64,000 nucleotides of DNA, from NCBI GenBank assembly GCA_000406005.1, contig ASZN01000014.1, positions 11,309-75,308 of the forward strand. Reading direction: 5' to 3'. This stretch comes from Candidatus Poribacteria bacterium WGA-3G (GTDB taxonomy: Bacteria; Poribacteria; WGA-4E; WGA-3G). Each line of letters begins with the position of its first letter. Positions within the stretch are counted from its first letter, which is position 1. Below are positions 1-64,000 of this stretch, in pieces. The translations under genes and the position numbers were made by a program. Under the pieces are notes generated by a model. The model was not told the origin of the DNA. It worked only from the letters and a program-made list of their open reading frames with translations, and made no database searches.

Positions 1-2
1 AC

Positions 3-257
3 CCGAAGGGTTGGTTTACAGATGGATATACCTTAACTGAAGAAAGCCTGTTCCTTGATGCGCCGCACGATCCGACCGAGTATTTTATCTACAAATCCAA
101 CGAACCGTATCCGAAAGGAGAAGTGGAATTGCTCGGTATTGACGAGGTCATCGGAGACCCAGTCCTTATGTGGACGATCTTCCTTGAAGAGGGGCAGCTC
201 CCCGTAGACCCAGAGGGGAATTTAACCACCACTTGGGGTGAGATCAAGACAGACTAA
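3..257 (+). CDS. 3' end of a CDS cut by the window edge; C-terminus reads ...LPVDPEGNLTTTWGEIKTD
   Basis: Manual translation shows the frame open from nt 3 to TAA at 255-257. It is absent from the ORF track because no start codon lies in the window. The tail motif is shared with the LamG protein at 11832..12638, and a terminator hairpin follows. Confidence 0.4.
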   Translation, partial: PKGWFTDGYTLTEESLFLDAPHDPTEYFIYKSNEPYPKGEVELLGIDEVIGDPVLMWTIFLEEGQLPVDPEGNLTTTWGEIKTD

Positions 258-288
258 CAACAGGGTCATTCAAACCGAATTCCATCAC

Positions 289-314
289 AGGCGGGCTTCT
301 CAGTCCGCCTTTTG
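289..314 (+). terminator. rho-independent terminator candidate
   Basis: Stem AGGCGG / CCGCCT with a 10-nt loop (gcttctcagt), followed by TTTG, about 30 nt after the TAA. Confidence 0.45.
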
Positions 315-396
315 CCGACCTACCTCCAGCAAACGAACGGCACTAAACCTAAAATTCTACTATCCTCTTTTGCCATTACAGACGCTATAATACAAG

Positions 397-604
397 ATTA
401 GGACTTACGCAGTTGGTTCATTAAGACCCACCGATAATAGGGATTTAGGGGTTTAAAAATCAAAATCTCCGATTAAGTCCTAATTCACCCTAAACTTTTT
501 TAGTTTCATCTCTATACTTAATATATGAAGATGGCTCATAAATCATCGCGAATCAGTGTAAACATTTTGGATCGTCTTCTGTTAATAGCATTAGGACTTA
601 CGCA
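397..604. repeat. three copies of ATTAGGACTTA(CGCA) in the 610-bp region upstream of the ECF gene
   Basis: Direct copies of ATTAGGACTTACGCA lie at 397-411 and 590-604, each a few nt after a -10-like hexamer (TATAAT 386-391, TAATAG 583-588). An inverted copy, TAAGTCCTAAT, lies at 474-484. Confidence 0.6.
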
Positions 605-867
605 ATTTATAAAAATATCGCTTGTCGGCGGGAACTCCGAAGGGCATGTAAATATTTTGTCAAAATTGGGGATGCCTGAGTCTTAAAGATGATACAAGTC
701 ACTGATGTGATACCCCTCGCGCCATTATCAATGAGCATGAAGAAAACGAATCCGGCAACATCGCTGGAACATCTGAATAAATATATAAACACGCTCTTAT
801 TTTTTTTCTGATTATGCACCGATTTGACCCTTAACAAGCGTCACTATAGGGTAATCGGAGGTGATTT

Positions 868-2883
868 ATGAAAAATATTGATGTTGAACTTATCCACCGT
901 GTTCTTGATGGTGATGATACTGCCTTCAGTGAACTTGTGAAAAAGTACCAAAAGCCGGTTCACGCGCTTGTGTGGCGTAAGGTTGGAGATTTCCACATCG
1001 CCGAGGAGATTACACAGGATACATTCCTAAAGGCATATCAGGGATTGGCAACGCTGAAAAAACCGCAGAGTTTTGCGAGTTGGCTTTATGTGATTGCTGC
1101 GAATCACTGCAGCACGTGGCTGCGTAAAAAGCGTCTACGGACACAATCCCTTGAAGAAACGAGCAGCGCGCAGTTAGAAAAGGCAACGTACTCGGGATAT
1201 GTCATTGAAGAGAACGAACAGACAGCGGTAGAAACCCGACGCGAAGCTGTCAAACAATTGCTTGCGAAACTCCAAGAGAGTGAACGTACCGTCATCACAC
1301 TGCATTACTTCGGTGAAATGTCCAGTGTAGAGATTGGGGCGTTTTTAGGTGTATCGGAAAATACGATTAGGAGTCGCCTCCGCCGTGCGCAACAGCGTTT
1401 AAAGAAGGAGGAGCCGATGATTCGAGAGGTTTTAGAAAATTTTCAAATCACATCGCATCTCCCGGAAGACATCATGCGAGAGATTTCACGTTTGAAACCT
1501 GCAGTTCCGTCCGGCGGTAGACCGCTGGTACCTTGGGCGATCGCTGCTTCTACGGTAGCCTTAATATTTGTGATGTTAGGTGCCAGTAATCAATACTTAT
1601 CGCGTTTCCAAAAACCGTATAGTTTCGATGCGATGTCAGAGATGACGATTGAATTAATTGAAGCCCCAGTCGTGCTAAACCTTGCGGCCAAACCGGACGT
1701 GCGGAATCAATTCGGTAATGCGGATACAAGAAATAAAAACAGTAAGGTCAACCAGAAACCTGACGCAACTTTATTTCCTTCTGCCTCCGGTCATATTCTT
1801 GATGAAGCGGGGGAACCGGTATCCGGGATCAAGATAGCCGTTACACCTGTTGTAGATGGCAATGGTGCTTGGTTCCGGATTCGAGAACGCAACTCCGCGT
1901 CATCTCAAGCGGAAAGCGATGCAGCGGGTCATTTCACTATCACCAGCGTTATTGATGGTCCCGTGCTATTGTCACTATTTCCATTCCACAGATCGGATGT
2001 CCGAATTTTAAAAGTTCAAATCGGAGCATCATTTTTTTCTCCGAGTGGAATGGGCGATCGTGGAATTGTGTTTGCCACGAGTCCGGGGAGACGTATTGAA
2101 AACATTAAAGTAATCGTACAACACCCACACATCCGTGGAAGGGTGCAGTATACAGACGGAACACCCATCGTCAATACGAAAGTCAAGCTCCGTTTACGAA
2201 CAGTGAGTTTATACGGAAATTCTTCCAGCGATGGGAGTGCTCGGACAGATGCCGAAGGGTACTTTACGCACTATACCGAGAGGGATTTGGAGGTACCAAC
2301 ATTTTATATGCTGTCTGTCGGACATCAGACACAGACGGTGAATGCAAAACCGATTATTCTTAAACCCGGCGATCAAACCCACGAGGTTATTTTCACGTTT
2401 GAGACTATGCCAGAGCGGCCTTTACCTGCACGGCATCCCGGATTCGCAAGAGCGTCGGCTTCAACAAGTTCCCGTGCGCATAATGTATGGGTCGTCAGTC
2501 CAGAAAATGGGCATGCTTACAAAAAAATTCAATGTGAGGATTGGGAAGACGCTCAAGCCCAAGCTGCTGCCGAAAGTGCGTATCTCGTTACAATTAATGA
2601 CGAAACGGAACAGAAATGGCTGCAAGTCGTTTTGGGGGGTGAACCGAGTTGGATTGGACTTAACGACATCGCGCAAGAGGGACAATGGATCTGGGACAAC
2701 GGCGAACCGGTCACCTACACAAACTGGGGACTTCAAGAACCCGGTGATACCCGTATCGGAGCAGAGGATTATGTTATTATAGGGCCTTCAGGGAAATGGG
2801 AAGACTTTGGCTCCGGACATGGCGGAATATCCCTAATTCGGACGGCACTGATTGAGAAAGAAAATTTGCCGGTGAAGCAGTAA
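868..2883 (+). CDS. ECF-type sigma-70 factor fused to a TM helix, CarboxypepD_reg-like beta-sandwich segments and a C-terminal C-type lectin domain
   Basis: Single 671-codon ORF with a GGAGGTG RBS. Sigma region 2 reads DTFLKAYQ..WLYVIAANHCSTWLRKKR and the region 4 HTH reads ERTVITLHYFGEMSSVEIGAFLGVSENTIRSRLRRAQQRL. One TM helix (PWAIAASTVALIFVMLGA). Two G-x-V/I-x-D-x-x-G-x-P ... TD/SD-A-x-G-x-F segments. CTLD signature WIGLNDIAQEGQWIWDNGEPVTYTNW. Confidence 0.85.
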   Translation: MKNIDVELIHRVLDGDDTAFSELVKKYQKPVHALVWRKVGDFHIAEEITQDTFLKAYQGLATLKKPQSFASWLYVIAANHCSTWLRKKRLRTQSLEETSSAQLEKATYSGYVIEENEQTAVETRREAVKQLLAKLQESERTVITLHYFGEMSSVEIGAFLGVSENTIRSRLRRAQQRLKKEEPMIREVLENFQITSHLPEDIMREISRLKPAVPSGGRPLVPWAIAASTVALIFVMLGASNQYLSRFQKPYSFDAMSEMTIELIEAPVVLNLAAKPDVRNQFGNADTRNKNSKVNQKPDATLFPSASGHILDEAGEPVSGIKIAVTPVVDGNGAWFRIRERNSASSQAESDAAGHFTITSVIDGPVLLSLFPFHRSDVRILKVQIGASFFSPSGMGDRGIVFATSPGRRIENIKVIVQHPHIRGRVQYTDGTPIVNTKVKLRLRTVSLYGNSSSDGSARTDAEGYFTHYTERDLEVPTFYMLSVGHQTQTVNAKPIILKPGDQTHEVIFTFETMPERPLPARHPGFARASASTSSRAHNVWVVSPENGHAYKKIQCEDWEDAQAQAAAESAYLVTINDETEQKWLQVVLGGEPSWIGLNDIAQEGQWIWDNGEPVTYTNWGLQEPGDTRIGAEDYVIIGPSGKWEDFGSGHGGISLIRTALIEKENLPVKQ

Positions 2884-2914
2884 GTTTTATGTTCTACGCA
2901 AAAGGAGAAAAATT

Positions 2915-4273
2915 ATGAAACGTTCATCCTACACAAAAGGTTTTTCTTTCTTAATAACAGTTGTTTCGCTTTTCATCGGCTTCGGTTCACAGAGCATTGC
3001 TGCGGAAGAGGAGACAGGAACTTTCTCTGGACGCGTTGTCGATGTAGAAGGGAATCCGGTTGCAGAGTTACCCGTTATGATTGGCCCCACGATGCCTATC
3101 GGACCCGGGATTCGATCTGCTTTCTTCCCAACGAATTATCCGACGACGCGACGCGCCCTCACAGATGCAGACGGACGGTTTTCCATTACAGGTATCGCCG
3201 CAAGGATGTCGTACTTCAGTGCACTCCCGCGTAACGTGGATGTACTGTTTCCAAAGGATCTTGAGGCGAAAATTGCGAAGGCTATAGAAGAGAAGGATTT
3301 CGCTGCGATACACACGAGTCGTGTTACAGAGATGGAAAGGGACGATTTTGAACCCGACTTTGAGGTTATATCTATTGACATCCGCGGTATAACCTTCTAT
3401 CCGCGTAATGATTTTAGTCGGATCGGGTTTAGTGTTGAACGGGGGTCGCATATTAAAAACGTGAAAGTCATTGTGCAACCTCGGATGCGGATTCGGGGAC
3501 GTGTTCTTTTCAAAGACGGGACACCGCTCCGCAACGCGCGGCTCCGCCTCGGTCTCAATTACATTCGTGAAGATGGACAGGGACACGGAAGTTCAGGCGG
3601 AAAACCCCGAACAGATGCTGATGGCTACTTTCTCTTTTATTTAGACGAGAAAGACGATACTGCAAACTACACATTTTCGGTGGAGTACCAAGAAGTTGAG
3701 GCGACGGCTGGCCCTGTGCTTCTTAAGCCCGGGGATCGACTTGATGGACTCACTTTCACTTTTGACAGCGAACCGATTGCCCCCAAACCACCTGATAAAA
3801 TGCCATTCAATCCGTCCGCTACGCCACCGGCACCCAAACCTATATCAATTCCAACGTTTGAAACGGTTTGGATCGTCAATCCCACAAATGGACACGCCTA
3901 TAAAAAGATTCCGTGTGAGTCTCGTGACGCTGCTGTTGCCCAAGCGACAAAAGAAAAAGCACATCTCGTCGCGATTAATGATGCTGAGGAGCAGGCGTGG
4001 CTCTCAGCGGTTTTTGGAAATGAGTTCTATTGGATAGGGCTTAGCGATGGAGAAAAAGAAGGACAGTGGCAGTGGGATAACGGCGAACCTGTCACTTATG
4101 AAAATTGGTTACCCGACGATTTCTTTTCTGAATCCGCTAATACTGGTGAAAGAGATTACGCCGTCACGACATTCACAGAGGGGAAATGGTATGCCGTTAG
4201 TCCTAAAAGTATACTCTTGCGAATGACTGCGATGGCGATCCTTGAAAAACCAGATATGCTTGATAGGCAATAA
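2915..4273 (+). CDS. secreted CarboxypepD_reg-like / C-type lectin protein, paralogous to the sensor part of 868..2883
   Basis: AAAGGAG RBS and a signal peptide (FLITVVSLFIGFGSQSIAAEE). Contains GRVVDVEGNPV..TDADGRFSITGI and IRGRVLFKDGTPLRNARLRL..TDADGYF. CTLD signature WIGLSDGEKEGQWQWDNGEPVTYENW. Confidence 0.8.
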   Translation: MKRSSYTKGFSFLITVVSLFIGFGSQSIAAEEETGTFSGRVVDVEGNPVAELPVMIGPTMPIGPGIRSAFFPTNYPTTRRALTDADGRFSITGIAARMSYFSALPRNVDVLFPKDLEAKIAKAIEEKDFAAIHTSRVTEMERDDFEPDFEVISIDIRGITFYPRNDFSRIGFSVERGSHIKNVKVIVQPRMRIRGRVLFKDGTPLRNARLRLGLNYIREDGQGHGSSGGKPRTDADGYFLFYLDEKDDTANYTFSVEYQEVEATAGPVLLKPGDRLDGLTFTFDSEPIAPKPPDKMPFNPSATPPAPKPISIPTFETVWIVNPTNGHAYKKIPCESRDAAVAQATKEKAHLVAINDAEEQAWLSAVFGNEFYWIGLSDGEKEGQWQWDNGEPVTYENWLPDDFFSESANTGERDYAVTTFTEGKWYAVSPKSILLRMTAMAILEKPDMLDRQ

Positions 4274-4374
4274 TAGTTAGAGTCGGGTGATCTGTTGCCC
4301 GCTGGATGTTTCAGCATTTGAAAAAAGGAATTTACTATGAATCTTCAACGTCTCAGTCTAAAACTTGGCATTTT

Positions 4375-4593
4375 CGTCGCGGTTATAGTATTCTCCTTAG
4401 TGTGTTAACATTCTCACCCGATGGAAAAATCCTTCTCGACCCTAAATCAATAAGTTGGCAACCCCTCATCCAGTTATGGGATGTGGATATTGGCACCGAT
4501 CTCGGCGGAATCCTTTCCGGGCATACGGAAAGCATAGAAACGTTGGTGTTTTCACACGATGGGAAAACCCTGGCAAGCAAAGGAGCAAATATC
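4375..4593 (+). pseudogene. relic 3' end of a third WD40 paralogue, fused in frame to the next gene
   Basis: The translation RRGYSILLSVLTFSPDGKILLDPKSISWQPLIQLWDVDIGTDLGGILSGHTESIETLVFSHDGKTLAS matches the last ~60 aa of both downstream WD40 genes. About 23 codons plus the stop are deleted at the junction. There is no N-terminal part and no credible start. Confidence 0.6.
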
Positions 4594-6627
4594 ATGAAAG
4601 CAAAACACCTATTCTTCATCACTTTTCTATTCGCTGCTGCGATGTTCTCGACCAGTTTCGCACAAGACAATACGAAAGTCGGATTACCTGAGGGTGCCAT
4701 CGCACGACTCGGAAAAGGTGGTATCAATTTGATGCGGTTTTCACCCGACGGTACCCGTCTCGCAGTGGGAACGGATGTCGGCGTGTGGCTATACGATGTG
4801 CCTCATGGCAAAGAGACTGCCCTGTTCACAGAACACCCCGGACAAGTCAATGCACTTGCTTTCTCAACAGATCGAAAAATCCTCGCAAGTGGCGGGTTCG
4901 CGAACCCTGTCATACAACTCTGGAATTTGGAAACTGACAGTAAACTTTCTACCCTAAAATTAGCCGAGAGACACGATTCAATAACAGCATTGGCATTTTC
5001 CGAAGATAACACAATATTGATCAGTTTGGACACATTTGGTGATATTATCTATTGGGATGTGGAGACCGGCAGCAAATTGTTGGATCCAAGGAACGTAGAC
5101 CCCGTAGACACATACGAAGTAGCAGCACTCTCCCAAAACGGTAGCATGGCCGCCATTGGAGACAAAAACGGTACACAAATTCATTTATGGAACACAACAA
5201 CCGGAAGACGACGGGTAACCCTTAATGGACATACAAATTTTTTCAAAGAGGGACCGGATGAAGACGAAAAGGATGCAGACATTCAGGCAATGGCATTTAC
5301 ATCGGACGGAAAAACCCTCGTTAGCGGAAGCGAAGACAAGACAGTACAACTATGGAATACGAACGGTACTAAACGCTCAACCCTCAGAGGGCATCAAGGT
5401 TGGGTTACTACCGTTGCCTTTTCATCTGATGGTGCAATCGTTGCCAGTGGCGATACGAATAAGGTAATCAAGGTATGGGATGTGGACACCGGGCACGAAC
5501 GCGCGACGCTTATAGGACCCAAAAACACCATCAATGCGCTAACCTTCGCTCCCGAAGGAACACCCCTTTATAGCAAGTGTCTTGCCAGTGGCAGCGCAGA
5601 TGGCACAATCCGATTCTGGGATCCAGAGACTGGACAGGAACTGATTACCTTTACTGTGGGACATACAGAATGGGTGAAAGCCGTCGCGTTTTTTGTAGAT
5701 GGAACAACACTTGCGAGTGCTGCGTTCAACGGCACTGTTGAAATATGGAGTCTAATGACCAAGCGGGAACTTATCACATTTACTGCTGGACAAAGCAATT
5801 TAGCCGAGTTAGCCGTATTGTCCCCTGATGGTAAATTCTTCGTGACTCGAGGGTACAACGGTCCAATTGCAATTGCGTTCAATCCGTATGGGTGGGGTGC
5901 CCGTTCTAACCCGAAAGAGCGCGGCAGCATGCAGTTATGGAAAATCACTACTAATGAGCAGCTTCCTGGTCCCTGGCAGAACGTTGCAGATACCACGATA
6001 TCACTCGCATTCTCGCCGGAGAATAAAATACTCGCAAATCGCGGTCCCAAAAATATTCAGGCGTGGGATATGAAAACCAGCATTGAACTGTTCCATCTTA
6101 ACACGGAGAATCCATTTCCAAGGAAGTTGACGTTCTCACCCAATGGAACTCTACTTTGTGTCTACGGCATTCATGGCATCCCAGAGGTATGGGATGTAGA
6201 CGCGCGACGCGAGTTCCCTACATTCACCAACGAACGAGCCTGGAGTTTGGCATTCTCACCCAATAATACTATCCTTGCGCTTGGACATCGGGATAGCATT
6301 ACTTTGTGGGATGTAACGACAACAGGCATGCAGGAGCGCAGCGTAATTCCTGATAATTACCGAGGATTCAGTGATATATTAACATTCTCGCCTGATGGAA
6401 AGACACTCCTGGGTTCTAAATGGGATGGTCTATCTCGAATCCAGTTATGGGATGTGAACACTGGCAGAACTTTAGGAATCCTGTCTGGACATACCGAACC
6501 TATAGAAACGCTGGTGTTCTCACACGACGGGAAAACGCTCGCCAGTGGTAGCGAGGATGGCACAGTACTCCTCTGGGATTGGGACGAAATCATCGCAAAG
6601 CAAACACCTAATGACAAAGGAAATTAA
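4594..6627 (+). CDS. secreted WD40-repeat beta-propeller protein
   Basis: ATG at 4594 is preceded by AGGAG (4581-4585). Signal peptide MKAKHLFFITFLFAAAMFSTSFA/QD. Many WD40-like blades (FSxDGKxLASG....LWD/VWDV). Confidence 0.85.
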   Translation: MKAKHLFFITFLFAAAMFSTSFAQDNTKVGLPEGAIARLGKGGINLMRFSPDGTRLAVGTDVGVWLYDVPHGKETALFTEHPGQVNALAFSTDRKILASGGFANPVIQLWNLETDSKLSTLKLAERHDSITALAFSEDNTILISLDTFGDIIYWDVETGSKLLDPRNVDPVDTYEVAALSQNGSMAAIGDKNGTQIHLWNTTTGRRRVTLNGHTNFFKEGPDEDEKDADIQAMAFTSDGKTLVSGSEDKTVQLWNTNGTKRSTLRGHQGWVTTVAFSSDGAIVASGDTNKVIKVWDVDTGHERATLIGPKNTINALTFAPEGTPLYSKCLASGSADGTIRFWDPETGQELITFTVGHTEWVKAVAFFVDGTTLASAAFNGTVEIWSLMTKRELITFTAGQSNLAELAVLSPDGKFFVTRGYNGPIAIAFNPYGWGARSNPKERGSMQLWKITTNEQLPGPWQNVADTTISLAFSPENKILANRGPKNIQAWDMKTSIELFHLNTENPFPRKLTFSPNGTLLCVYGIHGIPEVWDVDARREFPTFTNERAWSLAFSPNNTILALGHRDSITLWDVTTTGMQERSVIPDNYRGFSDILTFSPDGKTLLGSKWDGLSRIQLWDVNTGRTLGILSGHTEPIETLVFSHDGKTLASGSEDGTVLLWDWDEIIAKQTPNDKGN

Positions 6628-6629
6628 AA

Positions 6630-8672
6630 ATGAAAGCAATACAAATTCTTGGCATCACGTTTCTATTTGCTGCTGCAATGCTCTCAAACAGTTTCGCGCA
6701 AGACAACACGAAAGTCGGATTACCGGAAGGTGCGATCGCACGTCTCGGAAAAGGCGGTATCAATCTGATGCGGTTTTCACCAGACGGGACCCGTCTCACA
6801 GTGGGAACGGATGTCGGCGTGTGGGTATACGATGTGCCGACTGGCGAAGAGATGGCTCTGTTTACGGGACATAAAGGACAAGTCAGCACGCTTGCGTTTT
6901 CATCAGATGGAAAAACCCTCGCGAGTGGTGGATTTAATAATCCTGTCATTCAACTGTGGGATGCGGAAACTGGTAACAAACTTTCAACGCTTCTATCAAC
7001 CGAAAAACACCATTCAACCACAGTATTAGCATTCTCACAAGACAACACAACGCTCATCAGTCTGGATCGGTTTGGCAAAATCATCCACTGGAGTGTTGCA
7101 ACGGGTAAGAGATTGGCAAACAGAAGTAGAAATGTGGGTTCATACGATGTAGTGACAGTCTCTCAGGACGGGAACACCTTTGCTACGGGGAATCAACACG
7201 GTAAAATCTATTTATCGGATTCAACCACAGGTAGACAGTTGGCATCCATCAGGGGACATACCCAACTTTTGGCATCTTTGAAGTCTGTTTTAGGTTGGAC
7301 TGACAGACCTCCGCAAGATGAGGAGGTGCAAGCATTGGCGTTTTCATCAGATGGCAAGATGCTCATGAGCGGCGGCGAAAACAAGATTGTCGGGTTGTGG
7401 AATGTAGAGAAACGCACTAAACATGCCACGCTCAAGGGACATAAGGAGTGGCTTACTGCCGTCGCATTCTCCACTGATGGCAAAACCGCTGCCAGTGGCG
7501 ATGCGGGTAAGGTCATCAAGTTATGGGATGTCGGCACCGGACGTGAACGTGCGACACTTAGAGGGCACAAAAGTACTATCAATGCGCTAACCTTTACGCC
7601 TGATAACGCACCGCTTTATGCCGGATGTCTTGTCAGTGGCAGTGCAGACGGCACAATCCGATTCTGGAATCCGAGCACTGGGCAAGAACTCCTTACCTTT
7701 ACCACAGGGCATACAGAATCGGTGAAAGCCGTCGCGTTCTCGAAAAATGACACAACACTTGCAAGTGCAGCTTTCAACGGGATTGTTGAGATATGGAGCC
7801 TAAAAACAGCACAAGAATTGGCTACTTTTACTAAAGCAGAAAGCGATTTAACTGGGGCAGTCGCCTTTTCGCACGATGCTACGCACTTCGCGATCCGTGG
7901 TGGAAGCGGCGCAATTGCGTTTGATCCGTTAGGCTTCGGAGGTACCGCAAGTGGACCCGGTCCCGGTAACATTCAATTGTGGAATATAGCCACTGGTGAA
8001 CAGATTCCCGGACCTTGGGAGGATGCTGGAGACAACGCGAAAGCGCTTGCATTTTCACCCGATAAGAAGATACTCGTCGCTGATTTTGGTCGTCAAGGTA
8101 TTCGTTCGTGGGACCTAAATACCCGGCTTGAGCTGTTCCACTTTCACACAGCAGAACCGTTTGGAAGGAAGTTTGCGTTCTCACCCACTGGAACTTTATT
8201 CGCTACCAATGGCACGCATGTGCAAACACATGTCTGGGATGTTGACACGCACGCCGAAATCACGCCGCCCAATATCCAAGAAGTTAGTGCCTTGGCTTTT
8301 TCACCGGGCGGCATTATTCTCGCACACGGACATCATCGGGACGGCATTGTTTTCTGGCATGTAACGCCAACAGGCATAAAAGAACACAGCAGAATCCCGA
8401 AGAGTCAGCGCGGGTTTAGCGATGTATTAACATTCTCCCCGGATGGGAAAATCCTTCTTGACCCTAAATTGGATATTTGGGATCCTATCATCCAGTTGTG
8501 GGATGTGGAAACCGGTGAGGAATTGAAGACCCTCTCTGGGCATACGGAACATATAGAAACGTTGGTATTTTCACACGACGGAAAAACGCTTGCCAGCGGT
8601 AGTGCTGATGGCACGGTCCTGCTCTGGGATTGGGAGGCAGTCACCGCGGAGAGGGTGCCAGATAACAAATAG
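6630..8672 (+). CDS. secreted WD40-repeat beta-propeller protein, tandem paralogue
   Basis: Starts 2 nt after the previous stop. Signal peptide MKAIQILGITFLFAAAMLSNSFA/QD. The 5' ~200 nt and the 3' end are near-identical to 4594..6627. Confidence 0.9.
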   Translation: MKAIQILGITFLFAAAMLSNSFAQDNTKVGLPEGAIARLGKGGINLMRFSPDGTRLTVGTDVGVWVYDVPTGEEMALFTGHKGQVSTLAFSSDGKTLASGGFNNPVIQLWDAETGNKLSTLLSTEKHHSTTVLAFSQDNTTLISLDRFGKIIHWSVATGKRLANRSRNVGSYDVVTVSQDGNTFATGNQHGKIYLSDSTTGRQLASIRGHTQLLASLKSVLGWTDRPPQDEEVQALAFSSDGKMLMSGGENKIVGLWNVEKRTKHATLKGHKEWLTAVAFSTDGKTAASGDAGKVIKLWDVGTGRERATLRGHKSTINALTFTPDNAPLYAGCLVSGSADGTIRFWNPSTGQELLTFTTGHTESVKAVAFSKNDTTLASAAFNGIVEIWSLKTAQELATFTKAESDLTGAVAFSHDATHFAIRGGSGAIAFDPLGFGGTASGPGPGNIQLWNIATGEQIPGPWEDAGDNAKALAFSPDKKILVADFGRQGIRSWDLNTRLELFHFHTAEPFGRKFAFSPTGTLFATNGTHVQTHVWDVDTHAEITPPNIQEVSALAFSPGGIILAHGHHRDGIVFWHVTPTGIKEHSRIPKSQRGFSDVLTFSPDGKILLDPKLDIWDPIIQLWDVETGEELKTLSGHTEHIETLVFSHDGKTLASGSADGTVLLWDWEAVTAERVPDNK

Positions 8673-8749
8673 TGGCGGGACCGAACAGTCGAAGATTGGA
8701 TTGAAATATTCGCCGGCGTACGTTATAATCTTTGAAGGAGGTGGTACGC

Positions 8750-9370
8750 ATGGCATTTAGGGATTTTAAGACAATTCCTGAAGTCTTAGAGAGATTCAGG
8801 ATCACCTACACGACAAAAGATTTCGTCCACATTGAGGAGATCCCAGGCACTCCTTCGGAACAGTTTTTGGAAGAATTTGAGTTTTGCCTACAGAATATTG
8901 ACGTTTTTGCATCGGAGGCGGCACGCTGCGAAGCGATTATCTTTCCTGTTTTGAAAGAGATATACAAGGCTTATGCAGAAAACTATGCACTCTGGATAAA
9001 GAAAACCATCACTTACGATGAAACGCTCAACGGAACGCCTGATTATCTTATCTCTACAAGATCCGAATTAGGACTCCCCGTTGTTGGAACACCGTTGATA
9101 ATTCTCGTCGAAGCAAAGAAAAACGATTTCGATCAAGGTTGGGGACAGTGTTTATCCGAACTGGTAGCCGCCCAAAGAATAAATGAGGACACCGATTTTC
9201 CGGTTTACGGCATCGTGAGCGACGGGAAATTGTGGGAATTCGGACAACTTGTTGGTAACACTTTCACCCGAAACAGAACAAGCGTGACGATGGATAACTT
9301 GCCTGTCCTCTTCGGTGCAATTGATGCTGTCTTCAAAGCGAGCACGGAAGCGCGGTCAGAAACCGGCTAA
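8750..9370 (+). CDS. PD-(D/E)xK nuclease-fold protein, HsdR N-terminal-like
   Basis: ATG at 8750 lies behind GGAGGTG, with TATAAT at 8724-8729. Motif GTPDYLIS...PLIILVEAKKNDFDQGWGQCLSELVAAQ gives a D...E-x-K arrangement. The track's start at 8732 is a TTG. Confidence 0.5.
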   Translation: MAFRDFKTIPEVLERFRITYTTKDFVHIEEIPGTPSEQFLEEFEFCLQNIDVFASEAARCEAIIFPVLKEIYKAYAENYALWIKKTITYDETLNGTPDYLISTRSELGLPVVGTPLIILVEAKKNDFDQGWGQCLSELVAAQRINEDTDFPVYGIVSDGKLWEFGQLVGNTFTRNRTSVTMDNLPVLFGAIDAVFKASTEARSETG

Positions 9371-9609
9371 TAGATGAGGCACGCGCCACCCGAACAGACG
9401 CTTCCAGACTTCTGCGTCACATCACCCGCGACATTTTCTGCCTCACCCGCCTCAAACTCAGCGACAATTGACATCGTTTTCTCTGTCGGTTCTGATAGAC
9501 TCAATTGGAGTGTGTCGCTCTGCGTGAGCGTCACGGTGCATCCTGAAAATGCGACAACAGCACAAAAAAAACAGAAAAGTAAAAATAGAGACATGCATTT
9601 GCGTTGCAT
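9367..9609 (-). CDS. small lipoprotein, hypothetical
   Basis: N-terminal hydrophobic segment with lipobox VAFSG-C. Lies 2 nt downstream of the DUF362 gene. Confidence 0.4.
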   Translation of the reverse strand: MQRKCMSLFLLFCFFCAVVAFSGCTVTLTQSDTLQLSLSEPTEKTMSIVAEFEAGEAENVAGDVTQKSGSVCSGGACLIY

Positions 9610-9611
9610 AA

Positions 9612-10727
9612 TTATACCTCAACTTGTCGAAGATCTGCTTGGTCAAGTGTATTTGTACCTAAACCGAGACTGCTTGCTGTATTGATATGGTTGGCGAATT
9701 TGGATACAGAATCTAAATCCATCTCTTCACGTTTTTGGTTGACCGTCTGGAGTACCAACACATCAAGAATAACGGGGTCAGCACTGATAAAGAGACTCCC
9801 GTATTGCCACGTGCTTTCGGCGTGATATGTCGGTCCTCTATCGAACGAAGCGAGCAATCCATCAACAATATTAAGGGTCAACTTGTCTTTCAGCACCTTA
9901 TGCTCCAAAATCTCACTGATAGCCGGATTGCAATAAATCGGCTTTCCGTGAAACCGACGTGTATTATCGACACTCCCGAACGCGAGATTCTTTAAGCATC
10001 CGCTCACGCCTGCCATGGCGTGGTGCTTCAAGACGGGAACGTTGATGATTACATCGACCTGCTCGGTGACGATTCGGGAGTAACGCGAACGGATACTTTC
10101 GTTCTCACGGCGTGCAAGACTATCCTTCTCGCTCTCATAGTAGACCTCATCGTCATACCCAATTCCGTCCGTATCGGAGGCGAAGGTTTGCACATCGCTC
10201 TCATCTCGCTTGATGGGGTAACCGGCATTTAGGAGGTGCTCCTCAAACCGGTCCCAGATAATAATCTGTTTCCGAAGCACCCCGGCACCGTATAACCCGT
10301 CAACAATTTTATCGACGATGATAGAATGCGTGCTAAGTTCTGGTCCCGCGAGTGGATTAATTTTTATGCCGACAACATCATCGGGTAGCACAATATCTCG
10401 CCACGCCTCTTTCGCGGAGGAACGGCCCGTCAACTTCATCATCGCCTGATCCATCAGTTCACTCACAGCATCTTCATTGAGCTGATCGTTTTCCCACACC
10501 TCTTTACCGATAGCCTCAACGACAGGTGTAAGAGATGCTGCCCCTGTCGTCTCAGGTTGTAATTGCCCGCTACTTAACTGTGCGAACGCCGGGAGCGTGC
10601 TAAGCGCACCACCGGAATATGCGGCAAGTCGGGTTAAGAACTGCCGTCGATTGAGCGATCTTTTGGAATCGGTCGCTTCTTCGCTGTCAGCGATGATATT
10701 TGCTATAACTGTGTCGTGAGGTTTCAT
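9612..10727 (-). CDS. Tat-signal DUF362-like protein
   Basis: Twin-arginine signal NRRQFLTRLAAYSGGALSTLPAFA. VGIKINPL-type core typical of DUF362. The ATG overlaps the upstream TGA stop (TGATGA). Confidence 0.65.
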   Translation of the reverse strand: MKPHDTVIANIIADSEEATDSKRSLNRRQFLTRLAAYSGGALSTLPAFAQLSSGQLQPETTGAASLTPVVEAIGKEVWENDQLNEDAVSELMDQAMMKLTGRSSAKEAWRDIVLPDDVVGIKINPLAGPELSTHSIIVDKIVDGLYGAGVLRKQIIIWDRFEEHLLNAGYPIKRDESDVQTFASDTDGIGYDDEVYYESEKDSLARRENESIRSRYSRIVTEQVDVIINVPVLKHHAMAGVSGCLKNLAFGSVDNTRRFHGKPIYCNPAISEILEHKVLKDKLTLNIVDGLLASFDRGPTYHAESTWQYGSLFISADPVILDVLVLQTVNQKREEMDLDSVSKFANHINTASSLGLGTNTLDQADLRQVEV

Positions 10728-11821
10728 CAAAGTTTACCTAATTCTGTGAGGATTTGCGCTGTTGGTACACGCGCAGCCTTGGTATTCAAAGATTTCCAAG
10801 CGATCGTTCCATCCTTGCGGACGATATAGGCGGCAGGACGTGCTATCCGATTGTTGCCAGGATCGACGACGTTGTAGACAGTGATCGCCTCTTTGTCGTT
10901 ATCCGCCAGGACTGGAAATTTGAGCCCATGGTTTTGAACCGTCTGTTTGGTGTCGCCTTCGTTATCGGAACTGATCGCAATGAGTTCCGCGCCTGCAGCT
11001 TGAATCTTCGCATAGTTCTGTTGCAACTCACCGAGTTGCGTTCTGCAGAAGGGTCACCAGCCGCCGCGGTAAAAAATAAGGACAACGTTTTTATCAGCGA
11101 TATAATCATCAAGGGCGTGCGCTTTACCGGTGCTGTCTGGTAAGACAAAGTCGGGGGCTTGGCTTTCAATACGCAAGCCTTGACCGGGAGGCAGCTCCTC
11201 CGCTTCTGGCACTGGTATGAGTTCGACCGTCAGTTCCAGCGTTTCATCCGCTGGTATCGGATCGACTGCTACCTCTTTGTCTTCGTAACCGGCGTGAGCG
11301 ATCATCAAAGCCATAGATTGCTGCACGGGGAGATTTTCAAAGGTGAAAACGCCTGCTGCTGTTGTTAACGTTTCGTAGATATTCCCTGTGTTATCCGTGA
11401 GTTGGAGACTGACACCGCCAAGCACTTCACCCGTCGTTTCGTTCGTTAAAACGCCGTATAAATGCGAGACTGGCGTTTTCAATGCGACGAGCGTTACCTT
11501 GTCAAGCGATACAACCTCTTCAGCGATGACTGTGACGGCTATCTCTTCCGTTTCATAGCCTTTCGCCGATATCTGGAGCGTATAGCTTCCAGCCTCAATC
11601 TCGCCAATTTCATAACTCGCCTGCGTCTCTATTTGCTTCACAAGTTGTCCATCTTTTAGTAAGCGTACCTGAATCCGTACGCCGTCAATTGATTGGACAT
11701 CGCCACGCAAAGTACCCGTTGTATCGGTTTCCACTGTCTCCTCAACCGGATTTTCAGTTTCACAGCCGAATCCTGCGAACAGTAGTAGCGCAAGCGCGAG
11801 GGGTGCCAGTATGTGTTTCAT
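10727..11821 (-). CDS. lipoprotein selenoprotein: CarboxypepD_reg-like repeats plus a peroxiredoxin-like (AhpC/TSA, Prx-like) domain with UxxC
   Basis: Track ORFs 11054..11821 and 10727..11026 are in the same frame, joined by TGA at 11054-11056. The read-through gives APDFVLPDSTGKAHALDDYIADKNVVLIFYRGGW-U-PFCRTQLGELQQNYAKIQAAGAELIAISSD, which is the FYRGxWCPxC redox motif with Sec at the first Cys. Lipobox FAGFG-C at the N-terminus. Confidence 0.75.
11016..11050 (-). promoter_or_regulatory. bacterial SECIS-like stem-loop
   Basis: The mRNA reads UGA CCC UUCUG cagaac GCAACUC GGU GAGUUGC aa CAGAA. It has a 7-bp upper stem, a GGU apical loop 22-24 nt after the UGA, and a 5-bp lower stem. Confidence 0.5.
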
Positions 11822-11831
11822 TGTTTTTCCT

Positions 11832-12638
11832 CTATCTGCCTATTTGCCGCTTGATTCTGCCCCACGTTGTTGTGAGTTTGTTAACGGGGTCAACGGCGGC
11901 GGCAGTTTCAACACCGGCATCCATGAGTGCATCCATATCCTCTTCACTCAGAGCGACATTGAAGAGGGCGACATCATCGATGATACCTTCAGTATAGCGG
12001 TCATAGTGCCGTCCGACGTGAAATACGCCGTCACTGGTGCCGTATCCATCTTTTGCGTTGAAATCGACTTCGGCTTCCATTTTGCCATCAACCCATATTG
12101 AGGCTTTGCCAGTATCTGCATCCGCTCGTCCGGCAATGAAGTGCCATTTCTCATCGGCGATAGGCGTAGTACCGTGCGCAGGAAAACTGGTTCCGGCACT
12201 ATCCCGTAAATAGAGGCTCACGGTGTTTTTGGAACCGTTGTCCCAAAGTAGATACCACGGCGTTGCCTGCGATGTATCCTCATAGTTTTTGCCGACGAGC
12301 GAACCACCAACCTTACTGCCTTTGAAATAGCAGGTGATCGTGAACGATACGCCCGCCTTAAACGCGACAGTGTTCGAGTGCGGAACTTCAACCCAATTGC
12401 TAACACCATCGAATTCAAGTGCTTTACCGAACTTGCCGTCAACCCACTTTGCACCATGGATTTCACCATCGTTCCCATTTCCTGATGCGTCTGCAGCGGC
12501 ACCACCGTTCCCTTCGTCAAAGAACCACATTCCGGTGATAGCCTCGGGATCAATTTTGGCGAGACTCGGGAGCGTTATCAGCAAAAAGATGCCCATCAGA
12601 GCCACAAAGCTGATGTGTACACTCTTAGGTAAATACAT
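11832..12638 (-). CDS. secreted LamG / concanavalin A-like lectin domain protein
   Basis: Signal peptide. Contains GNGNDGEIHGAKWVDGKFGKALEFDG ... ALFNVALSEEDM, typical of Laminin_G_3. The C-terminal tail reads VDPVNKLTTTWGRIKRQ. Confidence 0.8.
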   Translation of the reverse strand: MYLPKSVHISFVALMGIFLLITLPSLAKIDPEAITGMWFFDEGNGGAAADASGNGNDGEIHGAKWVDGKFGKALEFDGVSNWVEVPHSNTVAFKAGVSFTITCYFKGSKVGGSLVGKNYEDTSQATPWYLLWDNGSKNTVSLYLRDSAGTSFPAHGTTPIADEKWHFIAGRADADTGKASIWVDGKMEAEVDFNAKDGYGTSDGVFHVGRHYDRYTEGIIDDVALFNVALSEEDMDALMDAGVETAAAVDPVNKLTTTWGRIKRQIGR

Positions 12639-13057
12639 ACAATGTCTCCTTAAAAAATACAGAACAAAATCGTTTTTGCGTTACCACTTCAGTCTCAAAA
12701 CTGTCAACATCTCTTGCCCTATAGTATACCATCAATAATATGGTCATGTCAAATAGAAACGTGGCAGAAAAATACCTTGACATTCTCTAACATTCTGTGT
12801 AATTTGTTAACCACAAGGCTTATGCAGGCATCGGTTCGGTTGAATACAACATTAAAGAATTTGCTGTATCTTTAAAAAACTTTAGGATCCGATTTCACTT
12901 CACACCTTCCAAATATAAGTGAATCCAACACACCATAAAAATTAGAAAATATATAGTGCCGCATCGGGTTAAAGGTTACGAGCAATTAAACTCACCGTAA
13001 AACATCTGAATAGTCGGGATAGAAACACAACCCGCGACGTGATATGGGAAGTAACAG

Positions 13058-14494
13058 ATGGCGCGAAAGAGAAAACAGTCGCACGGAAAAATGCAAATAG
13101 AGGAATGCTCGCTGAAAATGCAGGAGCATATCCATCAGCTCGGTATATCTTCGGTAGAGGATTACAAGGCGTGGTGCCGCACCCATAATTTTAGTCAAGG
13201 GTTAGATAAAAGTCCGCGCCAACGCCAAGACGAACTCTATGCTGTAACCCGTATACGAGCCTCCAAAATGATGGCGAAAGAGAAGAGGGACCGCAACCTG
13301 AGCGAGCTTCTTCCGAAAATATACAACCAAGAACTACCGGCAGACAAACTACAGAATGCGGTTACCAGAACCGTCTCGAATGCTTTTGAGGCGAGCATGG
13401 CTCCGAAAGTACTCTTGAAACTTCTACTATACCTCGAAACCAACTCAGACCTGCTAAAAAAGGCTACCTATATTCAAGGCATCGCAGCACTCGCAAACCA
13501 TCACGAGAGTTGGATTCGACCGCTTAAGGGATGGAAAGTCAGAAAACATAACCGCGATCGTCAATTCTCCGAACTCGCGCGACACCTACTCGCTTTCTAT
13601 GAGGTGCCGCTCTTTATGGATAGCGTCTGGTTTAACGGGAACGCGACCCATCAGAACTGGTTTAAACACATCGGTACAGGTCAAAATATCCGAACCGCAC
13701 GAGATATCCCGATACCACTCACGAAAAAGATGGCGCACCATTTTTTGAAGGCACCGAAGCATTACACCGTTGAAGAGGCGCTCCGTTGGGGACAAGTCTG
13801 CGCACTCGGGGGTGATAGGTATCTGGTGGATGCGCTCCGGCAGACACGCCTGACCCGAACTTTTAACAACGACGATTTCTGGCTGAATGTGATTCGTTTC
13901 TTTATCGCGAATCCGATGTTGGATGTCAGTCATGTGCAGCCGATTATTGACTATATCTGGCACCAGAGATACGAGAACCGTCGCGTTTTCGTTGAGAGAG
14001 GTGTTGTGAGAGAAATGGGACCGGCGCAACCTAATTTCAGTATGAGAGGGAGGACACCTGAGACGCTGCTTCGCCAAGTTGAGGCGTGGCATAACCAACT
14101 CGGTAAAGTCTCGAAAAGGCGGGAACTTGAGTGGATGTGTTCGCAGATCGGTGAATTCCATTTCTTGGAAGGGAGTGAGCAGTTGCACAACATGAGATTC
14201 TGGTCTATTCGAGAACTGCTCAGCAGCGACGAACTCATTGACGAAGGACGGGCACTGCAGCACTGTGTACAGACTTACGCGAGGTCCTGTTATACCGGAC
14301 GGTCATCGATTTGGAGTATGGAGATTGAGGACGAGAATGGACGACGCAAGATTTTGACCATCGAAGTCGCGCCACGCGAAAGAGTTATCCGTCAGGTTCG
14401 GGGTAGACGAAATCGGTTACCGACCCCAAGAGAGAAAGAACTCTTGAGAAAATGGGCAGATCAAGAAGGACTACAGCTTGCTGGATATATATAG
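13058..14494 (+). CDS. PcfJ-like domain protein
   Basis: C-terminal EGRALQHCVQTYARSCYTGRSSIWSMEIE..RKILTIEV...IRQVRGRRNR matches the PcfJ-like pattern known from conjugative-element proteins. An AT-rich 420-bp region lies upstream. Confidence 0.65.
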   Translation: MARKRKQSHGKMQIEECSLKMQEHIHQLGISSVEDYKAWCRTHNFSQGLDKSPRQRQDELYAVTRIRASKMMAKEKRDRNLSELLPKIYNQELPADKLQNAVTRTVSNAFEASMAPKVLLKLLLYLETNSDLLKKATYIQGIAALANHHESWIRPLKGWKVRKHNRDRQFSELARHLLAFYEVPLFMDSVWFNGNATHQNWFKHIGTGQNIRTARDIPIPLTKKMAHHFLKAPKHYTVEEALRWGQVCALGGDRYLVDALRQTRLTRTFNNDDFWLNVIRFFIANPMLDVSHVQPIIDYIWHQRYENRRVFVERGVVREMGPAQPNFSMRGRTPETLLRQVEAWHNQLGKVSKRRELEWMCSQIGEFHFLEGSEQLHNMRFWSIRELLSSDELIDEGRALQHCVQTYARSCYTGRSSIWSMEIEDENGRRKILTIEVAPRERVIRQVRGRRNRLPTPREKELLRKWADQEGLQLAGYI

Positions 14495-14496
14495 CG

Positions 14497-14712
14497 ATAC
14501 AGATAGAAAAACTCACTCCCGTGCAACAGAAACAAGTTTTGGATTTTGCATTGGAACTTTCGGGTGAGCTGGCAAATCGTTACCCCAGAGAAAAACTGCT
14601 TGAACTTGTCGGCACAATTTCGCCTGAAGACCTTGAAATCATGAAACAGGCAATTGAAGAAGGATGCGGAATGGCATCGCTATCGCAAGGACAGCATACC
14701 AAAAAGCGTTGA
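14497..14712 (+). pseudogene. orphan or degenerate copy of the downstream antitoxin
   Basis: IQIEKLTPVQQKQVLDFALELSGE...SPEDLEIMKQAIEEGCG parallels the 14798..15031 product. Its N-terminus is replaced by the pcfJ 3' end; the only start is ATG 14452, inside pcfJ. The C-terminus diverges and no toxin follows. Confidence 0.4.
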
Positions 14713-14797
14713 TTTCTCATACGACTTGTGATAAAATCTGTTCAAGAGATCAGTAGTTACAGAAACACCATCCCTTAATCAAAAAGGAGGCAACACA

Positions 14798-15031
14798 ATG
14801 GAAAATACAACGACCATCCAAGAAATTATACAGCGATTAGAAAAACTTTCGCCCGGAAAACAGAGACAAGTTTTAGATTTTACGTTAGAGTTGTCCGGAG
14901 AATCTCCAAAAGGTATATCTGGTAAAGAGCTGCTTGAATTTGCTTCTGGACTGTTCCCACCGGAGGATATTGAACAAATAAAGCGGGCGATTGAGGAAGA
15001 CTGTGGACAGATCGATGAGTCAGAATGGTAG
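14798..15031 (+). CDS. type II antitoxin (VapB-type, DUF2281-like)
   Basis: 77 aa with an AAAGGAGG RBS. Contains LEKLSPGKQRQVLDFTLEL. Overlaps the PIN toxin gene. Confidence 0.7.
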   Translation: MENTTTIQEIIQRLEKLSPGKQRQVLDFTLELSGESPKGISGKELLEFASGLFPPEDIEQIKRAIEEDCGQIDESEW

Positions 15032-15410
15032 GTATCTTTTAGATACCAATATTATTATCGGGATGTTTGCCGAGGATAAAGCAATCCAAGAGAAAGTACA
15101 AAATACTGAGAAATTGTTTTTGGCTTCGCCTGTGGTCGGTAAACTGTATTATGGTGCGCGGAAATCCAGTAGACCTATAGAAAATCTGGCGAGAGTCAAC
15201 AGACTGACACAGCGATTTCCACTCTTTTCTTGCGGCTTGGAAACGGGACAGTGGTTTGGAATCATCAAAGACGAACTGCGAAGGAAAGGCAACCTTATCC
15301 CCGACAATGATATCTGGATCGCTGCAATTGCGATGCAACGCGGATTAATTCTCGTCACACGAGACGCACATTTTGATGAAGTTGAAACTTTACAAACAGA
15401 GCGTTGGTAG
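15015..15410 (+). CDS. vapC: PIN-domain toxin VapC
   Basis: LLDTNIIIG near the N-terminus, then DIWIAAIAMQRGLILVTRDAHF. The start could be ATG 15015 or ATG 14991. Confidence 0.8.
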   Translation: MSQNGRYLLDTNIIIGMFAEDKAIQEKVQNTEKLFLASPVVGKLYYGARKSSRPIENLARVNRLTQRFPLFSCGLETGQWFGIIKDELRRKGNLIPDNDIWIAAIAMQRGLILVTRDAHFDEVETLQTERW

Positions 15411-15416
15411 ACACCA

Positions 15417-16763
15417 CTACACCAACAACAGATACGGATCTTGAATATAGCCGGAAACCGTTTGCAAGAACTGCGCTGCAGGTGCGCCGTCTACAATTCG
15501 ATGATCAAAAGTTAGACTTAGCGTCAGCATACTCCGAACAACAATCTCATCTTCGTGAACGACTGGCTTCTTCAGAATCCGACCTACCCCAAGAATAGCA
15601 CTCTCCGGCGGATTGATGATTGGCGTGAACGCATCAATTCCGAAATTTCCGAGATTCGTAATCGTAAAGGTCCCACCTTGAAGCTCCCCGGGTGTCAACT
15701 GATTGCCACGTGCCCGTTCAGCGAAATCTTTTACTTGCCCTGAAATCTCCGATAACCGCACCTTGTCAGCATTCCGAACCACCGGAACCACCAACCCATC
15801 TTCCAATGCCACTGCTACTCCGATATTAATTTCTCGCAGTAGGTGTATCCCTTCATTTGTGAGTGTCGCGTTGAGTCTCGGATGTTCCCCCAAAGCGTTT
15901 GCCACAACTTTCACAAGCAGATCGGTGTAGGTAATACTCACCTCTCTTGCCTGTAGTTTATCGTTGAGCATCCCACGTAATTCAACAAATGCCGTCGCAT
16001 CAACTTCGGTATGGAGCGTGACGCTGGCATTCGTCTGAAGGCTCAAAGTCATCCGTTCTGCAATAATTCCGCGGATACCGTCCATCGCGATGACTTCCGC
16101 AGTCTGCTGAATCGCTGGTGTTTCCACTGTAGGCACTTCAGGTATTGTGCTGGCGACTTGTAACACATCGTCTCGGACGATTCTACCGTCCGGTCCAGAA
16201 CCGGCAATTAAAGTGAGATCGACACCGTGCTCTTTCGCGAGTCGCCTTGCGAGCGGAGATGCCTTAAGGCGCGTCGTTTCGGCTGAAGGTGCTGGTTCCC
16301 TCAAGTCGATATACCGTTGGACATCACTTTCAAGGATGCGTCCACCGGGTCCGGAAGGTTTAACTTCGGTCAGGTCGATAGCGAGTTTCTCGGCGAGTTG
16401 ACGCGCTGCTGGCGAGGCTTTCGGTGCGTCCCCGGTAGGCGATGGTGTCGGTTTCGGTTGTTCGGGTTTCGCTTGTACCTGTTGTTCGGGTGCGGTGTCC
16501 GCTTCAATGCGCGCAACCTCTTCACCGGGTGCACCGATAACAGCCAGTATAGCGTTGACAGGGACATTGGTGCCTTCTTCAGCAAGGATCTGGGCAATAA
16601 TACCGTCGGTAGGGGACTCCTGTTCATGAACAACCTTATCGGTTTCAATCTCCAGCAAAGGTTGCCCCTCGATGACGGTATCGCCTTCTTTAACGAGCCA
16701 TTTCCCGATTTTGCCTTTGGTCATCGTTTGATCCATCTGAAGCATTTTTAATTCTACTGCCAT
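15417..16763 (-). CDS. 2-oxoacid dehydrogenase E2 (dihydrolipoamide acyltransferase) with two E3-binding domains
   Basis: Lipoyl domain (LEIETDKV). Two PSBD repeats (ASPAARQLAEKLAIDL..GPGGRI and ASPLARRLAKEHGVDL..GPDGRI). Catalytic motif DHRIVDGAPAAQFL. Confidence 0.9.
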   Translation of the reverse strand: MAVELKMLQMDQTMTKGKIGKWLVKEGDTVIEGQPLLEIETDKVVHEQESPTDGIIAQILAEEGTNVPVNAILAVIGAPGEEVARIEADTAPEQQVQAKPEQPKPTPSPTGDAPKASPAARQLAEKLAIDLTEVKPSGPGGRILESDVQRYIDLREPAPSAETTRLKASPLARRLAKEHGVDLTLIAGSGPDGRIVRDDVLQVASTIPEVPTVETPAIQQTAEVIAMDGIRGIIAERMTLSLQTNASVTLHTEVDATAFVELRGMLNDKLQAREVSITYTDLLVKVVANALGEHPRLNATLTNEGIHLLREINIGVAVALEDGLVVPVVRNADKVRLSEISGQVKDFAERARGNQLTPGELQGGTFTITNLGNFGIDAFTPIINPPESAILGVGRILKKPVVHEDEIVVRSMLTLSLTFDHRIVDGAPAAQFLQTVSGYIQDPYLLLV

Positions 16764-16792
16764 ATTTTAAATTTTCCTTGCGGTTCGATCAG
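16764..16792 (-). promoter_or_regulatory. conserved leader cassette CTGATCGAACCGCAAGGAAAATTTAAAAT-ATG
   Basis: The same motif occurs upstream of lpxC-fabZ, sulfotransferase 40412..41413 (twice) and pnkp. Confidence 0.5.
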
Positions 16793-16887
16793 GTTAGTTT
16801 TGGGTGACCGATCTTTTCCGTATATCCATCCCGGCGCGATGCTTAGTCTTACGTGCTCTGAGCGTTGGAGAACTGAAAATGAGGCAT

Positions 16888-17205
16888 TTATGATTGCGTC
16901 TCAAGCAATTCAATCAGCAGCTCGACATTCGCATCTTTTTCCAAGATGAGCGCGAATTTGTGGTATTCTTCGCCTTTGAAAATTGCCTGAACAAAAGGAC
17001 TGAAGGCGATCAGAAATTGACTCCCTAAAAAGTTAAGCGGCTTACAGGTCTCTAAGGCGATAATTGCTGGCACGGTAAGACCTCGCCGGACGATCCATAT
17101 CGCGGCTTTTTCAAGTAAGGCGCGCTGCTCCGATTCTGGAATATCCTCAAGAACAGTCGGTATTTCGGTGTTCAGTTCGTCGTTTGGATTGAGCATATTT
17201 TTCAC
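16888..17205 (-). CDS. hypothetical protein
   Basis: 105-codon ORF between the Gfo/Idh gene and the E2 gene on the same strand. Starts at GTG 17205 or ATG 17196. No motif recognised. Confidence 0.35.
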   Translation of the reverse strand: MKNMLNPNDELNTEIPTVLEDIPESEQRALLEKAAIWIVRRGLTVPAIIALETCKPLNFLGSQFLIAFSPFVQAIFKGEEYHKFALILEKDANVELLIELLETQS

Positions 17206-17243
17206 CTATCCAACACGCATCGCTTTACGAATGTGAGTTCGTC

Positions 17244-18281
17244 TTAGAGGTCTAAGTCACTGAGGTAGTCGGCAATCTGTTTCGGTTGCCCATCAAGGGT
17301 CGTTTCCATTGCGGCGATGACCAGCACGAAACTTTTGATGTTGTCCTCAATGCGTGTATCAGAAGGTTCGCCACCATCAAGCCAGTTCAGGAATTCATCG
17401 AACAAATGTTGATGTGCATGATAGGGTATCGGCGGTGCCTCGTAGACCTCTGTTTCCCCACCGACGCGGTGGATCGTCATCTGGTTTCCACCTGCGATCT
17501 CGACGGCGCCCTGCTCAAATTCTGCTCGGTAGTGTTCAGAATTCCAACAATTAATGATGCCTGCAGAGGAGCTGTTACCTTCATAAGAGGTATGAACGCC
17601 GTTATCCATGCGCATCATATAGAAACCGCTGGAGTAGTGCTGGAAGCTTGACCATTCCGGGTTCCAACCGAATCCGATTAAGGTCTCACAATCGCCGCCG
17701 GAGAGGAACCGTAGCATATCAAGATGGTGAACGGAGCCTTCAAAGAGGAGTGCGAAATCCATATCATGTCGCCAATCCCTTCCCCATGAGAGATAGCGAC
17801 GGTAGTCGCAGGCGTATCTGCCTACGATATGTTGGAGTCGTCCCAATCTACCTTCATCACGGATACGGATGAGTTCCTGTTTATTATTCGCGTAACGATA
17901 GTTTTGGATAATAGCGCAGGGTAGTCCGGTTTTCTGTGCGGTGTGCACCATCGCCTTCGCTGCGTCCAAGGTATCCGCGATCGGTTTTTCACAGATAACA
18001 GGCATCCCGTTTTCCATAGCAGCGATTGCGGCGGGACTATGAAATTGTGGTGGGACAGCGATCCCACAAAAATCTGCTTTGACAGATGCACACGCCTCGT
18101 TAAAGTCCGTGAAACGTTGTGAAGTGCTGAGCCCCAACGTCTCGCCTTGTGTTGCAAGAACATCCGTATTCACGTCCGCCAGACCGATGATCTCAATCCG
18201 GTCGCTGAAATTAGTCGTGAAGTTGTGGATCCAGCCACCAGCCATACCACTGCCACCAATCATCAAACATGTTCGTTTCAT
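17244..18281 (-). CDS. Gfo/Idh/MocA family NAD(P)-dependent oxidoreductase
   Basis: N-terminal Rossmann segment MIGGSGMAGGW and the EKP motif (VICEKPIADTLDAAKAM). Confidence 0.85.
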   Translation of the reverse strand: MKRTCLMIGGSGMAGGWIHNFTTNFSDRIEIIGLADVNTDVLATQGETLGLSTSQRFTDFNEACASVKADFCGIAVPPQFHSPAAIAAMENGMPVICEKPIADTLDAAKAMVHTAQKTGLPCAIIQNYRYANNKQELIRIRDEGRLGRLQHIVGRYACDYRRYLSWGRDWRHDMDFALLFEGSVHHLDMLRFLSGGDCETLIGFGWNPEWSSFQHYSSGFYMMRMDNGVHTSYEGNSSSAGIINCWNSEHYRAEFEQGAVEIAGGNQMTIHRVGGETEVYEAPPIPYHAHQHLFDEFLNWLDGGEPSDTRIEDNIKSFVLVIAAMETTLDGQPKQIADYLSDLDL

Positions 18282-18302
18282 AGTAGTTGTCAGTTATCAG
18301 TT

Positions 18303-18356
18303 TTGACCAAGAACTCGCGCCTTAGTAAAAGTATCTGTAGACGCGTTCTTGGTCAA
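18303..18356 (-). terminator. 12-bp perfect inverted repeat downstream of the gamma-CA-like gene
   Basis: TTGACCAAGAAC (18303-18314) pairs with GTTCTTGGTCAA (18345-18356) across a 30-nt loop. There is no U-tract. Confidence 0.3.
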
Positions 18357-18492
18357 GGTTATCAGTATAGTTTTCGGTAACCGCCAAACCAACTGATGAA
18401 CCTCAACCGCCTCCTCGTTTTAAGATTCTATGTTATCGCTATCAGTGCCCGTTTTAACCGTTCTCACTGCGAAACCTGACGACTGATAACCA

Positions 18493-18993
18493 TTAGAGCA
18501 TACGTTTGCCACGTTCAACATAATCGTCTTTGCCGCGTCGGACGCGTTCAAGTTCGGCTTCGGTAGCCTCACGACGTACGACTGCGGGTACGCCCATTGC
18601 GATGGTTCCGGGTGGTATTTCTTGTCCTTCCCGTACAAGTGTCCCCGCTGCGACAATAGCACGTTCACCGATGACCGAACCCGTTAAGAGGATCGCACCC
18701 ATACCGATCAGTGCTTCGTTGCCGATTGTGCAGCTATGGAGAATCGCGCCGTGTCCGATTGTGACATCATCTCCGATAAGGCATGGGATCTCTTTGTCTG
18801 TATGTATAACCGAACCGTCCTGTACGTTCGTGCGGCACCCGATGCGGATCGGTTCTAAATCGCCGCGGAGCACACTGTTAAACCAGATGCTTGATTCTTC
18901 ACCAATGGTTACATCGCCAATGATCATTGCACCCGGTGCAACGAAGACAGAGGCGTGTATATTCGGTGTTATACCCTCATATTCTATCAGCAT
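18493..18993 (-). CDS. gamma-carbonic anhydrase-like / left-handed beta-helix hexapeptide protein
   Basis: Contains VFVAPGAMIIGDVTIGEESSIWFNSVLRGDLEPIRIGCRTNVQDGSVIHTD. Confidence 0.85.
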   Translation of the reverse strand: MLIEYEGITPNIHASVFVAPGAMIIGDVTIGEESSIWFNSVLRGDLEPIRIGCRTNVQDGSVIHTDKEIPCLIGDDVTIGHGAILHSCTIGNEALIGMGAILLTGSVIGERAIVAAGTLVREGQEIPPGTIAMGVPAVVRREATEAELERVRRGKDDYVERGKRML

Positions 18994-19028
18994 TTTTCCT
19001 TCTTTCTGAGCAGTTACAACTTCTTTGT

Positions 19029-19054
19029 AGGCGGGGTTGCAAACCCCGCCTGCA
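19029..19054. repeat. REP-like hairpin AGGCGGGGTTGCAAACCCCGCCTGCA
   Basis: Near-perfect palindrome between the ABC permease stop and the gamma-CA start. A second copy lies at 44407..44430. Confidence 0.6.
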
Positions 19055-19078
19055 GTGTTATTGTGTCGGGTTACTGTA

Positions 19079-20707
19079 CTATTGTGCGACTAACAACTTG
19101 CGAAGGTTGCTTATGCCCCATCTATAGGACACTATGAACACAACAGCAAGGACGAGCATTAACCCCGTAAAGAGAACAAGATTTTCTGTGTGCCACGCTA
19201 TCACTGGCACAATGATGAGTCCAACATTAAGAATAAATATTACCGTAAAGGTCATAACCCGTAAAAGCGGTTTAGGTTGTTGTGTTAATTCCGCCATCCA
19301 CGGCAGCGTTCCAATCGCTGTATTCAATGCGCATCCTGCTGGCAGCGTTATTATAGGTGTCAGCAGCACCGACATCCAATTGTGCCTTGGGATTGGTAAT
19401 AAATAAACGGCGACCACCGACCAAAATTCAGCATAGACCAACGCACAGAGGAGTGCAGTCAGAAATTTTCCTGTGAATACCAATCTCTGTGTGACAGGCG
19501 CGGATTTCAGCATCCACCATGTTTTTGCTTCATCCCGAAAACCGTTACAACTAATACCGAAAGTAATAAAAACGCTGTAAAGTATAATCTGGACGGTAAG
19601 ACTCTCGGCAGCGTTCACGCCACCGCCTTGTATAAGCAAAACACCGATGTGAACTGCGAGAAAAAGCGTAAGCATTAGTATCGCAATTAGCCGTCCGCTA
19701 TGCCTGACATAGATCAGAAAATCTTTTAACATCATGGCTTTTATCGGCCCGCGTCCGAGTGCCACAGCAATCTCTTTTAGCCATGATGCTTTGGAACCAC
19801 CGTTGTGCCGTATAGGTCTACGTTTGGCTTTCAACAAGCGGATATTTTCCCAACCGCGCTGATAAATCAGTTGCGCGACGAGTGTTGCGATCCCTACAGA
19901 CACAACACTTCCGCAGACACCTCCGAGTACCCATCCCCATCGGTCTTGTATTGTAGATTCAGGTGTCCAGATCAATAGGAGTTGCCCAATCCATTCGTGT
20001 GGATACCATTTAGCGGCTGCGTCTGTCGTTTCTGGAGCTGCCCAATCAAGCAAAAACTGTTTCACGGGTATCGCATCAAACGATGTAAAGAGTGTCAACG
20101 GCAAAAGGAAACCCACCGTCACACTGACTGCCGTACCGAGTACCTTGAGTGTTGCAATGAGTCCTCCAGATAAGAAGAAGCGCGCAATGAACATCATACT
20201 GATAGTAACATAACTCGCGATGACTATGAGAAGACATACGCACGTCGGAAATAGCCCTACATAAAAATGCCACGGTAATTCAAAGATTAACCCGAACATC
20301 ACCCACGGCGGCCCCAGGAAACAGAGGATGCTCAGAAGGCGCGTGATCGTAAGGTGGACGAACTTATATCCGAAAATCGCTACTGGACGCATCGGTGTAG
20401 CGTGTAAGAGCGCGGTGTCCGGTGCCTCATATAAAATCTTTAGTGAACCTTCCATCAACTCCTTGGCGACGACAATAACACCAAATGCTACGAATCCGTT
20501 AATTACGCCTAATAGAAGCGTAGGGGCTGCTTCGGTAAGACGTAAATGGCTAAAAAGGGAGTTGCCTAACACCGACAAAGCGACGATGAGAACGAGATAG
20601 GCGATTCCCTTTAAAACGCCTTTCCGCCATGTCTCTCCGCTGTGTTTAAGGTTATTCACCCATCCTTGATAATCGGCTTTTAATAGAACCGTAATATTTT
20701 TTAGCAT
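19079..20707 (-). CDS. polytopic membrane protein, putative ABC exporter permease
   Basis: 542 aa with more than 10 hydrophobic segments, directly downstream of the ABC ATPase. Confidence 0.55.
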   Translation of the reverse strand: MLKNITVLLKADYQGWVNNLKHSGETWRKGVLKGIAYLVLIVALSVLGNSLFSHLRLTEAAPTLLLGVINGFVAFGVIVVAKELMEGSLKILYEAPDTALLHATPMRPVAIFGYKFVHLTITRLLSILCFLGPPWVMFGLIFELPWHFYVGLFPTCVCLLIVIASYVTISMMFIARFFLSGGLIATLKVLGTAVSVTVGFLLPLTLFTSFDAIPVKQFLLDWAAPETTDAAAKWYPHEWIGQLLLIWTPESTIQDRWGWVLGGVCGSVVSVGIATLVAQLIYQRGWENIRLLKAKRRPIRHNGGSKASWLKEIAVALGRGPIKAMMLKDFLIYVRHSGRLIAILMLTLFLAVHIGVLLIQGGGVNAAESLTVQIILYSVFITFGISCNGFRDEAKTWWMLKSAPVTQRLVFTGKFLTALLCALVYAEFWSVVAVYLLPIPRHNWMSVLLTPIITLPAGCALNTAIGTLPWMAELTQQPKPLLRVMTFTVIFILNVGLIIVPVIAWHTENLVLFTGLMLVLAVVFIVSYRWGISNLRKLLVAQ

Positions 20708-20766
20708 GAGAAATGGCTTCGGCTTTCACCTATCAGCAAGAATGGTTCGCAGCGAACTGCTGAGTT

Positions 20767-21525
20767 TTAGGCATCCGCCGTTAGATCAAGGAAAATATCC
20801 TCCAACGTTTCGGTCTGCTGCGGGTTATCACCGGCGGGGTCTACATGGCTTTCGCGCTTTCTCTGCTGTAGTTCCGCGAGCGTTCCGACAGCGATAAGCC
20901 GTCCCTTACTAATAATACCGACGCGGTCGCATATCCGTTCGGCGATTTCGAGGATATGCGTTGTCATGAAGACGGTACATCCCTGTTCACAACGTTCACG
21001 CAAGATTTCTCGGACGGTACGAGCACTTCTCGGATCCAGACCGCTGGTAGGTTCATCAAGGAAGAGTATCTTCGGATGATGCACGAGGAGTGAGATAAGC
21101 AGAATCTTTTTCTGCATACCGTAGGAATATCCTTTAATCTGATCATCCGCGGCATCGGTCAGCTCAAGTAGTTTAAGTAGGATACCCATCTCATTTTCGG
21201 CTTGTTTCGGTGGCACCTCATATAGATCGGCAATCATACGGACAAATTGCCTACCGGTCAACGCTTCATAGAGCTGCGGCGTATCCGGCATCAATCCAAG
21301 AATAGCCTTTGCTTGCAGACTCTGTTTCTGAATGTCGTATCCGGCGAGCGTTGCTGTGCCAGATGTTGGACGGAGTAAGCCTGTAAGCATATTGATGGTC
21401 GTCGTCTTTCCTGCACCATTGGGTCCGAGAAACCCGAATATCTCACCAGCATTTACTTGCAGTGTGAGCGCATCAACGGCACATAACTTACCAAAGTATT
21501 TTGTCAACTCCGAGAGGTTAATCAT
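20767..21525 (-). CDS. ABC transporter ATP-binding protein
   Basis: Walker A GPNGAGKTT, signature-like YSYGMQKK and Walker B ILFLDEPTSGLD. The likely ATG at 21525 overlaps the pspA stop. Confidence 0.9.
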   Translation of the reverse strand: MINLSELTKYFGKLCAVDALTLQVNAGEIFGFLGPNGAGKTTTINMLTGLLRPTSGTATLAGYDIQKQSLQAKAILGLMPDTPQLYEALTGRQFVRMIADLYEVPPKQAENEMGILLKLLELTDAADDQIKGYSYGMQKKILLISLLVHHPKILFLDEPTSGLDPRSARTVREILRERCEQGCTVFMTTHILEIAERICDRVGIISKGRLIAVGTLAELQQRKRESHVDPAGDNPQQTETLEDIFLDLTADA

Positions 21526-22189
21526 TGCCACGACTGCCTAAGATGTCATTTTTGAGGTCTGTAAGTGCTTGGTCCAAGTCGGTTTTTTCGCCTGTCGTTT
21601 CCGTTTCGGTTGTCGTGCGGTGACGTTTTCGTTCCCAAACGTCCGCCTCAACTTCTGTTGTTTTCAACTTCTGTTCTGCTTGTTCAAAGGCTTTAGACAC
21701 GTCATGGTCTATTTCATCAAACAGTAATTTATAGAGTTTTGCGCGCGTTTCGGTCTGTTTCTGACGATAGCAGAGGGTCTCAGCACGTTTCGCAGCATCT
21801 CGGAACCGGTGATAAAAGTCGTGGAGCGCAGTTTTGAGACGATCAACAACTGCCTCTTGTGCATTCATCTGACGTTTATAGTCGTCTGCGCGCGATAGAT
21901 GTTGTTGCTGACGTTGGCGTGCAGCATTCACACGCTCAAGGTCCTCTACTTGCGAAGCGGCATCTGCTTTTTTACCCCATATTTCAGCGGAATCCAGAGC
22001 CGCTTGATAGGCGCGTTTAAGGCGTTGTTCTTCTGCGATTGCTGTCGCGACGAGGTCTTTCGCCTCGGCGAGCCGCTCTTTCATGTTGACGATGGTTTTA
22101 TCAAGTGCTGATTCAGTGCCGTCTACTGTCTCTATAAATCGGGTTATGCCGTCTCGAATCTGTTCTGAAATTTCTTTAAATCCTTTCAC
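21518..22189 (-). CDS. pspA: PspA/IM30 family coiled-coil protein
   Basis: GTG start behind GGAGGG. Heptad-rich sequence with ...VATAIAEEQRLKRAYQAALDSAEIWGKKA, typical of PspA. Confidence 0.65.
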   Translation of the reverse strand: MKGFKEISEQIRDGITRFIETVDGTESALDKTIVNMKERLAEAKDLVATAIAEEQRLKRAYQAALDSAEIWGKKADAASQVEDLERVNAARQRQQQHLSRADDYKRQMNAQEAVVDRLKTALHDFYHRFRDAAKRAETLCYRQKQTETRAKLYKLLFDEIDHDVSKAFEQAEQKLKTTEVEADVWERKRHRTTTETETTGEKTDLDQALTDLKNDILGSRGND

Positions 22190-22333
22190 TGTGTATCCCT
22201 CCGTTGTCTATTTGATGAATCGTTCAATAAAATCAAGCGAGCCGTTTTACCACATCTATTAGAAACGTCTATCCCAAAAAAAGAGAGTCTAAAAAGGGGT
22301 TCGTTCTTATGTCAAATCCAGGATTAAGTATCT

Positions 22334-23215
22334 CTATTCTATTTTCTGTGTCTGCAGTGCCGTGTAGTCGGCATTAACGAGTTGAATGCCGTAAAGTGCT
22401 AACCTATGCATGATACATTTGATTGCTGGGATATTGTTGTCAACTAAAATCGAGGAACGGTCGTGTAGTGCGGCGGCTTCGCCGAATGTGCCACTGCCGG
22501 CAAAAAAGTCCAAGAGTATATCTTCTGGTGACGAATGTACTTTAACGATGCGATTCAGAATACCAAGTGGCTTCTGCGTCGGATAGCCGGTTTTTTCGCT
22601 ACCATTGGTACTGACGATGGTATGCCACCAAACATCGGTGGGTGTTTTGCCTCGTGCTGCCTTCTCTTTACCGACTAAGCCGGGTGCCATGTATGGTATC
22701 CTATCCATTTCATCGAAGTTGAAGATATAATGCTTAGGCGTTTTCGCGTACCATAAGATATTATCATGCTTAGCAGGCCACCACGATTTGGCGCGTCCGC
22801 CGTAATCGTAAGCCCAAATAATCTCGTTCATAAACGATTCGCGCCCAAAAATTTCGTCAAGAATTACTTTACAGTAATGCACCTCCCGGTAATCAATGTG
22901 GAGAAAAAAACTGCCGTTTGGATGTAGCACGCGATACGCCTCTTCAAAACGGGGACGTAAAAATTGCAAGTAGTCATCCAAACTTTCAAATTTGTCAGAA
23001 TAATGTGTACTTTTACCTTTCGTTGTGCGGTAAGTTCTACCTTGAAAGCCGACTCGGTCACCTTGAGCATCCTGTTTAACCTTTAGTTCTGTCCGCTGCT
23101 GGAGTTTTCCTGTATTAAACGGTGGATCAATATAGATCAGGTTGACGCTCTCATCAGGTACATATTCCTGAAGAATCGTGAGGTTATCGCCATAATAGAG
23201 TTGATGTGTGGACAT
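22334..23215 (-). CDS. beta-class N6-adenine/N4-cytosine DNA methyltransferase
   Basis: Motif IV IYIDPPFNTG precedes motif I LDFFAGSGTFGEAA. The likely start is MSTHQLYYGDN at 23215. Confidence 0.85.
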   Translation of the reverse strand: MSTHQLYYGDNLTILQEYVPDESVNLIYIDPPFNTGKLQQRTELKVKQDAQGDRVGFQGRTYRTTKGKSTHYSDKFESLDDYLQFLRPRFEEAYRVLHPNGSFFLHIDYREVHYCKVILDEIFGRESFMNEIIWAYDYGGRAKSWWPAKHDNILWYAKTPKHYIFNFDEMDRIPYMAPGLVGKEKAARGKTPTDVWWHTIVSTNGSEKTGYPTQKPLGILNRIVKVHSSPEDILLDFFAGSGTFGEAAALHDRSSILVDNNIPAIKCIMHRLALYGIQLVNADYTALQTQKIE

Positions 23216-23409
23216 ACTTATAATCCTGCTATAGGTTAGATAGACTATCTGCAACCGGAATTTATTTTTTATCACAGACGCGGGCATCATCTATTCCAGT
23301 TTCTGCTACCGCTTGCAACCTTTCTGGTGTTTTTTATAGCCAAATTATAGCACACTCATGGACAATTTATCAAGTATCTATCGGAATTTTTGCCTTCATG
23401 AGATTTTCC

Positions 23410-23438
23410 TTGACTCTACACAACTTTTCGTGTAAAAT
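23410..23438 (+). promoter_or_regulatory. sigma-70-like promoter upstream of ruvX
   Basis: TTGACT (23410-15), 17-nt spacer, TAAAAT (23433-38). Confidence 0.35.
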
Positions 23439-23538
23439 TTTAAAGTAAATCGGGAAACTGACTAAACAGTGATAGCGATCCAGTGTTTGGCAGTTAACAT
23501 CGCAGCAATTAACAGTCGATGCAAAAAAAGGGAGCGTT

Positions 23539-23982
23539 ATGGAAGTTTTACTCGGATTAGATATCGGCGATATAAGAATCGGTGTTGCACTCAGCGATGA
23601 ACTCGGTGTTGCAGCACATCCACTATGTACGCTCACCCGAAAAAATAGGAAAGTTGACCTGATTGCTATCTCAGACCTTGTCTCTATCCATAAAGTAGAA
23701 CGCGTTGTGATCGGGTTACCGATTTCACTGGACGGTTCCATCGGTCCACAAGCGGAAAAGGTTCAGAATTTCGCCAAACGTTTGGCACAGGTCATTGATA
23801 TCCCGATCGAGTTCCAGGACGAACGTTTTACAACTGCTGAGGCAGAAGATCTTTTAAGGGATCTTAACAAAGACAGAAAAGAACAGAAAGAGCTCATTGA
23901 CGAGGTTGCAGCGGTTATCATTCTTAGAGACTATTTGAACCAGAACAGGGAGACGGAATCAATAGCATCTACTGATAAATAG
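23539..23982 (+). CDS. ruvX: Holliday junction resolvase-like YqgF/RuvX
   Basis: Contains LGLDIGDIRIGVALSD ... VVIGLPISLDGS ... DERFTT. Confidence 0.85.
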   Translation: MEVLLGLDIGDIRIGVALSDELGVAAHPLCTLTRKNRKVDLIAISDLVSIHKVERVVIGLPISLDGSIGPQAEKVQNFAKRLAQVIDIPIEFQDERFTTAEAEDLLRDLNKDRKEQKELIDEVAAVIILRDYLNQNRETESIASTDK

Positions 23983-24050
23983 GTGCTGATTTGCGTTAGC
24001 CTGTGAAAATGTCACAATTGGTGTTTCAGCAATAACCGTCATTAAAGCGT

Positions 24051-25070
24051 ATGAGGTCGACACAAAAAAGACGCGTCATTAAAATAAGTCTCTTGGCATT
24101 CTGTGGTATTAGTGTGCTTTGCCTCGTTGCCTTATCGGTTGCGGCGTTCTTAGTGTTACCGCCGACTTCTTCAAAAGAGAGAGTCAATTTCGAGGTGCCA
24201 GTTGGAAGCAGTTCCCAGACAATTGCGAAGCGGCTTGTCGAGCAAAACTTAATTCGGAGCGAATATGCCTTCCGTCTGATTGTTAAACACAGAGGGACCG
24301 GTAAACGTTTGCATGCGGGAACTTATACGTTGCAACGGAACATGAAGTTGTGGCACATCGTTGACGAATTTGAAAACGGACAGGTTAATTTAGTTAGTTG
24401 GACAGTGCCGGAGGGTTTAACAGTATCGAGTATCGCTGACCTTTGGGAAACGACAGGATACGGTACGGCTGCGGCATTTCGGGAAGCGACCGAATCGGAG
24501 CGTCTATTGACGCAGTTTGGGCTTCAAAACACATCCGTAGAGGGGTACCTGTTCCCAAATACGTACAAGTTCGCGAAAGGGACAACGGCTGATCAGGCAG
24601 TTGAGATGATGCTCAAAGCGTTTAAACAGCGTTGGACTGAAACGTTTGACGAGGCGGCGCGAAATTTAGGTCTGACCCAGCACGAAGTTGTGACGCTTGC
24701 GTCCGTGATTGAGAAAGAGGCACAAGTTAAATCGGAACGTCCTCGGATCGCGAGTGTTTTCCATAATCGACTTAAGGAGAAGTGGCGACTCCAGGCGGAT
24801 CCAACTGTGCTATACGCTTTAGGGAACCCGAAACGGCTCCTAACGAAAACGGATTTACGTGTGGACTCACCGTATAATACATACAGACATCGGGGACTAC
24901 CGCCGGGGCCTATTGCTAGTCCTGGCATTGATTCAATCAAAGCGGCACTGCGTCCCGAAAAAACAGATTATTTTTATTTTGTGGCGATAGGTGAGGGAAA
25001 ACACCACTTTTCAAAAACGCTTTCAGAACATAATAGGATGATACGTAAAATTCGGCGTGCTTCACAATAG
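24051..25070 (+). CDS. mltG: endolytic murein transglycosylase MltG (YceG-like)
   Basis: N-terminal TM segment, then LASVIEKEA, ..YNTY...GLPPGPIASPG.. and YFYFVA..GKHHFSKTLSEHN. Confidence 0.85.
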   Translation: MRSTQKRRVIKISLLAFCGISVLCLVALSVAAFLVLPPTSSKERVNFEVPVGSSSQTIAKRLVEQNLIRSEYAFRLIVKHRGTGKRLHAGTYTLQRNMKLWHIVDEFENGQVNLVSWTVPEGLTVSSIADLWETTGYGTAAAFREATESERLLTQFGLQNTSVEGYLFPNTYKFAKGTTADQAVEMMLKAFKQRWTETFDEAARNLGLTQHEVVTLASVIEKEAQVKSERPRIASVFHNRLKEKWRLQADPTVLYALGNPKRLLTKTDLRVDSPYNTYRHRGLPPGPIASPGIDSIKAALRPEKTDYFYFVAIGEGKHHFSKTLSEHNRMIRKIRRASQ

Positions 25071-25228
25071 CAGGCGGTTTTTAGCGAGAGAGATGCCTCT
25101 GGCGCGAGTCCCTCTTTTCTCACAGCGATTCTTTCCGATAACTGATTGATCTGAAATTAATACAAAAAACGCCTCTGAAACGTAGTGGAAGAGGTTGAAG
25201 AGAGGGACATTGAAACAGCAAACCCACT

Positions 25229-25260
25229 CTGATTAACCGCAAGGAAAATTTAAAAAACGA
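25229..25260 (+). promoter_or_regulatory. conserved leader cassette CTGATTAACCGCAAGGAAAATTTAAAAAACGA-ATG
   Basis: Plus-strand copy of the motif seen at 16764, 41414, 41493 and 59572. Confidence 0.5.
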
Positions 25261-26547
25261 ATGGCAAAGGCAGATTCACAGCAAACAATTCAAGACGAGA
25301 TCACAATGACTGGGACGGGGTTAATGTTAGGACAACCTGTGACATTAACCTTGAAACCGGCACCTGAAGATTCGGGGATCGTCTTTCGACGTGTAGATAT
25401 AGATGGCATTCCCGAAGTGAAAGTCTCCCAAGAGAGTTGGGCAGACATTTTACCACGATGTACCAGTTTACGTAGTGGCGACACAACGGTTAGTAGCGTT
25501 GAACATATCCTTTCCGCTTTAGGTGGTCTCGGTGTCGATAACGCCATAGTGGAATTAGATGCTCCAGAACCGCCTGGACTTGATGGGAGTGCGCTACCGT
25601 ATGTCGAAAATATTCAAACGGTAGGTCTTGTCTCACAAGACGCACCGCGGCACGTCATTGAAGTAAAGGAACCGTTTTCACTCTCATCAGGAGACAGACA
25701 ACTTGTTCTATTACCGGCTGATGCTTTAGAGGTGACGTTCGTTTACGCGCATCCACAAACGACACCGCAAATAGTGACGTTCGAGATAACACCGGAATTG
25801 TATGCCAGCGACATCGCGCCAGCGCGGAGTTTCTGTTTCGAGAATGAGATCGAAGCGCTGAAGGCGCTCGGTATCGGGAAAGGCGCGAATTACGATAACG
25901 TCCTTGTTATTGATACGGCAGGTGAACCGAGCACGCCGCTCCGATTTGATGATGAATTTGCGCGACACAAAATCTTGGATCTGATTGGTGATCTCTATTT
26001 GGCTGGACATCTACCGAGGGCGCATGTTATTGCCATGCGGACGGGACATACGTTCCACGCCGAGTTTGTGCAAGCACTCGCTGAAGCGGGACACCTCGAA
26101 CGGGCACCTGTCCAAGAACCTGTTGAGGTAATGGACATCTATGAAGTGTTACCGCACCGGCATCCGATGTGCATGGTAGATAGAGTCATTGAATATGAGA
26201 GTAAAAAGCGAGCCGTTGGTATCAAGAATGTGACCTACAACGAACCCATTTTTGAGGGACATTTTCCGACGCGTCCAGTCATGCCGGGTGTGCTACAGAT
26301 TGAAGCGTTAGCACAACTTGCCGCTTGGCTTGTGCTTCGGGATATTGGTAAAGAGGGAGAACTCGGTTATTTTCGCTCCATAAGCAAAGCGACTTTCCGA
26401 CGCGCCGTCATCCCTGGGGATCAACTTCGGTTGGAAATAGAGGTTGCACAACTGCGGAGTAGACTTGCACGTATTGAAGGCCGTGTTTATGTTGGAAACG
26501 AACTCGCCACAGAAGCGGAACTGTCAATCGTATTGGCATCTGTTTAA
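25261..26547 (+). CDS. lpxC-fabZ: bifunctional UDP-3-O-acyl-GlcNAc deacetylase / 3-hydroxyacyl-ACP dehydratase (LpxC-FabZ fusion)
   Basis: The LpxC part contains SVEHILSAL.G.GVDN and HKILDLIGDLYL. The FabZ hot-dog part contains LPHRHPMCMVDRV...FEGHFP..PVMPGVL. Confidence 0.9.
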   Translation: MAKADSQQTIQDEITMTGTGLMLGQPVTLTLKPAPEDSGIVFRRVDIDGIPEVKVSQESWADILPRCTSLRSGDTTVSSVEHILSALGGLGVDNAIVELDAPEPPGLDGSALPYVENIQTVGLVSQDAPRHVIEVKEPFSLSSGDRQLVLLPADALEVTFVYAHPQTTPQIVTFEITPELYASDIAPARSFCFENEIEALKALGIGKGANYDNVLVIDTAGEPSTPLRFDDEFARHKILDLIGDLYLAGHLPRAHVIAMRTGHTFHAEFVQALAEAGHLERAPVQEPVEVMDIYEVLPHRHPMCMVDRVIEYESKKRAVGIKNVTYNEPIFEGHFPTRPVMPGVLQIEALAQLAAWLVLRDIGKEGELGYFRSISKATFRRAVIPGDQLRLEIEVAQLRSRLARIEGRVYVGNELATEAELSIVLASV

Positions 26548-26608
26548 GTGACGGTGTGCCATCACGATACATTACTGGCGGGATTTTTAGGATTAGAGAG
26601 AGGCATCT

Positions 26609-27433
26609 ATGTTAGAAACGAACATTCATCCGACGGCTATTATCTCTCCAAAGGCAACACTGGAAAGGGATGTCAAGGTCGGACCTTATAGTCTTATCGC
26701 CGAAGACGTTCATATTGGTCGAGGTACTGTGATAGGTCCGCATGTTCAAATCGAGAAATGGACAATCATCGGTGAAGAGTGCAAGATTTTCTTCGGCGCA
26801 ACCATTGGTAACGAATCTAAAGACTTGAAGTACGGCGGCTGGCGGAGTTATGTTAAGATCGGTAATCGCAATATATTACGGGAGTACGTTTCTATCTCAA
26901 GATCAACATTTGAAGAGGGTTCAACGATCGTAGGAGACAACAACCTGCTGATGAATTGGGTCAATATTGCGCATGATAGCATCGTCGGTAATAGAACAAT
27001 CATGGCAAACTTTGTGTCGCTTGCGGGCCATGTTATGATTGAGGATGATGTCCGATTGGGTGCGCATGCTGCGCTTCATCAATATGTACGCGTCGGCAAA
27101 ATGGCGATGGCTGGCGGTTTCTCAAAGATTGTCCAAGATATTCCACCGTTTGCGTTGTCGGCGGGTCAACCGGCGCGTGTCCGAGACCTTAATCGTATCG
27201 GTATCCGAACATCGCGGATCAATCCTCTGTCGCAGTTGACCGCTGAAGCACTTTCAGCGTTAAAGAAGGCGTTCCGAATTCTGTTCCGTTCAGGTTTACC
27301 GCTCAAACACGCTGTCGCGAGAGTCAAAGTAGAACTCGAAATGACCCCTGAAGTCGAATACCTTCTCGAATTTATTGAAACTTCTAAACGGGGTATCGGA
27401 TTTAGCCAACCCAATCGCATCTTGAGTGGCTAA
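26609..27433 (+). CDS. lpxA: acyl-ACP--UDP-GlcNAc O-acyltransferase
   Basis: IHPTAIISPKA followed by hexapeptide repeats and the C-terminal helical domain. Confidence 0.9.
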   Translation: MLETNIHPTAIISPKATLERDVKVGPYSLIAEDVHIGRGTVIGPHVQIEKWTIIGEECKIFFGATIGNESKDLKYGGWRSYVKIGNRNILREYVSISRSTFEEGSTIVGDNNLLMNWVNIAHDSIVGNRTIMANFVSLAGHVMIEDDVRLGAHAALHQYVRVGKMAMAGGFSKIVQDIPPFALSAGQPARVRDLNRIGIRTSRINPLSQLTAEALSALKKAFRILFRSGLPLKHAVARVKVELEMTPEVEYLLEFIETSKRGIGFSQPNRILSG

Positions 27434-27484
27434 TTTTTCTCTTGACACTTGGCGTTCAAAAACTCGTTACTCTTAAAAAACGAT

Positions 27485-28303
27485 ATGCGGAGTGAAGCGG
27501 TGGAAAAATTAGGGATTATTGCAGGTGCAGGTAAGCTACCGGTGTTATTGGCACGTGCCGCTGTCAACCATGATCGGGAACCCGTTGTCATCCAAATTAC
27601 AAAGTCTGACGCAGAACGCTTTGCCGGCATCGCACACGAAATCCATACTTATGGCGTTGGACAGATTCAAAAGATCGCTCGGACCCTTCTCAATTCTGGT
27701 GTAAAAGAGGTCGTGATTATCGGTAAAGTCGAAAAGAATATATTGCTTCGTCCCTTCCAAATTGATACGACGACCCTTAAAATTTTAGTTCAGAACCGCC
27801 GCGAAAAACCTGCCACAATTGTCAACGCAGCCCTCAACTCCCTCGAATCCACTGGACTCACTATCCTCCCGCAAGATCGGTATCTCGAGGACCTGCTTCC
27901 GCATCCGGGTGTTTTAACAAAGCGACGACCCACCGAAAGTCAATGGAAAGACATTGAACTCGGTATCACGACTGCGCGCCAAATCGCGGATATGGATATT
28001 GGACAGACTGTTGTCGTCAAAAATCAGATTGTACTTGCGATTGAAGCGATTGATGGGACAGATGCGACGATTAAGAGGGGTGGCAACCTTGGAAGGAAAG
28101 GGTCTGTTGTCGCGAAAGCCGCCGCCGCGAATCACGACTTTCGGATTGATGTGCCGACGGTAGGGCAACAGACGCTATCGGCGTTGCATCAAGTTAAAGC
28201 GGGTGTGTTGGCAGTAGAAGCACGTCGCACCTTCGTTATGGATCCGGAAATGCTTATCCAGCAGGCAGACCGATGGAAGATTGCTATTGTTGCTGTCGAG
28301 TAG
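27485..28303 (+). CDS. lpxI: UDP-2,3-diacylglucosamine diphosphatase LpxI (DUF1009)
   Basis: Contains LGIIAGAGKLP, DIGQTVVV, EAIDGTDATIKRG and DVPTVG. ATG at 27485; the track's start at 27449 is a TTG. Confidence 0.8.
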   Translation: MRSEAVEKLGIIAGAGKLPVLLARAAVNHDREPVVIQITKSDAERFAGIAHEIHTYGVGQIQKIARTLLNSGVKEVVIIGKVEKNILLRPFQIDTTTLKILVQNRREKPATIVNAALNSLESTGLTILPQDRYLEDLLPHPGVLTKRRPTESQWKDIELGITTARQIADMDIGQTVVVKNQIVLAIEAIDGTDATIKRGGNLGRKGSVVAKAAAANHDFRIDVPTVGQQTLSALHQVKAGVLAVEARRTFVMDPEMLIQQADRWKIAIVAVE

Positions 28304-28325
28304 TTTCTACATTTTTGTGATTAAA

Positions 28326-28361
28326 GGAAAAAAGCGGAGACGATACAGTGATAGCCTCCGC
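28326..28361 (-). terminator. rho-independent terminator of the SelW-like gene
   Basis: On the minus strand, GCGGAG-(16 nt)-CTCCGC is followed by UUUUUU, about 20 nt after the TAG. Confidence 0.55.
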
Positions 28362-28381
28362 CATCTCAAAGTTTTTCCAAA

Positions 28382-28612
28382 CTATGCTGCGTCTATTGCA
28401 GCTGCAATCTGCTCTGTCGTTGGAAACTGCCGAGTCTCTAACTTCGAGTAGAGCAACGTTCCGTTTAACGAGACTTCAAAAGCCCCACCACTGCCCGGAA
28501 CGAGATCAACTTGCTTAACTTCTGCACCATACTTCTCTTTTAAGGCATCTGCCAAACTGGCTGCCCGTGGTTGGTAGTTTCAAGAGGTGCAATATTCAAT
28601 TTTCACTTCCAT
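28382..28612 (-). CDS. SelW/Rdx-family selenoprotein (CxxU), 76 codons, not in the ORF track
   Basis: Manual translation gives MEVKIEYCTS-U-NYQPRAASLADALKEKYGAEVKQVDLVPGSGGAFEVSLNGTLLYSKLETRQFPTTEQIAAAIDAA. AGGAGG lies 9 nt upstream of the ATG (28612). In-frame TGA at 28580-28582 and TAG stop at 28382-28384. The IEYC..U...RA..L...G.FEV..NG.L.YSK pattern matches Rdx proteins. Confidence 0.75.
28544..28565 (-). promoter_or_regulatory. bacterial SECIS-like stem-loop
   Basis: The mRNA reads GGCA GCCA GUU UGGC aga UGCC, starting 15 nt after the UGA. The GUU apical loop lies 23-25 nt after the UGA. Confidence 0.5.
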
Positions 28613-28740
28613 GGGATGTTATCCTCCTGATTCGAGTTATGAGTAAATTCAACGCTTCACTACAAAATTCTACCATTAATACTACGTAATTGCAAGTTTT
28701 TTCGCGCCGTTATAAAAAATATGTGGACATCGCGAAGGAT

Positions 28741-28756
28741 TGGCACGAATCTTGCT
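28741..28756 (+). promoter_or_regulatory. sigma-54 (-24/-12) promoter candidate
   Basis: TGGCAC-GAATC-TTGCT is an exact match to TGGCAC-N5-TTGCW, about 100 nt upstream of the tonB-like ATG. Confidence 0.5.
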
Positions 28757-28855
28757 ACAATATATTTAGTATGACACACGTTTTAGACGAAAGGGACACG
28801 CAATAGGGTTTTAGACCGATTACCGATATAACGTTCGTAGACAGGTGTTTAAATT

Positions 28856-29668
28856 ATGAACAACGCTATCCAATTTCTGAACAAATCTGTATTTTTATCC
28901 ATCTGCCTTCACCTGATAGGTGTCGGAATAGCATCGTTGTCTGTTGTTGGAACATCGGACAAGTACGGCGATGCGATCGTCGCGGAGTTTGTCTCAGTCC
29001 AAACGCCTAAAGCCCGAAAAAAAATAGCCAGAACGCCACGTCGAATTGAGCTGCCTGAACCGACGCAACCAGAAAAGCTCCGCCTACAATCTTCGCGTGT
29101 GCAGACCCCGACGGAAGTCACCGACGTTCGACAAAACGAGCTGCAATTCGCTGTTGATACGCTCCCTGTCTCTACAACGCATCAGCCAGTGTTGGCGGGA
29201 ACCGGTATAACAGATAAACAGACACTTCAATCCAATTTGCCGCTTCGCCTGAGAAATGGCACTTCACAACCGGTTCGTTTTACACCGAGCCGGATGCCAC
29301 GTCCTGAGTGGACATCCACGCCGCCTGTTATTGCGAGCGCGCAAGCTGCGGAACTTCCACCGATTCCTGAGCTTTTCAACGAACCGACTGAAAACGCTCG
29401 ATTTTCCCGCAGGATTGATCCGATATATCCGGAATCCGCTCGTCTTGCCCACAAACAGGGGATTGTTGTGCTTGAAGCGACAATAGGTGTGGACGGCATA
29501 GCGAGAAATATCGAAATCGTCAAAGTTGTTGAAGTGAGTGGTTTAGGATGTGAAGAAGCGGCGGTTGCAGCACTTAAAGCGTCCCAGTTCGTGCCAGCGA
29601 AACAGGGCAAAGTTGTTGTCAGCCAACGCCTCCGTATCCCGTATCGTTTCCAATTCAAATCCGAGTAA
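28856..29668 (+). CDS. TonB family energy transducer
   Basis: N-terminal TM segment, a Pro-rich linker, and the C-terminal domain YPESARLAHKQGIVVLEATIGVDG....V..S.FVPA...G. Confidence 0.8.
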   Translation: MNNAIQFLNKSVFLSICLHLIGVGIASLSVVGTSDKYGDAIVAEFVSVQTPKARKKIARTPRRIELPEPTQPEKLRLQSSRVQTPTEVTDVRQNELQFAVDTLPVSTTHQPVLAGTGITDKQTLQSNLPLRLRNGTSQPVRFTPSRMPRPEWTSTPPVIASAQAAELPPIPELFNEPTENARFSRRIDPIYPESARLAHKQGIVVLEATIGVDGIARNIEIVKVVEVSGLGCEEAAVAALKASQFVPAKQGKVVVSQRLRIPYRFQFKSE

Positions 29669-29780
29669 TTCCGTATCTCTTCTCTCCCACGTGTTGTGTA
29701 TCTGTACTTTTTTCCAGTGCCGAGGCAAAAAGGCTTGCACTATCACGGCATTCCACATATAATTTCCTTTATCAAATATT

Positions 29781-30236
29781 CCGCTACAAAACCCCCTTGC
29801 TTTAGCTGGGAGATGTCGTAGCGGTTAACGGTTTGTGTCCAGAAAAAAACTTGACAATAAATAACAAATAGTAATATGATATTCCTTGTATTCGGCATTG
29901 GTTGTGAGTTGATGCACTGGTATATTGCTTGATATTCAGACAACTACGTAAAAGCCTATACACCTGAGAAATATCTAAAATATGCTCGTCATGTGTTCGG
30001 GAAATCCAAGTCATGTTGTATCCCACGAGAATGTAAAGAGATTAAGAGTCTCTCAGAACACATCAAATGTTCATAAGGCACTTCGGTGCGGGGTCAGGGT
30101 AGTGTCCCTTGTGCTTAGGCATAGTAAGACTTTCGTTTTTGACATTCTCAAAACAAAAGCAATGTTGTTTGAAGCCACGAATGCTTCCGCTTAGCAAAAC
30201 TTTGCGGAAGTCCCCATGCTTTAGCTGGGGGTCTAT
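29781..30236 (+). repeat. noncoding element NCE-1 (candidate structured RNA or non-autonomous mobile element)
   Basis: 5' nested hairpin CCGCTAC..CCCCCTTGCTTTAGCTGGGAG..GTAGCGG. TTGACA (29851-56) with a -10 of TAATAT or TATGAT. A ~330-nt body homologous to 39936..40406, including the UUCG-capped stem at 30078-30089. 3' hairpin CCCCATGCTTTAGCTGGGG (30212-30230). Confidence 0.55.
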
Positions 30237-30282
30237 CACAGCGTCTTAGAAACCATTCCTCAACGGAATAAGAGGGAACAAT

Positions 30283-31035
30283 ATGGATGTTCGACTTGAT
30301 AACAAAGTAGCTGTAATCACTGGTGCGGCGACAGGAATTGGTGCAGCGACGGCGATCGAATACGCCAAAGCGGGTGCGAAAGTTGTCTTTGGTGATATTA
30401 ATGAAGCAGATGCGCAGAAAACGCTCGATGCGATTGCTGAAAATGGTGGTGTTGCCAAGTTTCTACGCACAGATGTCACTATCGAATCCGAAGTTGCAGA
30501 TTTGATGGAGACTGCTAACACCGAGTTTGGTGGTATTGATGTCTTGGTAACTGCAGCGGGTGTCCTGCTCGGACCGAGCGTCCGTATTGACGATTTTGAA
30601 GCGGTGACCTTCGATACGGTGATTGATATAAATCTGAAAGGCACTTTTTTAGCACTTAAATACGCTGTTCCGATAATGCAAAGCGGGGGCGGCGGTGTTA
30701 TTCTGTGTATTGCTTCAGGGGCCGGTGTCCGTGGTGGAAGTTCCTCGGTTGCTTATGCTTCGAGCAAGGGTGGGGTCAATGGACTCGTCATGACAGTGGA
30801 GAACCAGGTCTCATCGATGAACATCCGTATGCATACGATCTGTCCTGGTGGACTCGCTACGCCTCTTAAACTCGGTCAGATTGCGGAATCGGCGAAGCGT
30901 GGAGGTCAAGATCCGGATGCTGCTGTTGCGAATGCCCGCAATTCGCTCGGTGATCCAGCAGGTGTGGCACGGGTGCTGACGTTCCTCGTTTCTGATGCCG
31001 GTTCATACATGCGGGGCCAGATCTTTACAAGGTAA
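30283..31035 (+). CDS. SDR family oxidoreductase
   Basis: Contains TGAATGIG, NLKG and YASSKGG. Confidence 0.9.
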   Translation: MDVRLDNKVAVITGAATGIGAATAIEYAKAGAKVVFGDINEADAQKTLDAIAENGGVAKFLRTDVTIESEVADLMETANTEFGGIDVLVTAAGVLLGPSVRIDDFEAVTFDTVIDINLKGTFLALKYAVPIMQSGGGGVILCIASGAGVRGGSSSVAYASSKGGVNGLVMTVENQVSSMNIRMHTICPGGLATPLKLGQIAESAKRGGQDPDAAVANARNSLGDPAGVARVLTFLVSDAGSYMRGQIFTR

Positions 31036-31057
31036 TCTTTGGGGTATTGGATTTTCT

Positions 31058-31423
31058 TTATTTCTCCTGAGGTGAAAAGATATAGTCGAAGTTGAGCCAT
31101 AGACTCTTTGAATAGCGGTAGAAGAGAACAGGGAAGATAGCAGAAAAGAGGGTCCATGTGCCCAGATTTACAAGAAAAGGGATCGCGGTGAAGCTTTGAA
31201 ACAAGAAATACCCGGTAAAAGCGATGAGGACGGTTGCACCATAGTTGAGGTACATCGCGCCGATGAAGTAACCTGACTCGCGTTCAAACTTCAAGCCGCA
31301 GGTCGTACAGTGCTTAAACATCGTGAAGACGGTTTGAAACAGCGGGCCTTCACCGCACCGCGGGCATTTCAGTCGGAAGCCGCAGCGCAGAATTTTACTG
31401 AGATTTCCAAACGTTAATTTCAT
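31058..31423 (-). CDS. DUF983-like zinc-ribbon membrane protein
   Basis: CPRCGEGPLF...CTTCGLKF followed by two TM segments. The likely ATG is at 31423. Confidence 0.65.
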   Translation of the reverse strand: MKLTFGNLSKILRCGFRLKCPRCGEGPLFQTVFTMFKHCTTCGLKFERESGYFIGAMYLNYGATVLIAFTGYFLFQSFTAIPFLVNLGTWTLFSAIFPVLFYRYSKSLWLNFDYIFSPQEK

Positions 31424-31427
31424 CGCC

Positions 31428-32186
31428 TTAGTAGGTGTTGTTATCCCAAAAGACTTTGAAGGTGCGGAGGAGTATTTTGAAGTCGTTCCAGAACGATAAG
31501 TTTTCGATGTACGCCAAGTCGACACGGATACCTTCTCGGATTGTTCCACGTCTACGAGGACTGAGCTGCCAGAGTCCGGTCATTCCGGGACGAACAAGGT
31601 GGCGTTGATTTTCCCATGTTTCATAACCCTTTGCGAGGAACGGCATCTCGGGTCTCGGACCTACGAGGCTCATTTCGCCCTTCAGTACGTTGAAGAGTTG
31701 CGGCAATTCATCTAAACTTGTTTTGCGGAGCCATTTGCCGACGGATGTGATACGTCTGTCTTCTGTCGAGTCGGGTTTCTCAGAATAGGTTGGCGTATTG
31801 ACATGTAGACTGCGAAACTTGTGTATGACAAACAGTTCGTTGTTCAATCCGACGCGTTTATGTGAGAAGAAGACATCACCACGCGATGTCAGTTTAATAA
31901 GGACGGCAATCAGTACCATCAACGGGGCAAAAATAAGGATAAGGAAAAATGCAGCGATAGTATCAAACAGATGTTTGCCACGCTTTGCGTAGAAAGAGGA
32001 GAGTCGTTCCACGAGAGTTCCTGTTTTGGGTGAAGTTTGCAAGTCAAAACCTGCAGTTAAACTTTCAGTGCGATGCGCGCTTGTCTCGCTTACATCTTTT
32101 CCTATCTGATTTATACTTCTTGATAGGAATGGCATGGTTAATTCCTCTGATTGCGGTTCAATTTTAGACGTGGGTTTACACAGCAT
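31428..32186 (-). CDS. polyprenyl-phosphate sugar-1-phosphate transferase (bacterial sugar transferase family)
   Basis: Contains KRGKHLFD.., [43 protein letters not shown] and [11 protein letters not shown]. Confidence 0.85.
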
Positions 32187-32200
32187 TTATAACTGTAACG

Positions 32201-33322
32201 TCATGAGTTCTGCTGAAGTTTCTCAAAAACATCAAGATATTGCTGTGCGATAATGTCCCAATTGAATCGGTTTTGGATCTGTTCTGGCGCGCGTCGCCGG
32301 AAATCTTCAACCATCTCCGCATTTTGTTCTAACATCATTATCTTTTCTGTAAGTGATCCGACATTTTTATCGAAAAGTACGCCATAGCGTCCACTCTCTA
32401 AAACCTCATCGTTGAACGGCGTATTCAATGCAAGAATGCAATTAGAAAACCCTAACGCTTTCAGAATTGAGGGATTAATGCCGCCGAATTGATGTCCGTG
32501 GACATAGGCGAAACAGTGATGGTGAAGTTCTTTAATATGTTCAGAATTGTCAATATGTCCAAGAAATTTGACTTTCTCGTTGGCAATACTTTTTAATTTT
32601 GTCAAAAATTCGTTTTCGAGTTTGTTCCCTTTGTAGTCAGCACCACCAGCGATAGCCAATTGTTTTTGACTGTTTGATGCGACGAAAGCCTCTAAAATGA
32701 GGTCGGCATTGTTATCAGGGACAAGTCTGCTTGCGATAAGATAATAATTCCGAGATTCAAGCCCATAATTCTCCAATATTTCTGGGTGTTCTGAAGGTTC
32801 GATATTGGCACCGTAAGCGATATAAGTTGTTTCTGCCCCCAATTCCTCAAGGTATAACCGTTTCATTTCGGAAGCATCGGTAATGACAATCGGAAATGCT
32901 GCCGTTGCCATCCTTGCCGCCCATTTGAAGTAGGCGGCACCGATTCCTTTCCATTTCGGTCGTAACCACTCCATTCCATCAACATTGATAACGGCGGTTT
33001 TACCTGCGATTCGGAAGAACCATCCGAACGGACCGTTGCCAGCGTTCCACGTCAGAATGACATCCGATGCGGTAACTGAAGCGTGTACGGTTGCGAGAAA
33101 ACTGTGACTGAGGGTGCTGAAGAACTTATGTTCTATGCTCGGTAAGTAAACGAGCTTGATGCCTTTCCATTCCGTCAGTCTCTCTTTAAAAAGTGCTTTT
33201 CGGCAATAAACGATGACTTCATGTCCAGCGTCAACCCACCGTGGAGCGAGTTCCCCCATGATCGTTTCCAATCCACTATAAGTGGCGGGAAGCCCGCGTA
33301 TACCCAGTACCCGAATTTTCAT
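32201..33322 (-). CDS. glycosyltransferase (DUF1972 N-terminus plus GT4/GT1 C-terminus)
   Basis: MKIRVLGIRGLPATYSGLETIMGEL plus a C-terminal GT-B domain. Confidence 0.8.
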   Translation of the reverse strand: MKIRVLGIRGLPATYSGLETIMGELAPRWVDAGHEVIVYCRKALFKERLTEWKGIKLVYLPSIEHKFFSTLSHSFLATVHASVTASDVILTWNAGNGPFGWFFRIAGKTAVINVDGMEWLRPKWKGIGAAYFKWAARMATAAFPIVITDASEMKRLYLEELGAETTYIAYGANIEPSEHPEILENYGLESRNYYLIASRLVPDNNADLILEAFVASNSQKQLAIAGGADYKGNKLENEFLTKLKSIANEKVKFLGHIDNSEHIKELHHHCFAYVHGHQFGGINPSILKALGFSNCILALNTPFNDEVLESGRYGVLFDKNVGSLTEKIMMLEQNAEMVEDFRRRAPEQIQNRFNWDIIAQQYLDVFEKLQQNS

Positions 33323-33360
33323 TCTTTTTCCTTACCTCGTCCGAACACATTCCTGTATAT

Positions 33361-33390
33361 ATTATACCCGCTATAGGCGTGAAAGTCCAA
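33361..33390 (-). promoter_or_regulatory. sigma-70-like promoter for the GT and priming-transferase genes
   Basis: On the minus strand, TTGGAC, 18-nt spacer, TATAAT, about 35 nt before ATG 33322. Confidence 0.3.
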
Positions 33391-33499
33391 TTTCTTTTCA
33401 GGCACGGCATCCAGAAGCGATGCTTTGTAACCTTTGATGATCAAAGGGACATAAATCTTCATTTTTTCTAACCCCTGAGGCGAACGTTTTATCGGTTTT

Positions 33500-35176
33500 T
33501 TACCATGGAATTCGGGAGAGGAACTTGGCTTCAATTTCATTTGCGTTTTCGTGTACATCTCGACGGTTTCCTAAGTTTTGTCGCCATACGCGCGCCCACT
33601 CCACATAGATTGAATAGCGTCCTATAACGACCCAGTTCGCTCCAACCGAAAGACGATGCTCGCTTTGCGTAATCCCAGAGAGCGGTGTCCATACGTCATC
33701 TTTTGGTGCGTCAGGAGGGTGTTCCTTATCAATATTGCCTGTCCCATGACGTTCTAATTCATATCCGAAAATTGTCTCAAGTTTGTCTGTCCACCGACGC
33801 CGTAGTTCTAACCAAAGATTATCTGCGTCAGAGCCGATTCCATGCCCAATAGGTGTGGTAAAATGTTTGTAGACGTTTACGGGGTTTACGTGTGTATATG
33901 CGTATTGGTTGATAAAAGCATACTCGGCGTGGAAATCTGTATCTTTAATGCCGAATGGATCTGTTAGGTATATCCCGCCTAAGATGCCGAACTTGGTATC
34001 CCAATGCTTGAAACTCACAGCAGGATTCCCGTCGTCAACCATGAGTTCACCATAAATTTCAAAGTTGTCTATGGGACGCAGGCGCATATCAACGCTCATC
34101 ATAACGTTATCGCCACTACCCGAAACCCGACCATCTGCCCGTGAAATAGGTTGCTCATTAATCAAGTAAATATTGACCGGATTCAGATAGCCCGGCTCAA
34201 AACGGTTGCCGTAGACGACGACTTCGGAAAGCCCAAAACCGAATCTGTTCCAGAAATACCCCTCCGCCCTATGTCCCGAAATATACTTATCGTTGATGTC
34301 CTGCGACATATCTTCTAATATGCCAGTGAAGGCAGTGAAGGTAATGGGTTCGTAGGTGGCTTGCAATTTGATCATGTCCATGGCGAGTGGGTTTTTAGAA
34401 ATTAGCAGGCTATCATGATAGCCGGGTCCCCACTGGAGTGTCTCTTGTCCGAGTTGCAGCTCAAACCATGGTAAATCAAATTTCATATAACCGTTAATGG
34501 CAGTCCGATTTTTGAGATCTCCCTCCAACTGTCTAATTTTCGTCTCATCGGGAAAGAAATCTTCAAAAATCTCACCGTATACGAATCTGTGCGCGACATC
34601 GGTAGTAAAAGCGAACGTCTCTCCTACTTGTCCATAAGCGTGTGGATAGATGGTGGTAACAAACATGTTCCCTTCGACGGGTTGCGCATCCGACAGATTA
34701 TCGACAAGGTGCGTGATCGCCTGTTGTGAGACTCTCATATCAAAAGAGAGGCGATAGTTTTCGCCGGCTTTCGTTATCACGTGAAATCGTCCGCCAGATG
34801 GATTTTCAGGTGTGGTCCCACTGCTGTTCTTCACAGCCGGTTTCGGAAACTCGCGGGCTTCTCGGTAAAATGTTAACAAGGCGTTTAACCGTGCTTGATC
34901 AATAGTACTCAATTCGATTTCGCCATTTTCCTGTTTCCGATGTACCTCCAATAGGTAGGATACCACTTGTTTTCGAGTCAGTGGTAAGGAACCCCGCCGT
35001 ATACCGGGTAAAACTCGCTTATTAAGTAAACGATGTACAAAGCGATAGGTTTCACGATTAAAATCAGAAAGATCTGGGTTAAGAGGAACGTTAATCAGTG
35101 AAGAGGCTTCTGTCAGCGGGGAAGCCAATAGCAACATTGCAAGATAGATCATTAAAAGGTTCCGTAAAACTATCAT
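33500..35176 (-). CDS. outer-membrane beta-barrel protein, Wzi-like (capsule assembly family)
   Basis: Signal peptide. N-terminal helical segment YRFVHRLLNKRVLPG..SLPLTRKQVVSYL. Alternating beta-strand pattern with a terminal aromatic (..SRIPW). Confidence 0.5.
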   Translation of the reverse strand: MIVLRNLLMIYLAMLLLASPLTEASSLINVPLNPDLSDFNRETYRFVHRLLNKRVLPGIRRGSLPLTRKQVVSYLLEVHRKQENGEIELSTIDQARLNALLTFYREAREFPKPAVKNSSGTTPENPSGGRFHVITKAGENYRLSFDMRVSQQAITHLVDNLSDAQPVEGNMFVTTIYPHAYGQVGETFAFTTDVAHRFVYGEIFEDFFPDETKIRQLEGDLKNRTAINGYMKFDLPWFELQLGQETLQWGPGYHDSLLISKNPLAMDMIKLQATYEPITFTAFTGILEDMSQDINDKYISGHRAEGYFWNRFGFGLSEVVVYGNRFEPGYLNPVNIYLINEQPISRADGRVSGSGDNVMMSVDMRLRPIDNFEIYGELMVDDGNPAVSFKHWDTKFGILGGIYLTDPFGIKDTDFHAEYAFINQYAYTHVNPVNVYKHFTTPIGHGIGSDADNLWLELRRRWTDKLETIFGYELERHGTGNIDKEHPPDAPKDDVWTPLSGITQSEHRLSVGANWVVIGRYSIYVEWARVWRQNLGNRRDVHENANEIEAKFLSRIPW

Positions 35177-35191
35177 ATTTCTGTTTTCATC

Positions 35192-35888
35192 CTATTTGAG
35201 AATTACCATTTGGCGTGTGGTTCTGAATTGGCCTGCCTGAAATGTGTAGAAGTAGATACCACTCGCGACCGGTTCACCGACAGCGTTTCGACCATCCCAA
35301 TATGCGGCGCGAGATTGTATGCGATAGGTGCCAGCCGTCTGTAAACCGAGGGATAACTGCCGAATGGATTCACCTTTTAAGTTATAAATGTCAATGTTGA
35401 CATCCGCGTCTTCTGCTAAATCATAAGGTATCCACGTCTCAGGGTTGAAAGGATTCGGATAGTTCGGCAAAAGCACAGTTTCCGTCGGCAGAGTTGTGTC
35501 GATGAGGCGTTCTAAAGTAGCGATCCCTTGTCGAAAAACGTCAGAACCGTCGTCTGCGAACCGGGCTTCGGTCAGCCATTCATCGGCAAGCGTAGCGTGT
35601 TCGGCGCGAAGATGCGTTGACGCGGGCGGTGCTGCAGGATTGACAGATTCGCCGAAATGTGCGGCGACAAGGAGCAGATCAATGATGTCGACACGTCCGT
35701 CCTTGTTCACATCAACCTTCGGTGGTTCTGGGGACGCTACATCGAAGTTGTTTGCGACTAAAATCAGGTCTTGAATATCAACAGTCCCGTCGCTATCTAT
35801 ATCCCAAGGTAGCATTTGTGGAACAGGGATTTGTTCTTGCGTTTCAGGCAAAGCCTCTCGCCATCCAGCATGAAGTTGCTCGCTGAGG
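35192..35888. repeat. ~697-bp near-identical segment shared with 37283..37979
   Basis: The 3' ends of the two sulfatase genes align without indels at high identity, whereas the catalytic parts are much more diverged. Confidence 0.85.
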
Positions 35889-37270
35889 TGTGTGCCGAGT
35901 TCTGCGTTTTCCGGAAGATCCACGATATTAACGGTTTCATTTGGGTCAGTGCTGTAGTCATAGAGTTCTCGGCCAAGTTCTGCATTCTTTCCCCATTCGG
36001 TATATCGGTATTGTTCTGTTCGGATGGAGATACCACCATTTCGATTTCCACCGAACTCGCTAAAAGCAGCGGTTTTCCATGAACGCGCTGGTTGCTCAAT
36101 AACGGGCATCAGGCTTAAACCTTCTACCTTTGAAGGGACCGGGAGTTGGCAGGCATCACACAATGTAGGATAGATATCAACGAGTTCGCTGAGAACCTCG
36201 GTTCGGTTAGACTGTTGTCCCGGCACACTGATAATCAAAGGGGATCTGAGTGAAACCTCAAAAAGGGTTTGCTTTCCCCACATTCCGTGATCCCCAAGAT
36301 GGTAGCCGTGGTCTCCACAGAAAACGATAACCGTATTCTCCGTGAGTCCAAGTGAATCTAGCTGCGATAAAACTTGTCCGATTTGGGCATCCATATAGCT
36401 TGTGGCTGCGGCGTATGCTTTAATTAGATCCAGGGTTTTCGCGTCAGAAAGTGGCTCTGTTCCAGAAGGCAGATCTTGATAGGCTCTGATCGCGTTCCAA
36501 TTGTTGGTTGCTCTACTCGGAACATCCATAGGTGGCTCAGAAGAGGCAGGCAGGTTAAGGGTTTGGTCATCGTATAACTCAAAGTATTTCCTTGGTATCT
36601 TGTGAGGCAAATGAGGTTGGAAGAATCCGAGCGTTAAAAAAAATCGCTGGTCTTTGATCTGTTGCAATACTTCAACCGCCCGATTTGCGATTTTCCCATC
36701 CTCTAATTCATCGTCGGCAATATCTAAGATTTGCCATGAGGGTGTATCTGGTATACTATATGGAATGTAAATAGGTCTCCATGATGGAACACTCCATGAG
36801 TACGCATCATCTTGGAGACGCGGCAGCGTGAATACTCTACCGAGGGACTGTGTATGGTAACCGTGTGTTTTGAAATGTTGTGGTAGGGTTATTGCGTTTG
36901 GTACTGTTTGCCGCAAATCTGTTCTGTTATTTAGGATTTCCGTGGTCTCAGTTCTGAATCCAGTCATCATTGAAATTCGGGATGGACTACAGATCGGATA
37001 TTGACAGTATGCCCGGTTAAAGAGCGTGCCTCGATCAGCGATTCTATCAATATTGGGTGTGTGGATCTCCGGGTGACCATAACATCCAAGTAGAGGACGT
37101 AGATCGTCTCCAATGATAAACAACACGTTGTATTGCCCTTCTGCGTCGGCTTGGAGTTTAGGCAATAGCCCTGTCGTGAAAGCAGCTGCACCTACTTTGA
37201 AACTGGTTGAAAGAAAGTCTCGCCTGCTAAGTGCTTGTGACAACGCCTTCGATTGCTTTATCTGTTGCAT
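35192..37270 (-). CDS. Tat-exported formylglycine-dependent sulfatase with dockerin-like repeats and a T9SS-type C-terminal domain
   Basis: Tat signal SRRDFLSTSFKVGAAAF. CxPxR motif in YPICSPSRISMMTG. Dockerin-like segments DIDSDGTVDIQDLILV and DVNKDGRVDIIDLLLV. CTD sequence NYPNPFNPETWIPY...YFYTFQAG. Confidence 0.9.
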   Translation of the reverse strand: MQQIKQSKALSQALSRRDFLSTSFKVGAAAFTTGLLPKLQADAEGQYNVLFIIGDDLRPLLGCYGHPEIHTPNIDRIADRGTLFNRAYCQYPICSPSRISMMTGFRTETTEILNNRTDLRQTVPNAITLPQHFKTHGYHTQSLGRVFTLPRLQDDAYSWSVPSWRPIYIPYSIPDTPSWQILDIADDELEDGKIANRAVEVLQQIKDQRFFLTLGFFQPHLPHKIPRKYFELYDDQTLNLPASSEPPMDVPSRATNNWNAIRAYQDLPSGTEPLSDAKTLDLIKAYAAATSYMDAQIGQVLSQLDSLGLTENTVIVFCGDHGYHLGDHGMWGKQTLFEVSLRSPLIISVPGQQSNRTEVLSELVDIYPTLCDACQLPVPSKVEGLSLMPVIEQPARSWKTAAFSEFGGNRNGGISIRTEQYRYTEWGKNAELGRELYDYSTDPNETVNIVDLPENAELGTHLSEQLHAGWREALPETQEQIPVPQMLPWDIDSDGTVDIQDLILVANNFDVASPEPPKVDVNKDGRVDIIDLLLVAAHFGESVNPAAPPASTHLRAEHATLADEWLTEARFADDGSDVFRQGIATLERLIDTTLPTETVLLPNYPNPFNPETWIPYDLAEDADVNIDIYNLKGESIRQLSLGLQTAGTYRIQSRAAYWDGRNAVGEPVASGIYFYTFQAGQFRTTRQMVILK

Positions 37271-37282
37271 GATTCGATTTCC

Positions 37283-37979
37283 TTACTTTACAATTGCCAT
37301 TTGGCGTGTGATTCTGAATTGGCCTGCCTGAAACGTGTAAAAATAGATACCACTCGCAACGGGTTCACCGACAGCGTTTCGACCATCCCAATATGCGGCG
37401 CGAGATTGTATGCGATAGGTGCCAGCCGTCTGTAAACCGAGGGATAACTGCCGAATGGATTCACCTTTGAGATTATAAATGTGGATGTCGACATCCGCAT
37501 CTTCTGCTAAATCATAAGGTATCCACGTCTCTGGATTAAATGGATTCGGATAGTTGGGCAAAAGCACAGTTTCCGTCGGCAGAGTTGTGTTGGTGAGGCG
37601 TTCTAAAGTAGCGATCCCTTGTCGAAAGACATCAGAACCATCGTCTGCGAACCGGGCTTCGGTCAGCCATTCATCGGCAAGCGTAGCGTGTTCGGCGCGA
37701 AGATGCGTTGACACGGGCGGTGCTGCAGGATTGACAGATTCGCCGAAATGTGCGGCGACAAGGAGTAGATCAATGATGTCAACACGTCCATCCTTGTTCA
37801 CATCAACCTTCAGAGGTTTTGGGGACGCTACATCGAAGTTATTTGCGACTAAAATCAGGTCTTGGATATCGACAGTGCCGTTGTCATCTATATCCCAAGG
37901 TAACATTTGTGGAACCGAGATTTGTTCCTGCATCTCAGGCAAAGCCTCTCTCCATCCAGCGTGAAGTCGCTCGCTGAGG
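37283..37979. repeat. second copy of the sulfatase 3' repeat
   Basis: See 35192..35888; the offset is exactly 2091 bp. Confidence 0.85.
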
Positions 37980-39379
37980 TTTGATACAAGTTCCTCATTT
38001 TCTGGGATATCCACAATGTTAACGGTTTCATTAGGGTCAGCGTGATAATCGTAAAGTTCCCTGCCACGTTCGCCGTTTTGTCCCCACTCGGTGTATCGGT
38101 ATTGGGTTGTGCGCATGGAGTGCCCATCAATATTTGTACTTCTTTTAAGTTGACTAAACGCTGCTGTTTTCCATAGGCGTATAGGATCCTCAATCACGGG
38201 TAACATGCTAATTCCTTCCAACTCTGATGGAATAGATAATTGACAGATATCACACAGTGTCGGGTAGATATCGACCAATTCAACGAGTGCATCTGTTACG
38301 ACATCAGTATGGGTTTGTTGAGGGACACTGACTATCAGCGGTGAACGGACGGAATCTTCAAAAAGTGTGTTTTTTCTCCAGAGTCCATGTTCACCAAGAT
38401 GGAAGCCGTGGTCGCTCCAGAAAACGATGGCTGTATTTTCGGTGAGGTTTAGGGCATCTAACTGGTCTAAGACGCGACCGACCAAAGCATCAATATAACT
38501 CACATTTGCGGCGTATGCCAGCGTCAATTCTAAAGTTTTCTCGTCAGAAAACGGAGGATAATTTGAAATATCTTGATAAGCTTTCATCCCTTTAGGGTTA
38601 GAGGTTATGCTCGGTGCGTTTCTTGGGAGATTTGAATCAAGAGGTAATTTAAAGTCTTGTGTGGTGTATAAATCAAAGTATTTGCTTGGTGCATAGAAGG
38701 GTAGGTGTGGTTTGTTAAAACCGACTGCGAGGAAAAATTGTTTGTCTTTAATCTCGGTTAGGACTTCTATAGCTGCGTTCGCGATTCTACCATCTTCAAG
38801 TTCATCGTCATCAACATCAAGAGCCTGCCAAGATGGCGACTTTGTTTTATGAATGTATCGCCACGGCTCCCTCCAAATTGGCGCACTCCAAGAGAGTTCA
38901 TCCTTCCACGCAGCATCTCCGTGTGCGACTTTACCAACTGATCGGGTATGGTAACCGTAGTCTTTGAAATGTTGTGGCAGTGTCACAACTCCCGGGAGCA
39001 CCTCCCGAAAATCTGTAGGGTTATCCTGCACACCGGTTGTATCCGGGCGCAATCCAGTAAGTACTGAAGCGCGAGAAGGGTTGCAAACTGGAAATTGGCA
39101 ATCCGCACGGTTGAAGAGCGTACCACGTTCTGCGAGTTTGTCAATATTAGGTGAGTGTATTTCTGGATGGCCGTAGCACCCTAAAAGTGGTCGTAGGTCG
39201 TCTACAGCGATGAATAACACATTGTATGGACTATCCGCCTCCGCTCGGAGTTTAGGTAAAAGTCCGGTTGTAAAAGCGGCGGCTCCTGCCCTCAAACTCG
39301 TTGAAAGGAAATCTCTGCGGGTAAAATGCTGCTTTTGTGAGGCCTGTTCTTTTGTCTGTATATTTGATCCTTTAGGCAT
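37283..39379 (-). CDS. Tat-exported sulfatase paralogue with dockerin-like repeats and a T9SS-type CTD
   Basis: Tat signal TRRDFLSTSLRAGAAAF. CxPxR motif in FPVCNPSRASVLTG. The C-terminal ~230 aa are the same as in 35192..37270. Confidence 0.9.
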   Translation of the reverse strand: MPKGSNIQTKEQASQKQHFTRRDFLSTSLRAGAAAFTTGLLPKLRAEADSPYNVLFIAVDDLRPLLGCYGHPEIHSPNIDKLAERGTLFNRADCQFPVCNPSRASVLTGLRPDTTGVQDNPTDFREVLPGVVTLPQHFKDYGYHTRSVGKVAHGDAAWKDELSWSAPIWREPWRYIHKTKSPSWQALDVDDDELEDGRIANAAIEVLTEIKDKQFFLAVGFNKPHLPFYAPSKYFDLYTTQDFKLPLDSNLPRNAPSITSNPKGMKAYQDISNYPPFSDEKTLELTLAYAANVSYIDALVGRVLDQLDALNLTENTAIVFWSDHGFHLGEHGLWRKNTLFEDSVRSPLIVSVPQQTHTDVVTDALVELVDIYPTLCDICQLSIPSELEGISMLPVIEDPIRLWKTAAFSQLKRSTNIDGHSMRTTQYRYTEWGQNGERGRELYDYHADPNETVNIVDIPENEELVSNLSERLHAGWREALPEMQEQISVPQMLPWDIDDNGTVDIQDLILVANNFDVASPKPLKVDVNKDGRVDIIDLLLVAAHFGESVNPAAPPVSTHLRAEHATLADEWLTEARFADDGSDVFRQGIATLERLTNTTLPTETVLLPNYPNPFNPETWIPYDLAEDADVDIHIYNLKGESIRQLSLGLQTAGTYRIQSRAAYWDGRNAVGEPVASGIYFYTFQAGQFRITRQMAIVK

Positions 39380-39393
39380 AATGTAAGCGACTC

Positions 39394-39927
39394 CTACGGA
39401 AATATTACGACTATTTCTCTGTCCGTTACAGACGCTCGGAATAGCGTAAGGAGTTCTGCCTCACTCTTTTCTGGGAATTCAAAAGACAGGCGGAGATACT
39501 CAAGGATTAGTTCGTCAAAAGAACGGATGTACGTAAAGTAAAACGTTCCAAGTGTGTCGTCTTGCAATTTTTCAACAAAGGCATTTTCAAGGTTCTCAAG
39601 TCCTTCCAGCCTTTCAGTATTTTCAAGGTTCTCTTGGCGGTATATATCCACTAAATCGACCCAAAGTCCCTTTCTAAGACCGAGTTCCTCTTTAAAGATT
39701 TCCTCAGAAGCAGTGAACAAAGTAGAAAAATCGCCTGTTTCTTCGGCTGTTTGCTGTATTTCTGTTCGTCGTTCGTTGACTTTTTTCATCGCCGCTTGCG
39801 CTTTTTCTAAAGGATTCTGTGACGGCATGATCATTTCTGTGATTGGTTGCCGCATCGCTGAATCACATCCGATCAGCGACATGAATGCACAAAGTATCAA
39901 CACAGTCGGTCGTATCCGTAATTTCAT
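39394..39927 (-). CDS. lipoprotein, hypothetical
   Basis: MKLRIRPTVLILCAFMSLIG-C lipobox. The start is probably ATG 39927; the upstream extension runs into the NCE-2 hairpin. Confidence 0.5.
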   Translation of the reverse strand: MKLRIRPTVLILCAFMSLIGCDSAMRQPITEMIMPSQNPLEKAQAAMKKVNERRTEIQQTAEETGDFSTLFTASEEIFKEELGLRKGLWVDLVDIYRQENLENTERLEGLENLENAFVEKLQDDTLGTFYFTYIRSFDELILEYLRLSFEFPEKSEAELLTLFRASVTDREIVVIFP

Positions 39928-39935
39928 CAATCTTC

Positions 39936-40406
39936 GGGCAGGAGACCCCATCCTTTAGGTTGGGGAGGAATGCCCGCTCCTTTTTTTCTTGACAAAAAGT
40001 GTCAAGAGTATTAGTATATCCGTGTAGGACAGAAGGTTGTGAATTACGCGTACCTGACGCTATTGCTGAGTGGATTCACGTAAAACTACGACACTTTGAC
40101 GCTAAACAACCAGGATATAATCTTTGAGTGTAATAGACGCGTGACGTAACAATCCGGTCTCAAACAACGCACTCTCAAAAATACATAGTCAACTTCGGTT
40201 GAGAGGGCTGCTTGTGATCCCTCTGTGGAGCGACAGTAAGACGGTTGTTCAGTTTTCAGTTTCCAGTTACGAGTTACCAGTTAAAGAAACGATCTGATTA
40301 ATCATAGTCTCTTAACTGGTTACTGGTTACTGGTTACTGTTAACTATATCTGAGAAAACCGCAGCCGTTATGAAGCACAAGCCCCTGCCTTTAGGCAGTG
40401 GGTGCC
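39936..40406 (+). repeat. noncoding element NCE-2, homologue of 29781..30236
   Basis: 5' nested hairpin GGGCA..CCCCATCCTTTAGGTTGGGG..TGCCC plus a T-run. TTGACA (39989-94), 17-nt spacer, TAGTAT (40012-17). UUCG-capped stem at 40189-40202. An internal heptamer inverted repeat at 40247-40345. 3' hairpin GCAC..CCCCTGCCTTTAGGCAGTGGG..GTGC. Confidence 0.55.
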
Positions 40407-40411
40407 TTGAC

Positions 40412-41413
40412 TTAACTATTATACCTTAATTTTTCCATCATTTCATCGAAAAGAGGGGCAATTTTCGGGTGAAGATCAAACGGTTTTCTGGCGGGTACTG
40501 GATGCAAGGTCTGTCGAGCGTACTCGCGAAACGTGTTATCTGCTGGTAGTTCACAGAAGCTGCATAATGCGTCGAGCGTCTTGTCTGTCTCTCTGGTTAA
40601 GTCCTCAAAACGGACGAGATGGATACAGTCGGGTAACGCTTGCAGTAAATGGAGTCCTTCCTGCATGGTGACGGTCCATTCTATGGCTGCCCTGTCAAGA
40701 TGTCGCTCAAAACCTTTAGTTTCATCAGCGATTTCGGCAAAAGCCGGGTCTGTTTCAACAAGTTGTTCGGCTATGAGTTTCCACTTCCGGTCATTGACTC
40801 CCCACCAGTCATGTTTTTCCCCATTAACTTGAATGCCAAGTCGCTGTGACCAATTCGCAATGGAATGGCACGTATCCCAACCGTTCCGTGCGAGAAATAT
40901 AAAACGGGCATCAGGGAATAAAGCCCGCACGAAACCGACCCTGAAGATAAGTTCCGGGTACTTATCAACGATACGTTTTGAACCGGTCACTGTCAAATAG
41001 GCACCGAACATTTGAGTAGCGCGTTGCCGCATGTCGCCTGTTGCGTCCTCGGCGGCGAGACGATATTTTGCGTCGCCTCGACTGTAGTTTCCGATGATGT
41101 CTTCATGTGGGTGGATGACGTGCCATATCGCTTTCGGTTCGTTGAGGTAGCCGACTTCTCTATGCATGGATAGTACGATACCGAGTATTGTGGTTCCACT
41201 ACGTCCTGTACCTAAAATAAAGATCGGTTTCTCTATTGACTTGTATCTGTTTTTAGTCGTCGAGGCTGTCTTGAGGATAGAGAAGACGAGTGGATTTATC
41301 CAGCGACCTTTGGTCGTTACAGGTCGCCCTTCAAAGAGTGCATAGCTAATAAAGCGAGGTAATACTTTCATCGGGCGCGTTTTGATGTAGTTCGGATTAA
41401 TTTGTGCAATCAT
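40412..41413 (-). CDS. sulfotransferase
   Basis: 5'-PSB loop FILGTGRSGTTILG and a 3'-PB-like FLARNGWDTCHS. Confidence 0.8.
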   Translation of the reverse strand: MIAQINPNYIKTRPMKVLPRFISYALFEGRPVTTKGRWINPLVFSILKTASTTKNRYKSIEKPIFILGTGRSGTTILGIVLSMHREVGYLNEPKAIWHVIHPHEDIIGNYSRGDAKYRLAAEDATGDMRQRATQMFGAYLTVTGSKRIVDKYPELIFRVGFVRALFPDARFIFLARNGWDTCHSIANWSQRLGIQVNGEKHDWWGVNDRKWKLIAEQLVETDPAFAEIADETKGFERHLDRAAIEWTVTMQEGLHLLQALPDCIHLVRFEDLTRETDKTLDALCSFCELPADNTFREYARQTLHPVPARKPFDLHPKIAPLFDEMMEKLRYNS

Positions 41414-41571
41414 TTTTTAAACTTTCCTTGCGGTTCGGTTAGGCAAATTTGAAATTTGACGTGCTTCTCCGTAGATCCGCTCTCCATTTCATTTTTTAAA
41501 CTTTCCTTGCGGTTCGGTTAGGCAAATTTGAAATTTGACGTGCTTCTCCGTAGATCCGCTCTCCATTTCAT
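41411..41571. repeat. exact tandem duplication (2 x 79 bp plus 3) of the start-codon and leader region
   Basis: 41411-41489 equals 41490-41568. Each unit holds the leader cassette and an ATG. The two upstream units encode an identical 17-codon uORF, MKWRADLRRSTSNFKFA. Confidence 0.9.
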
Positions 41572-41593
41572 TACGAGCTATGTCTCCGAGGTG

Positions 41594-42622
41594 CTAATTA
41601 GAATCAAAGATGTTAAAAATTCGTCTTTTTAGGGTTTCACGGATATTTTTCATCCGGTCAAGATTAAGGAAAAATGCGCCACCTAATTTCACTGGAAAAC
41701 TTAATAGGTGAAGCATCAAACGCGCGATATTAGGTTGGACTGAAACAGGACTATAGTTATGTTTCTTCATGAATGCTGCGGTTATCGTCTGATTGAGGTA
41801 AATTTCAGCGGAACTGAGTTCTCGGCGATTTGTGTCGCTGCGCCAACTGTGCGCTCGCTGTGGATTGATGCCGAGTTGTTGGGGTCGATCCTCACCGACA
41901 GAAGAGCCGACTTGCGGGACTTGGAGCATCTCATCAGTGTAAGTAATACCGACAAAGTCACAGAGGGATTTGACGGTTTTTTCGGGATAGGTGAGTAGTT
42001 CTTCAAAGTATATAGAGATGACCCGTTCGTGTTGTAGAAACCGATCTGCAGCGTTGACAGCAGTTCGCCAGATGTGACTGATGGTTATCGGATGATAGTT
42101 CATCCAATCACGAAGCGTCTCTTTCATCGGCATATCGCTTCCACCGAGGAACCGACGTTTCCACCTCCGCTTTTGGGATAATAATACGTCGCGTGGGTCT
42201 CGAATCATGTTAATAATCCGTGCTTCAGGGTAAAGTTCAAGGATGTCTGCGATGTAAAAGACATTACGTGGTGTCTGGTCACACGGAATAGTTCTACCGT
42301 TTTCAGCAGCCTCACAGCGGAGAAAGGTTTCAAAGAGTGCCACTGGTGTATCTGGATAGACGCTTAAACCTGAAAGAAACGCTTGTGTCTCGCTTAGGAA
42401 GCGGCGCGCGTTTCCGTACGTGCGATAGCCCTCGCGTTGTACACAAAATAATTGTGACGCAAGTTTTTCTATCTCTTTTTTATCTATTTTTGATGAAAAA
42501 GGCGGCGCACATAGCTGACCGAAGAAATGGAGTTCGCCAAAAGTGTAAACATTTGGGTGTTTTCCGAATATGCGTCCCATCATCGTCGTTCCGCTGCGAC
42601 TGTTGCCTACAATAAATATCAT
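41594..42622 (-). CDS. sulfotransferase
   Basis: Contains IFIVGNSRSGTTMMG and IINMIRDPRDVLLSQ. Confidence 0.85.
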   Translation of the reverse strand: MIFIVGNSRSGTTMMGRIFGKHPNVYTFGELHFFGQLCAPPFSSKIDKKEIEKLASQLFCVQREGYRTYGNARRFLSETQAFLSGLSVYPDTPVALFETFLRCEAAENGRTIPCDQTPRNVFYIADILELYPEARIINMIRDPRDVLLSQKRRWKRRFLGGSDMPMKETLRDWMNYHPITISHIWRTAVNAADRFLQHERVISIYFEELLTYPEKTVKSLCDFVGITYTDEMLQVPQVGSSVGEDRPQQLGINPQRAHSWRSDTNRRELSSAEIYLNQTITAAFMKKHNYSPVSVQPNIARLMLHLLSFPVKLGGAFFLNLDRMKNIRETLKRRIFNIFDSN

Positions 42623-42652
42623 TAGTAGTTAGTAGTTATCAGTTATCAGTAC

Positions 42653-42669
42653 GGTTTTCTGCGAAAACC
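42653..42669 (-). terminator. short perfect hairpin between the GH and sulfotransferase genes
   Basis: GGTTTTC-tgc-GAAAACC with no U-tract. Confidence 0.25.
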
Positions 42670-42712
42670 TTTCAGTTAACAGTTTCCTTGACGGTATCTC
42701 TTATCATGAAAA

Positions 42713-44344
42713 TCATCTCTTTAGCTGGAGGGTACCGAAACTGTTTTTTTTGATAGTGAGTTCTGTTGCCTTTCCTGACCATTCTTGGATACCGACTTCA
42801 ATTTTGCCGGATCCCTCCATTTCAGCGTTGCCTCCGTTTGTTGCGTTGAGTCTCTCATTGGCAACGTAACGACAGGTGAGATCTCCTTTGTAGTGTTTGC
42901 CATCAATAAAGATTTGTGGCGTATGATCTTGACCTGTGCGATTACTGACGAGGATAACGATGTTTTTGGCATCTTTGTGTCCGATGGCTTGTGCCTGAAG
43001 ACCGGACATCTCTTTTCCGGCGTATTCTATAGCCCCCAAAAGCGGGGGTTGGTTTTCGATTGAGGTGGTGAATTGTGTATCCGCTTGCGCGAATGCTTCA
43101 CCAATGAGTTGAAAAGTGGGATAGACGGCGCGTCGAATCGTGTTTCCGAAATCTTTTTCTGGTTCACCACCATATTTCCAGAAAGTGCCGGGTGTCACAG
43201 GTGTCACCGGCGAAAATACTGGAAATCCTTTACCGATGCCAGCGAGGACATGAAAGTTCGCTTGTGTGATATTTGGCATGGCTAACATTTTTAGAAGAAA
43301 ATCGCCCGCGTACATCGCGTGGAGCTGCGTGTTTGCGACACGGTTCGCAGGATTGGCGATGTTCCACTCAGTTATCCACATCTCCTTATTCGGAAATAAT
43401 TTTTGATAATATTCAAGTGCTTCTGGAACTGCAAAGTGGATCCATCCGAGGAGATAGCCTCGCATCTCCTCTATCTTTTTTTCCCTGACCGCTTTGTAAG
43501 CGTAGACATGGACGGAGTAAGCATCGAAAAAACTGGTATCCTTTGCGAGTCCTTCATCCCATTTGCGCTGCGGTGTTTTTATCAACCAACCCTCTTTATG
43601 AAATGCGATGGGTGTTGCACAGACAGATACCTTTATATCTGGGTTAACGGCTTTCATCGCTGCGGCATGTTTCTTGGCTTCCTTGACATAGGTCCCGGCG
43701 GTTGGGTATTTGTTGAGGTAGTGTGGGAGATAGTACTCGTTGCCGAGTTCCCAATGCGCAACGTCATACCCCTTATCTTTGGCATAACGGACCCACGCCG
43801 CGCTCTCTTCCGGGCTGCCTGTCCACAAATTCACGACGACAACTGGCGTTATCTTCAACGTGTTACACAACTGCATAAAGTTGTCGAAAAGAATTTTACC
43901 GTCGCGTCGTTTCTGAAGTTTGACGTAATTTCCTCTGTTTCGTTGATTCAGTTTTAGGTTGAGGGTTGATGCCATTTCATCCTGAAGAAAACCACCAATT
44001 TCCCAGTGGTAAAAGTTTCCGACGGTACCACCGGGAAAGCGTAAGGTCTGGGGTGCGAGTGTCTTCGTTAATTCAACAAAGTTGGGGTCAAGGTATCCAT
44101 ATTCGCCGCTCATCATGTTTGTGTTGAAACCGTGGAGTGCCTGACGGAGCGGTTGTGTGTTGCGTGTATCAACCTTTAAACGTATCATATCCGGTAGTTG
44201 TTTTCGGTCCTGACAACCGATACTCAGGGGTAGTATCATCAACCCGATGAGTGCTATACAGCCAGCCCAACAAAGTTTGTTAAAGATGTGATGAACATTT
44301 GCAGACTGAAAATATTTACTTAAGAGAGAACCTGTATTTAACAT
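42713..44344 (-). CDS. clan GH-A (TIM-barrel) glycoside hydrolase with GH79/GH51-like motifs
   Basis: Signal/anchor segment. Contains LRFPGGTVGNFYHW. Acid/base motif KGYDVAHWELGNE. Nucleophile candidate EMWITEWN. Confidence 0.65.
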   Translation of the reverse strand: MLNTGSLLSKYFQSANVHHIFNKLCWAGCIALIGLMILPLSIGCQDRKQLPDMIRLKVDTRNTQPLRQALHGFNTNMMSGEYGYLDPNFVELTKTLAPQTLRFPGGTVGNFYHWEIGGFLQDEMASTLNLKLNQRNRGNYVKLQKRRDGKILFDNFMQLCNTLKITPVVVVNLWTGSPEESAAWVRYAKDKGYDVAHWELGNEYYLPHYLNKYPTAGTYVKEAKKHAAAMKAVNPDIKVSVCATPIAFHKEGWLIKTPQRKWDEGLAKDTSFFDAYSVHVYAYKAVREKKIEEMRGYLLGWIHFAVPEALEYYQKLFPNKEMWITEWNIANPANRVANTQLHAMYAGDFLLKMLAMPNITQANFHVLAGIGKGFPVFSPVTPVTPGTFWKYGGEPEKDFGNTIRRAVYPTFQLIGEAFAQADTQFTTSIENQPPLLGAIEYAGKEMSGLQAQAIGHKDAKNIVILVSNRTGQDHTPQIFIDGKHYKGDLTCRYVANERLNATNGGNAEMEGSGKIEVGIQEWSGKATELTIKKNSFGTLQLKR

Positions 44345-44474
44345 ATTCTGTCTGTCCTATCGGTGCGAAAAATTTTAGAGTAGATTCTGTAATTAATTTC
44401 ACAATAGCGGGGTTACAAACCCCGCCTGCAATAGCATATTCTATCTGTCCTATCGGTGCGAAAAATTTTAGAGT
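44342..44474. repeat. 40-bp direct repeat (1 mismatch) flanking a REP-like hairpin
   Basis: CATATTCTGTCTGTCCTATCGGTGCGAAAAATTTTAGAGT lies at 44342-44381 and again at 44435-44474. The hairpin GCGGGGTTACAAACCCCGCCTGCA lies at 44407-44430. Confidence 0.85.
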
Positions 44475-45847
44475 GTTATTTTCAGAGGTTTATACCTTGG
44501 AAGTGCCCTATCGCTAGCGAACATAAGACCTGCACAGAGCCAGAAATAGAAACCGTAGCCTCGAAACTCAAGTGTTCGGTTGAAGAAAAGCAGGAATACG
44601 GTAACTGCGACGAGACAGAGCATGATGATTGCGACCTGTTGTGTCAAGCGAGAAGTAGAGGGAGTCTGTTCTACGAGAGATGACGTACTGACGGAGCGTT
44701 GGTAAAGGTTCAATGCGTAGCGAAAAAGTTTGTAAAATATCATAGCGAAAAAACCGAGTCCCAATATCCCGTAAAAACAGAGGATCGCCACCCAATATAC
44801 ATCCTTGAATCCTTCCTTACTCAGGACTTTCAGAAGGAACGAACGTTGACTCATATTGAGTCTTTCAATCGTGGTGTTTTGGTCTGCGCCGTAGCCTAAG
44901 ATCGGTTTGTTGACGAGGACAGTCGGGACGTTCCCGATTAATGCGCCGAGTCTCTGTTTTTGGGCAATACGAACATAGTCTCCAGAAAATACACCTGTCA
45001 CGTTTCCGACAAGACCGACCCTTGCTTTGCGGGGGTTTATGTATTCAAGGTTGAACGGGTTTGCGACTGCTAACAATAGGCCGAAGACTACCACCGTCAC
45101 ACCTGCCAGTTGGAGCGTTTTTTTCCATCCATAATGAAAATAATACCACGCGCCACCCGCGAGGAGTGCGGAGAATGTGGCGGCGCGCGAATATGAACGT
45201 GCAATAAAGAAGAATAGCACCGCTGCACCGAGTAGGTTCAGATACTCCAATCGCCGGATACGCGATAGATAGACAATGAGCACAAGGATCATAAAGACCC
45301 CGTAAATCACGGTGTCGCCTAAAGTTCCGTAGATACTGCCAATCTCCCTGCCGACTTCAAGTAGTCTGTATTCTTTGGTAAAACCGCCGATGCTGAGTGT
45401 TGATTCTCGCGGTAGGAAGAAATCAAACGCGGCGGGCCCCCCTATCCATTGAATAAGACCTGCAGTGAGTTGGAATATACCGATACCGAGGATTATTCGC
45501 AAAAACGTTTCTATTTTTCTGTCAGATAGTGAAGAGTTCACAACTAAATAAAAGAGTACGATATATCGAGCCAATGGTCGAACGTTGTAAAGACTCCCCA
45601 TCAACGGAGAATTGTTTACCAGTATTGAAAGCAGGACAACGCTATAAAACCCTATAACTGGCAAATCGATGGCTGTCTTGACGAATGGGATACCTCTATA
45701 GAGTTTATGGATAACGAGTTTTCCGAAGGCGACATATATTAGAATTTCACCGAGGAACCTTAAATAGGAGTAGAGGGTATCGCTAACCGGCAAAAATTTC
45801 AGTATAAACTCTTCAAAAGCGATGTATCCTGTTAGAAAGTAAATCAT
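44468..45847 (-). CDS. O-antigen ligase/polymerase (Wzy-like) family membrane protein
   Basis: 459 aa with about 10-12 TM segments and a central loop, with an ..RSYSRAATFSALL.. region. Confidence 0.6.
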   Translation of the reverse strand: MIYFLTGYIAFEEFILKFLPVSDTLYSYLRFLGEILIYVAFGKLVIHKLYRGIPFVKTAIDLPVIGFYSVVLLSILVNNSPLMGSLYNVRPLARYIVLFYLVVNSSLSDRKIETFLRIILGIGIFQLTAGLIQWIGGPAAFDFFLPRESTLSIGGFTKEYRLLEVGREIGSIYGTLGDTVIYGVFMILVLIVYLSRIRRLEYLNLLGAAVLFFFIARSYSRAATFSALLAGGAWYYFHYGWKKTLQLAGVTVVVFGLLLAVANPFNLEYINPRKARVGLVGNVTGVFSGDYVRIAQKQRLGALIGNVPTVLVNKPILGYGADQNTTIERLNMSQRSFLLKVLSKEGFKDVYWVAILCFYGILGLGFFAMIFYKLFRYALNLYQRSVSTSSLVEQTPSTSRLTQQVAIIMLCLVAVTVFLLFFNRTLEFRGYGFYFWLCAGLMFASDRALPRYKPLKITL

Positions 45848-45977
45848 ATTTTGCTTATTGGTTAATGGTTATAAGTTGTTGGTTAAAGAGGCATACTGTA
45901 ACAATTCACAGCCTCTTGGAGTCCGCCAAGTTGCGGCAGATTGTTACAAAAGCGGCTCTTAACTAATCACTTATAAC
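45848..45977. repeat. 130-bp nested inverted-repeat element filling an intergenic gap
   Basis: Outer heptamer-like arms. Boxes TTAAAGAGGC (45883-92) and GCGGCTCTTAA. Inner inverted repeat TGTAACAAT (45897-905) / ATTGTTACA (45940-48). Confidence 0.6.
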
Positions 45978-46898
45978 TTATAACCAATCCGTCAGGTCTC
46001 TGTCTAACAATTCAGCTAATTGTTCGTTAAAGGGTTTAAAATACGCCATCTGGCGTTCGCGTGTCTCTGGATTGAGCGGTGGTGTAGCCGATTCCGTATC
46101 TTTCTGGGGTTTGTCGTTCCAATCGAGAACGGCTTTCCGTAATTTGTAAGCGGCGGCATCCGGTATAAGTTTCCGAATAGTTCTTCTCAGCGGGTTATGA
46201 GATGCCAGAAATTGCGTAAACAGATAGTTGAAGCGTTCGGAACGCGGCATGGCAGCTTGGTTATGTCTTTCACCGATGACGGGTTTAAAATCGGTGCGTA
46301 CACCGATATGATGAAATATCTGTTGGCAAACGGCTCCGGCATCCTCTTTCAGATCATCCGTCAGCATGCAAAGCACACGGTTTGAACCGAATTGGGTTAT
46401 CAGATTCTTGACATGCGGATAATAGATACTGTTGTACTGATATGCACACTGTCGCCATTTAAACCAGTCTTCGTTTATACGCGCTTCTTCAGCGGCGAGT
46501 GCGTCTTCATAAGTTTTGATGTTCTCCCAGCCTCTTCGCCGCGCCCACCAATATGCAGAGTATGCGCGTGCTACAGGCTCTCGTAGAAGAACAACGAGGT
46601 GTATGTTCGGGTTGTGTTGATAAATTCGCTGCATGACTTCCGGTGAATGCATTACCATCACATTTTTAGCGATAAGCTGCTTATCTTCAATTTTGCTGTG
46701 GTCATTTTCAGCAGCAAAGTACTTGATAAAAGCCCGTTCATAACCCCGCGTGTATTCGCGCGCCTGGAGGAAAAACGTCATCTCTGGCTGCGGATGCGTA
46801 TGGATATCCGGGTGTTGCGCTAAGTAGCGGAGCAGTGAAGATGTTCCTGACTTTTGCGCCCCGACAATCATTAATCGGATTCTTTTAGCGGTTTCCAT
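45978..46898 (-). CDS. sulfotransferase (Sulfotransfer_1-like)
   Basis: Contains LMIVGAQKSGTSSL and VVLLREPVARAYSAY. Confidence 0.85.
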   Translation of the reverse strand: METAKRIRLMIVGAQKSGTSSLLRYLAQHPDIHTHPQPEMTFFLQAREYTRGYERAFIKYFAAENDHSKIEDKQLIAKNVMVMHSPEVMQRIYQHNPNIHLVVLLREPVARAYSAYWWARRRGWENIKTYEDALAAEEARINEDWFKWRQCAYQYNSIYYPHVKNLITQFGSNRVLCMLTDDLKEDAGAVCQQIFHHIGVRTDFKPVIGERHNQAAMPRSERFNYLFTQFLASHNPLRRTIRKLIPDAAAYKLRKAVLDWNDKPQKDTESATPPLNPETRERQMAYFKPFNEQLAELLDRDLTDWL

Positions 46899-47809
46899 GG
46901 TAGCGGTTTCCCTATTAATTCGGAGAGGGTATCAATATCAGATTGATAATAGTCCACTAAACGATGTCGCGTCTCTTCCGATATCAGGGTCTCCTCGTCT
47001 ATCTGTGTATTCAGGTGGAGATAGAGGGGTTCTATTGTTCGTCTGATCATGCGTAACGGATTATGAATAATCGGTTTGTCGTGTGTCCACTGCCGCAATC
47101 GAAATCGGAAGTCCCTATATTTTTGATGCAGCTCGGAGTTACGCATTTTTTCGGTGCGATTTGTTCGTTTAAAAGTGTAGTTCGCGTAAAAATCGGCATC
47201 TATACCGGCGAAGTTACATAAACTCGCCATTACTTGTGCGGGTTGCGTTGCTAATTCTTCGTAAAAGAGTATGTGAATACGCATTGTACCTAATTGGCTA
47301 AGGTATGGTTTCAGATAGATAGTATAACACCCTTGCTGAAGTGTTTGCAAGTGCTGTTCTTCTGCGGCGTTGCGTTCTGAGGCAGCAAATAGTCGTTCGA
47401 CATAAGCATCGAAACTGAGCGTTTCTGGCAATTTACCGATCTGCTTCGCAAAGCGGTACCATGAAATTAACCTCGAAATCGGTTCACGCAAGCTGAAGAC
47501 CAACTTTGCATAAGGCAGGAACTCGGTGATTCTCTCACGTGCCTTTTCACAATAGAGGTAATCAGGGGTTGATTCCATCCGTAACTGTGTTTCACTACAG
47601 TTAGGAAACAGGGAGGCATACGCTTCAATATCACCTTTGTATCGATATTTTGAAGGGAGTGGATAGTCGCTGCTGAGAAAGAATCGTGTCTCCTTATAGG
47701 TGGCGGCGCAAATAGCGGGATGGTCAGTCAGATAGGTAAAAAGTGATGTTGTTGCGGCTTTTGTTGTGCCGCCTACGATGAGATAGTTGTAATCCGCTAC
47801 GCTTTTCAT
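46871..47809 (-). CDS. sulfotransferase
   Basis: Contains YLIVGGTTKAATTSL and VFSLREPISRLISWY. Confidence 0.8.
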   Translation of the reverse strand: MKSVADYNYLIVGGTTKAATTSLFTYLTDHPAICAATYKETRFFLSSDYPLPSKYRYKGDIEAYASLFPNCSETQLRMESTPDYLYCEKARERITEFLPYAKLVFSLREPISRLISWYRFAKQIGKLPETLSFDAYVERLFAASERNAAEEQHLQTLQQGCYTIYLKPYLSQLGTMRIHILFYEELATQPAQVMASLCNFAGIDADFYANYTFKRTNRTEKMRNSELHQKYRDFRFRLRQWTHDKPIIHNPLRMIRRTIEPLYLHLNTQIDEETLISEETRHRLVDYYQSDIDTLSELIGKPLPWKPLKESD

Positions 47810-47890
47810 AATAGTTTTCAGTTATCAGTGGTCAGTTTTCAGTTAAAGAGGCGTGTTGTAGGGACAGTCTCCTATTCGCCGACAATTCTT

Positions 47891-49204
47891 CTAAAACCAA
47901 GAGACCCGCGTCCTTCGGAGGAGGTACGTCAGGTTTCCGACAGCAAGGAGTGCGGTAACGGATACGGACAGTGCGACACCGAGGATCCACCATGTTTTGA
48001 TTAATCCGTACGCAATAAGAAAATTAAGCAGTGCCATTGCTATCATATTTACGAAAATAGGCCGGTACGCCTTTTGTGCGTAAAGTCCTGCATTTAGCAC
48101 AGGGATGAGACAAGAGAATAGCATACCAGCACTGAGCCAGAAGAGGAGTTGTCCTATCAGTTCCACTACGGTATCATCACGTTCAGCCCGTCCGTATATG
48201 AACCCACTAATTTTTTCGTAAAATATCAGCATGAACAAGGTTGCCAAGAACCCGATGATTATAGCGGCGCGTGCATTTCGGTTGAGTGTCTGTTCCAATT
48301 GTCGTTTATCGTTTACTGCGTTGTTGGCTGCCATATCGGGCAAGCCTGTTGTCGCGATACTTGTACCGATGAGTGTCTGTAACGCGGAGAAGATCCGGAA
48401 GGCAGCGTCATAGAGTGCAATAATTCCTTCTCCAAGTTTTGAGACGAGATATATTTCAACCAACAAGCGGTTCGTAATTTGTCGGATGGCGAAGCCGAGT
48501 GTCGGTAAGGTCACACTGTTTTTCAAAGCATGTAGTGTATCGAGAGAGATGCCTGTAACCTCATACCGGTGTCCAGTCTGGTACGCTCCGATACATAACC
48601 AAGTAAAATATGCGATAAAGCCGCCGGTATAAGCCATCGCGACATAGTTTTCAAGGTTTTGTGTATCCCATAGGAGTAAAAAGACGACTCCGGCGATCCC
48701 GGCAGGTAACGCGTTTCGGAGGGCAACGGTTTTAAAACGCTGTAGACTGTTCAGGAAGGCTCCGAGTACCGTGCTACCGCATCCGAATATGATGAGTGGT
48801 GCGAAGCGTCGTAACAGTCCTGTTACCCTCTGAGGATTGATAGTTGGTTTCCCTAACAATCCAGCGGTTATCCATGGTGCGAGAAGTTCAATGAGAGCAA
48901 AGATCGCAAAACCGACACCGATTAAAAAAAAGAGGAGTCCATTTGTGAAACGTCTGTATTCTGTGTGAGTCAATTCCTTTTTGCGTGTAACAAAGAGTGG
49001 TACAAGACTAAATTTAGCACCTTCTCGGACAATCGTATCAACGACTAATACAATTTTCAATGCGGTTATAATCTCATCAGCGATGCCGCTGAAACCGAAT
49101 CGCGTTGGGATCAAAATAGAACGAACGAGGAGGCTCAACCCCATCCCAGCGAAGGTAATGATCATTACCCAAAAGGTTTTGTGCTGTAGGAGTTTTTTGA
49201 GCAT
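47891..49204 (-). CDS. MOP-superfamily polysaccharide flippase (Wzx/MurJ-like)
   Basis: About 12-14 TM segments. The start is uncertain: ATG 49204, or TTG 49231 as in the track. Confidence 0.65.
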   Translation of the reverse strand: MLKKLLQHKTFWVMIITFAGMGLSLLVRSILIPTRFGFSGIADEIITALKIVLVVDTIVREGAKFSLVPLFVTRKKELTHTEYRRFTNGLLFFLIGVGFAIFALIELLAPWITAGLLGKPTINPQRVTGLLRRFAPLIIFGCGSTVLGAFLNSLQRFKTVALRNALPAGIAGVVFLLLWDTQNLENYVAMAYTGGFIAYFTWLCIGAYQTGHRYEVTGISLDTLHALKNSVTLPTLGFAIRQITNRLLVEIYLVSKLGEGIIALYDAAFRIFSALQTLIGTSIATTGLPDMAANNAVNDKRQLEQTLNRNARAAIIIGFLATLFMLIFYEKISGFIYGRAERDDTVVELIGQLLFWLSAGMLFSCLIPVLNAGLYAQKAYRPIFVNMIAMALLNFLIAYGLIKTWWILGVALSVSVTALLAVGNLTYLLRRTRVSWF

Positions 49205-49233
49205 AGCGATTGTCGGGTTACGGATGGACAAAC

Positions 49234-50229
49234 CTATTTCCAGCCATCGGGTAGATTTTTGCGAATTTCAATGTCACTAAATTCGGTAGCCGGACGTGGT
49301 CCAACCGATTTAGCCCACATTGCCATGCGACGAAGCCCCTCGTCTAATGCGACTTGCGATGTTTTTCCGAAAACCTGCTGAAACCTCTCATGGGAACAAT
49401 AGGCGTGTTTAACCTCCTCCCTCGCGTGAACATTAATGACAGGCACTTCCCTATCCATAGCTGTCATCACTAAATCTGCTAGCTCGTTGACTGAGACGTG
49501 TTCATCCGAACCGAGGTTAAAAATTTGCCCCGATGCCTCCGATATATCCACAGCACGGGCGATGTGTGGAGCGACATCTGCGATATGTGTGAAGGCGCGC
49601 GTCTGCTCTCCATCTCCAAAAATGCGCAGCGGCTTATCCTGCATAATGTTGTTCATGAAGATACCGATAACGTTTCGATACTTGTCGCTGATATTCTGGA
49701 GTTCACCATAAACGTTGTGCGGACGGAAAATCGTATAATCCAAACCGAAGAGCCGTTTGGAGACAGCGAGTTCCTGTTCTACGGCATATTTAGCAATACC
49801 GTAGGAATCTTCTGGCATCGGTGTGAGTGCTTCGTGCATCGGGAGTTGGTTCTCTCCATAAACAGCGATAGAAGAAGTGAACACAAACCGCTTGACATTG
49901 TGGTTTATTGCTGCATTGATGAGGTTTACACTTCCAATCAGGTTATTCTGATAGTTAAATCGTTTGATGAAGTGGCTGAGCCCTTCGGCTGCGTAGGCAG
50001 CGAGATGATAGATATAGTCGAATTTATATTGCTCACAGAGCCGATTTATCAGCGCAACATCAAGGATGCTTCCCTCAACGAAAGTTGAGGTGGAATTAAG
50101 GTTCTCTCGGAAACCACCGCTGAGGTCGTCAAGTGCGACAACATCTGTATCACCACGACGGAGGAGTTCGTCAACGACGTGGGCGCCCATAAAGCCTGCG
50201 CCGCCCGTAACCAATGCGTTTTTTTTCAT
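49234..50229 (-). CDS. NAD-dependent epimerase/dehydratase (extended SDR)
   Basis: Contains VTGGAGFMGAHVV and YGIAKYA. Confidence 0.9.
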   Translation of the reverse strand: MKKNALVTGGAGFMGAHVVDELLRRGDTDVVALDDLSGGFRENLNSTSTFVEGSILDVALINRLCEQYKFDYIYHLAAYAAEGLSHFIKRFNYQNNLIGSVNLINAAINHNVKRFVFTSSIAVYGENQLPMHEALTPMPEDSYGIAKYAVEQELAVSKRLFGLDYTIFRPHNVYGELQNISDKYRNVIGIFMNNIMQDKPLRIFGDGEQTRAFTHIADVAPHIARAVDISEASGQIFNLGSDEHVSVNELADLVMTAMDREVPVINVHAREEVKHAYCSHERFQQVFGKTSQVALDEGLRRMAMWAKSVGPRPATEFSDIEIRKNLPDGWK

Positions 50230-50239
50230 GCTTTGCCCT

Positions 50240-52849
50240 TTACTTTAATACGACGAGTCGTTTTGTCTGTTTGAACGTTGGCGTTGTCAATTCGTAGATA
50301 TAGACCCCGCTTGCTACTTGTTCTCCGAGTTCGTTTCTGCCGTCCCAATACGCTGCTCGACTGCGCTCCAGATAATACCCAGAAGTTTGATGTCCAGAGA
50401 AAAGCGTCCGCACGGTTTTGCCTTTCGTATTATAGATGCGTATGGTGATTTCGGCATCTACCGCGAGTTGATACGGTATCCATGTCTCTGGATTAAAAGG
50501 GTTCGGATAGTTAGGATAGAGTTTCGTCTGCAAGGGACCCTCAGCAGGCATCAGCAGATGCCTCAAGAAACGTCTTACCCGCTCTATTTGTGTAGTGCCT
50601 TCTGGCATTTCTTCAATTTTTTGGTAAAAAGCGTGAAGGAGGTCAATATCAGCGTCTGACAGTGTAGCGGTACGATTTGAAATAATATTTTGCGTCGGTG
50701 CCGCAGCACCGTTTTGATTTTCCTCAATGATTTCAATAATGTGAACCAGGTCTTCAATGTTGACCTGTCCATCATTGTTGGTATCAACGCGTGGGTTTGT
50801 AGGTGGACTTTCTCCAAAGTGAACCAGGACGCTAAGTAGATCAAGTATATCCACGAGTCCATCCCGATTGACGTCCCCCGGAATTACTGTTTGCACACCG
50901 TCCTCAACGACATGTAATACTTGGTTCACTGGTACGTCGGTCAACTTTTGGAGGACACCGCTTGGCCAGTGAATGACCAATTCGCTGACGGTTTCATTCT
51001 GCGCGAGTCCAAAATGGATACGTTTCTGGTCTTGTTGGCACCAATGTATACCTCCGCCGTTTTCTCGTAACTGGGTTTTCCCATCAGGTGTGGTTGCGAA
51101 AAGCCTTGCGCCGATCCCATCACGATTTGAGATAGTTCCTTCCAAGTCAACCTGTAGCCAATTGTTACTATTACTGGTAGTATTCCGGTAAAGCTGATCA
51201 GGTCCTTCGTTAAAGGGGTACGCGCCTCTACCATTGGTCACAAAGAGGTCGAGGTATCCGTCCCTATCGTAGTCAGCCATTGTGACACTCATTCCTCTTC
51301 CTTCTGTGCTTCCTTCTGCACCACCAGCCCCTGATAATTGGTGAAAAGTTCCGTCCCCTTGATTTTCGTAAAGATGATTTGGGAAATTGCTGGTGCTACT
51401 TGAGCGAACGACATAAAGGTCAACGTCCATATCATTGTCGAAGTCGCCAGCGGTAGCCGAATATCCGTCAAGTGCCTGAAAAAAAGTAGGTACCGGGGCA
51501 AATTTATTTTCCTGACTGGTTAAAAGAACTGAGCGTGGCTGGTAAGAGAGATCATATACAGAAAAGTTAATGGGTTCTACTTCAACTATTGGTTGATTCG
51601 CCTCTATAAGTGCTTCAAGTCCGGTCCAATTCGTTTGGATATCGGGATCTGTATGGTACAATAGGGTCCACCGATCTGAGTTTGGGTTGTATCCGATGTA
51701 CATGCCCCAGAGTTCGTTTGCCGGACGCGGTTTGAGTCCGACGACTCTTGGATCGTCTGGAGTCAATGCGAATAAGAAGGAGGCAACATTTCGAATAGGA
51801 TCGTTCGGAATAAATTCGCCGTTAAATGCTGTCAGCCGATGTCCCTCTTCACCAATAGATAAGTGGTTTAATCGTGTTGCCCAAACGGTATGAATTTCAA
51901 ATCGGACTTCACCGCGTGTCTTAAAACTGAACCCTTTTTCACCGCTGTTAACTTGAATGTATGTTCTGATTTGATGTTCGTTTTCTGTGTCAATATAGTT
52001 ACGTGCGATCCCACGTGTAAGGAATGCATCAGTGAGTAGGTCCCCGTTGAAATCCACGAATATTGCATCTCGGACATCATAGAGGAGTTTTGGAATGTAA
52101 AAAACTTCACTTAATTCTTTAAACGGTTTAACCGATATATCATATACGCCTCCTGGATAAGGCCTGCCATCAATAAGTATCTCCATGCTTCCATCGCCAG
52201 TTATATCTGTCATCTGCGCTAATGAAGTATCTTTAGTAATTTGGAAACCCGATATTTCATTAACATTAGCGAAACTGCTGGGTGTCTGGGCAAAGATCGT
52301 TGAAGTTACGAGGTTACTTACGCTATCGCGACGGACCCAGCCGGTGACAAGCAGATCCAATCGTCCGTCGCCGTTCCAGTCGAACCAAAGCGGTGATCTA
52401 CCGCGAAGTAGTGGGAGTGATATACCGAATTCCGCAGCTTTCTCTACAAGTACGCCACCCTCATTAACATAAAAATGATTGCTAAACTTGGTATTCGTAG
52501 GGTTTGTTCCGCCGCCGCCGCCGGATAAGACGATAAGGTCTTGGTCGCCGTCATTATCATAATCTGCCCACGCCACACCGTGTGTATCTGCGTCCGGATT
52601 TGCGTTCCAGACCTCATTAATAATGTCTGTGAAAGTTCCATCACCGTTGTTACGATAGAGACTCGGCTTGTGTTTGTGGTTCGTCGCCCATAAATCCAAA
52701 TATCCGTCGCCATCGAAATCGCCCCAAGCGTTTCCCCAACTTTCACCGATTCGCGTAATTCCGGCTTGGTGTGACACTTCTTCAAATTGGATTTCACTCC
52801 ATGCGGGAATCAGAAAAGAGAAAAACGACAATAATATTAAAATTCGCAT
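50240..52849 (-). CDS. FG-GAP/VCBS repeat plus ASPIC/UnbV protein with a dockerin-like module and a T9SS-type CTD
   Basis: Signal peptide. Repeated DxDxDG motifs (FDGDGYLDLW, DYDNDGDQDL, DWNGDGRLDLL, DYDRDGYLDLF). UnbV-like DGIGARLFATT...IHWPSG. Dockerin-like GDVNRDGLVDILDLL and DTNNDGQVNIEDLV. CTD sequence NYPNPFNPETWIPY. Confidence 0.85.
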   Translation of the reverse strand: MRILILLSFFSFLIPAWSEIQFEEVSHQAGITRIGESWGNAWGDFDGDGYLDLWATNHKHKPSLYRNNGDGTFTDIINEVWNANPDADTHGVAWADYDNDGDQDLIVLSGGGGGTNPTNTKFSNHFYVNEGGVLVEKAAEFGISLPLLRGRSPLWFDWNGDGRLDLLVTGWVRRDSVSNLVTSTIFAQTPSSFANVNEISGFQITKDTSLAQMTDITGDGSMEILIDGRPYPGGVYDISVKPFKELSEVFYIPKLLYDVRDAIFVDFNGDLLTDAFLTRGIARNYIDTENEHQIRTYIQVNSGEKGFSFKTRGEVRFEIHTVWATRLNHLSIGEEGHRLTAFNGEFIPNDPIRNVASFLFALTPDDPRVVGLKPRPANELWGMYIGYNPNSDRWTLLYHTDPDIQTNWTGLEALIEANQPIVEVEPINFSVYDLSYQPRSVLLTSQENKFAPVPTFFQALDGYSATAGDFDNDMDVDLYVVRSSSTSNFPNHLYENQGDGTFHQLSGAGGAEGSTEGRGMSVTMADYDRDGYLDLFVTNGRGAYPFNEGPDQLYRNTTSNSNNWLQVDLEGTISNRDGIGARLFATTPDGKTQLRENGGGIHWCQQDQKRIHFGLAQNETVSELVIHWPSGVLQKLTDVPVNQVLHVVEDGVQTVIPGDVNRDGLVDILDLLSVLVHFGESPPTNPRVDTNNDGQVNIEDLVHIIEIIEENQNGAAAPTQNIISNRTATLSDADIDLLHAFYQKIEEMPEGTTQIERVRRFLRHLLMPAEGPLQTKLYPNYPNPFNPETWIPYQLAVDAEITIRIYNTKGKTVRTLFSGHQTSGYYLERSRAAYWDGRNELGEQVASGVYIYELTTPTFKQTKRLVVLK

Positions 52850-53493
52850 TTTTCCTCTTTACCTTTGCTCCAACGTTTAGATTGTTGCGTAAGTCCTATC
52901 ATATTCGTTTTTAATAGGACATTGTTGTCCAATTTACCTTTTGATGCTATGAGTGAACCGGGAACCCGTACGTGCAAAAGACTGGGATCTTTAATAGCTT
53001 TAAGCCGTTTCGCTATCGTTAGTTTCGGGACATCTTCGCAGACCATGACCCCCGGTGTGGCACATAGTGATGTATACATCCTAAAAAATGCAACTTGTTG
53101 GTCGTGTATATGTTCGGCATCATCAATCAGAAGATGATAGGGCCCGTGACGGGCGGCATCTTGTACGCCTTGCTCGGTGTATGCGTCAACTTTAAGAAAA
53201 ACGCCTTTCTCCCCAAAATCTTCCTGAATTGGATTTACATCAAGCCCTACAAATTTCTCTACAAACGGCATCTTTGCAAAAGCGTGCCCACTGCCTTCAC
53301 CAAACATAGTGACCCCTATTTCTAAGACGCGTATAGGCTGCATCCTATTTTGAAAAAGAAGCGAGGCAAACAGCCAGTCATACAGGTTTCCATAATCGTG
53401 GCGAACGCCTGTTTTGTCAGAATTAGATTCATCGAAATAAGCTGAAGGTGGTTTCTCTGAAAAACGGTCTACCAAAGATATCTCTGAAGCCAT
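52837..53493 (-). CDS. class I SAM-dependent methyltransferase-like protein
   Basis: Contains RVLEIGV..GEGSG, FVGLDVN and LLIDDAEH. This is a weak motif-level call. Confidence 0.4.
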   Translation of the reverse strand: MASEISLVDRFSEKPPSAYFDESNSDKTGVRHDYGNLYDWLFASLLFQNRMQPIRVLEIGVTMFGEGSGHAFAKMPFVEKFVGLDVNPIQEDFGEKGVFLKVDAYTEQGVQDAARHGPYHLLIDDAEHIHDQQVAFFRMYTSLCATPGVMVCEDVPKLTIAKRLKAIKDPSLLHVRVPGSLIASKGKLDNNVLLKTNMIGLTQQSKRWSKGKEEKCEF

Positions 53494-53524
53494 GCTTCAC
53501 GTGTCTCCTTATGATTTGATTCCA

Positions 53525-54727
53525 TTACAAAAACTTCCGATATACATCCATAATTTTTTCATAGTGAATGTCGGCATTAAATTTTGTTTCCATTTTTTTT
53601 CGAGCGGCGTTACCCATCTCTGTCACTTCGGTTTTATGTTCGTACATCCATAGTAAACGGTCACGTAATAATTCATGTTCTCCGGGTGGCACCAAAAGCC
53701 CATCGACCTCATTTTCTATCAATTCTGGTATCCCGCCTATATTTGCGCCGATTACGGGTTTGCCGTAAGCAAAGGATTCTAAAACGGCCATCGGGCAATT
53801 TTCATACCATTCGGATGGCAAAATTGTGCACATACTGTTTAGAATCAATTCACGGAGTTCCTCGCCCTGTTTAAAACCCAAGAGGTGAATATGTTTGCAC
53901 CCGTTTTCTTCTATCATTTGCTGGACTTCAGATATTGCTTCGCCATCCCCAGCGATATAGAGAGGGATCTGTTTAAGTGGAGCTGCTGCCTTTATCAATG
54001 TTAGAATACCTTTGCTTCGATCCACCCGCCCAAAATAAAGGACATATTCACCGACAGAAAAATTTGGGACGATGTCAGAGACATCTGTAAAGTTATGAAT
54101 TGTTGAAATCTTATTTTCAGGAATCCCGTACTGTATCATTTTTTTCCTGAGAAAATGGGACACTGAAATAAAATGATCGAATTTATCGACTGAACCGAGG
54201 AAACGAGAGACATAGGATTCAGTGACACTCAGTGCTGTGCGCGCGAGTGAACGCCTATTGCACCGCTTTGGAAGTGCACGCCGAAAATATTTCCCTTCAC
54301 ATGCTTCACAAATTTCATCGCTTGACAAATGCGTAGCCACTGGGCAAGTTAACTTATAATCGTGTAACGTCTGAATAAGGGGTATACCGGTTTTTTTTAG
54401 GCTACCCAAAATTGAGGCAGTTAGTTTACCGTGGTAGATATGAAAGTGCGCGATATCTACGTTTGTATTGCCTAATAACTTCTGCATTGATTTCATGGCA
54501 TCGCGTGAATATACAAAACGTAGTAGGTCGCCAGTTCCGGGTCGCTCGAAATCCGCACCGCGCGGAAAATAATCCTCCCATTCGGACGGTTCATTCTTGG
54601 TGCTCGCGGCTGTAAAAGGGATGACTTGATGTCCATGCTTTTTCAACAGTTCAGCAAGAACAAAAAAGTATCGGTCGGAGCCGCCGCGGACATGATAATT
54701 TTGTGAGACATTTAGAATAGTGTGCAT
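53525..54727 (-). CDS. GT4-family glycosyltransferase
   Basis: Contains MHTILNVSQNYHVRGGSDRY... and PSEWYENCPMAVLESFAYGKPVIGANIGGIPELI. ATG at 54727; the track's start is a GTG at 54769. Confidence 0.85.
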   Translation of the reverse strand: MHTILNVSQNYHVRGGSDRYFFVLAELLKKHGHQVIPFTAASTKNEPSEWEDYFPRGADFERPGTGDLLRFVYSRDAMKSMQKLLGNTNVDIAHFHIYHGKLTASILGSLKKTGIPLIQTLHDYKLTCPVATHLSSDEICEACEGKYFRRALPKRCNRRSLARTALSVTESYVSRFLGSVDKFDHFISVSHFLRKKMIQYGIPENKISTIHNFTDVSDIVPNFSVGEYVLYFGRVDRSKGILTLIKAAAPLKQIPLYIAGDGEAISEVQQMIEENGCKHIHLLGFKQGEELRELILNSMCTILPSEWYENCPMAVLESFAYGKPVIGANIGGIPELIENEVDGLLVPPGEHELLRDRLLWMYEHKTEVTEMGNAARKKMETKFNADIHYEKIMDVYRKFL

Positions 54728-54851
54728 TCTATTAGGGTCGATGATGTTCTGGTTTTTAGGTTTTGGCACGACAACACCTCAGAGATTGTGAGAAAAGGCA
54801 TTCGATATCCGGATATGGTAATATACGGAACACAAAATGTCAAGTTTCAAG

Positions 54852-55748
54852 TTATCGCCGCGGCACGCCATGGTGTAAAGAATTTACCCATTCACCTAAC
54901 CGTTGTGGGATTGTTGTGAGCTGTGCCCGGAAAAGAAGGGGTCCAGCATCATCAGCAATCGGAACAGTCTTGAGTTGATGTGGTGCAGTCTTTAGTGTAT
55001 TCCAGCCTATATCTGTTGTACGCGCCGATCGGAATCCACCTATTTTTACGATCTCGATTTCGCGTTCTGTATAATCGCCGTTGGGGTAACTAAAATGGGA
55101 ACACTCAATTCCTAAAAGTTTTTCCAAGTCTGTTTTGCTTCCGAGGATTTCCCGTCTACATTCCGTTTCTGTACAGTGCGTCAGGATTGGATGGAACTGT
55201 GTATGGGGTTGAAAATCAACGTTGTCTCCCATCTTTTCCATTTCCTTGATATTTAGTGCCTGCCTGTCTGGATACGTTTTTTCTGGTTCAAAGTCAGTTG
55301 TCCACTTCAGGTGCGCCAATCGTTTTGCATTTGGCAGTCGCTTCAGTTTTTCTTTTTCTGCTTTGGACTGCCCTTCTATTTTGAACCAGAAATGCCGATA
55401 TGTATTGATAATCTGCGTAGAAACAAAGAGTGTCGGACGAATACGGTACTGCTTGAAAAGGTCCAAAAGTTCGATATTACCGGCGTGGCCGTCGTCGATT
55501 GTAATTATAACGCTCTTTGCCGGAATCCGTGAAAAATCCTTCTGGTAGATAGCATCAACCAAGACATCAAGTGAGATAATCGTCCAATGGCGCGAGAGAT
55601 AATTGAGGTGTTTGGCAAAGACCGTAGCCTTCGGATCGTGATACATGAGGATGGCGACTCGATTTCGGCAGAGGCGTTCCCGAATGAGAACGTGTATGCC
55701 TGCTAAACAGATTAGGATTGCCACGATATTTTTAAAAAGATTACGCAT
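54852..55748 (-). CDS. polysaccharide deacetylase (CE4)
   Basis: N-terminal TM segment, VIITIDDGHAGN, and downstream His motifs (QPHTQFHP). Confidence 0.8.
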   Translation of the reverse strand: MRNLFKNIVAILICLAGIHVLIRERLCRNRVAILMYHDPKATVFAKHLNYLSRHWTIISLDVLVDAIYQKDFSRIPAKSVIITIDDGHAGNIELLDLFKQYRIRPTLFVSTQIINTYRHFWFKIEGQSKAEKEKLKRLPNAKRLAHLKWTTDFEPEKTYPDRQALNIKEMEKMGDNVDFQPHTQFHPILTHCTETECRREILGSKTDLEKLLGIECSHFSYPNGDYTEREIEIVKIGGFRSARTTDIGWNTLKTAPHQLKTVPIADDAGPLLFRAQLTTIPQRLGEWVNSLHHGVPRR

Positions 55749-55821
55749 CAATTAGATATTCCGGTGGAACATAGAATTCAGAAGTGTTAACCTGCTTTAA
55801 AATCGCATCCGACAAACCTTA

Positions 55822-56739
55822 CTATCTTGGCAATTCGGCGAGGAGTGTCGGATATGGAAAACCTGCATCGGCGATCTCGGCATCCACAAACGGTTCATAA
55901 AGGACGGTGCCTATCTGTTTCGCAATCAAACCTGGATCGCCGCCATCTATGATGGTATCCATTATTTCAATGGGGTCTGCACTGCCCCACCAGTTGTTCG
56001 GTATCGTAAAATCGAATTTTACATTTAACCTCAGGGCGAAAACGTTTGCATTCAGGTTGTTATGTTGAATGATAGACTGTACATTTTCAGAGAAGATACC
56101 TGTCTCATTTTTCGTGATCTTATTTTTCTGAATACGGGGAAGCGTCTGACGTCCGATCGTGCTAATTCCGGTGTTGTTGTCAAGAATATCGTTGTGATAG
56201 ATGTGCGCATCACTCCCATCCAAAGCGATACCGGTTTCATTGAGGCGGAGCGTGCATTCTGCTATCGTTGGTGATGTTGTCTTAATGTCCAGAGCGATTG
56301 TAGCATATTGTATAACAGCACCTCTGATAAAACTCTCCAGATCGTGTGTGTGGTCAAAGAAAATACCGTTCCAATCGCCGGGTGCCGGTCCGATATTGTC
56401 GGATGTGAGATGTACGAGTTGGGTTACCTGCTCTTGTGTTAGAGGTGTTCCAATCTTTAGGATACCTTGGACGGTGATGCGTGCCTCTCTCCCAAATTTA
56501 ACGGTGGTTCCCGGTGAAATATTGAGGGTTATATCCTTTGGAATCTCCAATGAGCCGTGGACAATGTACGTCTTCTCGGGTTCCCATGTTTCATCTTCGA
56601 TGAGTCGGTAGTCTTCAAGTACGATCTCGGTGCCATCTTCGGATGGGAGATGATTGATGGTATCTGGCGTTGTACACCCCGTGCCTAATGCTAAACTTAG
56701 GTAAAAAAGTAAGAAGCAGTGTATGAATCGAATTTTCAT
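55822..56739 (-). CDS. right-handed parallel beta-helix lipoprotein
   Basis: MKIRFIHCFLLFYLSLALGTG-C lipobox with ATG at 56739. Repeated N-x-I/L-x-x-N-x-x-G turns (HNDILDNNTGIS, NKITKNETGIF). Confidence 0.6.
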   Translation of the reverse strand: MKIRFIHCFLLFYLSLALGTGCTTPDTINHLPSEDGTEIVLEDYRLIEDETWEPEKTYIVHGSLEIPKDITLNISPGTTVKFGREARITVQGILKIGTPLTQEQVTQLVHLTSDNIGPAPGDWNGIFFDHTHDLESFIRGAVIQYATIALDIKTTSPTIAECTLRLNETGIALDGSDAHIYHNDILDNNTGISTIGRQTLPRIQKNKITKNETGIFSENVQSIIQHNNLNANVFALRLNVKFDFTIPNNWWGSADPIEIMDTIIDGGDPGLIAKQIGTVLYEPFVDAEIADAGFPYPTLLAELPR

Positions 56740-56872
56740 TGTTCGTCTATTTTTTTCCAATAAATTTCTTATTTTATAGCGTTTGTTGCGATTGGCGGAA
56801 ATTTGCATCAAAAAATTTGGATACATAGGTCAATTTTATAGTAAAGTTTAGAATTAATTGGGCACTCTCAAA

Positions 56873-56926
56873 CAGTCTGAATACCTACAACAGGCATTCA
56901 GACTGGCACAAACTGGAAGTTTGTGC
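56873..56926 (-). terminator. two adjacent perfect hairpins after pnkp
   Basis: CAGTCTGAAT / ATTCAGACTG (56873-56905) and GCACAAACT-gga-AGTTTGTGC (56906-56926). On the minus strand UUUGAG follows. Confidence 0.45.
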
Positions 56927-56973
56927 TACAAATGTGTCTATTTATTTTTAGGATTCACTATAATGACAACACT

Positions 56974-59571
56974 TCAAAGTCTTGGATCGACTGCCTCGCT
57001 CTCGAGTGATAGGATTCCGAAAACACACTCATGAACATGGGATAGCGGTTCACGATGCACGAAACGTTCAAGTGCTTCAACACCTAATGCGAACTCTCGA
57101 AGTGCAAGGGAACGTTTGTGAGAGAGTCCGCGGGAACGGAGACGTGCTAAGTTTTGAGACAACGTATATTCAGGTCCGTAGATTATCCGGAGGTACTCAC
57201 GCCCTCGGCACTTCACTGCGGGTTGTACCAATCCTCGCTTGCCTTGAACAATAAAATCCAGGGGTTTGATGACTATGCCTTCGCCTCCTTGCTCGGTGAG
57301 TTCATCCCATCGGGAGATCGCCTCAGTTTGGCTTTTGTCGTCAGTCACATCAACTACACCGTAGGAGGTTGGGAACAATAGGTTGTTGTCGGAATTTTGA
57401 CAGAGTTTGCTGAGCATTTCCATGTGCCACAGATGGTCTTTGTCGAAGTACACAGCGCCTTCGGTTGCGAGTAGATGAAATGGTGCGAGTTTTAGGTCTC
57501 CGACAGATTCGACGTTCCAACAGTATTGCTGATAAGCCTTGATATACTCGGTCACTGCTGCTGCGCGTTGGCGATAATCATTTAATATAACTTCTACCTC
57601 AACACCGCGTTCGGCAGCAGTTTCTAAGGATGCCACCGCTTCTCCGAGCGCAACACTTGCCGATGTACCTACTGGGGCGTACTGCTGTTTTAACAACTCC
57701 TGTGCCTTAACTGACCACGGCATTAGTTCACAGTCGAGACAGACCCAATCTGTATTGAGGGTTTCCCAATAATTGACTTTATCTATTGCTTCTTTCACCT
57801 GTTTCAACAACTCGGTTTCAATTGCGGTATCTTCAAAGAAACGTCTACCTGTGCGTGTGTAACAGATGCCAAGCGTGTCGTCTGGGATACCAAATCGCTT
57901 TTTTGCGGTTTCTGGTTCTCGGCAAACAATAACGACAGCGCGGGACCCCATGTGTTTTTCTTCCCAAATGAGCTTGGATACACCCTGTTTACGATAATAA
58001 GTGAATGCCTCGGTTGGATGTTCGAGCATCCCTGGTCTGTTTGTTGTTTCGGTTGGGGACATTGTCGGTGGAAGGTATATAAGCCACTTCGGATTTACAG
58101 CAAAACGGCTCATCACTTCCAATGCGTTTATTGTATTCTCTTCACGGATTGTCACATTGTGATGTAATCGTGTGTTGATAACGCGTTTTCCGAGTACATC
58201 ATCAATATTTAGGACATCGTCATACGCTTGTGTTTTGGCAGAAGATTGTTCGTCCGCTTTATCAAGAAGCGGTTTGATGGGTTGATAATACGTCTGGTGT
58301 GCGCGGATAGATACGATTTCTCTTTCAGGGTATCGTAGTGCCGTGAGTTTACCGCCGAAAACACATCCGGTATCAATGTTGATTGTTCGGTTTATCCATT
58401 GCGGTTCTGCGACTGGTGTGTGTCCATAAACGACCGTTGCGGCACCGCGATACTCGTCAGCCCAATTGACCCGAATCGGAAAACCGAATTCATCGGTTTC
58501 TCCTGTGGTTTCGCCATAGAGTGCGAATTCCCGCACGTGCCCTGATGCTCTACCCTGTAATTCTGCCTTCATTCCGGCATGTGCAATGACCAGATTTCCA
58601 CTATCAAGGACGTAGTGGCTTACTAAATTATCTAAGAATTCTGCGACTTGCGTCTTGAATTCGGTAGATTCGTTCTCCAATTGCGCCAGCGATTCCGCTA
58701 ACCCGTGTGTTTGCTTTACGTTTCTGCCGCGAAGCGCACGCACCAGTTTTACGTCGTGATTCCCCGGCACACAGATTGCTGCGCCAGTCTTTTGCATCTG
58801 CATGACGAAGCGTAACACTTCGGGTATCTTTGGACCCCGGTCGACAAAATCGCCGACGAAAATCGCTTTTCTGCCTTGTGGTGGCTCGACAACGGTTTCA
58901 CCGTCTGGCTGCGTTGAGATTTCATAACCGAGTGCTTTGAGCAATTCAATGAGTTCATCGAAACAGCCGTGAATATCACCAATAATGTCAAAGGGTCCGT
59001 GCTCGTCCGTGCGGTTCGTCCATAAGGGTTGGCGTTCCATACGGATGGTATCAACGGCTTCGGGTGTAGACATTACATAAAGGAAGTTCCGAAAACCTTC
59101 ACGTTTGAGGCTGCGCAGTGAGCGGCGAAGTTGTTGGCTCTGTTGACGGACAACATGCGGTTTAAAATTGCGGTCTGGACGTGCCTCGTTTCTTTCTTGA
59201 CAGAGTTTCGTAGGTGTGTTGAACACAATGGCAACGGTTAAGTAGTGGTATTCGCGCGCCAGTGCAATCAAAGGTTTCCGTGCTTCGACCTGAACATTCG
59301 TTGCGTCAATGACGGTCAATTTTCCGGCAGCGAGCCGTTTTGCGGCGATGAAATGTAGCACCTCAAACGCGTCGTTGGTTGCGGTTTGGTCGGTCTCGTC
59401 GTCGGAGACAAGCCCTCGGCAGAAGTCTGATGAAAGAATCTCAGTCGGTTTAAAATGCTTATGTGCAAAGGTAGACTTCCCTGAACCTGAGGGTCCAATA
59501 AGGAGGACTAGCGAAGGTTCAGGAATTTTTATTTTTCCGCGCGGCTCTGAATTTTGAGAAGCATTGGACAT
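56974..59571 (-). CDS. pnkp: polynucleotide kinase-phosphatase (kinase, metallophosphoesterase and ligase-like adenylyltransferase domains)
   Basis: 865 aa. P-loop LLIGPSGSGKST. Phosphoesterase motifs GDIHGC, GDFVDRG and GNHD. C-terminal EEKHMGSRAVV nucleotidyl-transferase region. Confidence 0.9.
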   Translation of the reverse strand: MSNASQNSEPRGKIKIPEPSLVLLIGPSGSGKSTFAHKHFKPTEILSSDFCRGLVSDDETDQTATNDAFEVLHFIAAKRLAAGKLTVIDATNVQVEARKPLIALAREYHYLTVAIVFNTPTKLCQERNEARPDRNFKPHVVRQQSQQLRRSLRSLKREGFRNFLYVMSTPEAVDTIRMERQPLWTNRTDEHGPFDIIGDIHGCFDELIELLKALGYEISTQPDGETVVEPPQGRKAIFVGDFVDRGPKIPEVLRFVMQMQKTGAAICVPGNHDVKLVRALRGRNVKQTHGLAESLAQLENESTEFKTQVAEFLDNLVSHYVLDSGNLVIAHAGMKAELQGRASGHVREFALYGETTGETDEFGFPIRVNWADEYRGAATVVYGHTPVAEPQWINRTINIDTGCVFGGKLTALRYPEREIVSIRAHQTYYQPIKPLLDKADEQSSAKTQAYDDVLNIDDVLGKRVINTRLHHNVTIREENTINALEVMSRFAVNPKWLIYLPPTMSPTETTNRPGMLEHPTEAFTYYRKQGVSKLIWEEKHMGSRAVVIVCREPETAKKRFGIPDDTLGICYTRTGRRFFEDTAIETELLKQVKEAIDKVNYWETLNTDWVCLDCELMPWSVKAQELLKQQYAPVGTSASVALGEAVASLETAAERGVEVEVILNDYRQRAAAVTEYIKAYQQYCWNVESVGDLKLAPFHLLATEGAVYFDKDHLWHMEMLSKLCQNSDNNLLFPTSYGVVDVTDDKSQTEAISRWDELTEQGGEGIVIKPLDFIVQGKRGLVQPAVKCRGREYLRIIYGPEYTLSQNLARLRSRGLSHKRSLALREFALGVEALERFVHREPLSHVHECVFGILSLESEAVDPRL

Positions 59572-59595
59572 TTTTATTTTCCTTGCGGTTCGTTA
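59572..59595 (-). promoter_or_regulatory. conserved leader cassette GTAACGAACCGCAAGGAAAATAAAA-ATG
   Basis: Lies within the 39-nt hen1-pnkp spacer. Confidence 0.5.
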
Positions 59596-59610
59596 CATGG
59601 GACTTCTGTT

Positions 59611-61017
59611 TTATTCATCAATTTTTCGGGTAAAGACTGCCATTTGTGTTGGCGACCCGACGTTTTCAGCCTCCGGTCCGATTGGATGGAACACAACGGT
59701 GTAGCCGAAGCGTTCAGTAACATCTATTGCCCAAGACTGAAATTCGTCGCGTGTCCACTCGAAACGATGGTCTTTGTGCCGAAATTTCCCCGCCTGCAGA
59801 TTCTCAAATTTGACGTTGTATTCTATGTTTGGTGTTGTCACCACAACCGTCCGAGGACAAGCAAACTCGAACAGGACTCGCTCAAAAACCGCGAGTCGTG
59901 GCAATTCCAAGTGTTCAATGACTTCTACCACAGCGGCGGCATCGTATCCAGTCAAGCGTTTATCTCGATACCCGAGCGATCCTTGGAACAAGCGAATCCG
60001 TTTTTTTTCTTTCTCTGCTAACCTGTCATAATGGAGTCGTTCTTGTGCGATTTTCAGGGCGCGATGTGAAACGTCCATTCCGACGATTTCTTCAAACTGC
60101 TTTTCGGCTAATAATTTACGAAGTAGTTTCCCTTCGCCACACCCCAAATCAAGAACGCGTTTCGCGCCGGACTGCCTGAGCATCTCAGTCACCGTAGTTA
60201 AACGGATATTGTTTAGACCGATCTGTCCTTCAACTTCAGTTTCTTCTTGTGCTTGCGTTGCTTCATCAGCCTCTTGTGCATCTTCTTCGCGCAATTGGGC
60301 GAGTGCCTCATGTGTAAGGTGTCGTTGATGTTTCAAGTAGCGACGGGCAATGGATTCTTGTTCTGGATGCTCAGCGAGCCAATCCTCACCATGTTTTAAG
60401 AGTTTTTCGATCTCCGCCTCACCGACCCAGTAGTGTTTCTCGTCGTCAAGTACAGGCATCAAAATGTAAAGATGCGTGAGGAGTTCGCTCAAGCGACAGG
60501 TATTCTCGAGTGCCACAGAAAAATAACGGCTTTGTCCCCAATCTGGGAAGTGTGGGTTCAACATATATTGTTCTGCTGTTACTGTATAACCGAGTGGCTC
60601 GAAAAGTTGTCGCAACAGTTTCTCTCCGCCGCGACAGGGCAAGATGGATAATTCTGCCTTTAAAGGGATCGGGGTATCAACGAGTTGTGGTCGATCTTTG
60701 CATTTGCCGGACAACGCGGTGCTAAAGACGCGCGCGACTGCGACGCTCAAAAACGAGGAAGCGACGTAAGGACGGTCGCTAACGTATTGCGCGAGGGCGA
60801 AATTTTCTGCGAACCGCCCGTGAGGACGGCGGACAAGCGCGACCGGATCGACATCAAGGAGGAGTGCTGCGGTGCATTTTTCGGTGCGTGCCTCTGGGTA
60901 GAAGACGTGTGCTTGTCCAAAAGCAAGTTCAAAGGATTGAATCCGCGCCGGATGTTTATGCAGCAGATAGCCGAGGTCTGTCGCCGGAGAATATGTGGTT
61001 GATATTGTCAATAGCAT
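59611..61017 (-). CDS. hen1: bacterial Hen1 3'-terminal RNA ribose 2'-O-methyltransferase
   Basis: N-terminal MLLTISTTYSPATDLGYLLHKHPARIQSF..AHVFYPEA..CTAALLLDVDPVALVR. SAM motif VLDLGCGEGKLL. Directly upstream of pnkp. Confidence 0.9.
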   Translation of the reverse strand: MLLTISTTYSPATDLGYLLHKHPARIQSFELAFGQAHVFYPEARTEKCTAALLLDVDPVALVRRPHGRFAENFALAQYVSDRPYVASSFLSVAVARVFSTALSGKCKDRPQLVDTPIPLKAELSILPCRGGEKLLRQLFEPLGYTVTAEQYMLNPHFPDWGQSRYFSVALENTCRLSELLTHLYILMPVLDDEKHYWVGEAEIEKLLKHGEDWLAEHPEQESIARRYLKHQRHLTHEALAQLREEDAQEADEATQAQEETEVEGQIGLNNIRLTTVTEMLRQSGAKRVLDLGCGEGKLLRKLLAEKQFEEIVGMDVSHRALKIAQERLHYDRLAEKEKKRIRLFQGSLGYRDKRLTGYDAAAVVEVIEHLELPRLAVFERVLFEFACPRTVVVTTPNIEYNVKFENLQAGKFRHKDHRFEWTRDEFQSWAIDVTERFGYTVVFHPIGPEAENVGSPTQMAVFTRKIDE

Positions 61018-61026
61018 AACAATTAG

Positions 61027-61056
61027 CCGTCAGTGGTCAGCCATCAGCGGTCAGCA
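61027..61056. repeat. heptamer tract (GTCAGNN x4) abutting the hen1 start region
   Basis: Sequence reads ccGTCAGTGGTCAGCCATCAGCGGTCAGCA. Confidence 0.5.
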
Positions 61057-61116
61057 TAGGATTTTTCAAGATAATACCCATGCTGAAGGAAGGTAGTTTT
61101 GCAGTGTTTGGGCAAT

Positions 61117-61189
61117 TGTGACGTTTAATGTGACGTTTTAAACGTCACAGTGACGTGCATAAGTCAAGTGACACGCGGGAATGTGACGT
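61117..61189. promoter_or_regulatory. array of six TGTGACG(T)-type boxes, including a 21-bp palindrome
   Basis: Boxes lie at 61117-24, 61129-36, 61142-49 (inverted), 61149-56, 61167-74 (variant) and 61182-89. The palindrome TGTGACGTTTTAAACGTCACA lies at 61129-61149. Confidence 0.45.
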
Positions 61190-61572
61190 GATTTTCGTTT
61201 TTTCGATTTAGACTTATCCGTTCTATTTGATTTTTGCTGGGTGTTTTATCCTATGTTTTGAAATATACCAAAAACAGATTTTTTCTGCCGAAAAGATACC
61301 AAAGCAAATGTAATATTTGGGTTGCTACGGATTTTATGCAAGATATTTTCAAACTTATTTTTAGTATAGTATAATTATACTATTTTTTCGCGCGGGTGTC
61401 AAATCTTTTTTCGGTTTTAAGAAATTATCGGGTTGTCCTTTTTTCACTCTGGGCATCAGTTAGCAAAATTTGTTTTAAACCCTAAAAAGCAGTATAATAG
61501 AACCAATCTTTCTTGTCCAACACATTGCACGAAAAAATATGATTGAAATCTTTCTCGGAGGACGTTGTAAAA

Positions 61573-63054
61573 ATGGCAGATTTTGATTCCTTTTCATACA
61601 CACCGGTATATCCGGGTCCGAACGCTGACGTGCTTGAAGCACAAGCACGGATTTGCACGGGTCCACATCAGACGCGCCCTTTAGGTGTAAGCGCGTCGGA
61701 TTTTCCGCAACCGGAACCGATTCTTGAAACACTCTTAAAATCTGCGACGGGCGAATTACCGGCATCAGATGCGGCATCGGCGGCGCAAATGGGTGCGTTT
61801 TTCGCGGCGATGACACTCCGTGCTTATTTCCCAGAAGCGACACAGTGGAGTCCGGCAGAAAAAGCGGCGTTTCAGAAATACCGTTCGGCACTCATGGCGC
61901 AACTCCCGTCGGAAATCCAGTATCTCATGGAGCCAGAGCGAGGCTATGTCCCTGCGAACCCGACAGAGGCGGTTGTCGTGAAGGCGTTAGAGAAGATTTT
62001 ACGGGCAAAACATCTCAGTTACGCCGAGACCCGCGAGATGTGTGAAGCGATTCTGAGCGATGCTGTGAGTCCGGCACTCAAGGGTGCTGCACTTATCGGA
62101 CAACGGATGAACCGTGAGACCTACCAAGAGGTGAGAGGCTATCTTGATGCGTTTTATGGACCGGAAGCGGTTCAACCGATCGATGTGCCGACGTTAACAC
62201 ATTTTGGGCAGCCTTATGACGGTGCGACGCGCTATTTCCGTCCGACGCTATTTGTCGCTGCAGTGCGTGCCGCGCTTGGGGAGGCATCACTTCTCCATAG
62301 TGTCGACGCAATGCCGCCGAAGAACGGTGTGACAGAGGAGACCATTTTAAAAGCACTCGGTGCGAACACACAATTGTCGCTTACACAGACGGCTTCCTTG
62401 ATTACGGACGCATCGGTCGGATTTGGGTATATCAGTCAGCGTGAATATTGTCGCGATGCATACGATTTGCGGGAATTGCGGGTGCATATCATGAAACGTC
62501 CGCCGTGGGCTGCGACGGAGAAGGCGCAGCAGTTTTTCTCGGCGCGGGAGGCGAACTATATGGTGCTTGGATATTACCATATCGGTTATGAGAAACCACT
62601 TCTGCAATTGGCGTGGGAACGTGGGGTTGATGCTGCGGTTGCTATCAAAGGCGAGGAGGGGATGAGTCATTATTCGCTCCGTCTCGGTAAACCCTCTACG
62701 AGCGACAGGATGGCGGTCAACTATTCGCAAGGCTTCCGTCGTGTGAATGATACGCGCGAAGATTTCGCGCTGGATATAGACCCGAAAGTTTACGGATTCG
62801 ACTATGTGCACAGTCCACGTCCAGAGGTTGTGAGTGCGGAAGCGTTTGCGGAATTAGGCGTGGCGGCACTATCGGGTGAAAAGGGAGTTATTTACGACAG
62901 GATTCTATTGAACACCGCAATAGTAGACTCCCTGTTAGGGATCTGTCCTGAACCTGAAGCGGCACTTGCCCGGACGCGATCGGTCATGGACAATGGTCAG
63001 GCATTGGCGCGTTTGCAGGCGTACATAGCCGAAAGCCGAGAGTCATCTTGCTGA
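61573..63054 (+). CDS. divergent anthranilate phosphoribosyltransferase-like (glycosyl transferase family 3 fold) protein
   Basis: ATG at 61573 behind GGAGGA. The layout parallels TrpD (..QMGAFFAAMTLR.., LSYAETREMCEAIL, HFGQPYDGATRYFRPTLFVAAVRAALG, ..KNGVTEETILKALG), but GTGGDG is replaced by GQPYDG. Confidence 0.4.
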   Translation: MADFDSFSYTPVYPGPNADVLEAQARICTGPHQTRPLGVSASDFPQPEPILETLLKSATGELPASDAASAAQMGAFFAAMTLRAYFPEATQWSPAEKAAFQKYRSALMAQLPSEIQYLMEPERGYVPANPTEAVVVKALEKILRAKHLSYAETREMCEAILSDAVSPALKGAALIGQRMNRETYQEVRGYLDAFYGPEAVQPIDVPTLTHFGQPYDGATRYFRPTLFVAAVRAALGEASLLHSVDAMPPKNGVTEETILKALGANTQLSLTQTASLITDASVGFGYISQREYCRDAYDLRELRVHIMKRPPWAATEKAQQFFSAREANYMVLGYYHIGYEKPLLQLAWERGVDAAVAIKGEEGMSHYSLRLGKPSTSDRMAVNYSQGFRRVNDTREDFALDIDPKVYGFDYVHSPRPEVVSAEAFAELGVAALSGEKGVIYDRILLNTAIVDSLLGICPEPEAALARTRSVMDNGQALARLQAYIAESRESSC

Positions 63055-63068
63055 AAGCCGAGAGCCAA

Positions 63069-64000
63069 TTAAATATATCCCGTTGAGCCGTCAGGACGGA
63101 TCGGACAGGTGCGTTGCCAGTGGATGTATTCGTTATCTGTGATCGCTTCTTCGTTCACTTCTACACCTAAACCGGGACGGTCTCGCAATTCCAGATAGCC
63201 GTCTTTCGGCAGATAAGGTTCATCTATCCATTCGGCATCGGTCGGTAGGAGATATTCGAGTATCTTGAAATTCGGGGTTGCGGCGGCGAAATGGACATTG
63301 ACAGCCGTTGCGAGGGGTCCCATCGGGTTGTGCGGTGCGACGCTGACGTAGTGTGCTTCGGCAATCGCGGCGATCTTGCGCATCTCTAACAGTCCGCCAC
63401 AGACACAAATATCTGGTTGGATAATGTCGGCGCCTTGTCCGGCGATGATGTCCAAAAACTCGAAGCGTGTGTAGAGGCATTCCCCGGTCGCGAGGGGTAC
63501 TTGCATCTGGGAACGGAGGCGCGTCCATGCGGGGATGTGTTCGGGACGGAGCGGTTCCTCGTAGAAATAGGGATCGTAGGGTGCGAGTGCGTTAGCGAGT
63601 TGGAGCGCGCGAATCGGTTCAAAGATTTTAGCGTGTGGATCGAAGGCGAATTCCCAATCCTCTGGTGTATTCTTCCGAAGCTGCTCAAAATAGGTCGCTG
63701 CTGCATCGCAGACGCGTCCCCAGCGACTTGCGTCGGGGTCGAGTTTGTAAGGACTGGTCTTGAAAGCGGTAAACCCCCACGCCTCATGAAGTTCGCGTGC
63801 CTGATCTGCGGCTTCGATACCGTCTCTGCCGCCGATGCCGCGGTAGACGCGGACACGGTCGCGTGCGTGTCCCCCGAGGAGCATATAGACCGGCAACCCT
63901 GCCGCCTTCCCGCTTATATCCCAGAGTGCATGATCCACAGCAGAGATGACGGCGAGTCCGGCACCGCCGGGTGGGAAACGGAACTGCTGATGCAGTTTCA
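63069..64000 (-). CDS. enolase-superfamily dehydratase (galactonate dehydratase / mandelate racemase family), 5'-truncated by the window edge
   Basis: Contains ALWDISGKAAGLPVYMLLGG, FDPH, YEEP and IIQPDICVCGGLLE. The frame stays open to nt 64000. Confidence 0.85.
   Translation of the reverse strand, partial: KLHQQFRFPPGGAGLAVISAVDHALWDISGKAAGLPVYMLLGGHARDRVRVYRGIGGRDGIEAADQARELHEAWGFTAFKTSPYKLDPDASRWGRVCDAAATYFEQLRKNTPEDWEFAFDPHAKIFEPIRALQLANALAPYDPYFYEEPLRPEHIPAWTRLRSQMQVPLATGECLYTRFEFLDIIAGQGADIIQPDICVCGGLLEMRKIAAIAEAHYVSVAPHNPMGPLATAVNVHFAAATPNFKILEYLLPTDAEWIDEPYLPKDGYLELRDRPGLGVEVNEEAITDNEYIHWQRTCPIRPDGSTGYI

What the first reader, a model, noticed from the sequence alone, without database searches (positions are those of the whole stretch)
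29781..30236. Two homologous ~460-bp promoter-bearing noncoding elements with compensatory stem changes (candidate novel structured RNA)
Seen: 29781..30236 and 39936..40406, both on the plus strand, share the same layout. Each has a nested hairpin with a CCCC..TTTAG..GGGG core, then a TTGACA/-10 promoter 30-45 nt later, then a ~330-380-nt body, then a second hairpin of the same type. The bodies align along their length, for example GGTTGTGA(G/A)TT, TATTGCT, ACGTAAAA, GTCTC..CAAA, CTTCGGT and AGTAAGAC. A UUCG-capped stem is GCAC-UUCG-GUGC in copy 1 (30078-89) but UCAAC-UUCG-GUUGA in copy 2 (40189-202). The next stem is AGGG/CCCT in copy 1 versus GAGGG/CCCTC in copy 2. So pairing is kept while the sequence changes. 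No ORF is conserved between the copies. I see no match to the signature boxes of RNase P RNA, tmRNA, SRP RNA or 6S RNA. Inference: this is a family of independently transcribed structured RNAs of unknown function.
Basis: partly seen in the sequence, partly recalled or inferred. Interest (0 to 1): 0.7.

Follow-up and report, generated by a model that had tools for sequence, protein, structure and literature searches.

The report
Gene-less transposon copies carrying guide RNA
The two look-alike 470-base noncoding elements are protein-less copies of an IS200/IS605-type jumping gene in a sponge-symbiont (Poribacteria) genome. They keep the transposon's two end hairpins, its promoter and the guide-RNA (omega RNA) scaffold used by the TnpB nuclease, so this is a known kind of element and not a new class of RNA.

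Summary
Two homologous elements (refined to 29773-30239 and 39928-40411, + strand) share the same layout: nested hairpin, sigma-70-like promoter, structured body, second hairpin.

They are not host sRNA genes. Both are insertions. About 50 Poribacteria genomes conserve the flanking genes but lack the elements.

TnpB-encoding IS elements in loci L081, L175 and L011 carry the same left-end hairpin and promoter, and the same right-end hairpin. Their region downstream of or overlapping the tnpB 3' end aligns with the 3' half of both window copies. Metagenome loci with the same left-end hairpin encode the Y1 transposase TnpA.

The elements are therefore palindrome-associated transposable elements (PATEs) of the IS200/IS605 family. 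They retain an omega-RNA-like scaffold that abuts the right end.

The compensatory stem changes hold qualitatively. They fit an omega-RNA fold shared with TnpB-linked relatives.

The inferred mechanism has two parts. TnpA supplied in trans moves the element. The element's own promoter makes a guide RNA that TnpB supplied in trans could use to cut empty sites. Expression and TnpB use are not shown.

One part is unexplained: a 130-160-nt 5' RNA domain with no counterpart in the TnpB-bearing relatives.

Verdict: a new member of a known kind, of moderate-to-low interest.

The parts
29768..29772 (+). TTTAT, the transposon-adjacent motif (TAM-like target site) just 5' of copy 1. It belongs to the flank and not to the element.
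   Evidence: The 5-mer before the left-end (LE) start is TTTAT, CTTAT or TTTAC in more than 15 independent c1-type insertions, and TTCAT for c2-type LEs.
29773..29824 (+). Copy 1 left end (LE): CAAATATT, then a nested imperfect hairpin. The outer stem is CCGCTAC/GTAGCGG, the internal loops are AAAA/ATGTC, and the inner hairpin is CCCCCTTGC-TTTA-GCTGGGAG.
   Evidence: In an LE alignment of 15 elements, 82% of cells are paired against 64% in shuffles (0/500). All 7 outer-stem pairs show two-sided changes. The same LE precedes tnpB in L081, L175 and L011.
29851..29880 (+). Element-borne sigma-70-like promoter, TTGACA-18-TATGAT.
   Evidence: Matches 11 of 12 consensus positions. A TTGAC(A/T) box plus an A/T-rich -10-like hexamer sits at the same distance from the LE in both PATE and TnpB-bearing relatives (L011 has the weaker TTGATA). 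In the TnpB-bearing relatives it lies upstream of tnpB.
29886..30047 (+). Copy 1 5' RNA domain of unknown origin (contains GGTTGTGAGTT, TATTGCT, ACGTAAAA).
   Evidence: No similarity to the interior of TnpB-bearing relatives and no coding remnant. Only weakly similar to c2 and L050m.
30048..30239 (+). Copy 1 omega-RNA-like scaffold and right end (RE). It contains the UUCG-capped stem (30078-30089), the core ...TGTGCTTAGGCATAGTAAGAC (AGTAAGAC at 30123-30130), a variable hairpin, the RE hairpin CCCCATGCTTTAGCTGGGGG (30212-30231) and the terminal motif TCTATCAC (30232-30239).
   Evidence: Homologous to L081 3475-3638, which spans the 3' end of tnpB and the RE (nhmmer E=5e-10; 66% identity overall and 80% over the last 60 nt). 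The consensus fold is shared with L081. Four other elements end in the same TATCAC.
30240..30255 (+). Predicted guide segment (AGCGTCTTAGAAACCA). This is flanking DNA that would be transcribed 3' of the scaffold, and it lies in the 5' UTR of the SDR gene.
   Evidence: Inference from the known omega-RNA architecture: the scaffold ends at the RE boundary and about 16 nt of guide comes from the flank (text read). No terminator-like site lies between the promoter and this point.
39923..39927 (+). TTCAT, the TAM-like site 5' of copy 2. It overlaps the start codon (minus strand) of the 185-aa gene.
   Evidence: All c2-type LEs (c2, L096m, L143m, L007, L027p) are preceded by TTCAT.
39928..39987 (+). 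Copy 2 left end: CAATCTT, then a nested hairpin (outer stem CGGGCA/TGCCCG, loops GGAGA/AGGAA, inner hairpin CCCCATCC-TTTA-GGTTGGGG), then CTCCTTTTTTT.
   Evidence: 94% identical to the LE of L096m. Related LEs occur in L143m, L027p and as a solo LE in L007.
39989..40017 (+). Element-borne promoter, TTGACA-17-TAGTAT.
   Evidence: Matches 10 of 12 consensus positions. Its position is conserved in the LE alignment.
40024..40156 (+). Copy 2 5' RNA domain of unknown origin.
   Evidence: Strongly similar to L050m (score 51 against 19 +/- 3 for shuffles, 0/1000). No similarity to tnpB-bearing relatives.
40157..40411 (+). Copy 2 omega-RNA-like scaffold and right end. It contains the UUCG stem (40189-40202), the core CTCTGTGGAGCGACAGTAAGAC (AGTAAGAC at 40235-40242), a roughly 96-nt palindromic extension of the variable stem (40251-40346), the RE hairpin CCCCTGCCTTTAGGCAGTGGG (40382-40402) and the terminal TGCCTTGAC (40403-40411).
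   Evidence: Matches the L175 region downstream of tnpB plus the RE (blastn 83% over 69 nt; nhmmer E=2.5e-7) and L011 2411-2633. A consensus fold of c2 with L175, L015m and L011 has 9 pairs with two-sided changes.
40412..40427 (+). Predicted guide segment (TTAACTATTATACCTT), antisense to the 3' end of the sulfotransferase gene.
   Evidence: Inference, as for copy 1. The sulfotransferase ORF is 40412-41413 on the minus strand.

Best explanation
Copies 1 and 2 are non-autonomous, protein-less derivatives of a TnpB-type IS200/IS605-family insertion sequence in a Candidatus Poribacteria genome. Such elements are called PATEs (palindrome-associated transposable elements).

Shown:
- Each copy consists of a left end with a nested imperfect hairpin, the element's own sigma-70-like promoter, a noncoding body, and a right end with a second hairpin on the same strand plus a short terminal motif.
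- Both copies are insertions relative to related genomes.
- Their ends and 3' halves are homologous to those of TnpB-encoding elements.

Inferred from established IS200/IS605 and TnpB biology:
- A Y1 transposase (TnpA) encoded elsewhere recognises the two hairpins on single-stranded DNA. It excises the element and reinserts it 3' of a TTTAT or TTCAT site without target duplication.
- The promoter, which in full-length relatives lies upstream of tnpB, here would drive only the noncoding body. The resulting transcript's 3' portion would be an omega-RNA scaffold ending at the right-end boundary, followed by about 16 nt of flanking sequence acting as a guide.
- TnpB made by a full-length element could load this RNA. 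It could then cut the empty site (TAM plus guide match) after excision or in a sister chromosome, so that repair restores the element.

Side effects on the host are likely. Copy 1 sits in the 5' UTR of an SDR gene in the sense orientation. Copy 2 replaced the native promoter and RBS region of a 185-aa gene.
For: - Insertion status of copy 1. The TonB-SDR gene pair is conserved in about 50 Poribacteria loci. The intergenic spacer is 165-337 nt in close relatives and 614 nt in the window. Conserved flanks sit on either side of the 29773-30239 segment.
- Insertion status of copy 2. Relatives L017, L044, L020, L047 and L049 have about 75 nt of native sequence where the window has copy 2. L007 has a solo left end at the same position.
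- TnpB-bearing relatives. L011 1105-2640, L081 2149-3638 and L175 2453-997 have the same left-end hairpin and promoter and the same right-end hairpin. Between them lie 372-403-aa ORFs that hit Pfam OrfB_IS605 and Cas12f1-like_TNB. The L175 ORF matches solved chains named 'RNA-guided DNA endonuclease TnpB' (8EXA, 8H1J) at E=2e-34.
- Homology of the 3' halves. c1 matches L081 at E=5e-10 and c2 matches L175 at E=2.5e-7. A profile built from c1, c2 and L050m hits L081, L175 and L112 at 5e-7 to 3e-6.
- Parallel PATE and autonomous pair. The PATEs L112a and L112b carry the scaffold of the neighbouring tnpB element L112c almost unchanged from ACGCTTGTGGAG to the right end.
- Y1 transposase association. 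L116 and L179 have the same inner left-end hairpin directly followed by Y1_Tnp genes (E=1e-40). L120 also has tnpA. At least 18 of the 120 loci retrieved by the hairpin pattern alone encode TnpB.
- Structure. The left-end hairpin shows covariation. Folds are shared between PATE and TnpB-linked scaffolds.
- Target and terminal motifs. A conserved TAM-like 5-mer precedes the left end and conserved motifs end the right end.
- Literature. PATEs that 'often encode omega RNAs' needing TnpB in trans are described by Meers et al. (bioRxiv 10.1101/2023.03.14.532601).
Against: - There are no expression data. Transcription, RNA ends and TnpB binding are untested.
- No tnpB or tnpA lies in the window or in the 61 Poribacteria loci, apart from the L011 tnpB. 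A cognate TnpB or TnpA in this genome is therefore not shown.
- No Rfam family matches, even for the TnpB-linked relatives. 'Omega RNA' here rests on position and homology and not on a curated model.
- The 5' 130-160 nt of the body has no counterpart in the TnpB-bearing relatives.
- Covariation in the body rests on only 3-4 distinct sequences.
- Copy 2's scaffold carries a roughly 96-nt palindromic extension that might disrupt it.
- Both insertions are accompanied by loss of native DNA next to the right end (17 nt and about 75 nt). Clean peel-and-paste insertion does not predict this.
Confidence: 0.85

Rival explanations
1. These are inert relics. The elements are internally deleted IS copies whose RNA has no function. 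The conserved motifs reflect recent common descent of the copies and not selection.
For: No expression data exist. c1 and c2 are only weakly similar in the 5' half. c2 carries a large palindromic insertion in the scaffold. Degenerate derivatives exist: a solo left end in L007 and a copy without the left-end hairpin in L030. No tnpB was found nearby.
Against: Elements with the same architecture keep the promoter, the scaffold core and both ends across lineages whose TonB proteins are only about 40% identical (L050 against the window). Stems differ in sequence but keep pairing. No coding remnant of tnpB remains. This argues for propagation as a noncoding unit and against recent random decay.
Confidence: 0.2
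2. This is a host-encoded family of independently transcribed structured sRNAs of unknown function, bounded by terminator-like hairpins.
For: Promoter-like sites are present. Stems show compensatory changes. There is no Rfam match.
Against: Both loci are insertions that are absent from orthologous sites. The bounding hairpins are the ends of TnpB- and TnpA-encoding IS elements. The hairpins are not terminator-like. The 3' half is homologous to the 3' region of tnpB elements.
Confidence: 0.03
3. These are domesticated guide RNAs. A nuclease-dead TnpB relative (TldR-like) or TnpB itself would use them to regulate the adjacent genes. The SDR gene would be targeted by copy 1, and the sulfotransferase or the 185-aa gene by copy 2.
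For: The predicted guides fall in the SDR 5' UTR and at the 3' end of the sulfotransferase gene. The copy 2 insertion appears old, because L007 shares the left end at the same site. TldR systems are documented (text read).
Against: A guide that matches its own flank is simply what every IS605-family insertion has. No TnpB- or TldR-like ORF is in the window. Copy 1 is absent from all close relatives except near-identical strains, which is the pattern of a recent mobile insertion.
Confidence: 0.04
4. These are REP/BIME-type repeats mobilised by a RAYT (REP-associated tyrosine transposase), or ordinary intergenic promoter and terminator signals of the neighbouring genes.
For: The hairpins are short GC-rich imperfect palindromes in intergenic DNA. 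Y1-type proteins that look RAYT-like by their motifs (not checked against Pfam) occur in two loci retrieved by the hairpin pattern (L126, L151).
Against: Only four hairpins occur in 64 kb and about eight in 1.1 Mb of Poribacteria DNA, always as element ends. That is not the high copy number of REPs. The paired hairpins are direct and about 420-440 nt apart, enclosing a conserved body, so they are not inverted REP doublets. The native SDR promoter lies upstream of the insertion and is conserved without it.
Confidence: 0.02

Closest known systems
PATEs (palindrome-associated transposable elements) derived from IS200/IS605-family elements, for example those related to ISGst1 and ISGst5 in Geobacillus stearothermophilus (Meers et al., bioRxiv 10.1101/2023.03.14.532601, read; the term comes from work on haloarchaea, from my own knowledge)
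   Same: There is no protein-coding gene. The left and right ends are shared with tnpB-bearing elements. Both hairpins lie on the same strand. The elements retain the right-end-proximal omega-RNA region and depend on TnpA and TnpB supplied in trans.
   Different: The host phylum is new (Poribacteria, sponge symbionts). The elements are fairly long (467 and 484 bp). They have a strong consensus promoter directly after the left end, and an extra 130-160-nt 5' RNA domain that is not found in the TnpB-bearing relatives examined. The omega-RNA clade has no Rfam model.
TnpB omega RNA (reRNA) of IS200/IS605 elements such as ISDra2 (Karvelis et al. 2021 and Altae-Tran et al. 2021, from my own knowledge; architecture as summarised in the text read)
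   Same: The scaffold lies at the 3' end of the element, spans the right-end hairpin and ends at the transposon boundary, so the flank would supply the guide. In TnpB-bearing relatives it overlaps or follows the 3' end of tnpB (the RuvC-III DRDxNAA codons correspond to AACGC..TCAA..CATA in c1 and c2). It has a variable-length stem after a conserved core.
   Different: Here the RNA would be transcribed from its own promoter without tnpB. Sequence similarity to the ISDra2 omega RNA was not tested because no sequence was at hand. No curated family matches.
MITEs of TIR-type insertion sequences
   Same: They are short, noncoding, mobilised in trans and polymorphic between strains. They insert in intergenic regions, and other MITEs occupy the same TonB-SDR spacer in relatives.
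   Different: There are no terminal inverted repeats and no target-site duplication. The two end hairpins are in direct orientation, and insertion occurs next to a fixed 5-mer.
REP/REPIN elements and their RAYT transposases
   Same: They use a Y1 (HUH) transposase superfamily and are recognised through an imperfect hairpin.
   Different: REPs are 20-40-nt units in hundreds of copies, often as inverted doublets. Here there are low-copy elements of about 470 bp with a conserved RNA-like body and a promoter.

Membership tests
IS200/IS605-family transposable element (non-autonomous, PATE) | No terminal inverted repeats; subterminal imperfect palindromic hairpins at both ends on the same strand | tested here: met
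   All four hairpins are on the + strand. The left-end hairpin shows covariation in 15 elements. Right-end hairpins followed by a conserved 8-9-nt terminal motif occur in 13 elements.
IS200/IS605-family transposable element (non-autonomous, PATE) | Insertion 3' of a conserved tetra- or pentanucleotide, without target-site duplication | tested here: met
   TTTAT, CTTAT or TTTAC precedes c1-type left ends and TTCAT precedes c2-type left ends, in more than 20 insertions. The flanks of c1 (CCTTTAT | AGCGTC) and c2 (TTTCAT | TTAACT) show no duplication. Caveat: native DNA next to the right end is missing at both sites.
IS200/IS605-family transposable element (non-autonomous, PATE) | Ends shared with elements that encode the Y1 transposase TnpA and/or TnpB | tested here: met
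   TnpB (Pfam OrfB_IS605 plus Cas12f1-like_TNB) lies between the same ends in L011, L081 and L175. Y1_Tnp follows the same inner left-end hairpin in L116 and L179. No TnpA was found in a Poribacteria locus.
IS200/IS605-family transposable element (non-autonomous, PATE) | Mobility: presence/absence polymorphism at orthologous sites | tested here: met
   Copy 1 is absent from all orthologous TonB-SDR spacers examined. Copy 2 is absent from L017, L044, L020, L047 and L049. Family members lie at other sites and in other orientations in L015, L050 and L011.
IS200/IS605-family transposable element (non-autonomous, PATE) | No protein-coding gene inside the element | tested here: met
   No ORF is shared by the two copies. 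blastx against three TnpBs gives nothing below E=0.3.
TnpB omega RNA (reRNA) | Scaffold at the 3' end of the element, spanning the right end and ending at the transposon boundary, and homologous to the region at or after the tnpB 3' end in autonomous relatives | tested here: met
   c1 30092-30241 aligns with L081 3475-3638 and c2's 3' end with the L175 and L011 3' regions.
TnpB omega RNA (reRNA) | Conserved secondary structure supported by covariation | tested here: inconclusive
   RNAalifold finds shared helices with 9 two-sided changes in c2/L175/L015m/L011 and 9 in c1/c2/L050m. Only 3-4 sequences were available per set, and for two long stem insertions were trimmed by hand. No significance test is possible.
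TnpB omega RNA (reRNA) | Transcribed, processed and bound by TnpB, and guiding cleavage of TAM-adjacent targets | not testable with these tools
   No RNA-seq or biochemistry is available. A promoter-like site is present and no terminator precedes the right end.
TnpB omega RNA (reRNA) | Match to a curated RNA family model | tested here: not met
   There is no Rfam 15 hit for the window or for the TnpB-bearing relatives L011, L081, L175 and L112. Because the TnpB-linked relatives also fail, this reflects missing models and is not evidence against the assignment.
Known housekeeping or large ncRNAs (RNase P, tmRNA, SRP, 6S, OLE, GOLLD, HEARO, group I/II introns) | Covariance-model match | tested here: not met
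   There are no hits at gathering thresholds. At E<=10 only snoRNA- and miRNA-type noise appears.

The most novel reading that the evidence does not exclude
These PATEs may be guide-RNA-only selfish elements that have evolved as independent transcription units. They have a consensus promoter and an added, conserved 5' RNA domain (shared by c2 and L050m across deep Poribacteria lineages) that is absent from TnpB-linked omega RNAs. That domain could give the RNA a new property, such as stabilisation, competition for TnpB loading, or a host-directed regulatory role. In that case they would be hyperparasites of TnpB with their own RNA innovation, and not mere deletion derivatives.
Probability: 0.15. 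Interest if true: 0.55.

Novelty: new member of a known kind. Interest (0 to 1): 0.3.

Why it matters
The result removes a candidate novel structured RNA and replaces it with a specific, testable identity. It adds Poribacteria, which are uncultured sponge symbionts, to the lineages where protein-less IS200/IS605 derivatives keep a promoter-driven omega-RNA scaffold. This supports the view that guide RNAs can spread independently of their nuclease. The loci also give matched sets for testing trans use of guides: a PATE (c1), a TnpB-bearing relative with about 75%-identical ends (L081), and empty sites in related genomes. They also expose an omega-RNA clade and a tnpB 5' leader that have no Rfam model. 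For genome annotation, they show that one intergenic spacer (TonB-SDR) is a recurrent landing site, and that such insertions can displace native promoters, as at the copy 2 site.

Tried and rejected
- A strict 3'-motif scan of GTDB genomes (CATA-N4-ACTTCGGT-N36-AGTAAGAC) found nothing, not even the source genome.
- Look-ups of exact proteins gave only contigs of the same species at 99.9% identity, which are useless for comparison.
- Single-sequence folding gave only modest z-scores of -1.7 and -2.4.
- Rfam at relaxed thresholds gave only noise. The RT-8 and HgcC partial hits at E=0.4-3 were rejected.
- I tested whether the body is a decayed tnpB ORF. blastx found nothing significant, and nucleotide comparison of the 5' half with the interiors of L081, L175 and L011 was at shuffle level.
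- Integron attC sites, CRISPR-like repeats, REP elements and intrinsic terminators were considered for the hairpins. They were rejected on copy number, orientation, spacing and the lack of U-tracts.
- I did not build a covariance model. With only 3-4 distinct sequences per subtype it would add little beyond the nhmmer results.
- I ran no further search on TnpB, because L011 already shows a TnpB element of this family in a Poribacteria genome.
Full report
**What is in the sequence.**
The motif CCCnnnCTTTAGnnnGGG occurs four times in the 64-kb window. All four are on the + strand, at 29794, 30213, 39947 and 40383, which is exactly at the two ends of the two elements. Chance would give 0.14 occurrences. 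Each element has a promoter-like site 30-45 nt after the first hairpin. These are TTGACA-18-TATGAT at 29851-29880 (11 of 12 consensus positions) and TTGACA-17-TAGTAT at 39989-40017 (10 of 12). No terminator-like site was found in either region.

Each copy is the other's best non-self match in the window (nhmmer E=0.002 against the window, 9e-6 pairwise). Without hairpins and promoter, the bodies still align far better than 1000 dinucleotide shuffles (45 against 21.9 +/- 3.3). That signal lies in the 3' half. In the 5' half, c1 against c2 is not significant on its own. No ORF is shared. Rfam 15 has no match at gathering thresholds and only noise at E<=10.

**Where the window comes from.**
Homologues of the TonB-like protein next to copy 1 are named Candidatus Poribacteria. 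An alignment of these proteins retrieved 61 loci, nearly all from Poribacteria genomes. Contigs from ENA, Logan and a further metagenome (MKWU01) hold the same locus at 99.8-99.9% identity.

**Both copies are insertions.**
The TonB-SDR gene pair that brackets copy 1 is conserved in about 50 Poribacteria loci. In close relatives the spacer is 165-337 nt, against 614 nt in the window. The relatives keep the SDR promoter (TTGCAC-17-TATAAT) and the downstream leader (...AGCGTCTTAGAAACC...RBS) but lack the segment in between.

The same spacer holds unrelated TIR-type MITEs in L005-L009. It holds members of the present family, in the opposite orientation, in L015 and L050.

For copy 2, five relatives (L017, L044, L020, L047, L049) have about 75 nt of native sequence between the start codon of the 185-aa gene and the stop codon of the sulfotransferase gene. 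This sequence apparently contains that gene's promoter and RBS. The window has copy 2 in its place. L007 has only a copy-2-type left end at that position.

**What the elements are related to.**
Searches with the copies found a full-length third member, L050m (L050 11480-11040, minus strand). It matches c2 at E=3e-12 and c1 at E=2e-7 and so links the two.

They also found three elements in which the same ends enclose a gene.
- L011 1105-2640 has a left end (CCCCGTCAAAACCCCATGCTTCAGCTTGGAAGATGTAGACGGG), a promoter-like site and a 376-aa ORF. After the ORF come ...GGTGGAGCAACAGTAAGACGC..., a right-end hairpin (CCCCTACCTTTAGGTAGTGGG) and TATCAC.
- L081 and L175 came from a metagenome scan with the left-end hairpin as pattern. 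They have the same layout, with 403-aa and 372-aa ORFs.

All three ORFs hit Pfam OrfB_IS605 and Cas12f1-like_TNB. The L175 protein matches solved chains named 'RNA-guided DNA endonuclease TnpB' (8EXA, 8H1J; ISDra2 by my own knowledge) at E=2e-34 over nearly its full length. All three keep the RuvC motifs (GxDxG, E in ETLNL/EDLNL, DRDxNAA), read directly from the translations.

L081's ends resemble copy 1's: 75% identity over the left end plus promoter, 80% over the last 60 nt, and an identical terminal GGGGGTCTATCAC.

Among the 120 loci retrieved by the 20-nt hairpin pattern alone, at least 18 encode TnpB. L116, L179 and L120 encode a Y1 transposase. In L116 and L179 the hairpin AAAACCCAATGCTTTAGCTTTGGGATGAA is followed directly by a gene that hits Pfam Y1_Tnp at about E=1e-40, and then by tnpB. 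The hairpins are therefore the subterminal palindromes of an IS200/IS605-family element.

**Refined anatomy.**
Aligning more than 20 left ends shows three features: a 5-mer in the flank, a conserved start (CAA(A)TMTT) and a nested hairpin. The 5-mer is TTTAT, CTTAT or TTTAC for c1-type left ends and TTCAT for c2-type left ends.

The outer stem of the hairpin covaries. In 15 sequences, 82% of cells pair against 64% in shuffles (0 of 500 shuffles reach this). The covariation score is 0.41 against 0.16. All seven outer-stem pairs show changes on both sides, and the named structure beats every slid register.

Right ends consist of the hairpin plus 8-9 nt ending in TATCAC, TGTCA(A), CTGAC or TTGAC.

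This sets copy 1 at 29773-30239 and copy 2 at 39928-40411. There are no flanking duplications. The promoter-like boxes sit at the same distance from the left end in protein-less and TnpB-bearing elements alike (L011's -35 box is the weaker TTGATA). It is therefore the element's own promoter. In full-length relatives it lies upstream of tnpB.

**The body.**
The 3' half of both copies is homologous to the region that overlaps or follows the tnpB 3' end in the full-length relatives.
- c1 30092-30241 aligns with L081 3475-3638 (E=5e-10).
- c2's 3' end aligns with L175 (E=2.5e-7; 83% over 69 nt) and with L011 2411-2633.
- A profile of c1, c2 and L050m hits L081, L175 and L112 at 5e-7 to 3e-6.

A core, YTGTGGAG-N5-RTAAGAC, is shared. 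It is followed by a stem of variable length and then the right-end hairpin. The stretch AACGC..TCAA..CATA in c1, c2 and L050m lines up with the tnpB codons for (D)xNAA(I/L)N(I/L) in L175 and L081. This is my reading of the sequences.

An independent example comes from another metagenome contig. The protein-less elements L112a and L112b carry the scaffold of the neighbouring tnpB element L112c almost unchanged from ACGCTTGTGGAG to the right end.

By position, this is where TnpB omega RNA scaffolds lie: they span the right end and stop at the transposon boundary, with a guide of about 16 nt supplied by the flank (text read).

RNAalifold finds shared helices with two-sided changes.
- c2, L175, L015m and L011 share helices in which 9 pairs show two-sided changes. 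For this run I replaced the long stem insertions of c2 and L011 with short loops.
- c1, c2 and L050m also share helices in which 9 pairs show two-sided changes.

With so few sequences this is qualitative support only.

**What remains unexplained.**
- The 5' 130-160 nt of the bodies (29886-30047 and 40024-40156) shows no similarity to the 5' UTR or coding region of the three TnpB-bearing relatives and no coding remnant. Yet c2 and L050m share it strongly.
- Both window insertions are accompanied by loss of native DNA beside the right end (17 nt and about 75 nt). Short repeats (TAACT, CTCCTTT) suggest later deletions, but this is conjecture.
- Copy 2's variable stem carries a 96-nt palindrome (40251-40346). 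Relatives of it occur in L081 and L033.

**Mechanism.**
The element architecture, the insertion status and the homology to TnpB-bearing elements are shown. The rest is inferred from established IS200/IS605 biology.
- TnpA from elsewhere excises the element and reinserts it on single-stranded DNA next to TTTAT or TTCAT.
- The internal promoter yields an RNA whose 3' part is an omega-RNA scaffold plus a flank-derived guide.
- TnpB supplied in trans could use this RNA to cut empty sites and so favour retention.

[quoted passage not shown] The kind is therefore known.

Neither tnpB nor tnpA was found in the window or in the 61 Poribacteria loci, except the tnpB in L011. Expression could not be tested.

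**Verdict.**
It is wrong in kind, because they are transposon-borne guide-RNA scaffolds bounded by transposon ends and not a new host RNA family. This is a new member of a known kind. Interest is modest. It is raised slightly by the unexplained 5' RNA domain and by the absence of any curated model for this omega-RNA clade.

Noticed in passing
L005-L009, about 10900-11100 (orthologues of window 29669-30282); L015 10915-11392; L050 11040-11487: The TonB-SDR intergenic spacer is a recurrent landing site. Close relatives carry unrelated small elements with terminal inverted repeats (AGGACTTACG...CGTAAGTCCT). L015 and L050 carry members of the c1/c2 family in the opposite orientation.
   Followed up: partly
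window 40251-40346; L081 2036-2134; L033 7327-7434; weak similarity at window 47812-47912: A long palindrome built of CAGTTAC-type heptamers sits inside copy 2's variable stem. Its loop is AAAGAAACGATCTGATTAATCATAGTCTCT. It recurs outside the element family, for example just upstream of the L081 left end. It may be a separate small palindromic repeat nested in copy 2.
   Followed up: partly
window 39923-39990 and 40403-40430; L007 19033-19111: Copy 2 replaced about 75 nt that in relatives apparently hold the promoter and RBS of the 185-aa gene. Its TAM overlaps that gene's start codon. L007 retains only a solo left end at the same site. This suggests an old insertion followed by different deletions in the two lineages.
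   Followed up: partly
window 29768-29773 and 30239-30245, against L007, L010 and L029: Seventeen nucleotides of native spacer (TGAACATATATAGGCAT in L007 once its MITE insert is removed; the equivalent 17 nt in L010 and L029 differ in sequence) are missing at the copy 1 site. The relatives have a second TAM-like site (GTCAT or GGCAT) directly before AGCGTC. The order of events is unclear.
   Followed up: no
L096 1318-880 (minus), L143 14803-14380 (minus), L027 about 12270-12680: A second protein-less element type has copy-2-type left ends and a TTCAT target site. Its body is entirely different, it has no TTGACA promoter, and its right end terminates in CACTGAC.
   Followed up: no
L030 9563-9900 (minus strand): A copy-1-like derivative keeps the promoter (TTGACA-17-TATAAT), an omega-like 3' region and the right end (TCTGTCAC), but has lost the left-end hairpin. 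It would be immobile yet could still be transcribed.
   Followed up: no
L081 2262-2383; L175 2330-2247 (minus); L015 and L051 elements: The tnpB 5' leaders share a structured motif (GGCAGAC..GTTACC..GGTAAC..GTCTGCC..CCCACT..GGGGTTAAA) with matching architecture in two protein-less copies. It has no Rfam match. It may be a regulatory leader of tnpB.
   Followed up: no
L065-L184 (metagenome loci): The 20-nt left-end hairpin sequence is found nearly unchanged in contigs from soil, brine, sludge and freshwater metagenomes, often next to tnpA or tnpB. This hairpin type is therefore widespread well beyond Poribacteria.
   Followed up: partly
window 35192-39379: Two tandem paralogous genes encode about 695-aa sulfatases with dockerin and FlgD-Ig-like domains. 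Sulfotransferase genes lie next to them at 40412-42622. This fits the sulfated-polysaccharide metabolism reported for Poribacteria (from my own knowledge).
   Followed up: no

Follow-up and report, generated by a model that had tools for sequence, protein, structure and literature searches.

A locus of 19 co-directional genes (G1–G19) in Candidatus Poribacteria, a phylum of sponge symbionts, appears to encode a Wzx/Wzy-type pathway that assembles a densely sulfated cell-surface glycan on undecaprenyl phosphate. We give this reading, jointly with the view that the locus is chromosomal and vertically inherited in the phylum, a probability of about 0.65. The locus occupies positions 31428–56826 of the 64-kb stretch of poribacterial DNA that was analysed (the window) and comprises the following genes.

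31428..32186, minus: G1, priming polyprenyl-phosphate hexose-1-phosphate transferase, small Bac_transf type (Pfam Bac_transf 4.5e-63)
32201..33322, minus: G2, GT4 glycosyltransferase with DUF1972 N-domain (Pfam Glycos_transf_1 7.8e-16, DUF1972 6e-13)
33500..35176, minus: G3, Wzi-like outer-membrane protein (Pfam Caps_assemb_Wzi 4e-21)
35192..37270, minus: G4, secreted S1 (formylglycine) sulfatase, slot B (Pfam Sulfatase 1.3e-45, SGSH_C, Dockerin_1, FlgD_ig)
37283..39379, minus: G5, secreted S1 sulfatase of G4-like architecture, slot B (Pfam Sulfatase, SGSH_C)
39394..39951, minus: G6, 185-residue lipoprotein-like protein of unknown family, slot B (LIGC lipobox-like signal)
40412..41413, minus: G7, PAPS-type sulfotransferase 1, TPST/NoeE-like branch (Sulfotransfer_3 9e-25)
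41594..42622, minus: G8, PAPS-type sulfotransferase 2, CurM/OLS/TPST-like branch (Sulfotransfer_3 1.7e-29)
42713..44344, minus: G9, GH51-like clan GH-A glycoside hydrolase, lipoprotein-like signal, core member (PDB GH51 arabinofuranosidases 4e-10)
44468..45847, minus: G10, polytopic Wzy_C-family membrane protein (Pfam Wzy_C 5.6e-5, below gathering score)
45978..46898, minus: G11, PAPS-type sulfotransferase 3, 3rnl/heparan-sulfate 3-OST-like branch (Sulfotransfer_1 1e-11)
46871..47809, minus: G12, PAPS-type sulfotransferase 4, 3rnl/NDST N-sulfotransferase-like branch (Sulfotransfer_1 3.8e-12)
47891..49231, minus: G13, MOP-superfamily MurJ-like flippase (Pfam MurJ 5.3e-35, MatE)
49234..50229, minus: G14, extended-SDR nucleotide-sugar 4-epimerase-like enzyme (Pfam Epimerase 3.8e-52)
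50240..52849, minus: G15, secreted FG-GAP/ASPIC protein, slot A (Pfam FG-GAP_3 1e-36, UnbV_ASPIC 9e-16, Dockerin_1, FlgD_ig)
52837..53493, minus: G16, 218-residue cytoplasmic protein, weakly sugar-O-methyltransferase-like, slot A (PDB 8ia9 0.0036)
53525..54769, minus: G17, GT4 glycosyltransferase, skeleton member (Pfam Glycos_transf_1 5e-31, Glyco_transf_4 1e-19)
54852..55751, minus: G18, membrane-anchored CE4 polysaccharide deacetylase, accessory (Pfam Polysacc_deac_1 2.2e-17)
55822..56826, minus: G19, right-handed β-helix lipoprotein-like protein (Pfam NosD 5e-9, Beta_helix 9e-9)

The first-pass annotation of this DNA had outlined a minus-strand glycan locus of about 20 genes with short or overlapping junctions, and the outline was borne out: the 19 reading frames are separated by −28 to +180 bp, except at one 460-bp spacer (39952–40411). 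Promoter and terminator scans of the locus gave signals at chance level only. The lipid A genes LpxC-FabZ, LpxA and LpxI lie 3–6 kb from the locus on the opposite strand.

An eight-gene core (G7–G14) runs in the order sulfotransferase–sulfotransferase–glycoside hydrolase–Wzy–sulfotransferase–sulfotransferase–flippase–epimerase and is contiguous and collinear (G14 to G7) in 60 of the 67 species-level Poribacteria genomes in which a G12 orthologue was found; three of the other seven are truncated contigs. Given this collinear recurrence, the arrangement is far beyond chance. The G3–G2–G1 part is separated from the rest in a few species. The G+C content of the locus is that of its flanks and the Pnkp/Hen1 flank is syntenic across many Poribacteria species, which points to a native locus rather than an island.

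Each of the four sulfotransferases carries in its translation the 5′-PSB loop and R...S motif first noticed there, and profile searches reassigned none of them, all four passing Pfam thresholds. The loops (GTGRSGTT, GNSRSGTT, GAQKSGTS and GGTTKAATTS) align with the PAPS-binding loops of TPST1, NDST1 and 3rnl, and the 5′-PSB, catalytic Glu and 3′-PB positions are invariant in 61–66 orthologues each, at overall identities of 59–93%. G7 aligns with TPST1 over the 5′-PSB loop, the Glu and the 3′-PB motif, with G70-R71-S72-G73, T75, E92, R176 and S184 invariant (n = 65 sequences). The corresponding invariant features are GNSRSGTT, E30, R141 and S149 in G8 (n = 62; PDB matches 4gox 3e-10 and TPST2 1e-7), K16, G18, T19, E39, R106, R111 and S114 in G11 (n = 66; 3rnl 1.4e-31, HS 3-OST-1 7e-11), and TTKAATTS, KETRFF, R108 and S116 in G12 (n = 67; 3rnl 3.8e-19, NDST1 1e-12, with both the PSB and PB loops aligned). 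Pairwise identity among the four is at most 25%, and all lack a signal peptide or transmembrane segment, as befits cytoplasmic proteins, unlike G3, G4, G5, G6, G9, G15 and G19, in which export signals are present. Four genuine, mutually distant sulfotransferases of PAPS type, all cytoplasmic, within one glycan locus make the multiply sulfated heteropolysaccharide originally proposed the best reading. The closest PDB relatives of G7 and G8 (Sulfotransfer_3) are protein-tyrosine and polyketide sulfotransferases; that these two act on carbohydrate we infer from gene context and a weak NoeE match.

Matches above curated Pfam thresholds likewise uphold the assignments of the priming transferase, both GT4 enzymes, the Wzi-like protein, the flippase and the epimerase. 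G1 has one membrane helix (hydrophobic segment, residues 71–108) and matches NCBIfam EPS_sugtrans (1e-77) and WcaJ (1.5e-69) over the C-terminal domain only and under the equivalog cut-offs; its orthologue follows G2 in eight loci among those extending that far. G2, 84–94% identical in other Poribacteria, matches the NCBIfam Cps2T β-1,4-rhamnosyltransferase model over its full length (9e-54; 183 bits versus a 500-bit cut-off) and is Cps2T/WchF-like, a candidate rhamnosyltransferase. G17 shows 71–93% identity in most loci extending that far. These two GT4 enzymes and the phosphoglycosyl transferase G1 are the only glycosyltransferases in the locus; others for the glycan could be encoded outside it. 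G3 has an N-terminal hydrophobic signal peptide, scores 75.9 bits against a gathering score of 30.1 and is 67–91% identical across Poribacteria. G13 has multiple transmembrane segments and reaches 107.7 bits against the 235.6-bit cut-off of TIGR01695, so it is not the housekeeping MurJ equivalog. G14 matches NCBIfam GalE below cut-off (6e-43), with 79–96% identity across species.

The Wzy-like polymerase of the first-pass annotation stands in part: G10 is polytopic (about ten hydrophobic segments) and matches Wzy_C, but at 23.4 bits against a Pfam gathering score of 31.7. Its conservation is among the highest in the locus (72–95% identity between species), which implies a conserved repeat unit. 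The Wzy_C family takes in O-antigen ligases and O-oligosaccharyltransferases besides polymerases; for G10 we favour a polymerase role, with these two as the alternatives. The Wzx/Wzy-type assembly logic suggested earlier is upheld. The description of the product as GAG-like is not supported: only two GT4 enzymes and the phosphoglycosyl transferase are available, one of the GT4 enzymes being most similar to Cps2T/WchF; a GT2/GT45-type synthase, a UDP-glucose dehydrogenase and a Kps-type exporter are all lacking; and the hydrolase is GH51-like.

That hydrolase, G9, noted in the first pass as clan GH-A, is a distantly GH51-like protein (GH51 profile search 1e-10; NCBIfam ArfA 2.6e-10; precomputed PF22848), and its catalytic Glu residues in LGNE (E203) and TEW (E326) are invariant (n = 65 sequences). 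It is not heparanase-like, and its GH79 match is sub-threshold. G9 lies in the core of the 60 collinear loci of 67. G19, with an LGTGC lipobox-like signal, marks the 5′ end of the conserved skeleton and stands beside G17 in about 35 loci (55–85% identity) with Pnkp/Hen1 flanking. Both are conserved skeleton members, unlike the genes of two variable slots, A (between G17 and G14) and B (between G7 and G3).

The two CxPxR sulfatases, now placed in slot B, are S1_7-like enzymes with CSPSR (G4) and CNPSR (G5) motifs. G4 has a Tat-type signal, a dockerin and a T9SS-type C-terminal domain (TIGR04183 25.6 bits, cut-off 23), and its best PDB matches are 6hhm (7e-85) and human iduronate-2-sulfatase (1e-61). 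The two are paralogues with 71% identity overall, nearly identical C-terminal stretches of about 210 residues and a 300-nt DNA repeat at 93%. At least 14 loci, with Wzi immediately after the sulfotransferase genes, have no sulfatases, and the species without them retain all four sulfotransferases. G6 occurs in about half of the loci and has no Pfam or NCBIfam match. In slot A, the presence of G15, which bears a dockerin and T9SS-type tail (TIGR04183 33.2 bits, cut-off 23), varies among loci. G16, found in 10 of 67 other poribacterial loci, also has no Pfam or NCBIfam match; its methyltransferase-like label derives from a single weak PDB match (8ia9, the demethylmacrocin O-methyltransferase TylE, E = 0.0036; MycE 0.17), aligned at LEIGV and IDDxxHI motifs.

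The FG-GAP/ASPIC protein, the β-helix lipoprotein and the CE4 deacetylase all exceed their Pfam gathering scores. G18 has an N-terminal hydrophobic anchor, and the claim of a partly deacetylated polymer is weakened by its distribution, since outside the window it occurs only in six loci (L001, L004, L005, L021, L039 and L045). Elsewhere the slots are filled by LRR, lamin-tail or FG-GAP proteins, whose common feature is a sorting tail (dockerin plus T9SS type) rather than glycan chemistry; this secretion tail occurs in more than 6000 protein clusters. The slot extras may modify the polymer after export or have host glycans as their substrates, and are not required for the pathway. The trimming, recycling and built-in remodelling once proposed find partial support: the GH51-like and β-helix lipoproteins belong to the conserved skeleton, whereas the sulfatases, FG-GAP, CE4 and methyltransferase-like proteins are variable.

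As already noted in the first pass, the reading frames scanned in the 64-kb window include no Wza/Wzc (OPX/PCP), PAPS-synthesis (cysC/cysDN) or sulfatase-maturase (FGE/anSME) genes; nor do they include WaaL. Poribacteria genomes are reported to carry a module for assimilatory sulfate reduction (PMC8546597).

The missing Wza/Wzc genes would be accounted for by Lpt export if the sulfated unit were an LPS O-antigen or capping oligosaccharide, with G10 polymerising it and a WaaL encoded elsewhere ligating it, or with G10 itself ligating it to lipid A-core. We regard this as unlikely, although G10 matches only the Wzy_C 'O-antigen ligase' family and the lipid A genes are close by. The locus has a conserved Wzi homologue with an above-threshold score, and Wzi is known from capsule retention; the locus is conserved across the phylum, whereas O-antigen loci are normally hypervariable. 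Marine Vibrio offer precedents for both readings, a proposed sulfated O-antigen and sulfated CPS clusters (PMC11641403), and in Synechocystis the OPX gene likewise lies outside the xss cluster (PMC8205485), which weakens the argument from its absence in the window.

General protein O-glycosylation, in which G10 would be a PglL-type oligosaccharyltransferase passing a flipped, short sulfated glycan to secreted proteins (the dockerin/CTD-tailed surface proteins being likely targets) with no polymer formed, seems to us distinctly improbable. PglL and PilO are Wzy_C members, and Bacteroidetes share an O-glycosylation locus throughout their phylum; a single Wzy_C-family protein, only about three sugar-adding enzymes, and a phylum-wide locus with so constant a Wzy_C gene, as expected of a fixed core glycan, would fit, as would the co-directional interleaving of tail-bearing secreted protein genes in the locus in most species. 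However, G10 has no match to PglL-specific models, a polymer is the better fit to the Wzi homologue and to a conserved hydrolase of the periplasm, and neither an acceptor motif nor a glycoprotein lends support. It is very improbable that the locus is a mosaic of a host-glycan catabolic set (sulfatases, hydrolase, FG-GAP/ASPIC and β-helix proteins) beside an unsulfated polysaccharide locus, with the sulfotransferases acting on proteins, lipids or small molecules. The variable sulfatases and FG-GAP protein, their widespread tail and the PDB relatives of G7 and G8 would suit such a mosaic, as would the published view that Poribacteria use their sulfatases to feed on the sulfated polysaccharides of sponges (PMC5649159). 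Against it, the four sulfotransferase genes lie among those for the polymerase, flippase and hydrolase in an order shared by 60 of 67 genomes, with short gaps and a 28-nt overlap between G12 and G11; the block is free of any transporter, SusCD or ABC importer and of any gene for sugar catabolism; and all four sulfotransferases persist where sulfatases are lacking.

The sulfated-polymer pathway can be sketched from homology, topology and synteny. G1 would load hexose-1-phosphate onto undecaprenyl phosphate, and extension by G2, the possible rhamnosyltransferase of Cps2T type, and by G17 would give a short repeat unit of roughly three sugars, with G14 supplying an epimerised nucleotide sugar. 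In the cytoplasm, G7, G8, G11 and G12 would each place sulfate from PAPS at a position of its own on the lipid-linked unit, for a maximum of about 1.3 sulfates per sugar. Once sulfated, the unit would be flipped by the MurJ-like G13 to face the periplasm, where G10 would polymerise it, and the Wzi-like G3 would retain or organise the polymer at the cell surface. G9, as a retaining hydrolase, and G19 may process chains in the periplasm, in the manner of the embedded hydrolases of other exopolysaccharide systems.

The Synechocystis xss cluster is proof that sulfotransferases in a Wzx/Wzy cluster yield sulfated EPS (PMC8205485). We found no earlier description in the literature of a sulfated-glycan locus in Poribacteria. 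These symbionts have so far been discussed only as consumers of host sulfated sugars; the locus described here most likely builds a sulfated surface polymer of their own.

The interval 31428–56826 is filled by 19 ORFs (G1 to G19), all on the minus strand, which overlap by as much as 28 nt or lie up to 180 nt apart, with a single longer spacer of 460 nt (39952–40411). Nearly all of the gene families named in the first-pass annotation were borne out by profile searches of the window ORFs and are listed below. The reading of G16 as methyltransferase-like comes down to a weak match to TylE/MycE sugar O-methyltransferases, and no family was found for G6 in the profile searches.

Genes of the locus 31428–56826 assigned by profile search (all minus strand)
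G1 (31428–32186): Bac_transf priming transferase, a polyprenyl-phosphate phosphoglycosyl transferase; 212.5 bits (Pfam)
G2 and G17: GT4 glycosyltransferases
G3: Wzi homologue
G4 and G5: Sulfatase and SGSH_C domains followed by dockerin and FlgD_ig/Por_Secre_tail
G7 and G8: Sulfotransfer_3; 88.6 and 104.1 bits (gathering score 27)
G11 and G12: Sulfotransfer_1; 45.2 and 46.6 bits (gathering score 22)
G13: MurJ/MatE-type flippase; MurJ 121.3 bits, plus MatE
G14: extended-SDR epimerase
G15: FG-GAP/ASPIC protein with dockerin and tail as in G4 and G5
G18: CE4 deacetylase
G19 (55822–56826): NosD/beta-helix protein

Scans of the window found no tRNA genes or Rfam families. A promoter and terminator scan returned counts equal to the shuffled expectation and is thus uninformative on operon structure. 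The non-coding spacer at 39952–40411, between G7 and G6, carries short GTAACCA/GTAACTG-type repeats, has no Rfam match and is shared by L001, a contig near-identical to the window, while in most other species it is not of this length. A perfect 79-nt tandem duplication (41410–41567) covers the 5′ leader of G7 together with its start codon; L001 (99.2–99.9% identical to the window) has one copy only, so that the duplication reflects either polymorphism between strains or an error of assembly.

All four sulfotransferases proposed earlier score above the Pfam gathering scores, and profile searches reassigned none of them. The 5′-PSB loops quoted for them align with the 5′-phosphosulfate loops of TPST1, NDST1 and the bacterial structure 3rnl, and their R...S motifs with the 3′-phosphate motifs of the same three proteins. 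A catalytic-base glutamate (E92 in G7, E30 in G8, E39 in G11 and E40 in G12) aligns with EETR of TPST1 and KEAHFF of 3rnl, and the loop, glutamate and R...S positions are invariant in 61–66 poribacterial orthologues per gene at overall identities of 59–93%. Pairwise identity among the four proteins is at most 25%, indicating that they are not recent duplicates, and neither a signal peptide nor a membrane segment was found in any of them. For G11 and G12 the closest match is 3rnl, followed by heparan-sulfate 3-OST and NDST domains; the closest matches of G7 and G8 are tyrosylprotein and polyketide sulfotransferases, and there is a weak match to NoeE, the Nod-factor fucose sulfotransferase. The PAPS-synthesis genes cysC and cysDN, reported missing at first reading, are indeed absent from the ORFs scanned in the 64-kb window; PAPS supply is supported only indirectly, by the invariant PAPS-binding residues and by the assimilatory sulfate reduction module reported for Poribacteria genomes (PMC8546597).

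G2 gives a full-length match to the Cps2T rhamnosyltransferase (9e-54, NCBIfam). G13 is a MOP-superfamily flippase scoring below the MurJ equivalog cut-off, and so is not the housekeeping lipid II flippase. G10 is polytopic and matches Wzy_C at 23.4 bits, below the gathering score of 31.7, and this family also covers ligases and O-oligosaccharyltransferases. The reported absence of Wza and Wzc holds for the ORFs scanned, and no PCP (Wzc/Wzz) or OPX (Wza) gene was found in the window or in the mapped 10-kb flanks of related loci; such genes could be encoded elsewhere in the genome, like xssT in Synechocystis. Because Wza and Wzc are missing locally and Wzy_C extends to ligases and oligosaccharyltransferases, the candidate destinations of the glycan are a capsule or EPS, an O-antigen and a protein O-glycan.

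The most economical reading of G1–G19, inferred at every step from homology, topology and synteny, is as follows. G1 would prime undecaprenyl phosphate, G2 and G17 would extend the repeat unit with an epimerised sugar supplied by G14, and the four cytoplasmic sulfotransferases G7, G8, G11 and G12 would decorate the lipid-linked unit from PAPS. The unit would then be flipped by G13 and polymerised by G10, with the polymer held at the outer membrane by G3 and processed by G9 and G19. With four sulfotransferases for about three sugar-adding enzymes, the charge density could near that of heparin.

An orthologue scan with G12, using one genome per species, gave relatives at 68 loci, of which 67 are titled Poribacteria (59–91% identity) and one is an Anaerolineae MAG (48%). 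The contig of GCA_026713365.1 that encodes an identical G12 protein matches the window at 99.2–99.9% identity. When every protein of the window was mapped onto the 68 loci, a fixed skeleton emerged, in the order G19, G17, a first variable slot (A), G14 to G7, a second variable slot (B), G3, G2 and G1, with a Pnkp–Hen1 pair ahead of G19. The eight-gene core G14–G7 is contiguous in 60 of the 67 poribacterial loci, three of the exceptions being truncated contigs; the G3–G1 part is separated from the core in a few species. Complete poribacterial chromosomes that carry the locus are OZ244821.1, OZ241378.1, OX639973.1 and OY764073.1. The G+C content of the locus is that of its flanks. The Wzy_C gene is usually the most variable gene of surface-polysaccharide loci; here G10 is 72–95% identical across species, which argues for a single conserved repeat unit phylum-wide. 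The Anaerolineae locus has only the G12-like sulfotransferase in common, within an unlike polysaccharide cluster, and the scan thus returned no complete copy of this architecture from beyond the Poribacteria.

Two of the mapped loci deserve description. The poribacterial locus L064 (14918–17464) is broken after G11, and its neighbourhood holds a GH67N/GH20b-like protein bearing a dockerin/T9SS-type sorting tail. In the Anaerolineae locus, L065 (Chloroflexi MAG CAYMKL010000001.1, 988–19328), the 48% identical G12-type sulfotransferase is accompanied by Wzz/GNVR, two Wzy_C proteins (one TPR-fused), GT2, B12-radical SAM and radical SAM-SPASM proteins and a methyltransferase.

This mapping divides what had been described as a set of embedded remodelling enzymes. 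The skeleton includes G9 and G19; the two variable slots hold the sulfatases, G6, G15, G16 and G18. Slot B, between G7 and G3, holds zero to two sulfatases, with at least one in 44 loci, and in 14 loci the Wzi gene directly follows the sulfotransferase genes with no sulfatase between them. The content of slot A, between G17 and G14, varies with the species: G16, proteins with a lamin-tail domain, up to three LRR proteins (at least one where they occur) or FG-GAP proteins, now and then a sulfatase, and in a single case an IS605-type transposase. The latter, an IS605 OrfB/TnpB-type gene in locus L046 (6084–7262), and a slot B sulfatase remnant in the same locus consisting only of SGSH_C, dockerin and tail (17312–18337) are signs of slot turnover. 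Lamin-tail-domain and leucine-rich-repeat (‘eukaryote-like’) proteins occupy slot A in the related loci L002 (1875–4796), L003 (2391–4700), L021 (3247–7300), L066 (3098–5029) and L069 (3804–5183); they carry the dockerin/T9SS-type tail and are co-directional with the glycan genes.

Nearly all slot proteins have a C-terminal dockerin and a T9SS-type A domain in common. G4 (25.6 bits) and G15 (33.2 bits) exceed the 23-bit cut-off of TIGR04183, and poribacterial relatives are named ‘T9SS type A sorting domain-containing protein’ at NCBI. Three such tails occur in the 64-kb window, all inside the locus; genes of the T9SS machinery itself were not found in the window. The tail of G4 (35195–35833) matches 6369 protein clusters at E ≤ 1e-10, in which the N-terminal part is a cohesin, WD40, sulfatase or other domain; the combination is a hugely expanded poribacterial module, and the presence of both cohesin and dockerin on tailed proteins hints at a cell-surface cohesin–dockerin network. 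The C-terminal ~210 residues of G4 and G5 (35192–35830 and 37283–37920), comprising dockerin, linker and sorting domain, are almost identical, whereas the catalytic domains are only ~60% identical. At the DNA level there is a 300-nt repeat with a 93% match, a pattern that points to gene conversion or to a recent swap of tails; a 108-nt piece is 75% identical to the tail of G15.

The two sulfatases with C-x-P-x-R motifs were recovered as such, with Sulfatase profile matches of 156.5 (G4) and 148.1 bits (G5) and the sequences CSPSR and CNPSR in the translations. Their best PDB matches are the sulfatase 6hhm (7e-85) and human iduronate-2-sulfatase (1e-61), both members of SulfAtlas subfamily S1_7, and G4 and G5 are accordingly predicted to be S1 formylglycine-dependent sulfatases of S1_7-like type. 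They have Tat-like signals, and their genes are tightly packed, with gaps of 12–15 nt; no FGE or anSME maturase was found among the ORFs scanned in the window, in agreement with the initial reading. We considered that the sulfatases sit in the locus for reasons of glycan chemistry. This view is weakened by the spread of the tail over more than 6000 protein clusters and by the LRR, lamin-tail and FG-GAP proteins that fill the slots elsewhere. The role given to poribacterial sulfatases in the literature is feeding on host sulfated glycans (PMC5649159), and the enzymes at this locus, frequent but dispensable companions of it, may equally serve that role.

G9, annotated at first as a clan GH-A hydrolase, can be kept there only as a distant GH51-like protein: it matches GH51 structures at 4e-10 and 1e-10 over its N-terminal half only, including the GNE motif. 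It has a lipoprotein-type signal, and the glutamates of LGNE (E203) and TEW (E326) are invariant among orthologues; the family is essentially confined to Poribacteria. An AlphaFold2 model built with 34 orthologues (mean pLDDT 49, pTM 0.47) was too poor for fold assignment. A heparanase-like GH79 assignment was rejected, as its score of 17.4 bits is below the gathering score and GH51 is found consistently in PDB, NCBIfam and precomputed Pfam matches. Also rejected as a core feature was an N-deacetylase acting before an N-sulfotransferase (the CE4 protein G18 and the NDST-like G12), since CE4 occurs in only about six loci and carries an N-terminal membrane anchor. The description of the polysaccharide as GAG-like did not survive: the locus is without a GT2/GT45 synthase, UDP-glucose dehydrogenase or Kps genes, its glycosyltransferases are GT4 and PGT only, and the rhamnosyltransferase resemblance of G2 counts against GAG-type biosynthesis. 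The locus is not GAG-like in its machinery.

Several other features of the window were noted. Just upstream, 147 nt from G19 on the minus strand, is an RNA-repair pair of Pnkp (kinase-phosphatase-ligase) and Hen1 (56974–61017), an adjacency kept in many Poribacteria. A lipid A set (fused LpxC-FabZ, LpxA and LpxI) lies a few kilobases away on the plus strand (25261–28303). In a block of eukaryote-like domains (868–8672), an ECF sigma factor with fused CarboxypepD_reg and C-type lectin domains is followed by another protein of the C-type lectin kind and by a pair of large WD40 proteins. PcfJ-like, PIN-domain and N6/N4 DNA methylase proteins (13058–15410 and 22334–23290) hint at mobile or defence-related genes.

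The E. coli group 1 (K30-type) capsule system comprises WbaP, Wzx, Wzy, Wza–Wzb–Wzc and Wzi and is not known to involve sulfation. The present locus resembles it in its Bac_transf PGT, flippase, Wzy_C-type protein and Wzi homologue, and differs in that Wza, Wzb and Wzc are all missing from the window and the flippase is MurJ-like rather than of Polysacc_synt type. A periplasmic hydrolase or beta-helix enzyme is embedded in the loci for Psl (PslG), alginate (AlgL/AlgG) and cellulose (BcsZ), and here too a predicted exported hydrolase, whose putative catalytic residues are intact, and an exported beta-helix protein are kept inside the biosynthetic locus; G9 belongs to neither GH39 nor GH8 and is not a PL5 lyase. 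In Porphyromonas gingivalis, A-LPS anchors type IX secretion cargo and the anionic glycan is made through Wzx/Wzy-type genes; the likeness lies in the coexistence of anionic glycan genes with T9SS type A C-terminal-domain proteins (here G4 and G15), the difference in the dockerin module that precedes the tail. A link between glycan and cargo in Poribacteria would be pure conjecture. With respect to animal enzymes, G11 and G12 align to HS 3-OST and NDST domains (1e-10 to 1e-12) with conserved PAPS loops, and G4 and G5 match iduronate-2-sulfatase; however, bacterial proteins are closer to them among solved structures (3rnl, at 1e-31 and 4e-19, and 6hhm at 7e-85), and the GAG backbone machinery is absent. 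In animals sulfate is added to the polymer in the Golgi, whereas here sulfation would act on a cytoplasmic lipid-linked unit.

The closest precedent for the biosynthetic logic is the xss cluster of Synechocystis sp. PCC 6803, which produces the sulfated EPS synechan and for which the combination of Wzx/Wzy and sulfotransferases has been proven genetically (Maeda et al., 2021; PMC8205485). Both loci place PAPS-type sulfotransferases of different subfamilies within a Wzx/Wzy cluster with priming GT, flippase and polymerase (a candidate one, G10, in the present locus); sulfation was proposed to take place on the cytoplasmic lipid-linked unit (PMC8205485), as we propose here, and the OPX gene of xss lies outside its cluster, just as none lies in the window. 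In contrast, xss has two sulfotransferases for eight GTs (about two sulfates per eight sugars) against four for about three here, and possesses a PCP gene and XssQRS regulators that the present locus does not have. It is carried by the megaplasmid of a single strain; the poribacterial locus is on the chromosome and is kept across a phylum. Wzi, embedded GH51-like and beta-helix lipoproteins and sulfatases are all present here and all absent from xss. Sulfated CPS loci are also described in Vibrio sp. KMM 8419 (PMC11641403) and Cobetia marina KMM 1449 (PMC11766843), again marine bacteria living with animals whose surface-polysaccharide loci include sulfotransferase genes; sulfation of rhamnose is proposed there, and the present locus has a rhamnosyltransferase-like GT. 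Unlike this locus, the Vibrio CPS depends on an ABC transporter (Kps), its locus has its own cysNDC copies, a ‘hallmark’ according to the authors, and such loci are strain-variable with mobile elements at their flanks (PMC11641403).

We found no link in the literature searched between Poribacteria and sulfotransferases or sulfated glycan synthesis, nor between Poribacteria and dockerins or T9SS; earlier mention (Kamke 2013; Podell 2019) is possible in both cases. Sulfotransferases in surface-polysaccharide loci are of a kind already known from Synechocystis xss, marine Vibrio and Cobetia. The present locus is set apart by a much higher ratio of sulfotransferases to GTs, by a Wzi homologue together with conserved GH51-like and beta-helix lipoproteins, by the absence of PCP, OPX and cys genes at the locus, by variable slots of tailed secreted proteins, and by conservation throughout a phylum that lives in symbiosis with animals.

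Animals and algae are the typical producers of sulfated polysaccharides and, to our knowledge, few pathways for them are genetically defined in bacteria (that for synechan in cyanobacteria and those for a few capsules of marine bacteria). The Poribacteria, abundant in sponges as symbionts and so far uncultured, have many sulfatases, which have been interpreted solely as a means of feeding on the sulfated matrix of the host. The conserved pathway with four sulfotransferases indicates that these bacteria probably produce a highly sulfated glycan themselves as well, and the biological interest lies in this reversal of the picture of Poribacteria as consumers only. The four distinct, conserved predicted carbohydrate sulfotransferases and the matching secreted sulfatases would, in addition, provide enzymes to make and edit sulfated glycans. 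How sponge cells separate resident symbionts from food bacteria is an old question, to which such a glycan is a candidate answer, surface masking or mimicry being one possibility. It is conceivable, though we think it improbable, that the glycan is a phylum-wide ‘host-facing coat’, both a polyanion mimic of the sulfated polysaccharides of the sponge matrix and an anchor or matrix for dockerin/T9SS-tailed proteins. If this were true, it would act like the Porphyromonas A-LPS as an anchor for hundreds of tailed surface proteins (sulfatases, LRR, FG-GAP, cohesin and WD40 proteins), genes for which sit in both slots, and the locus would be a determinant of the recognition of ‘self’ versus food by sponge cells.
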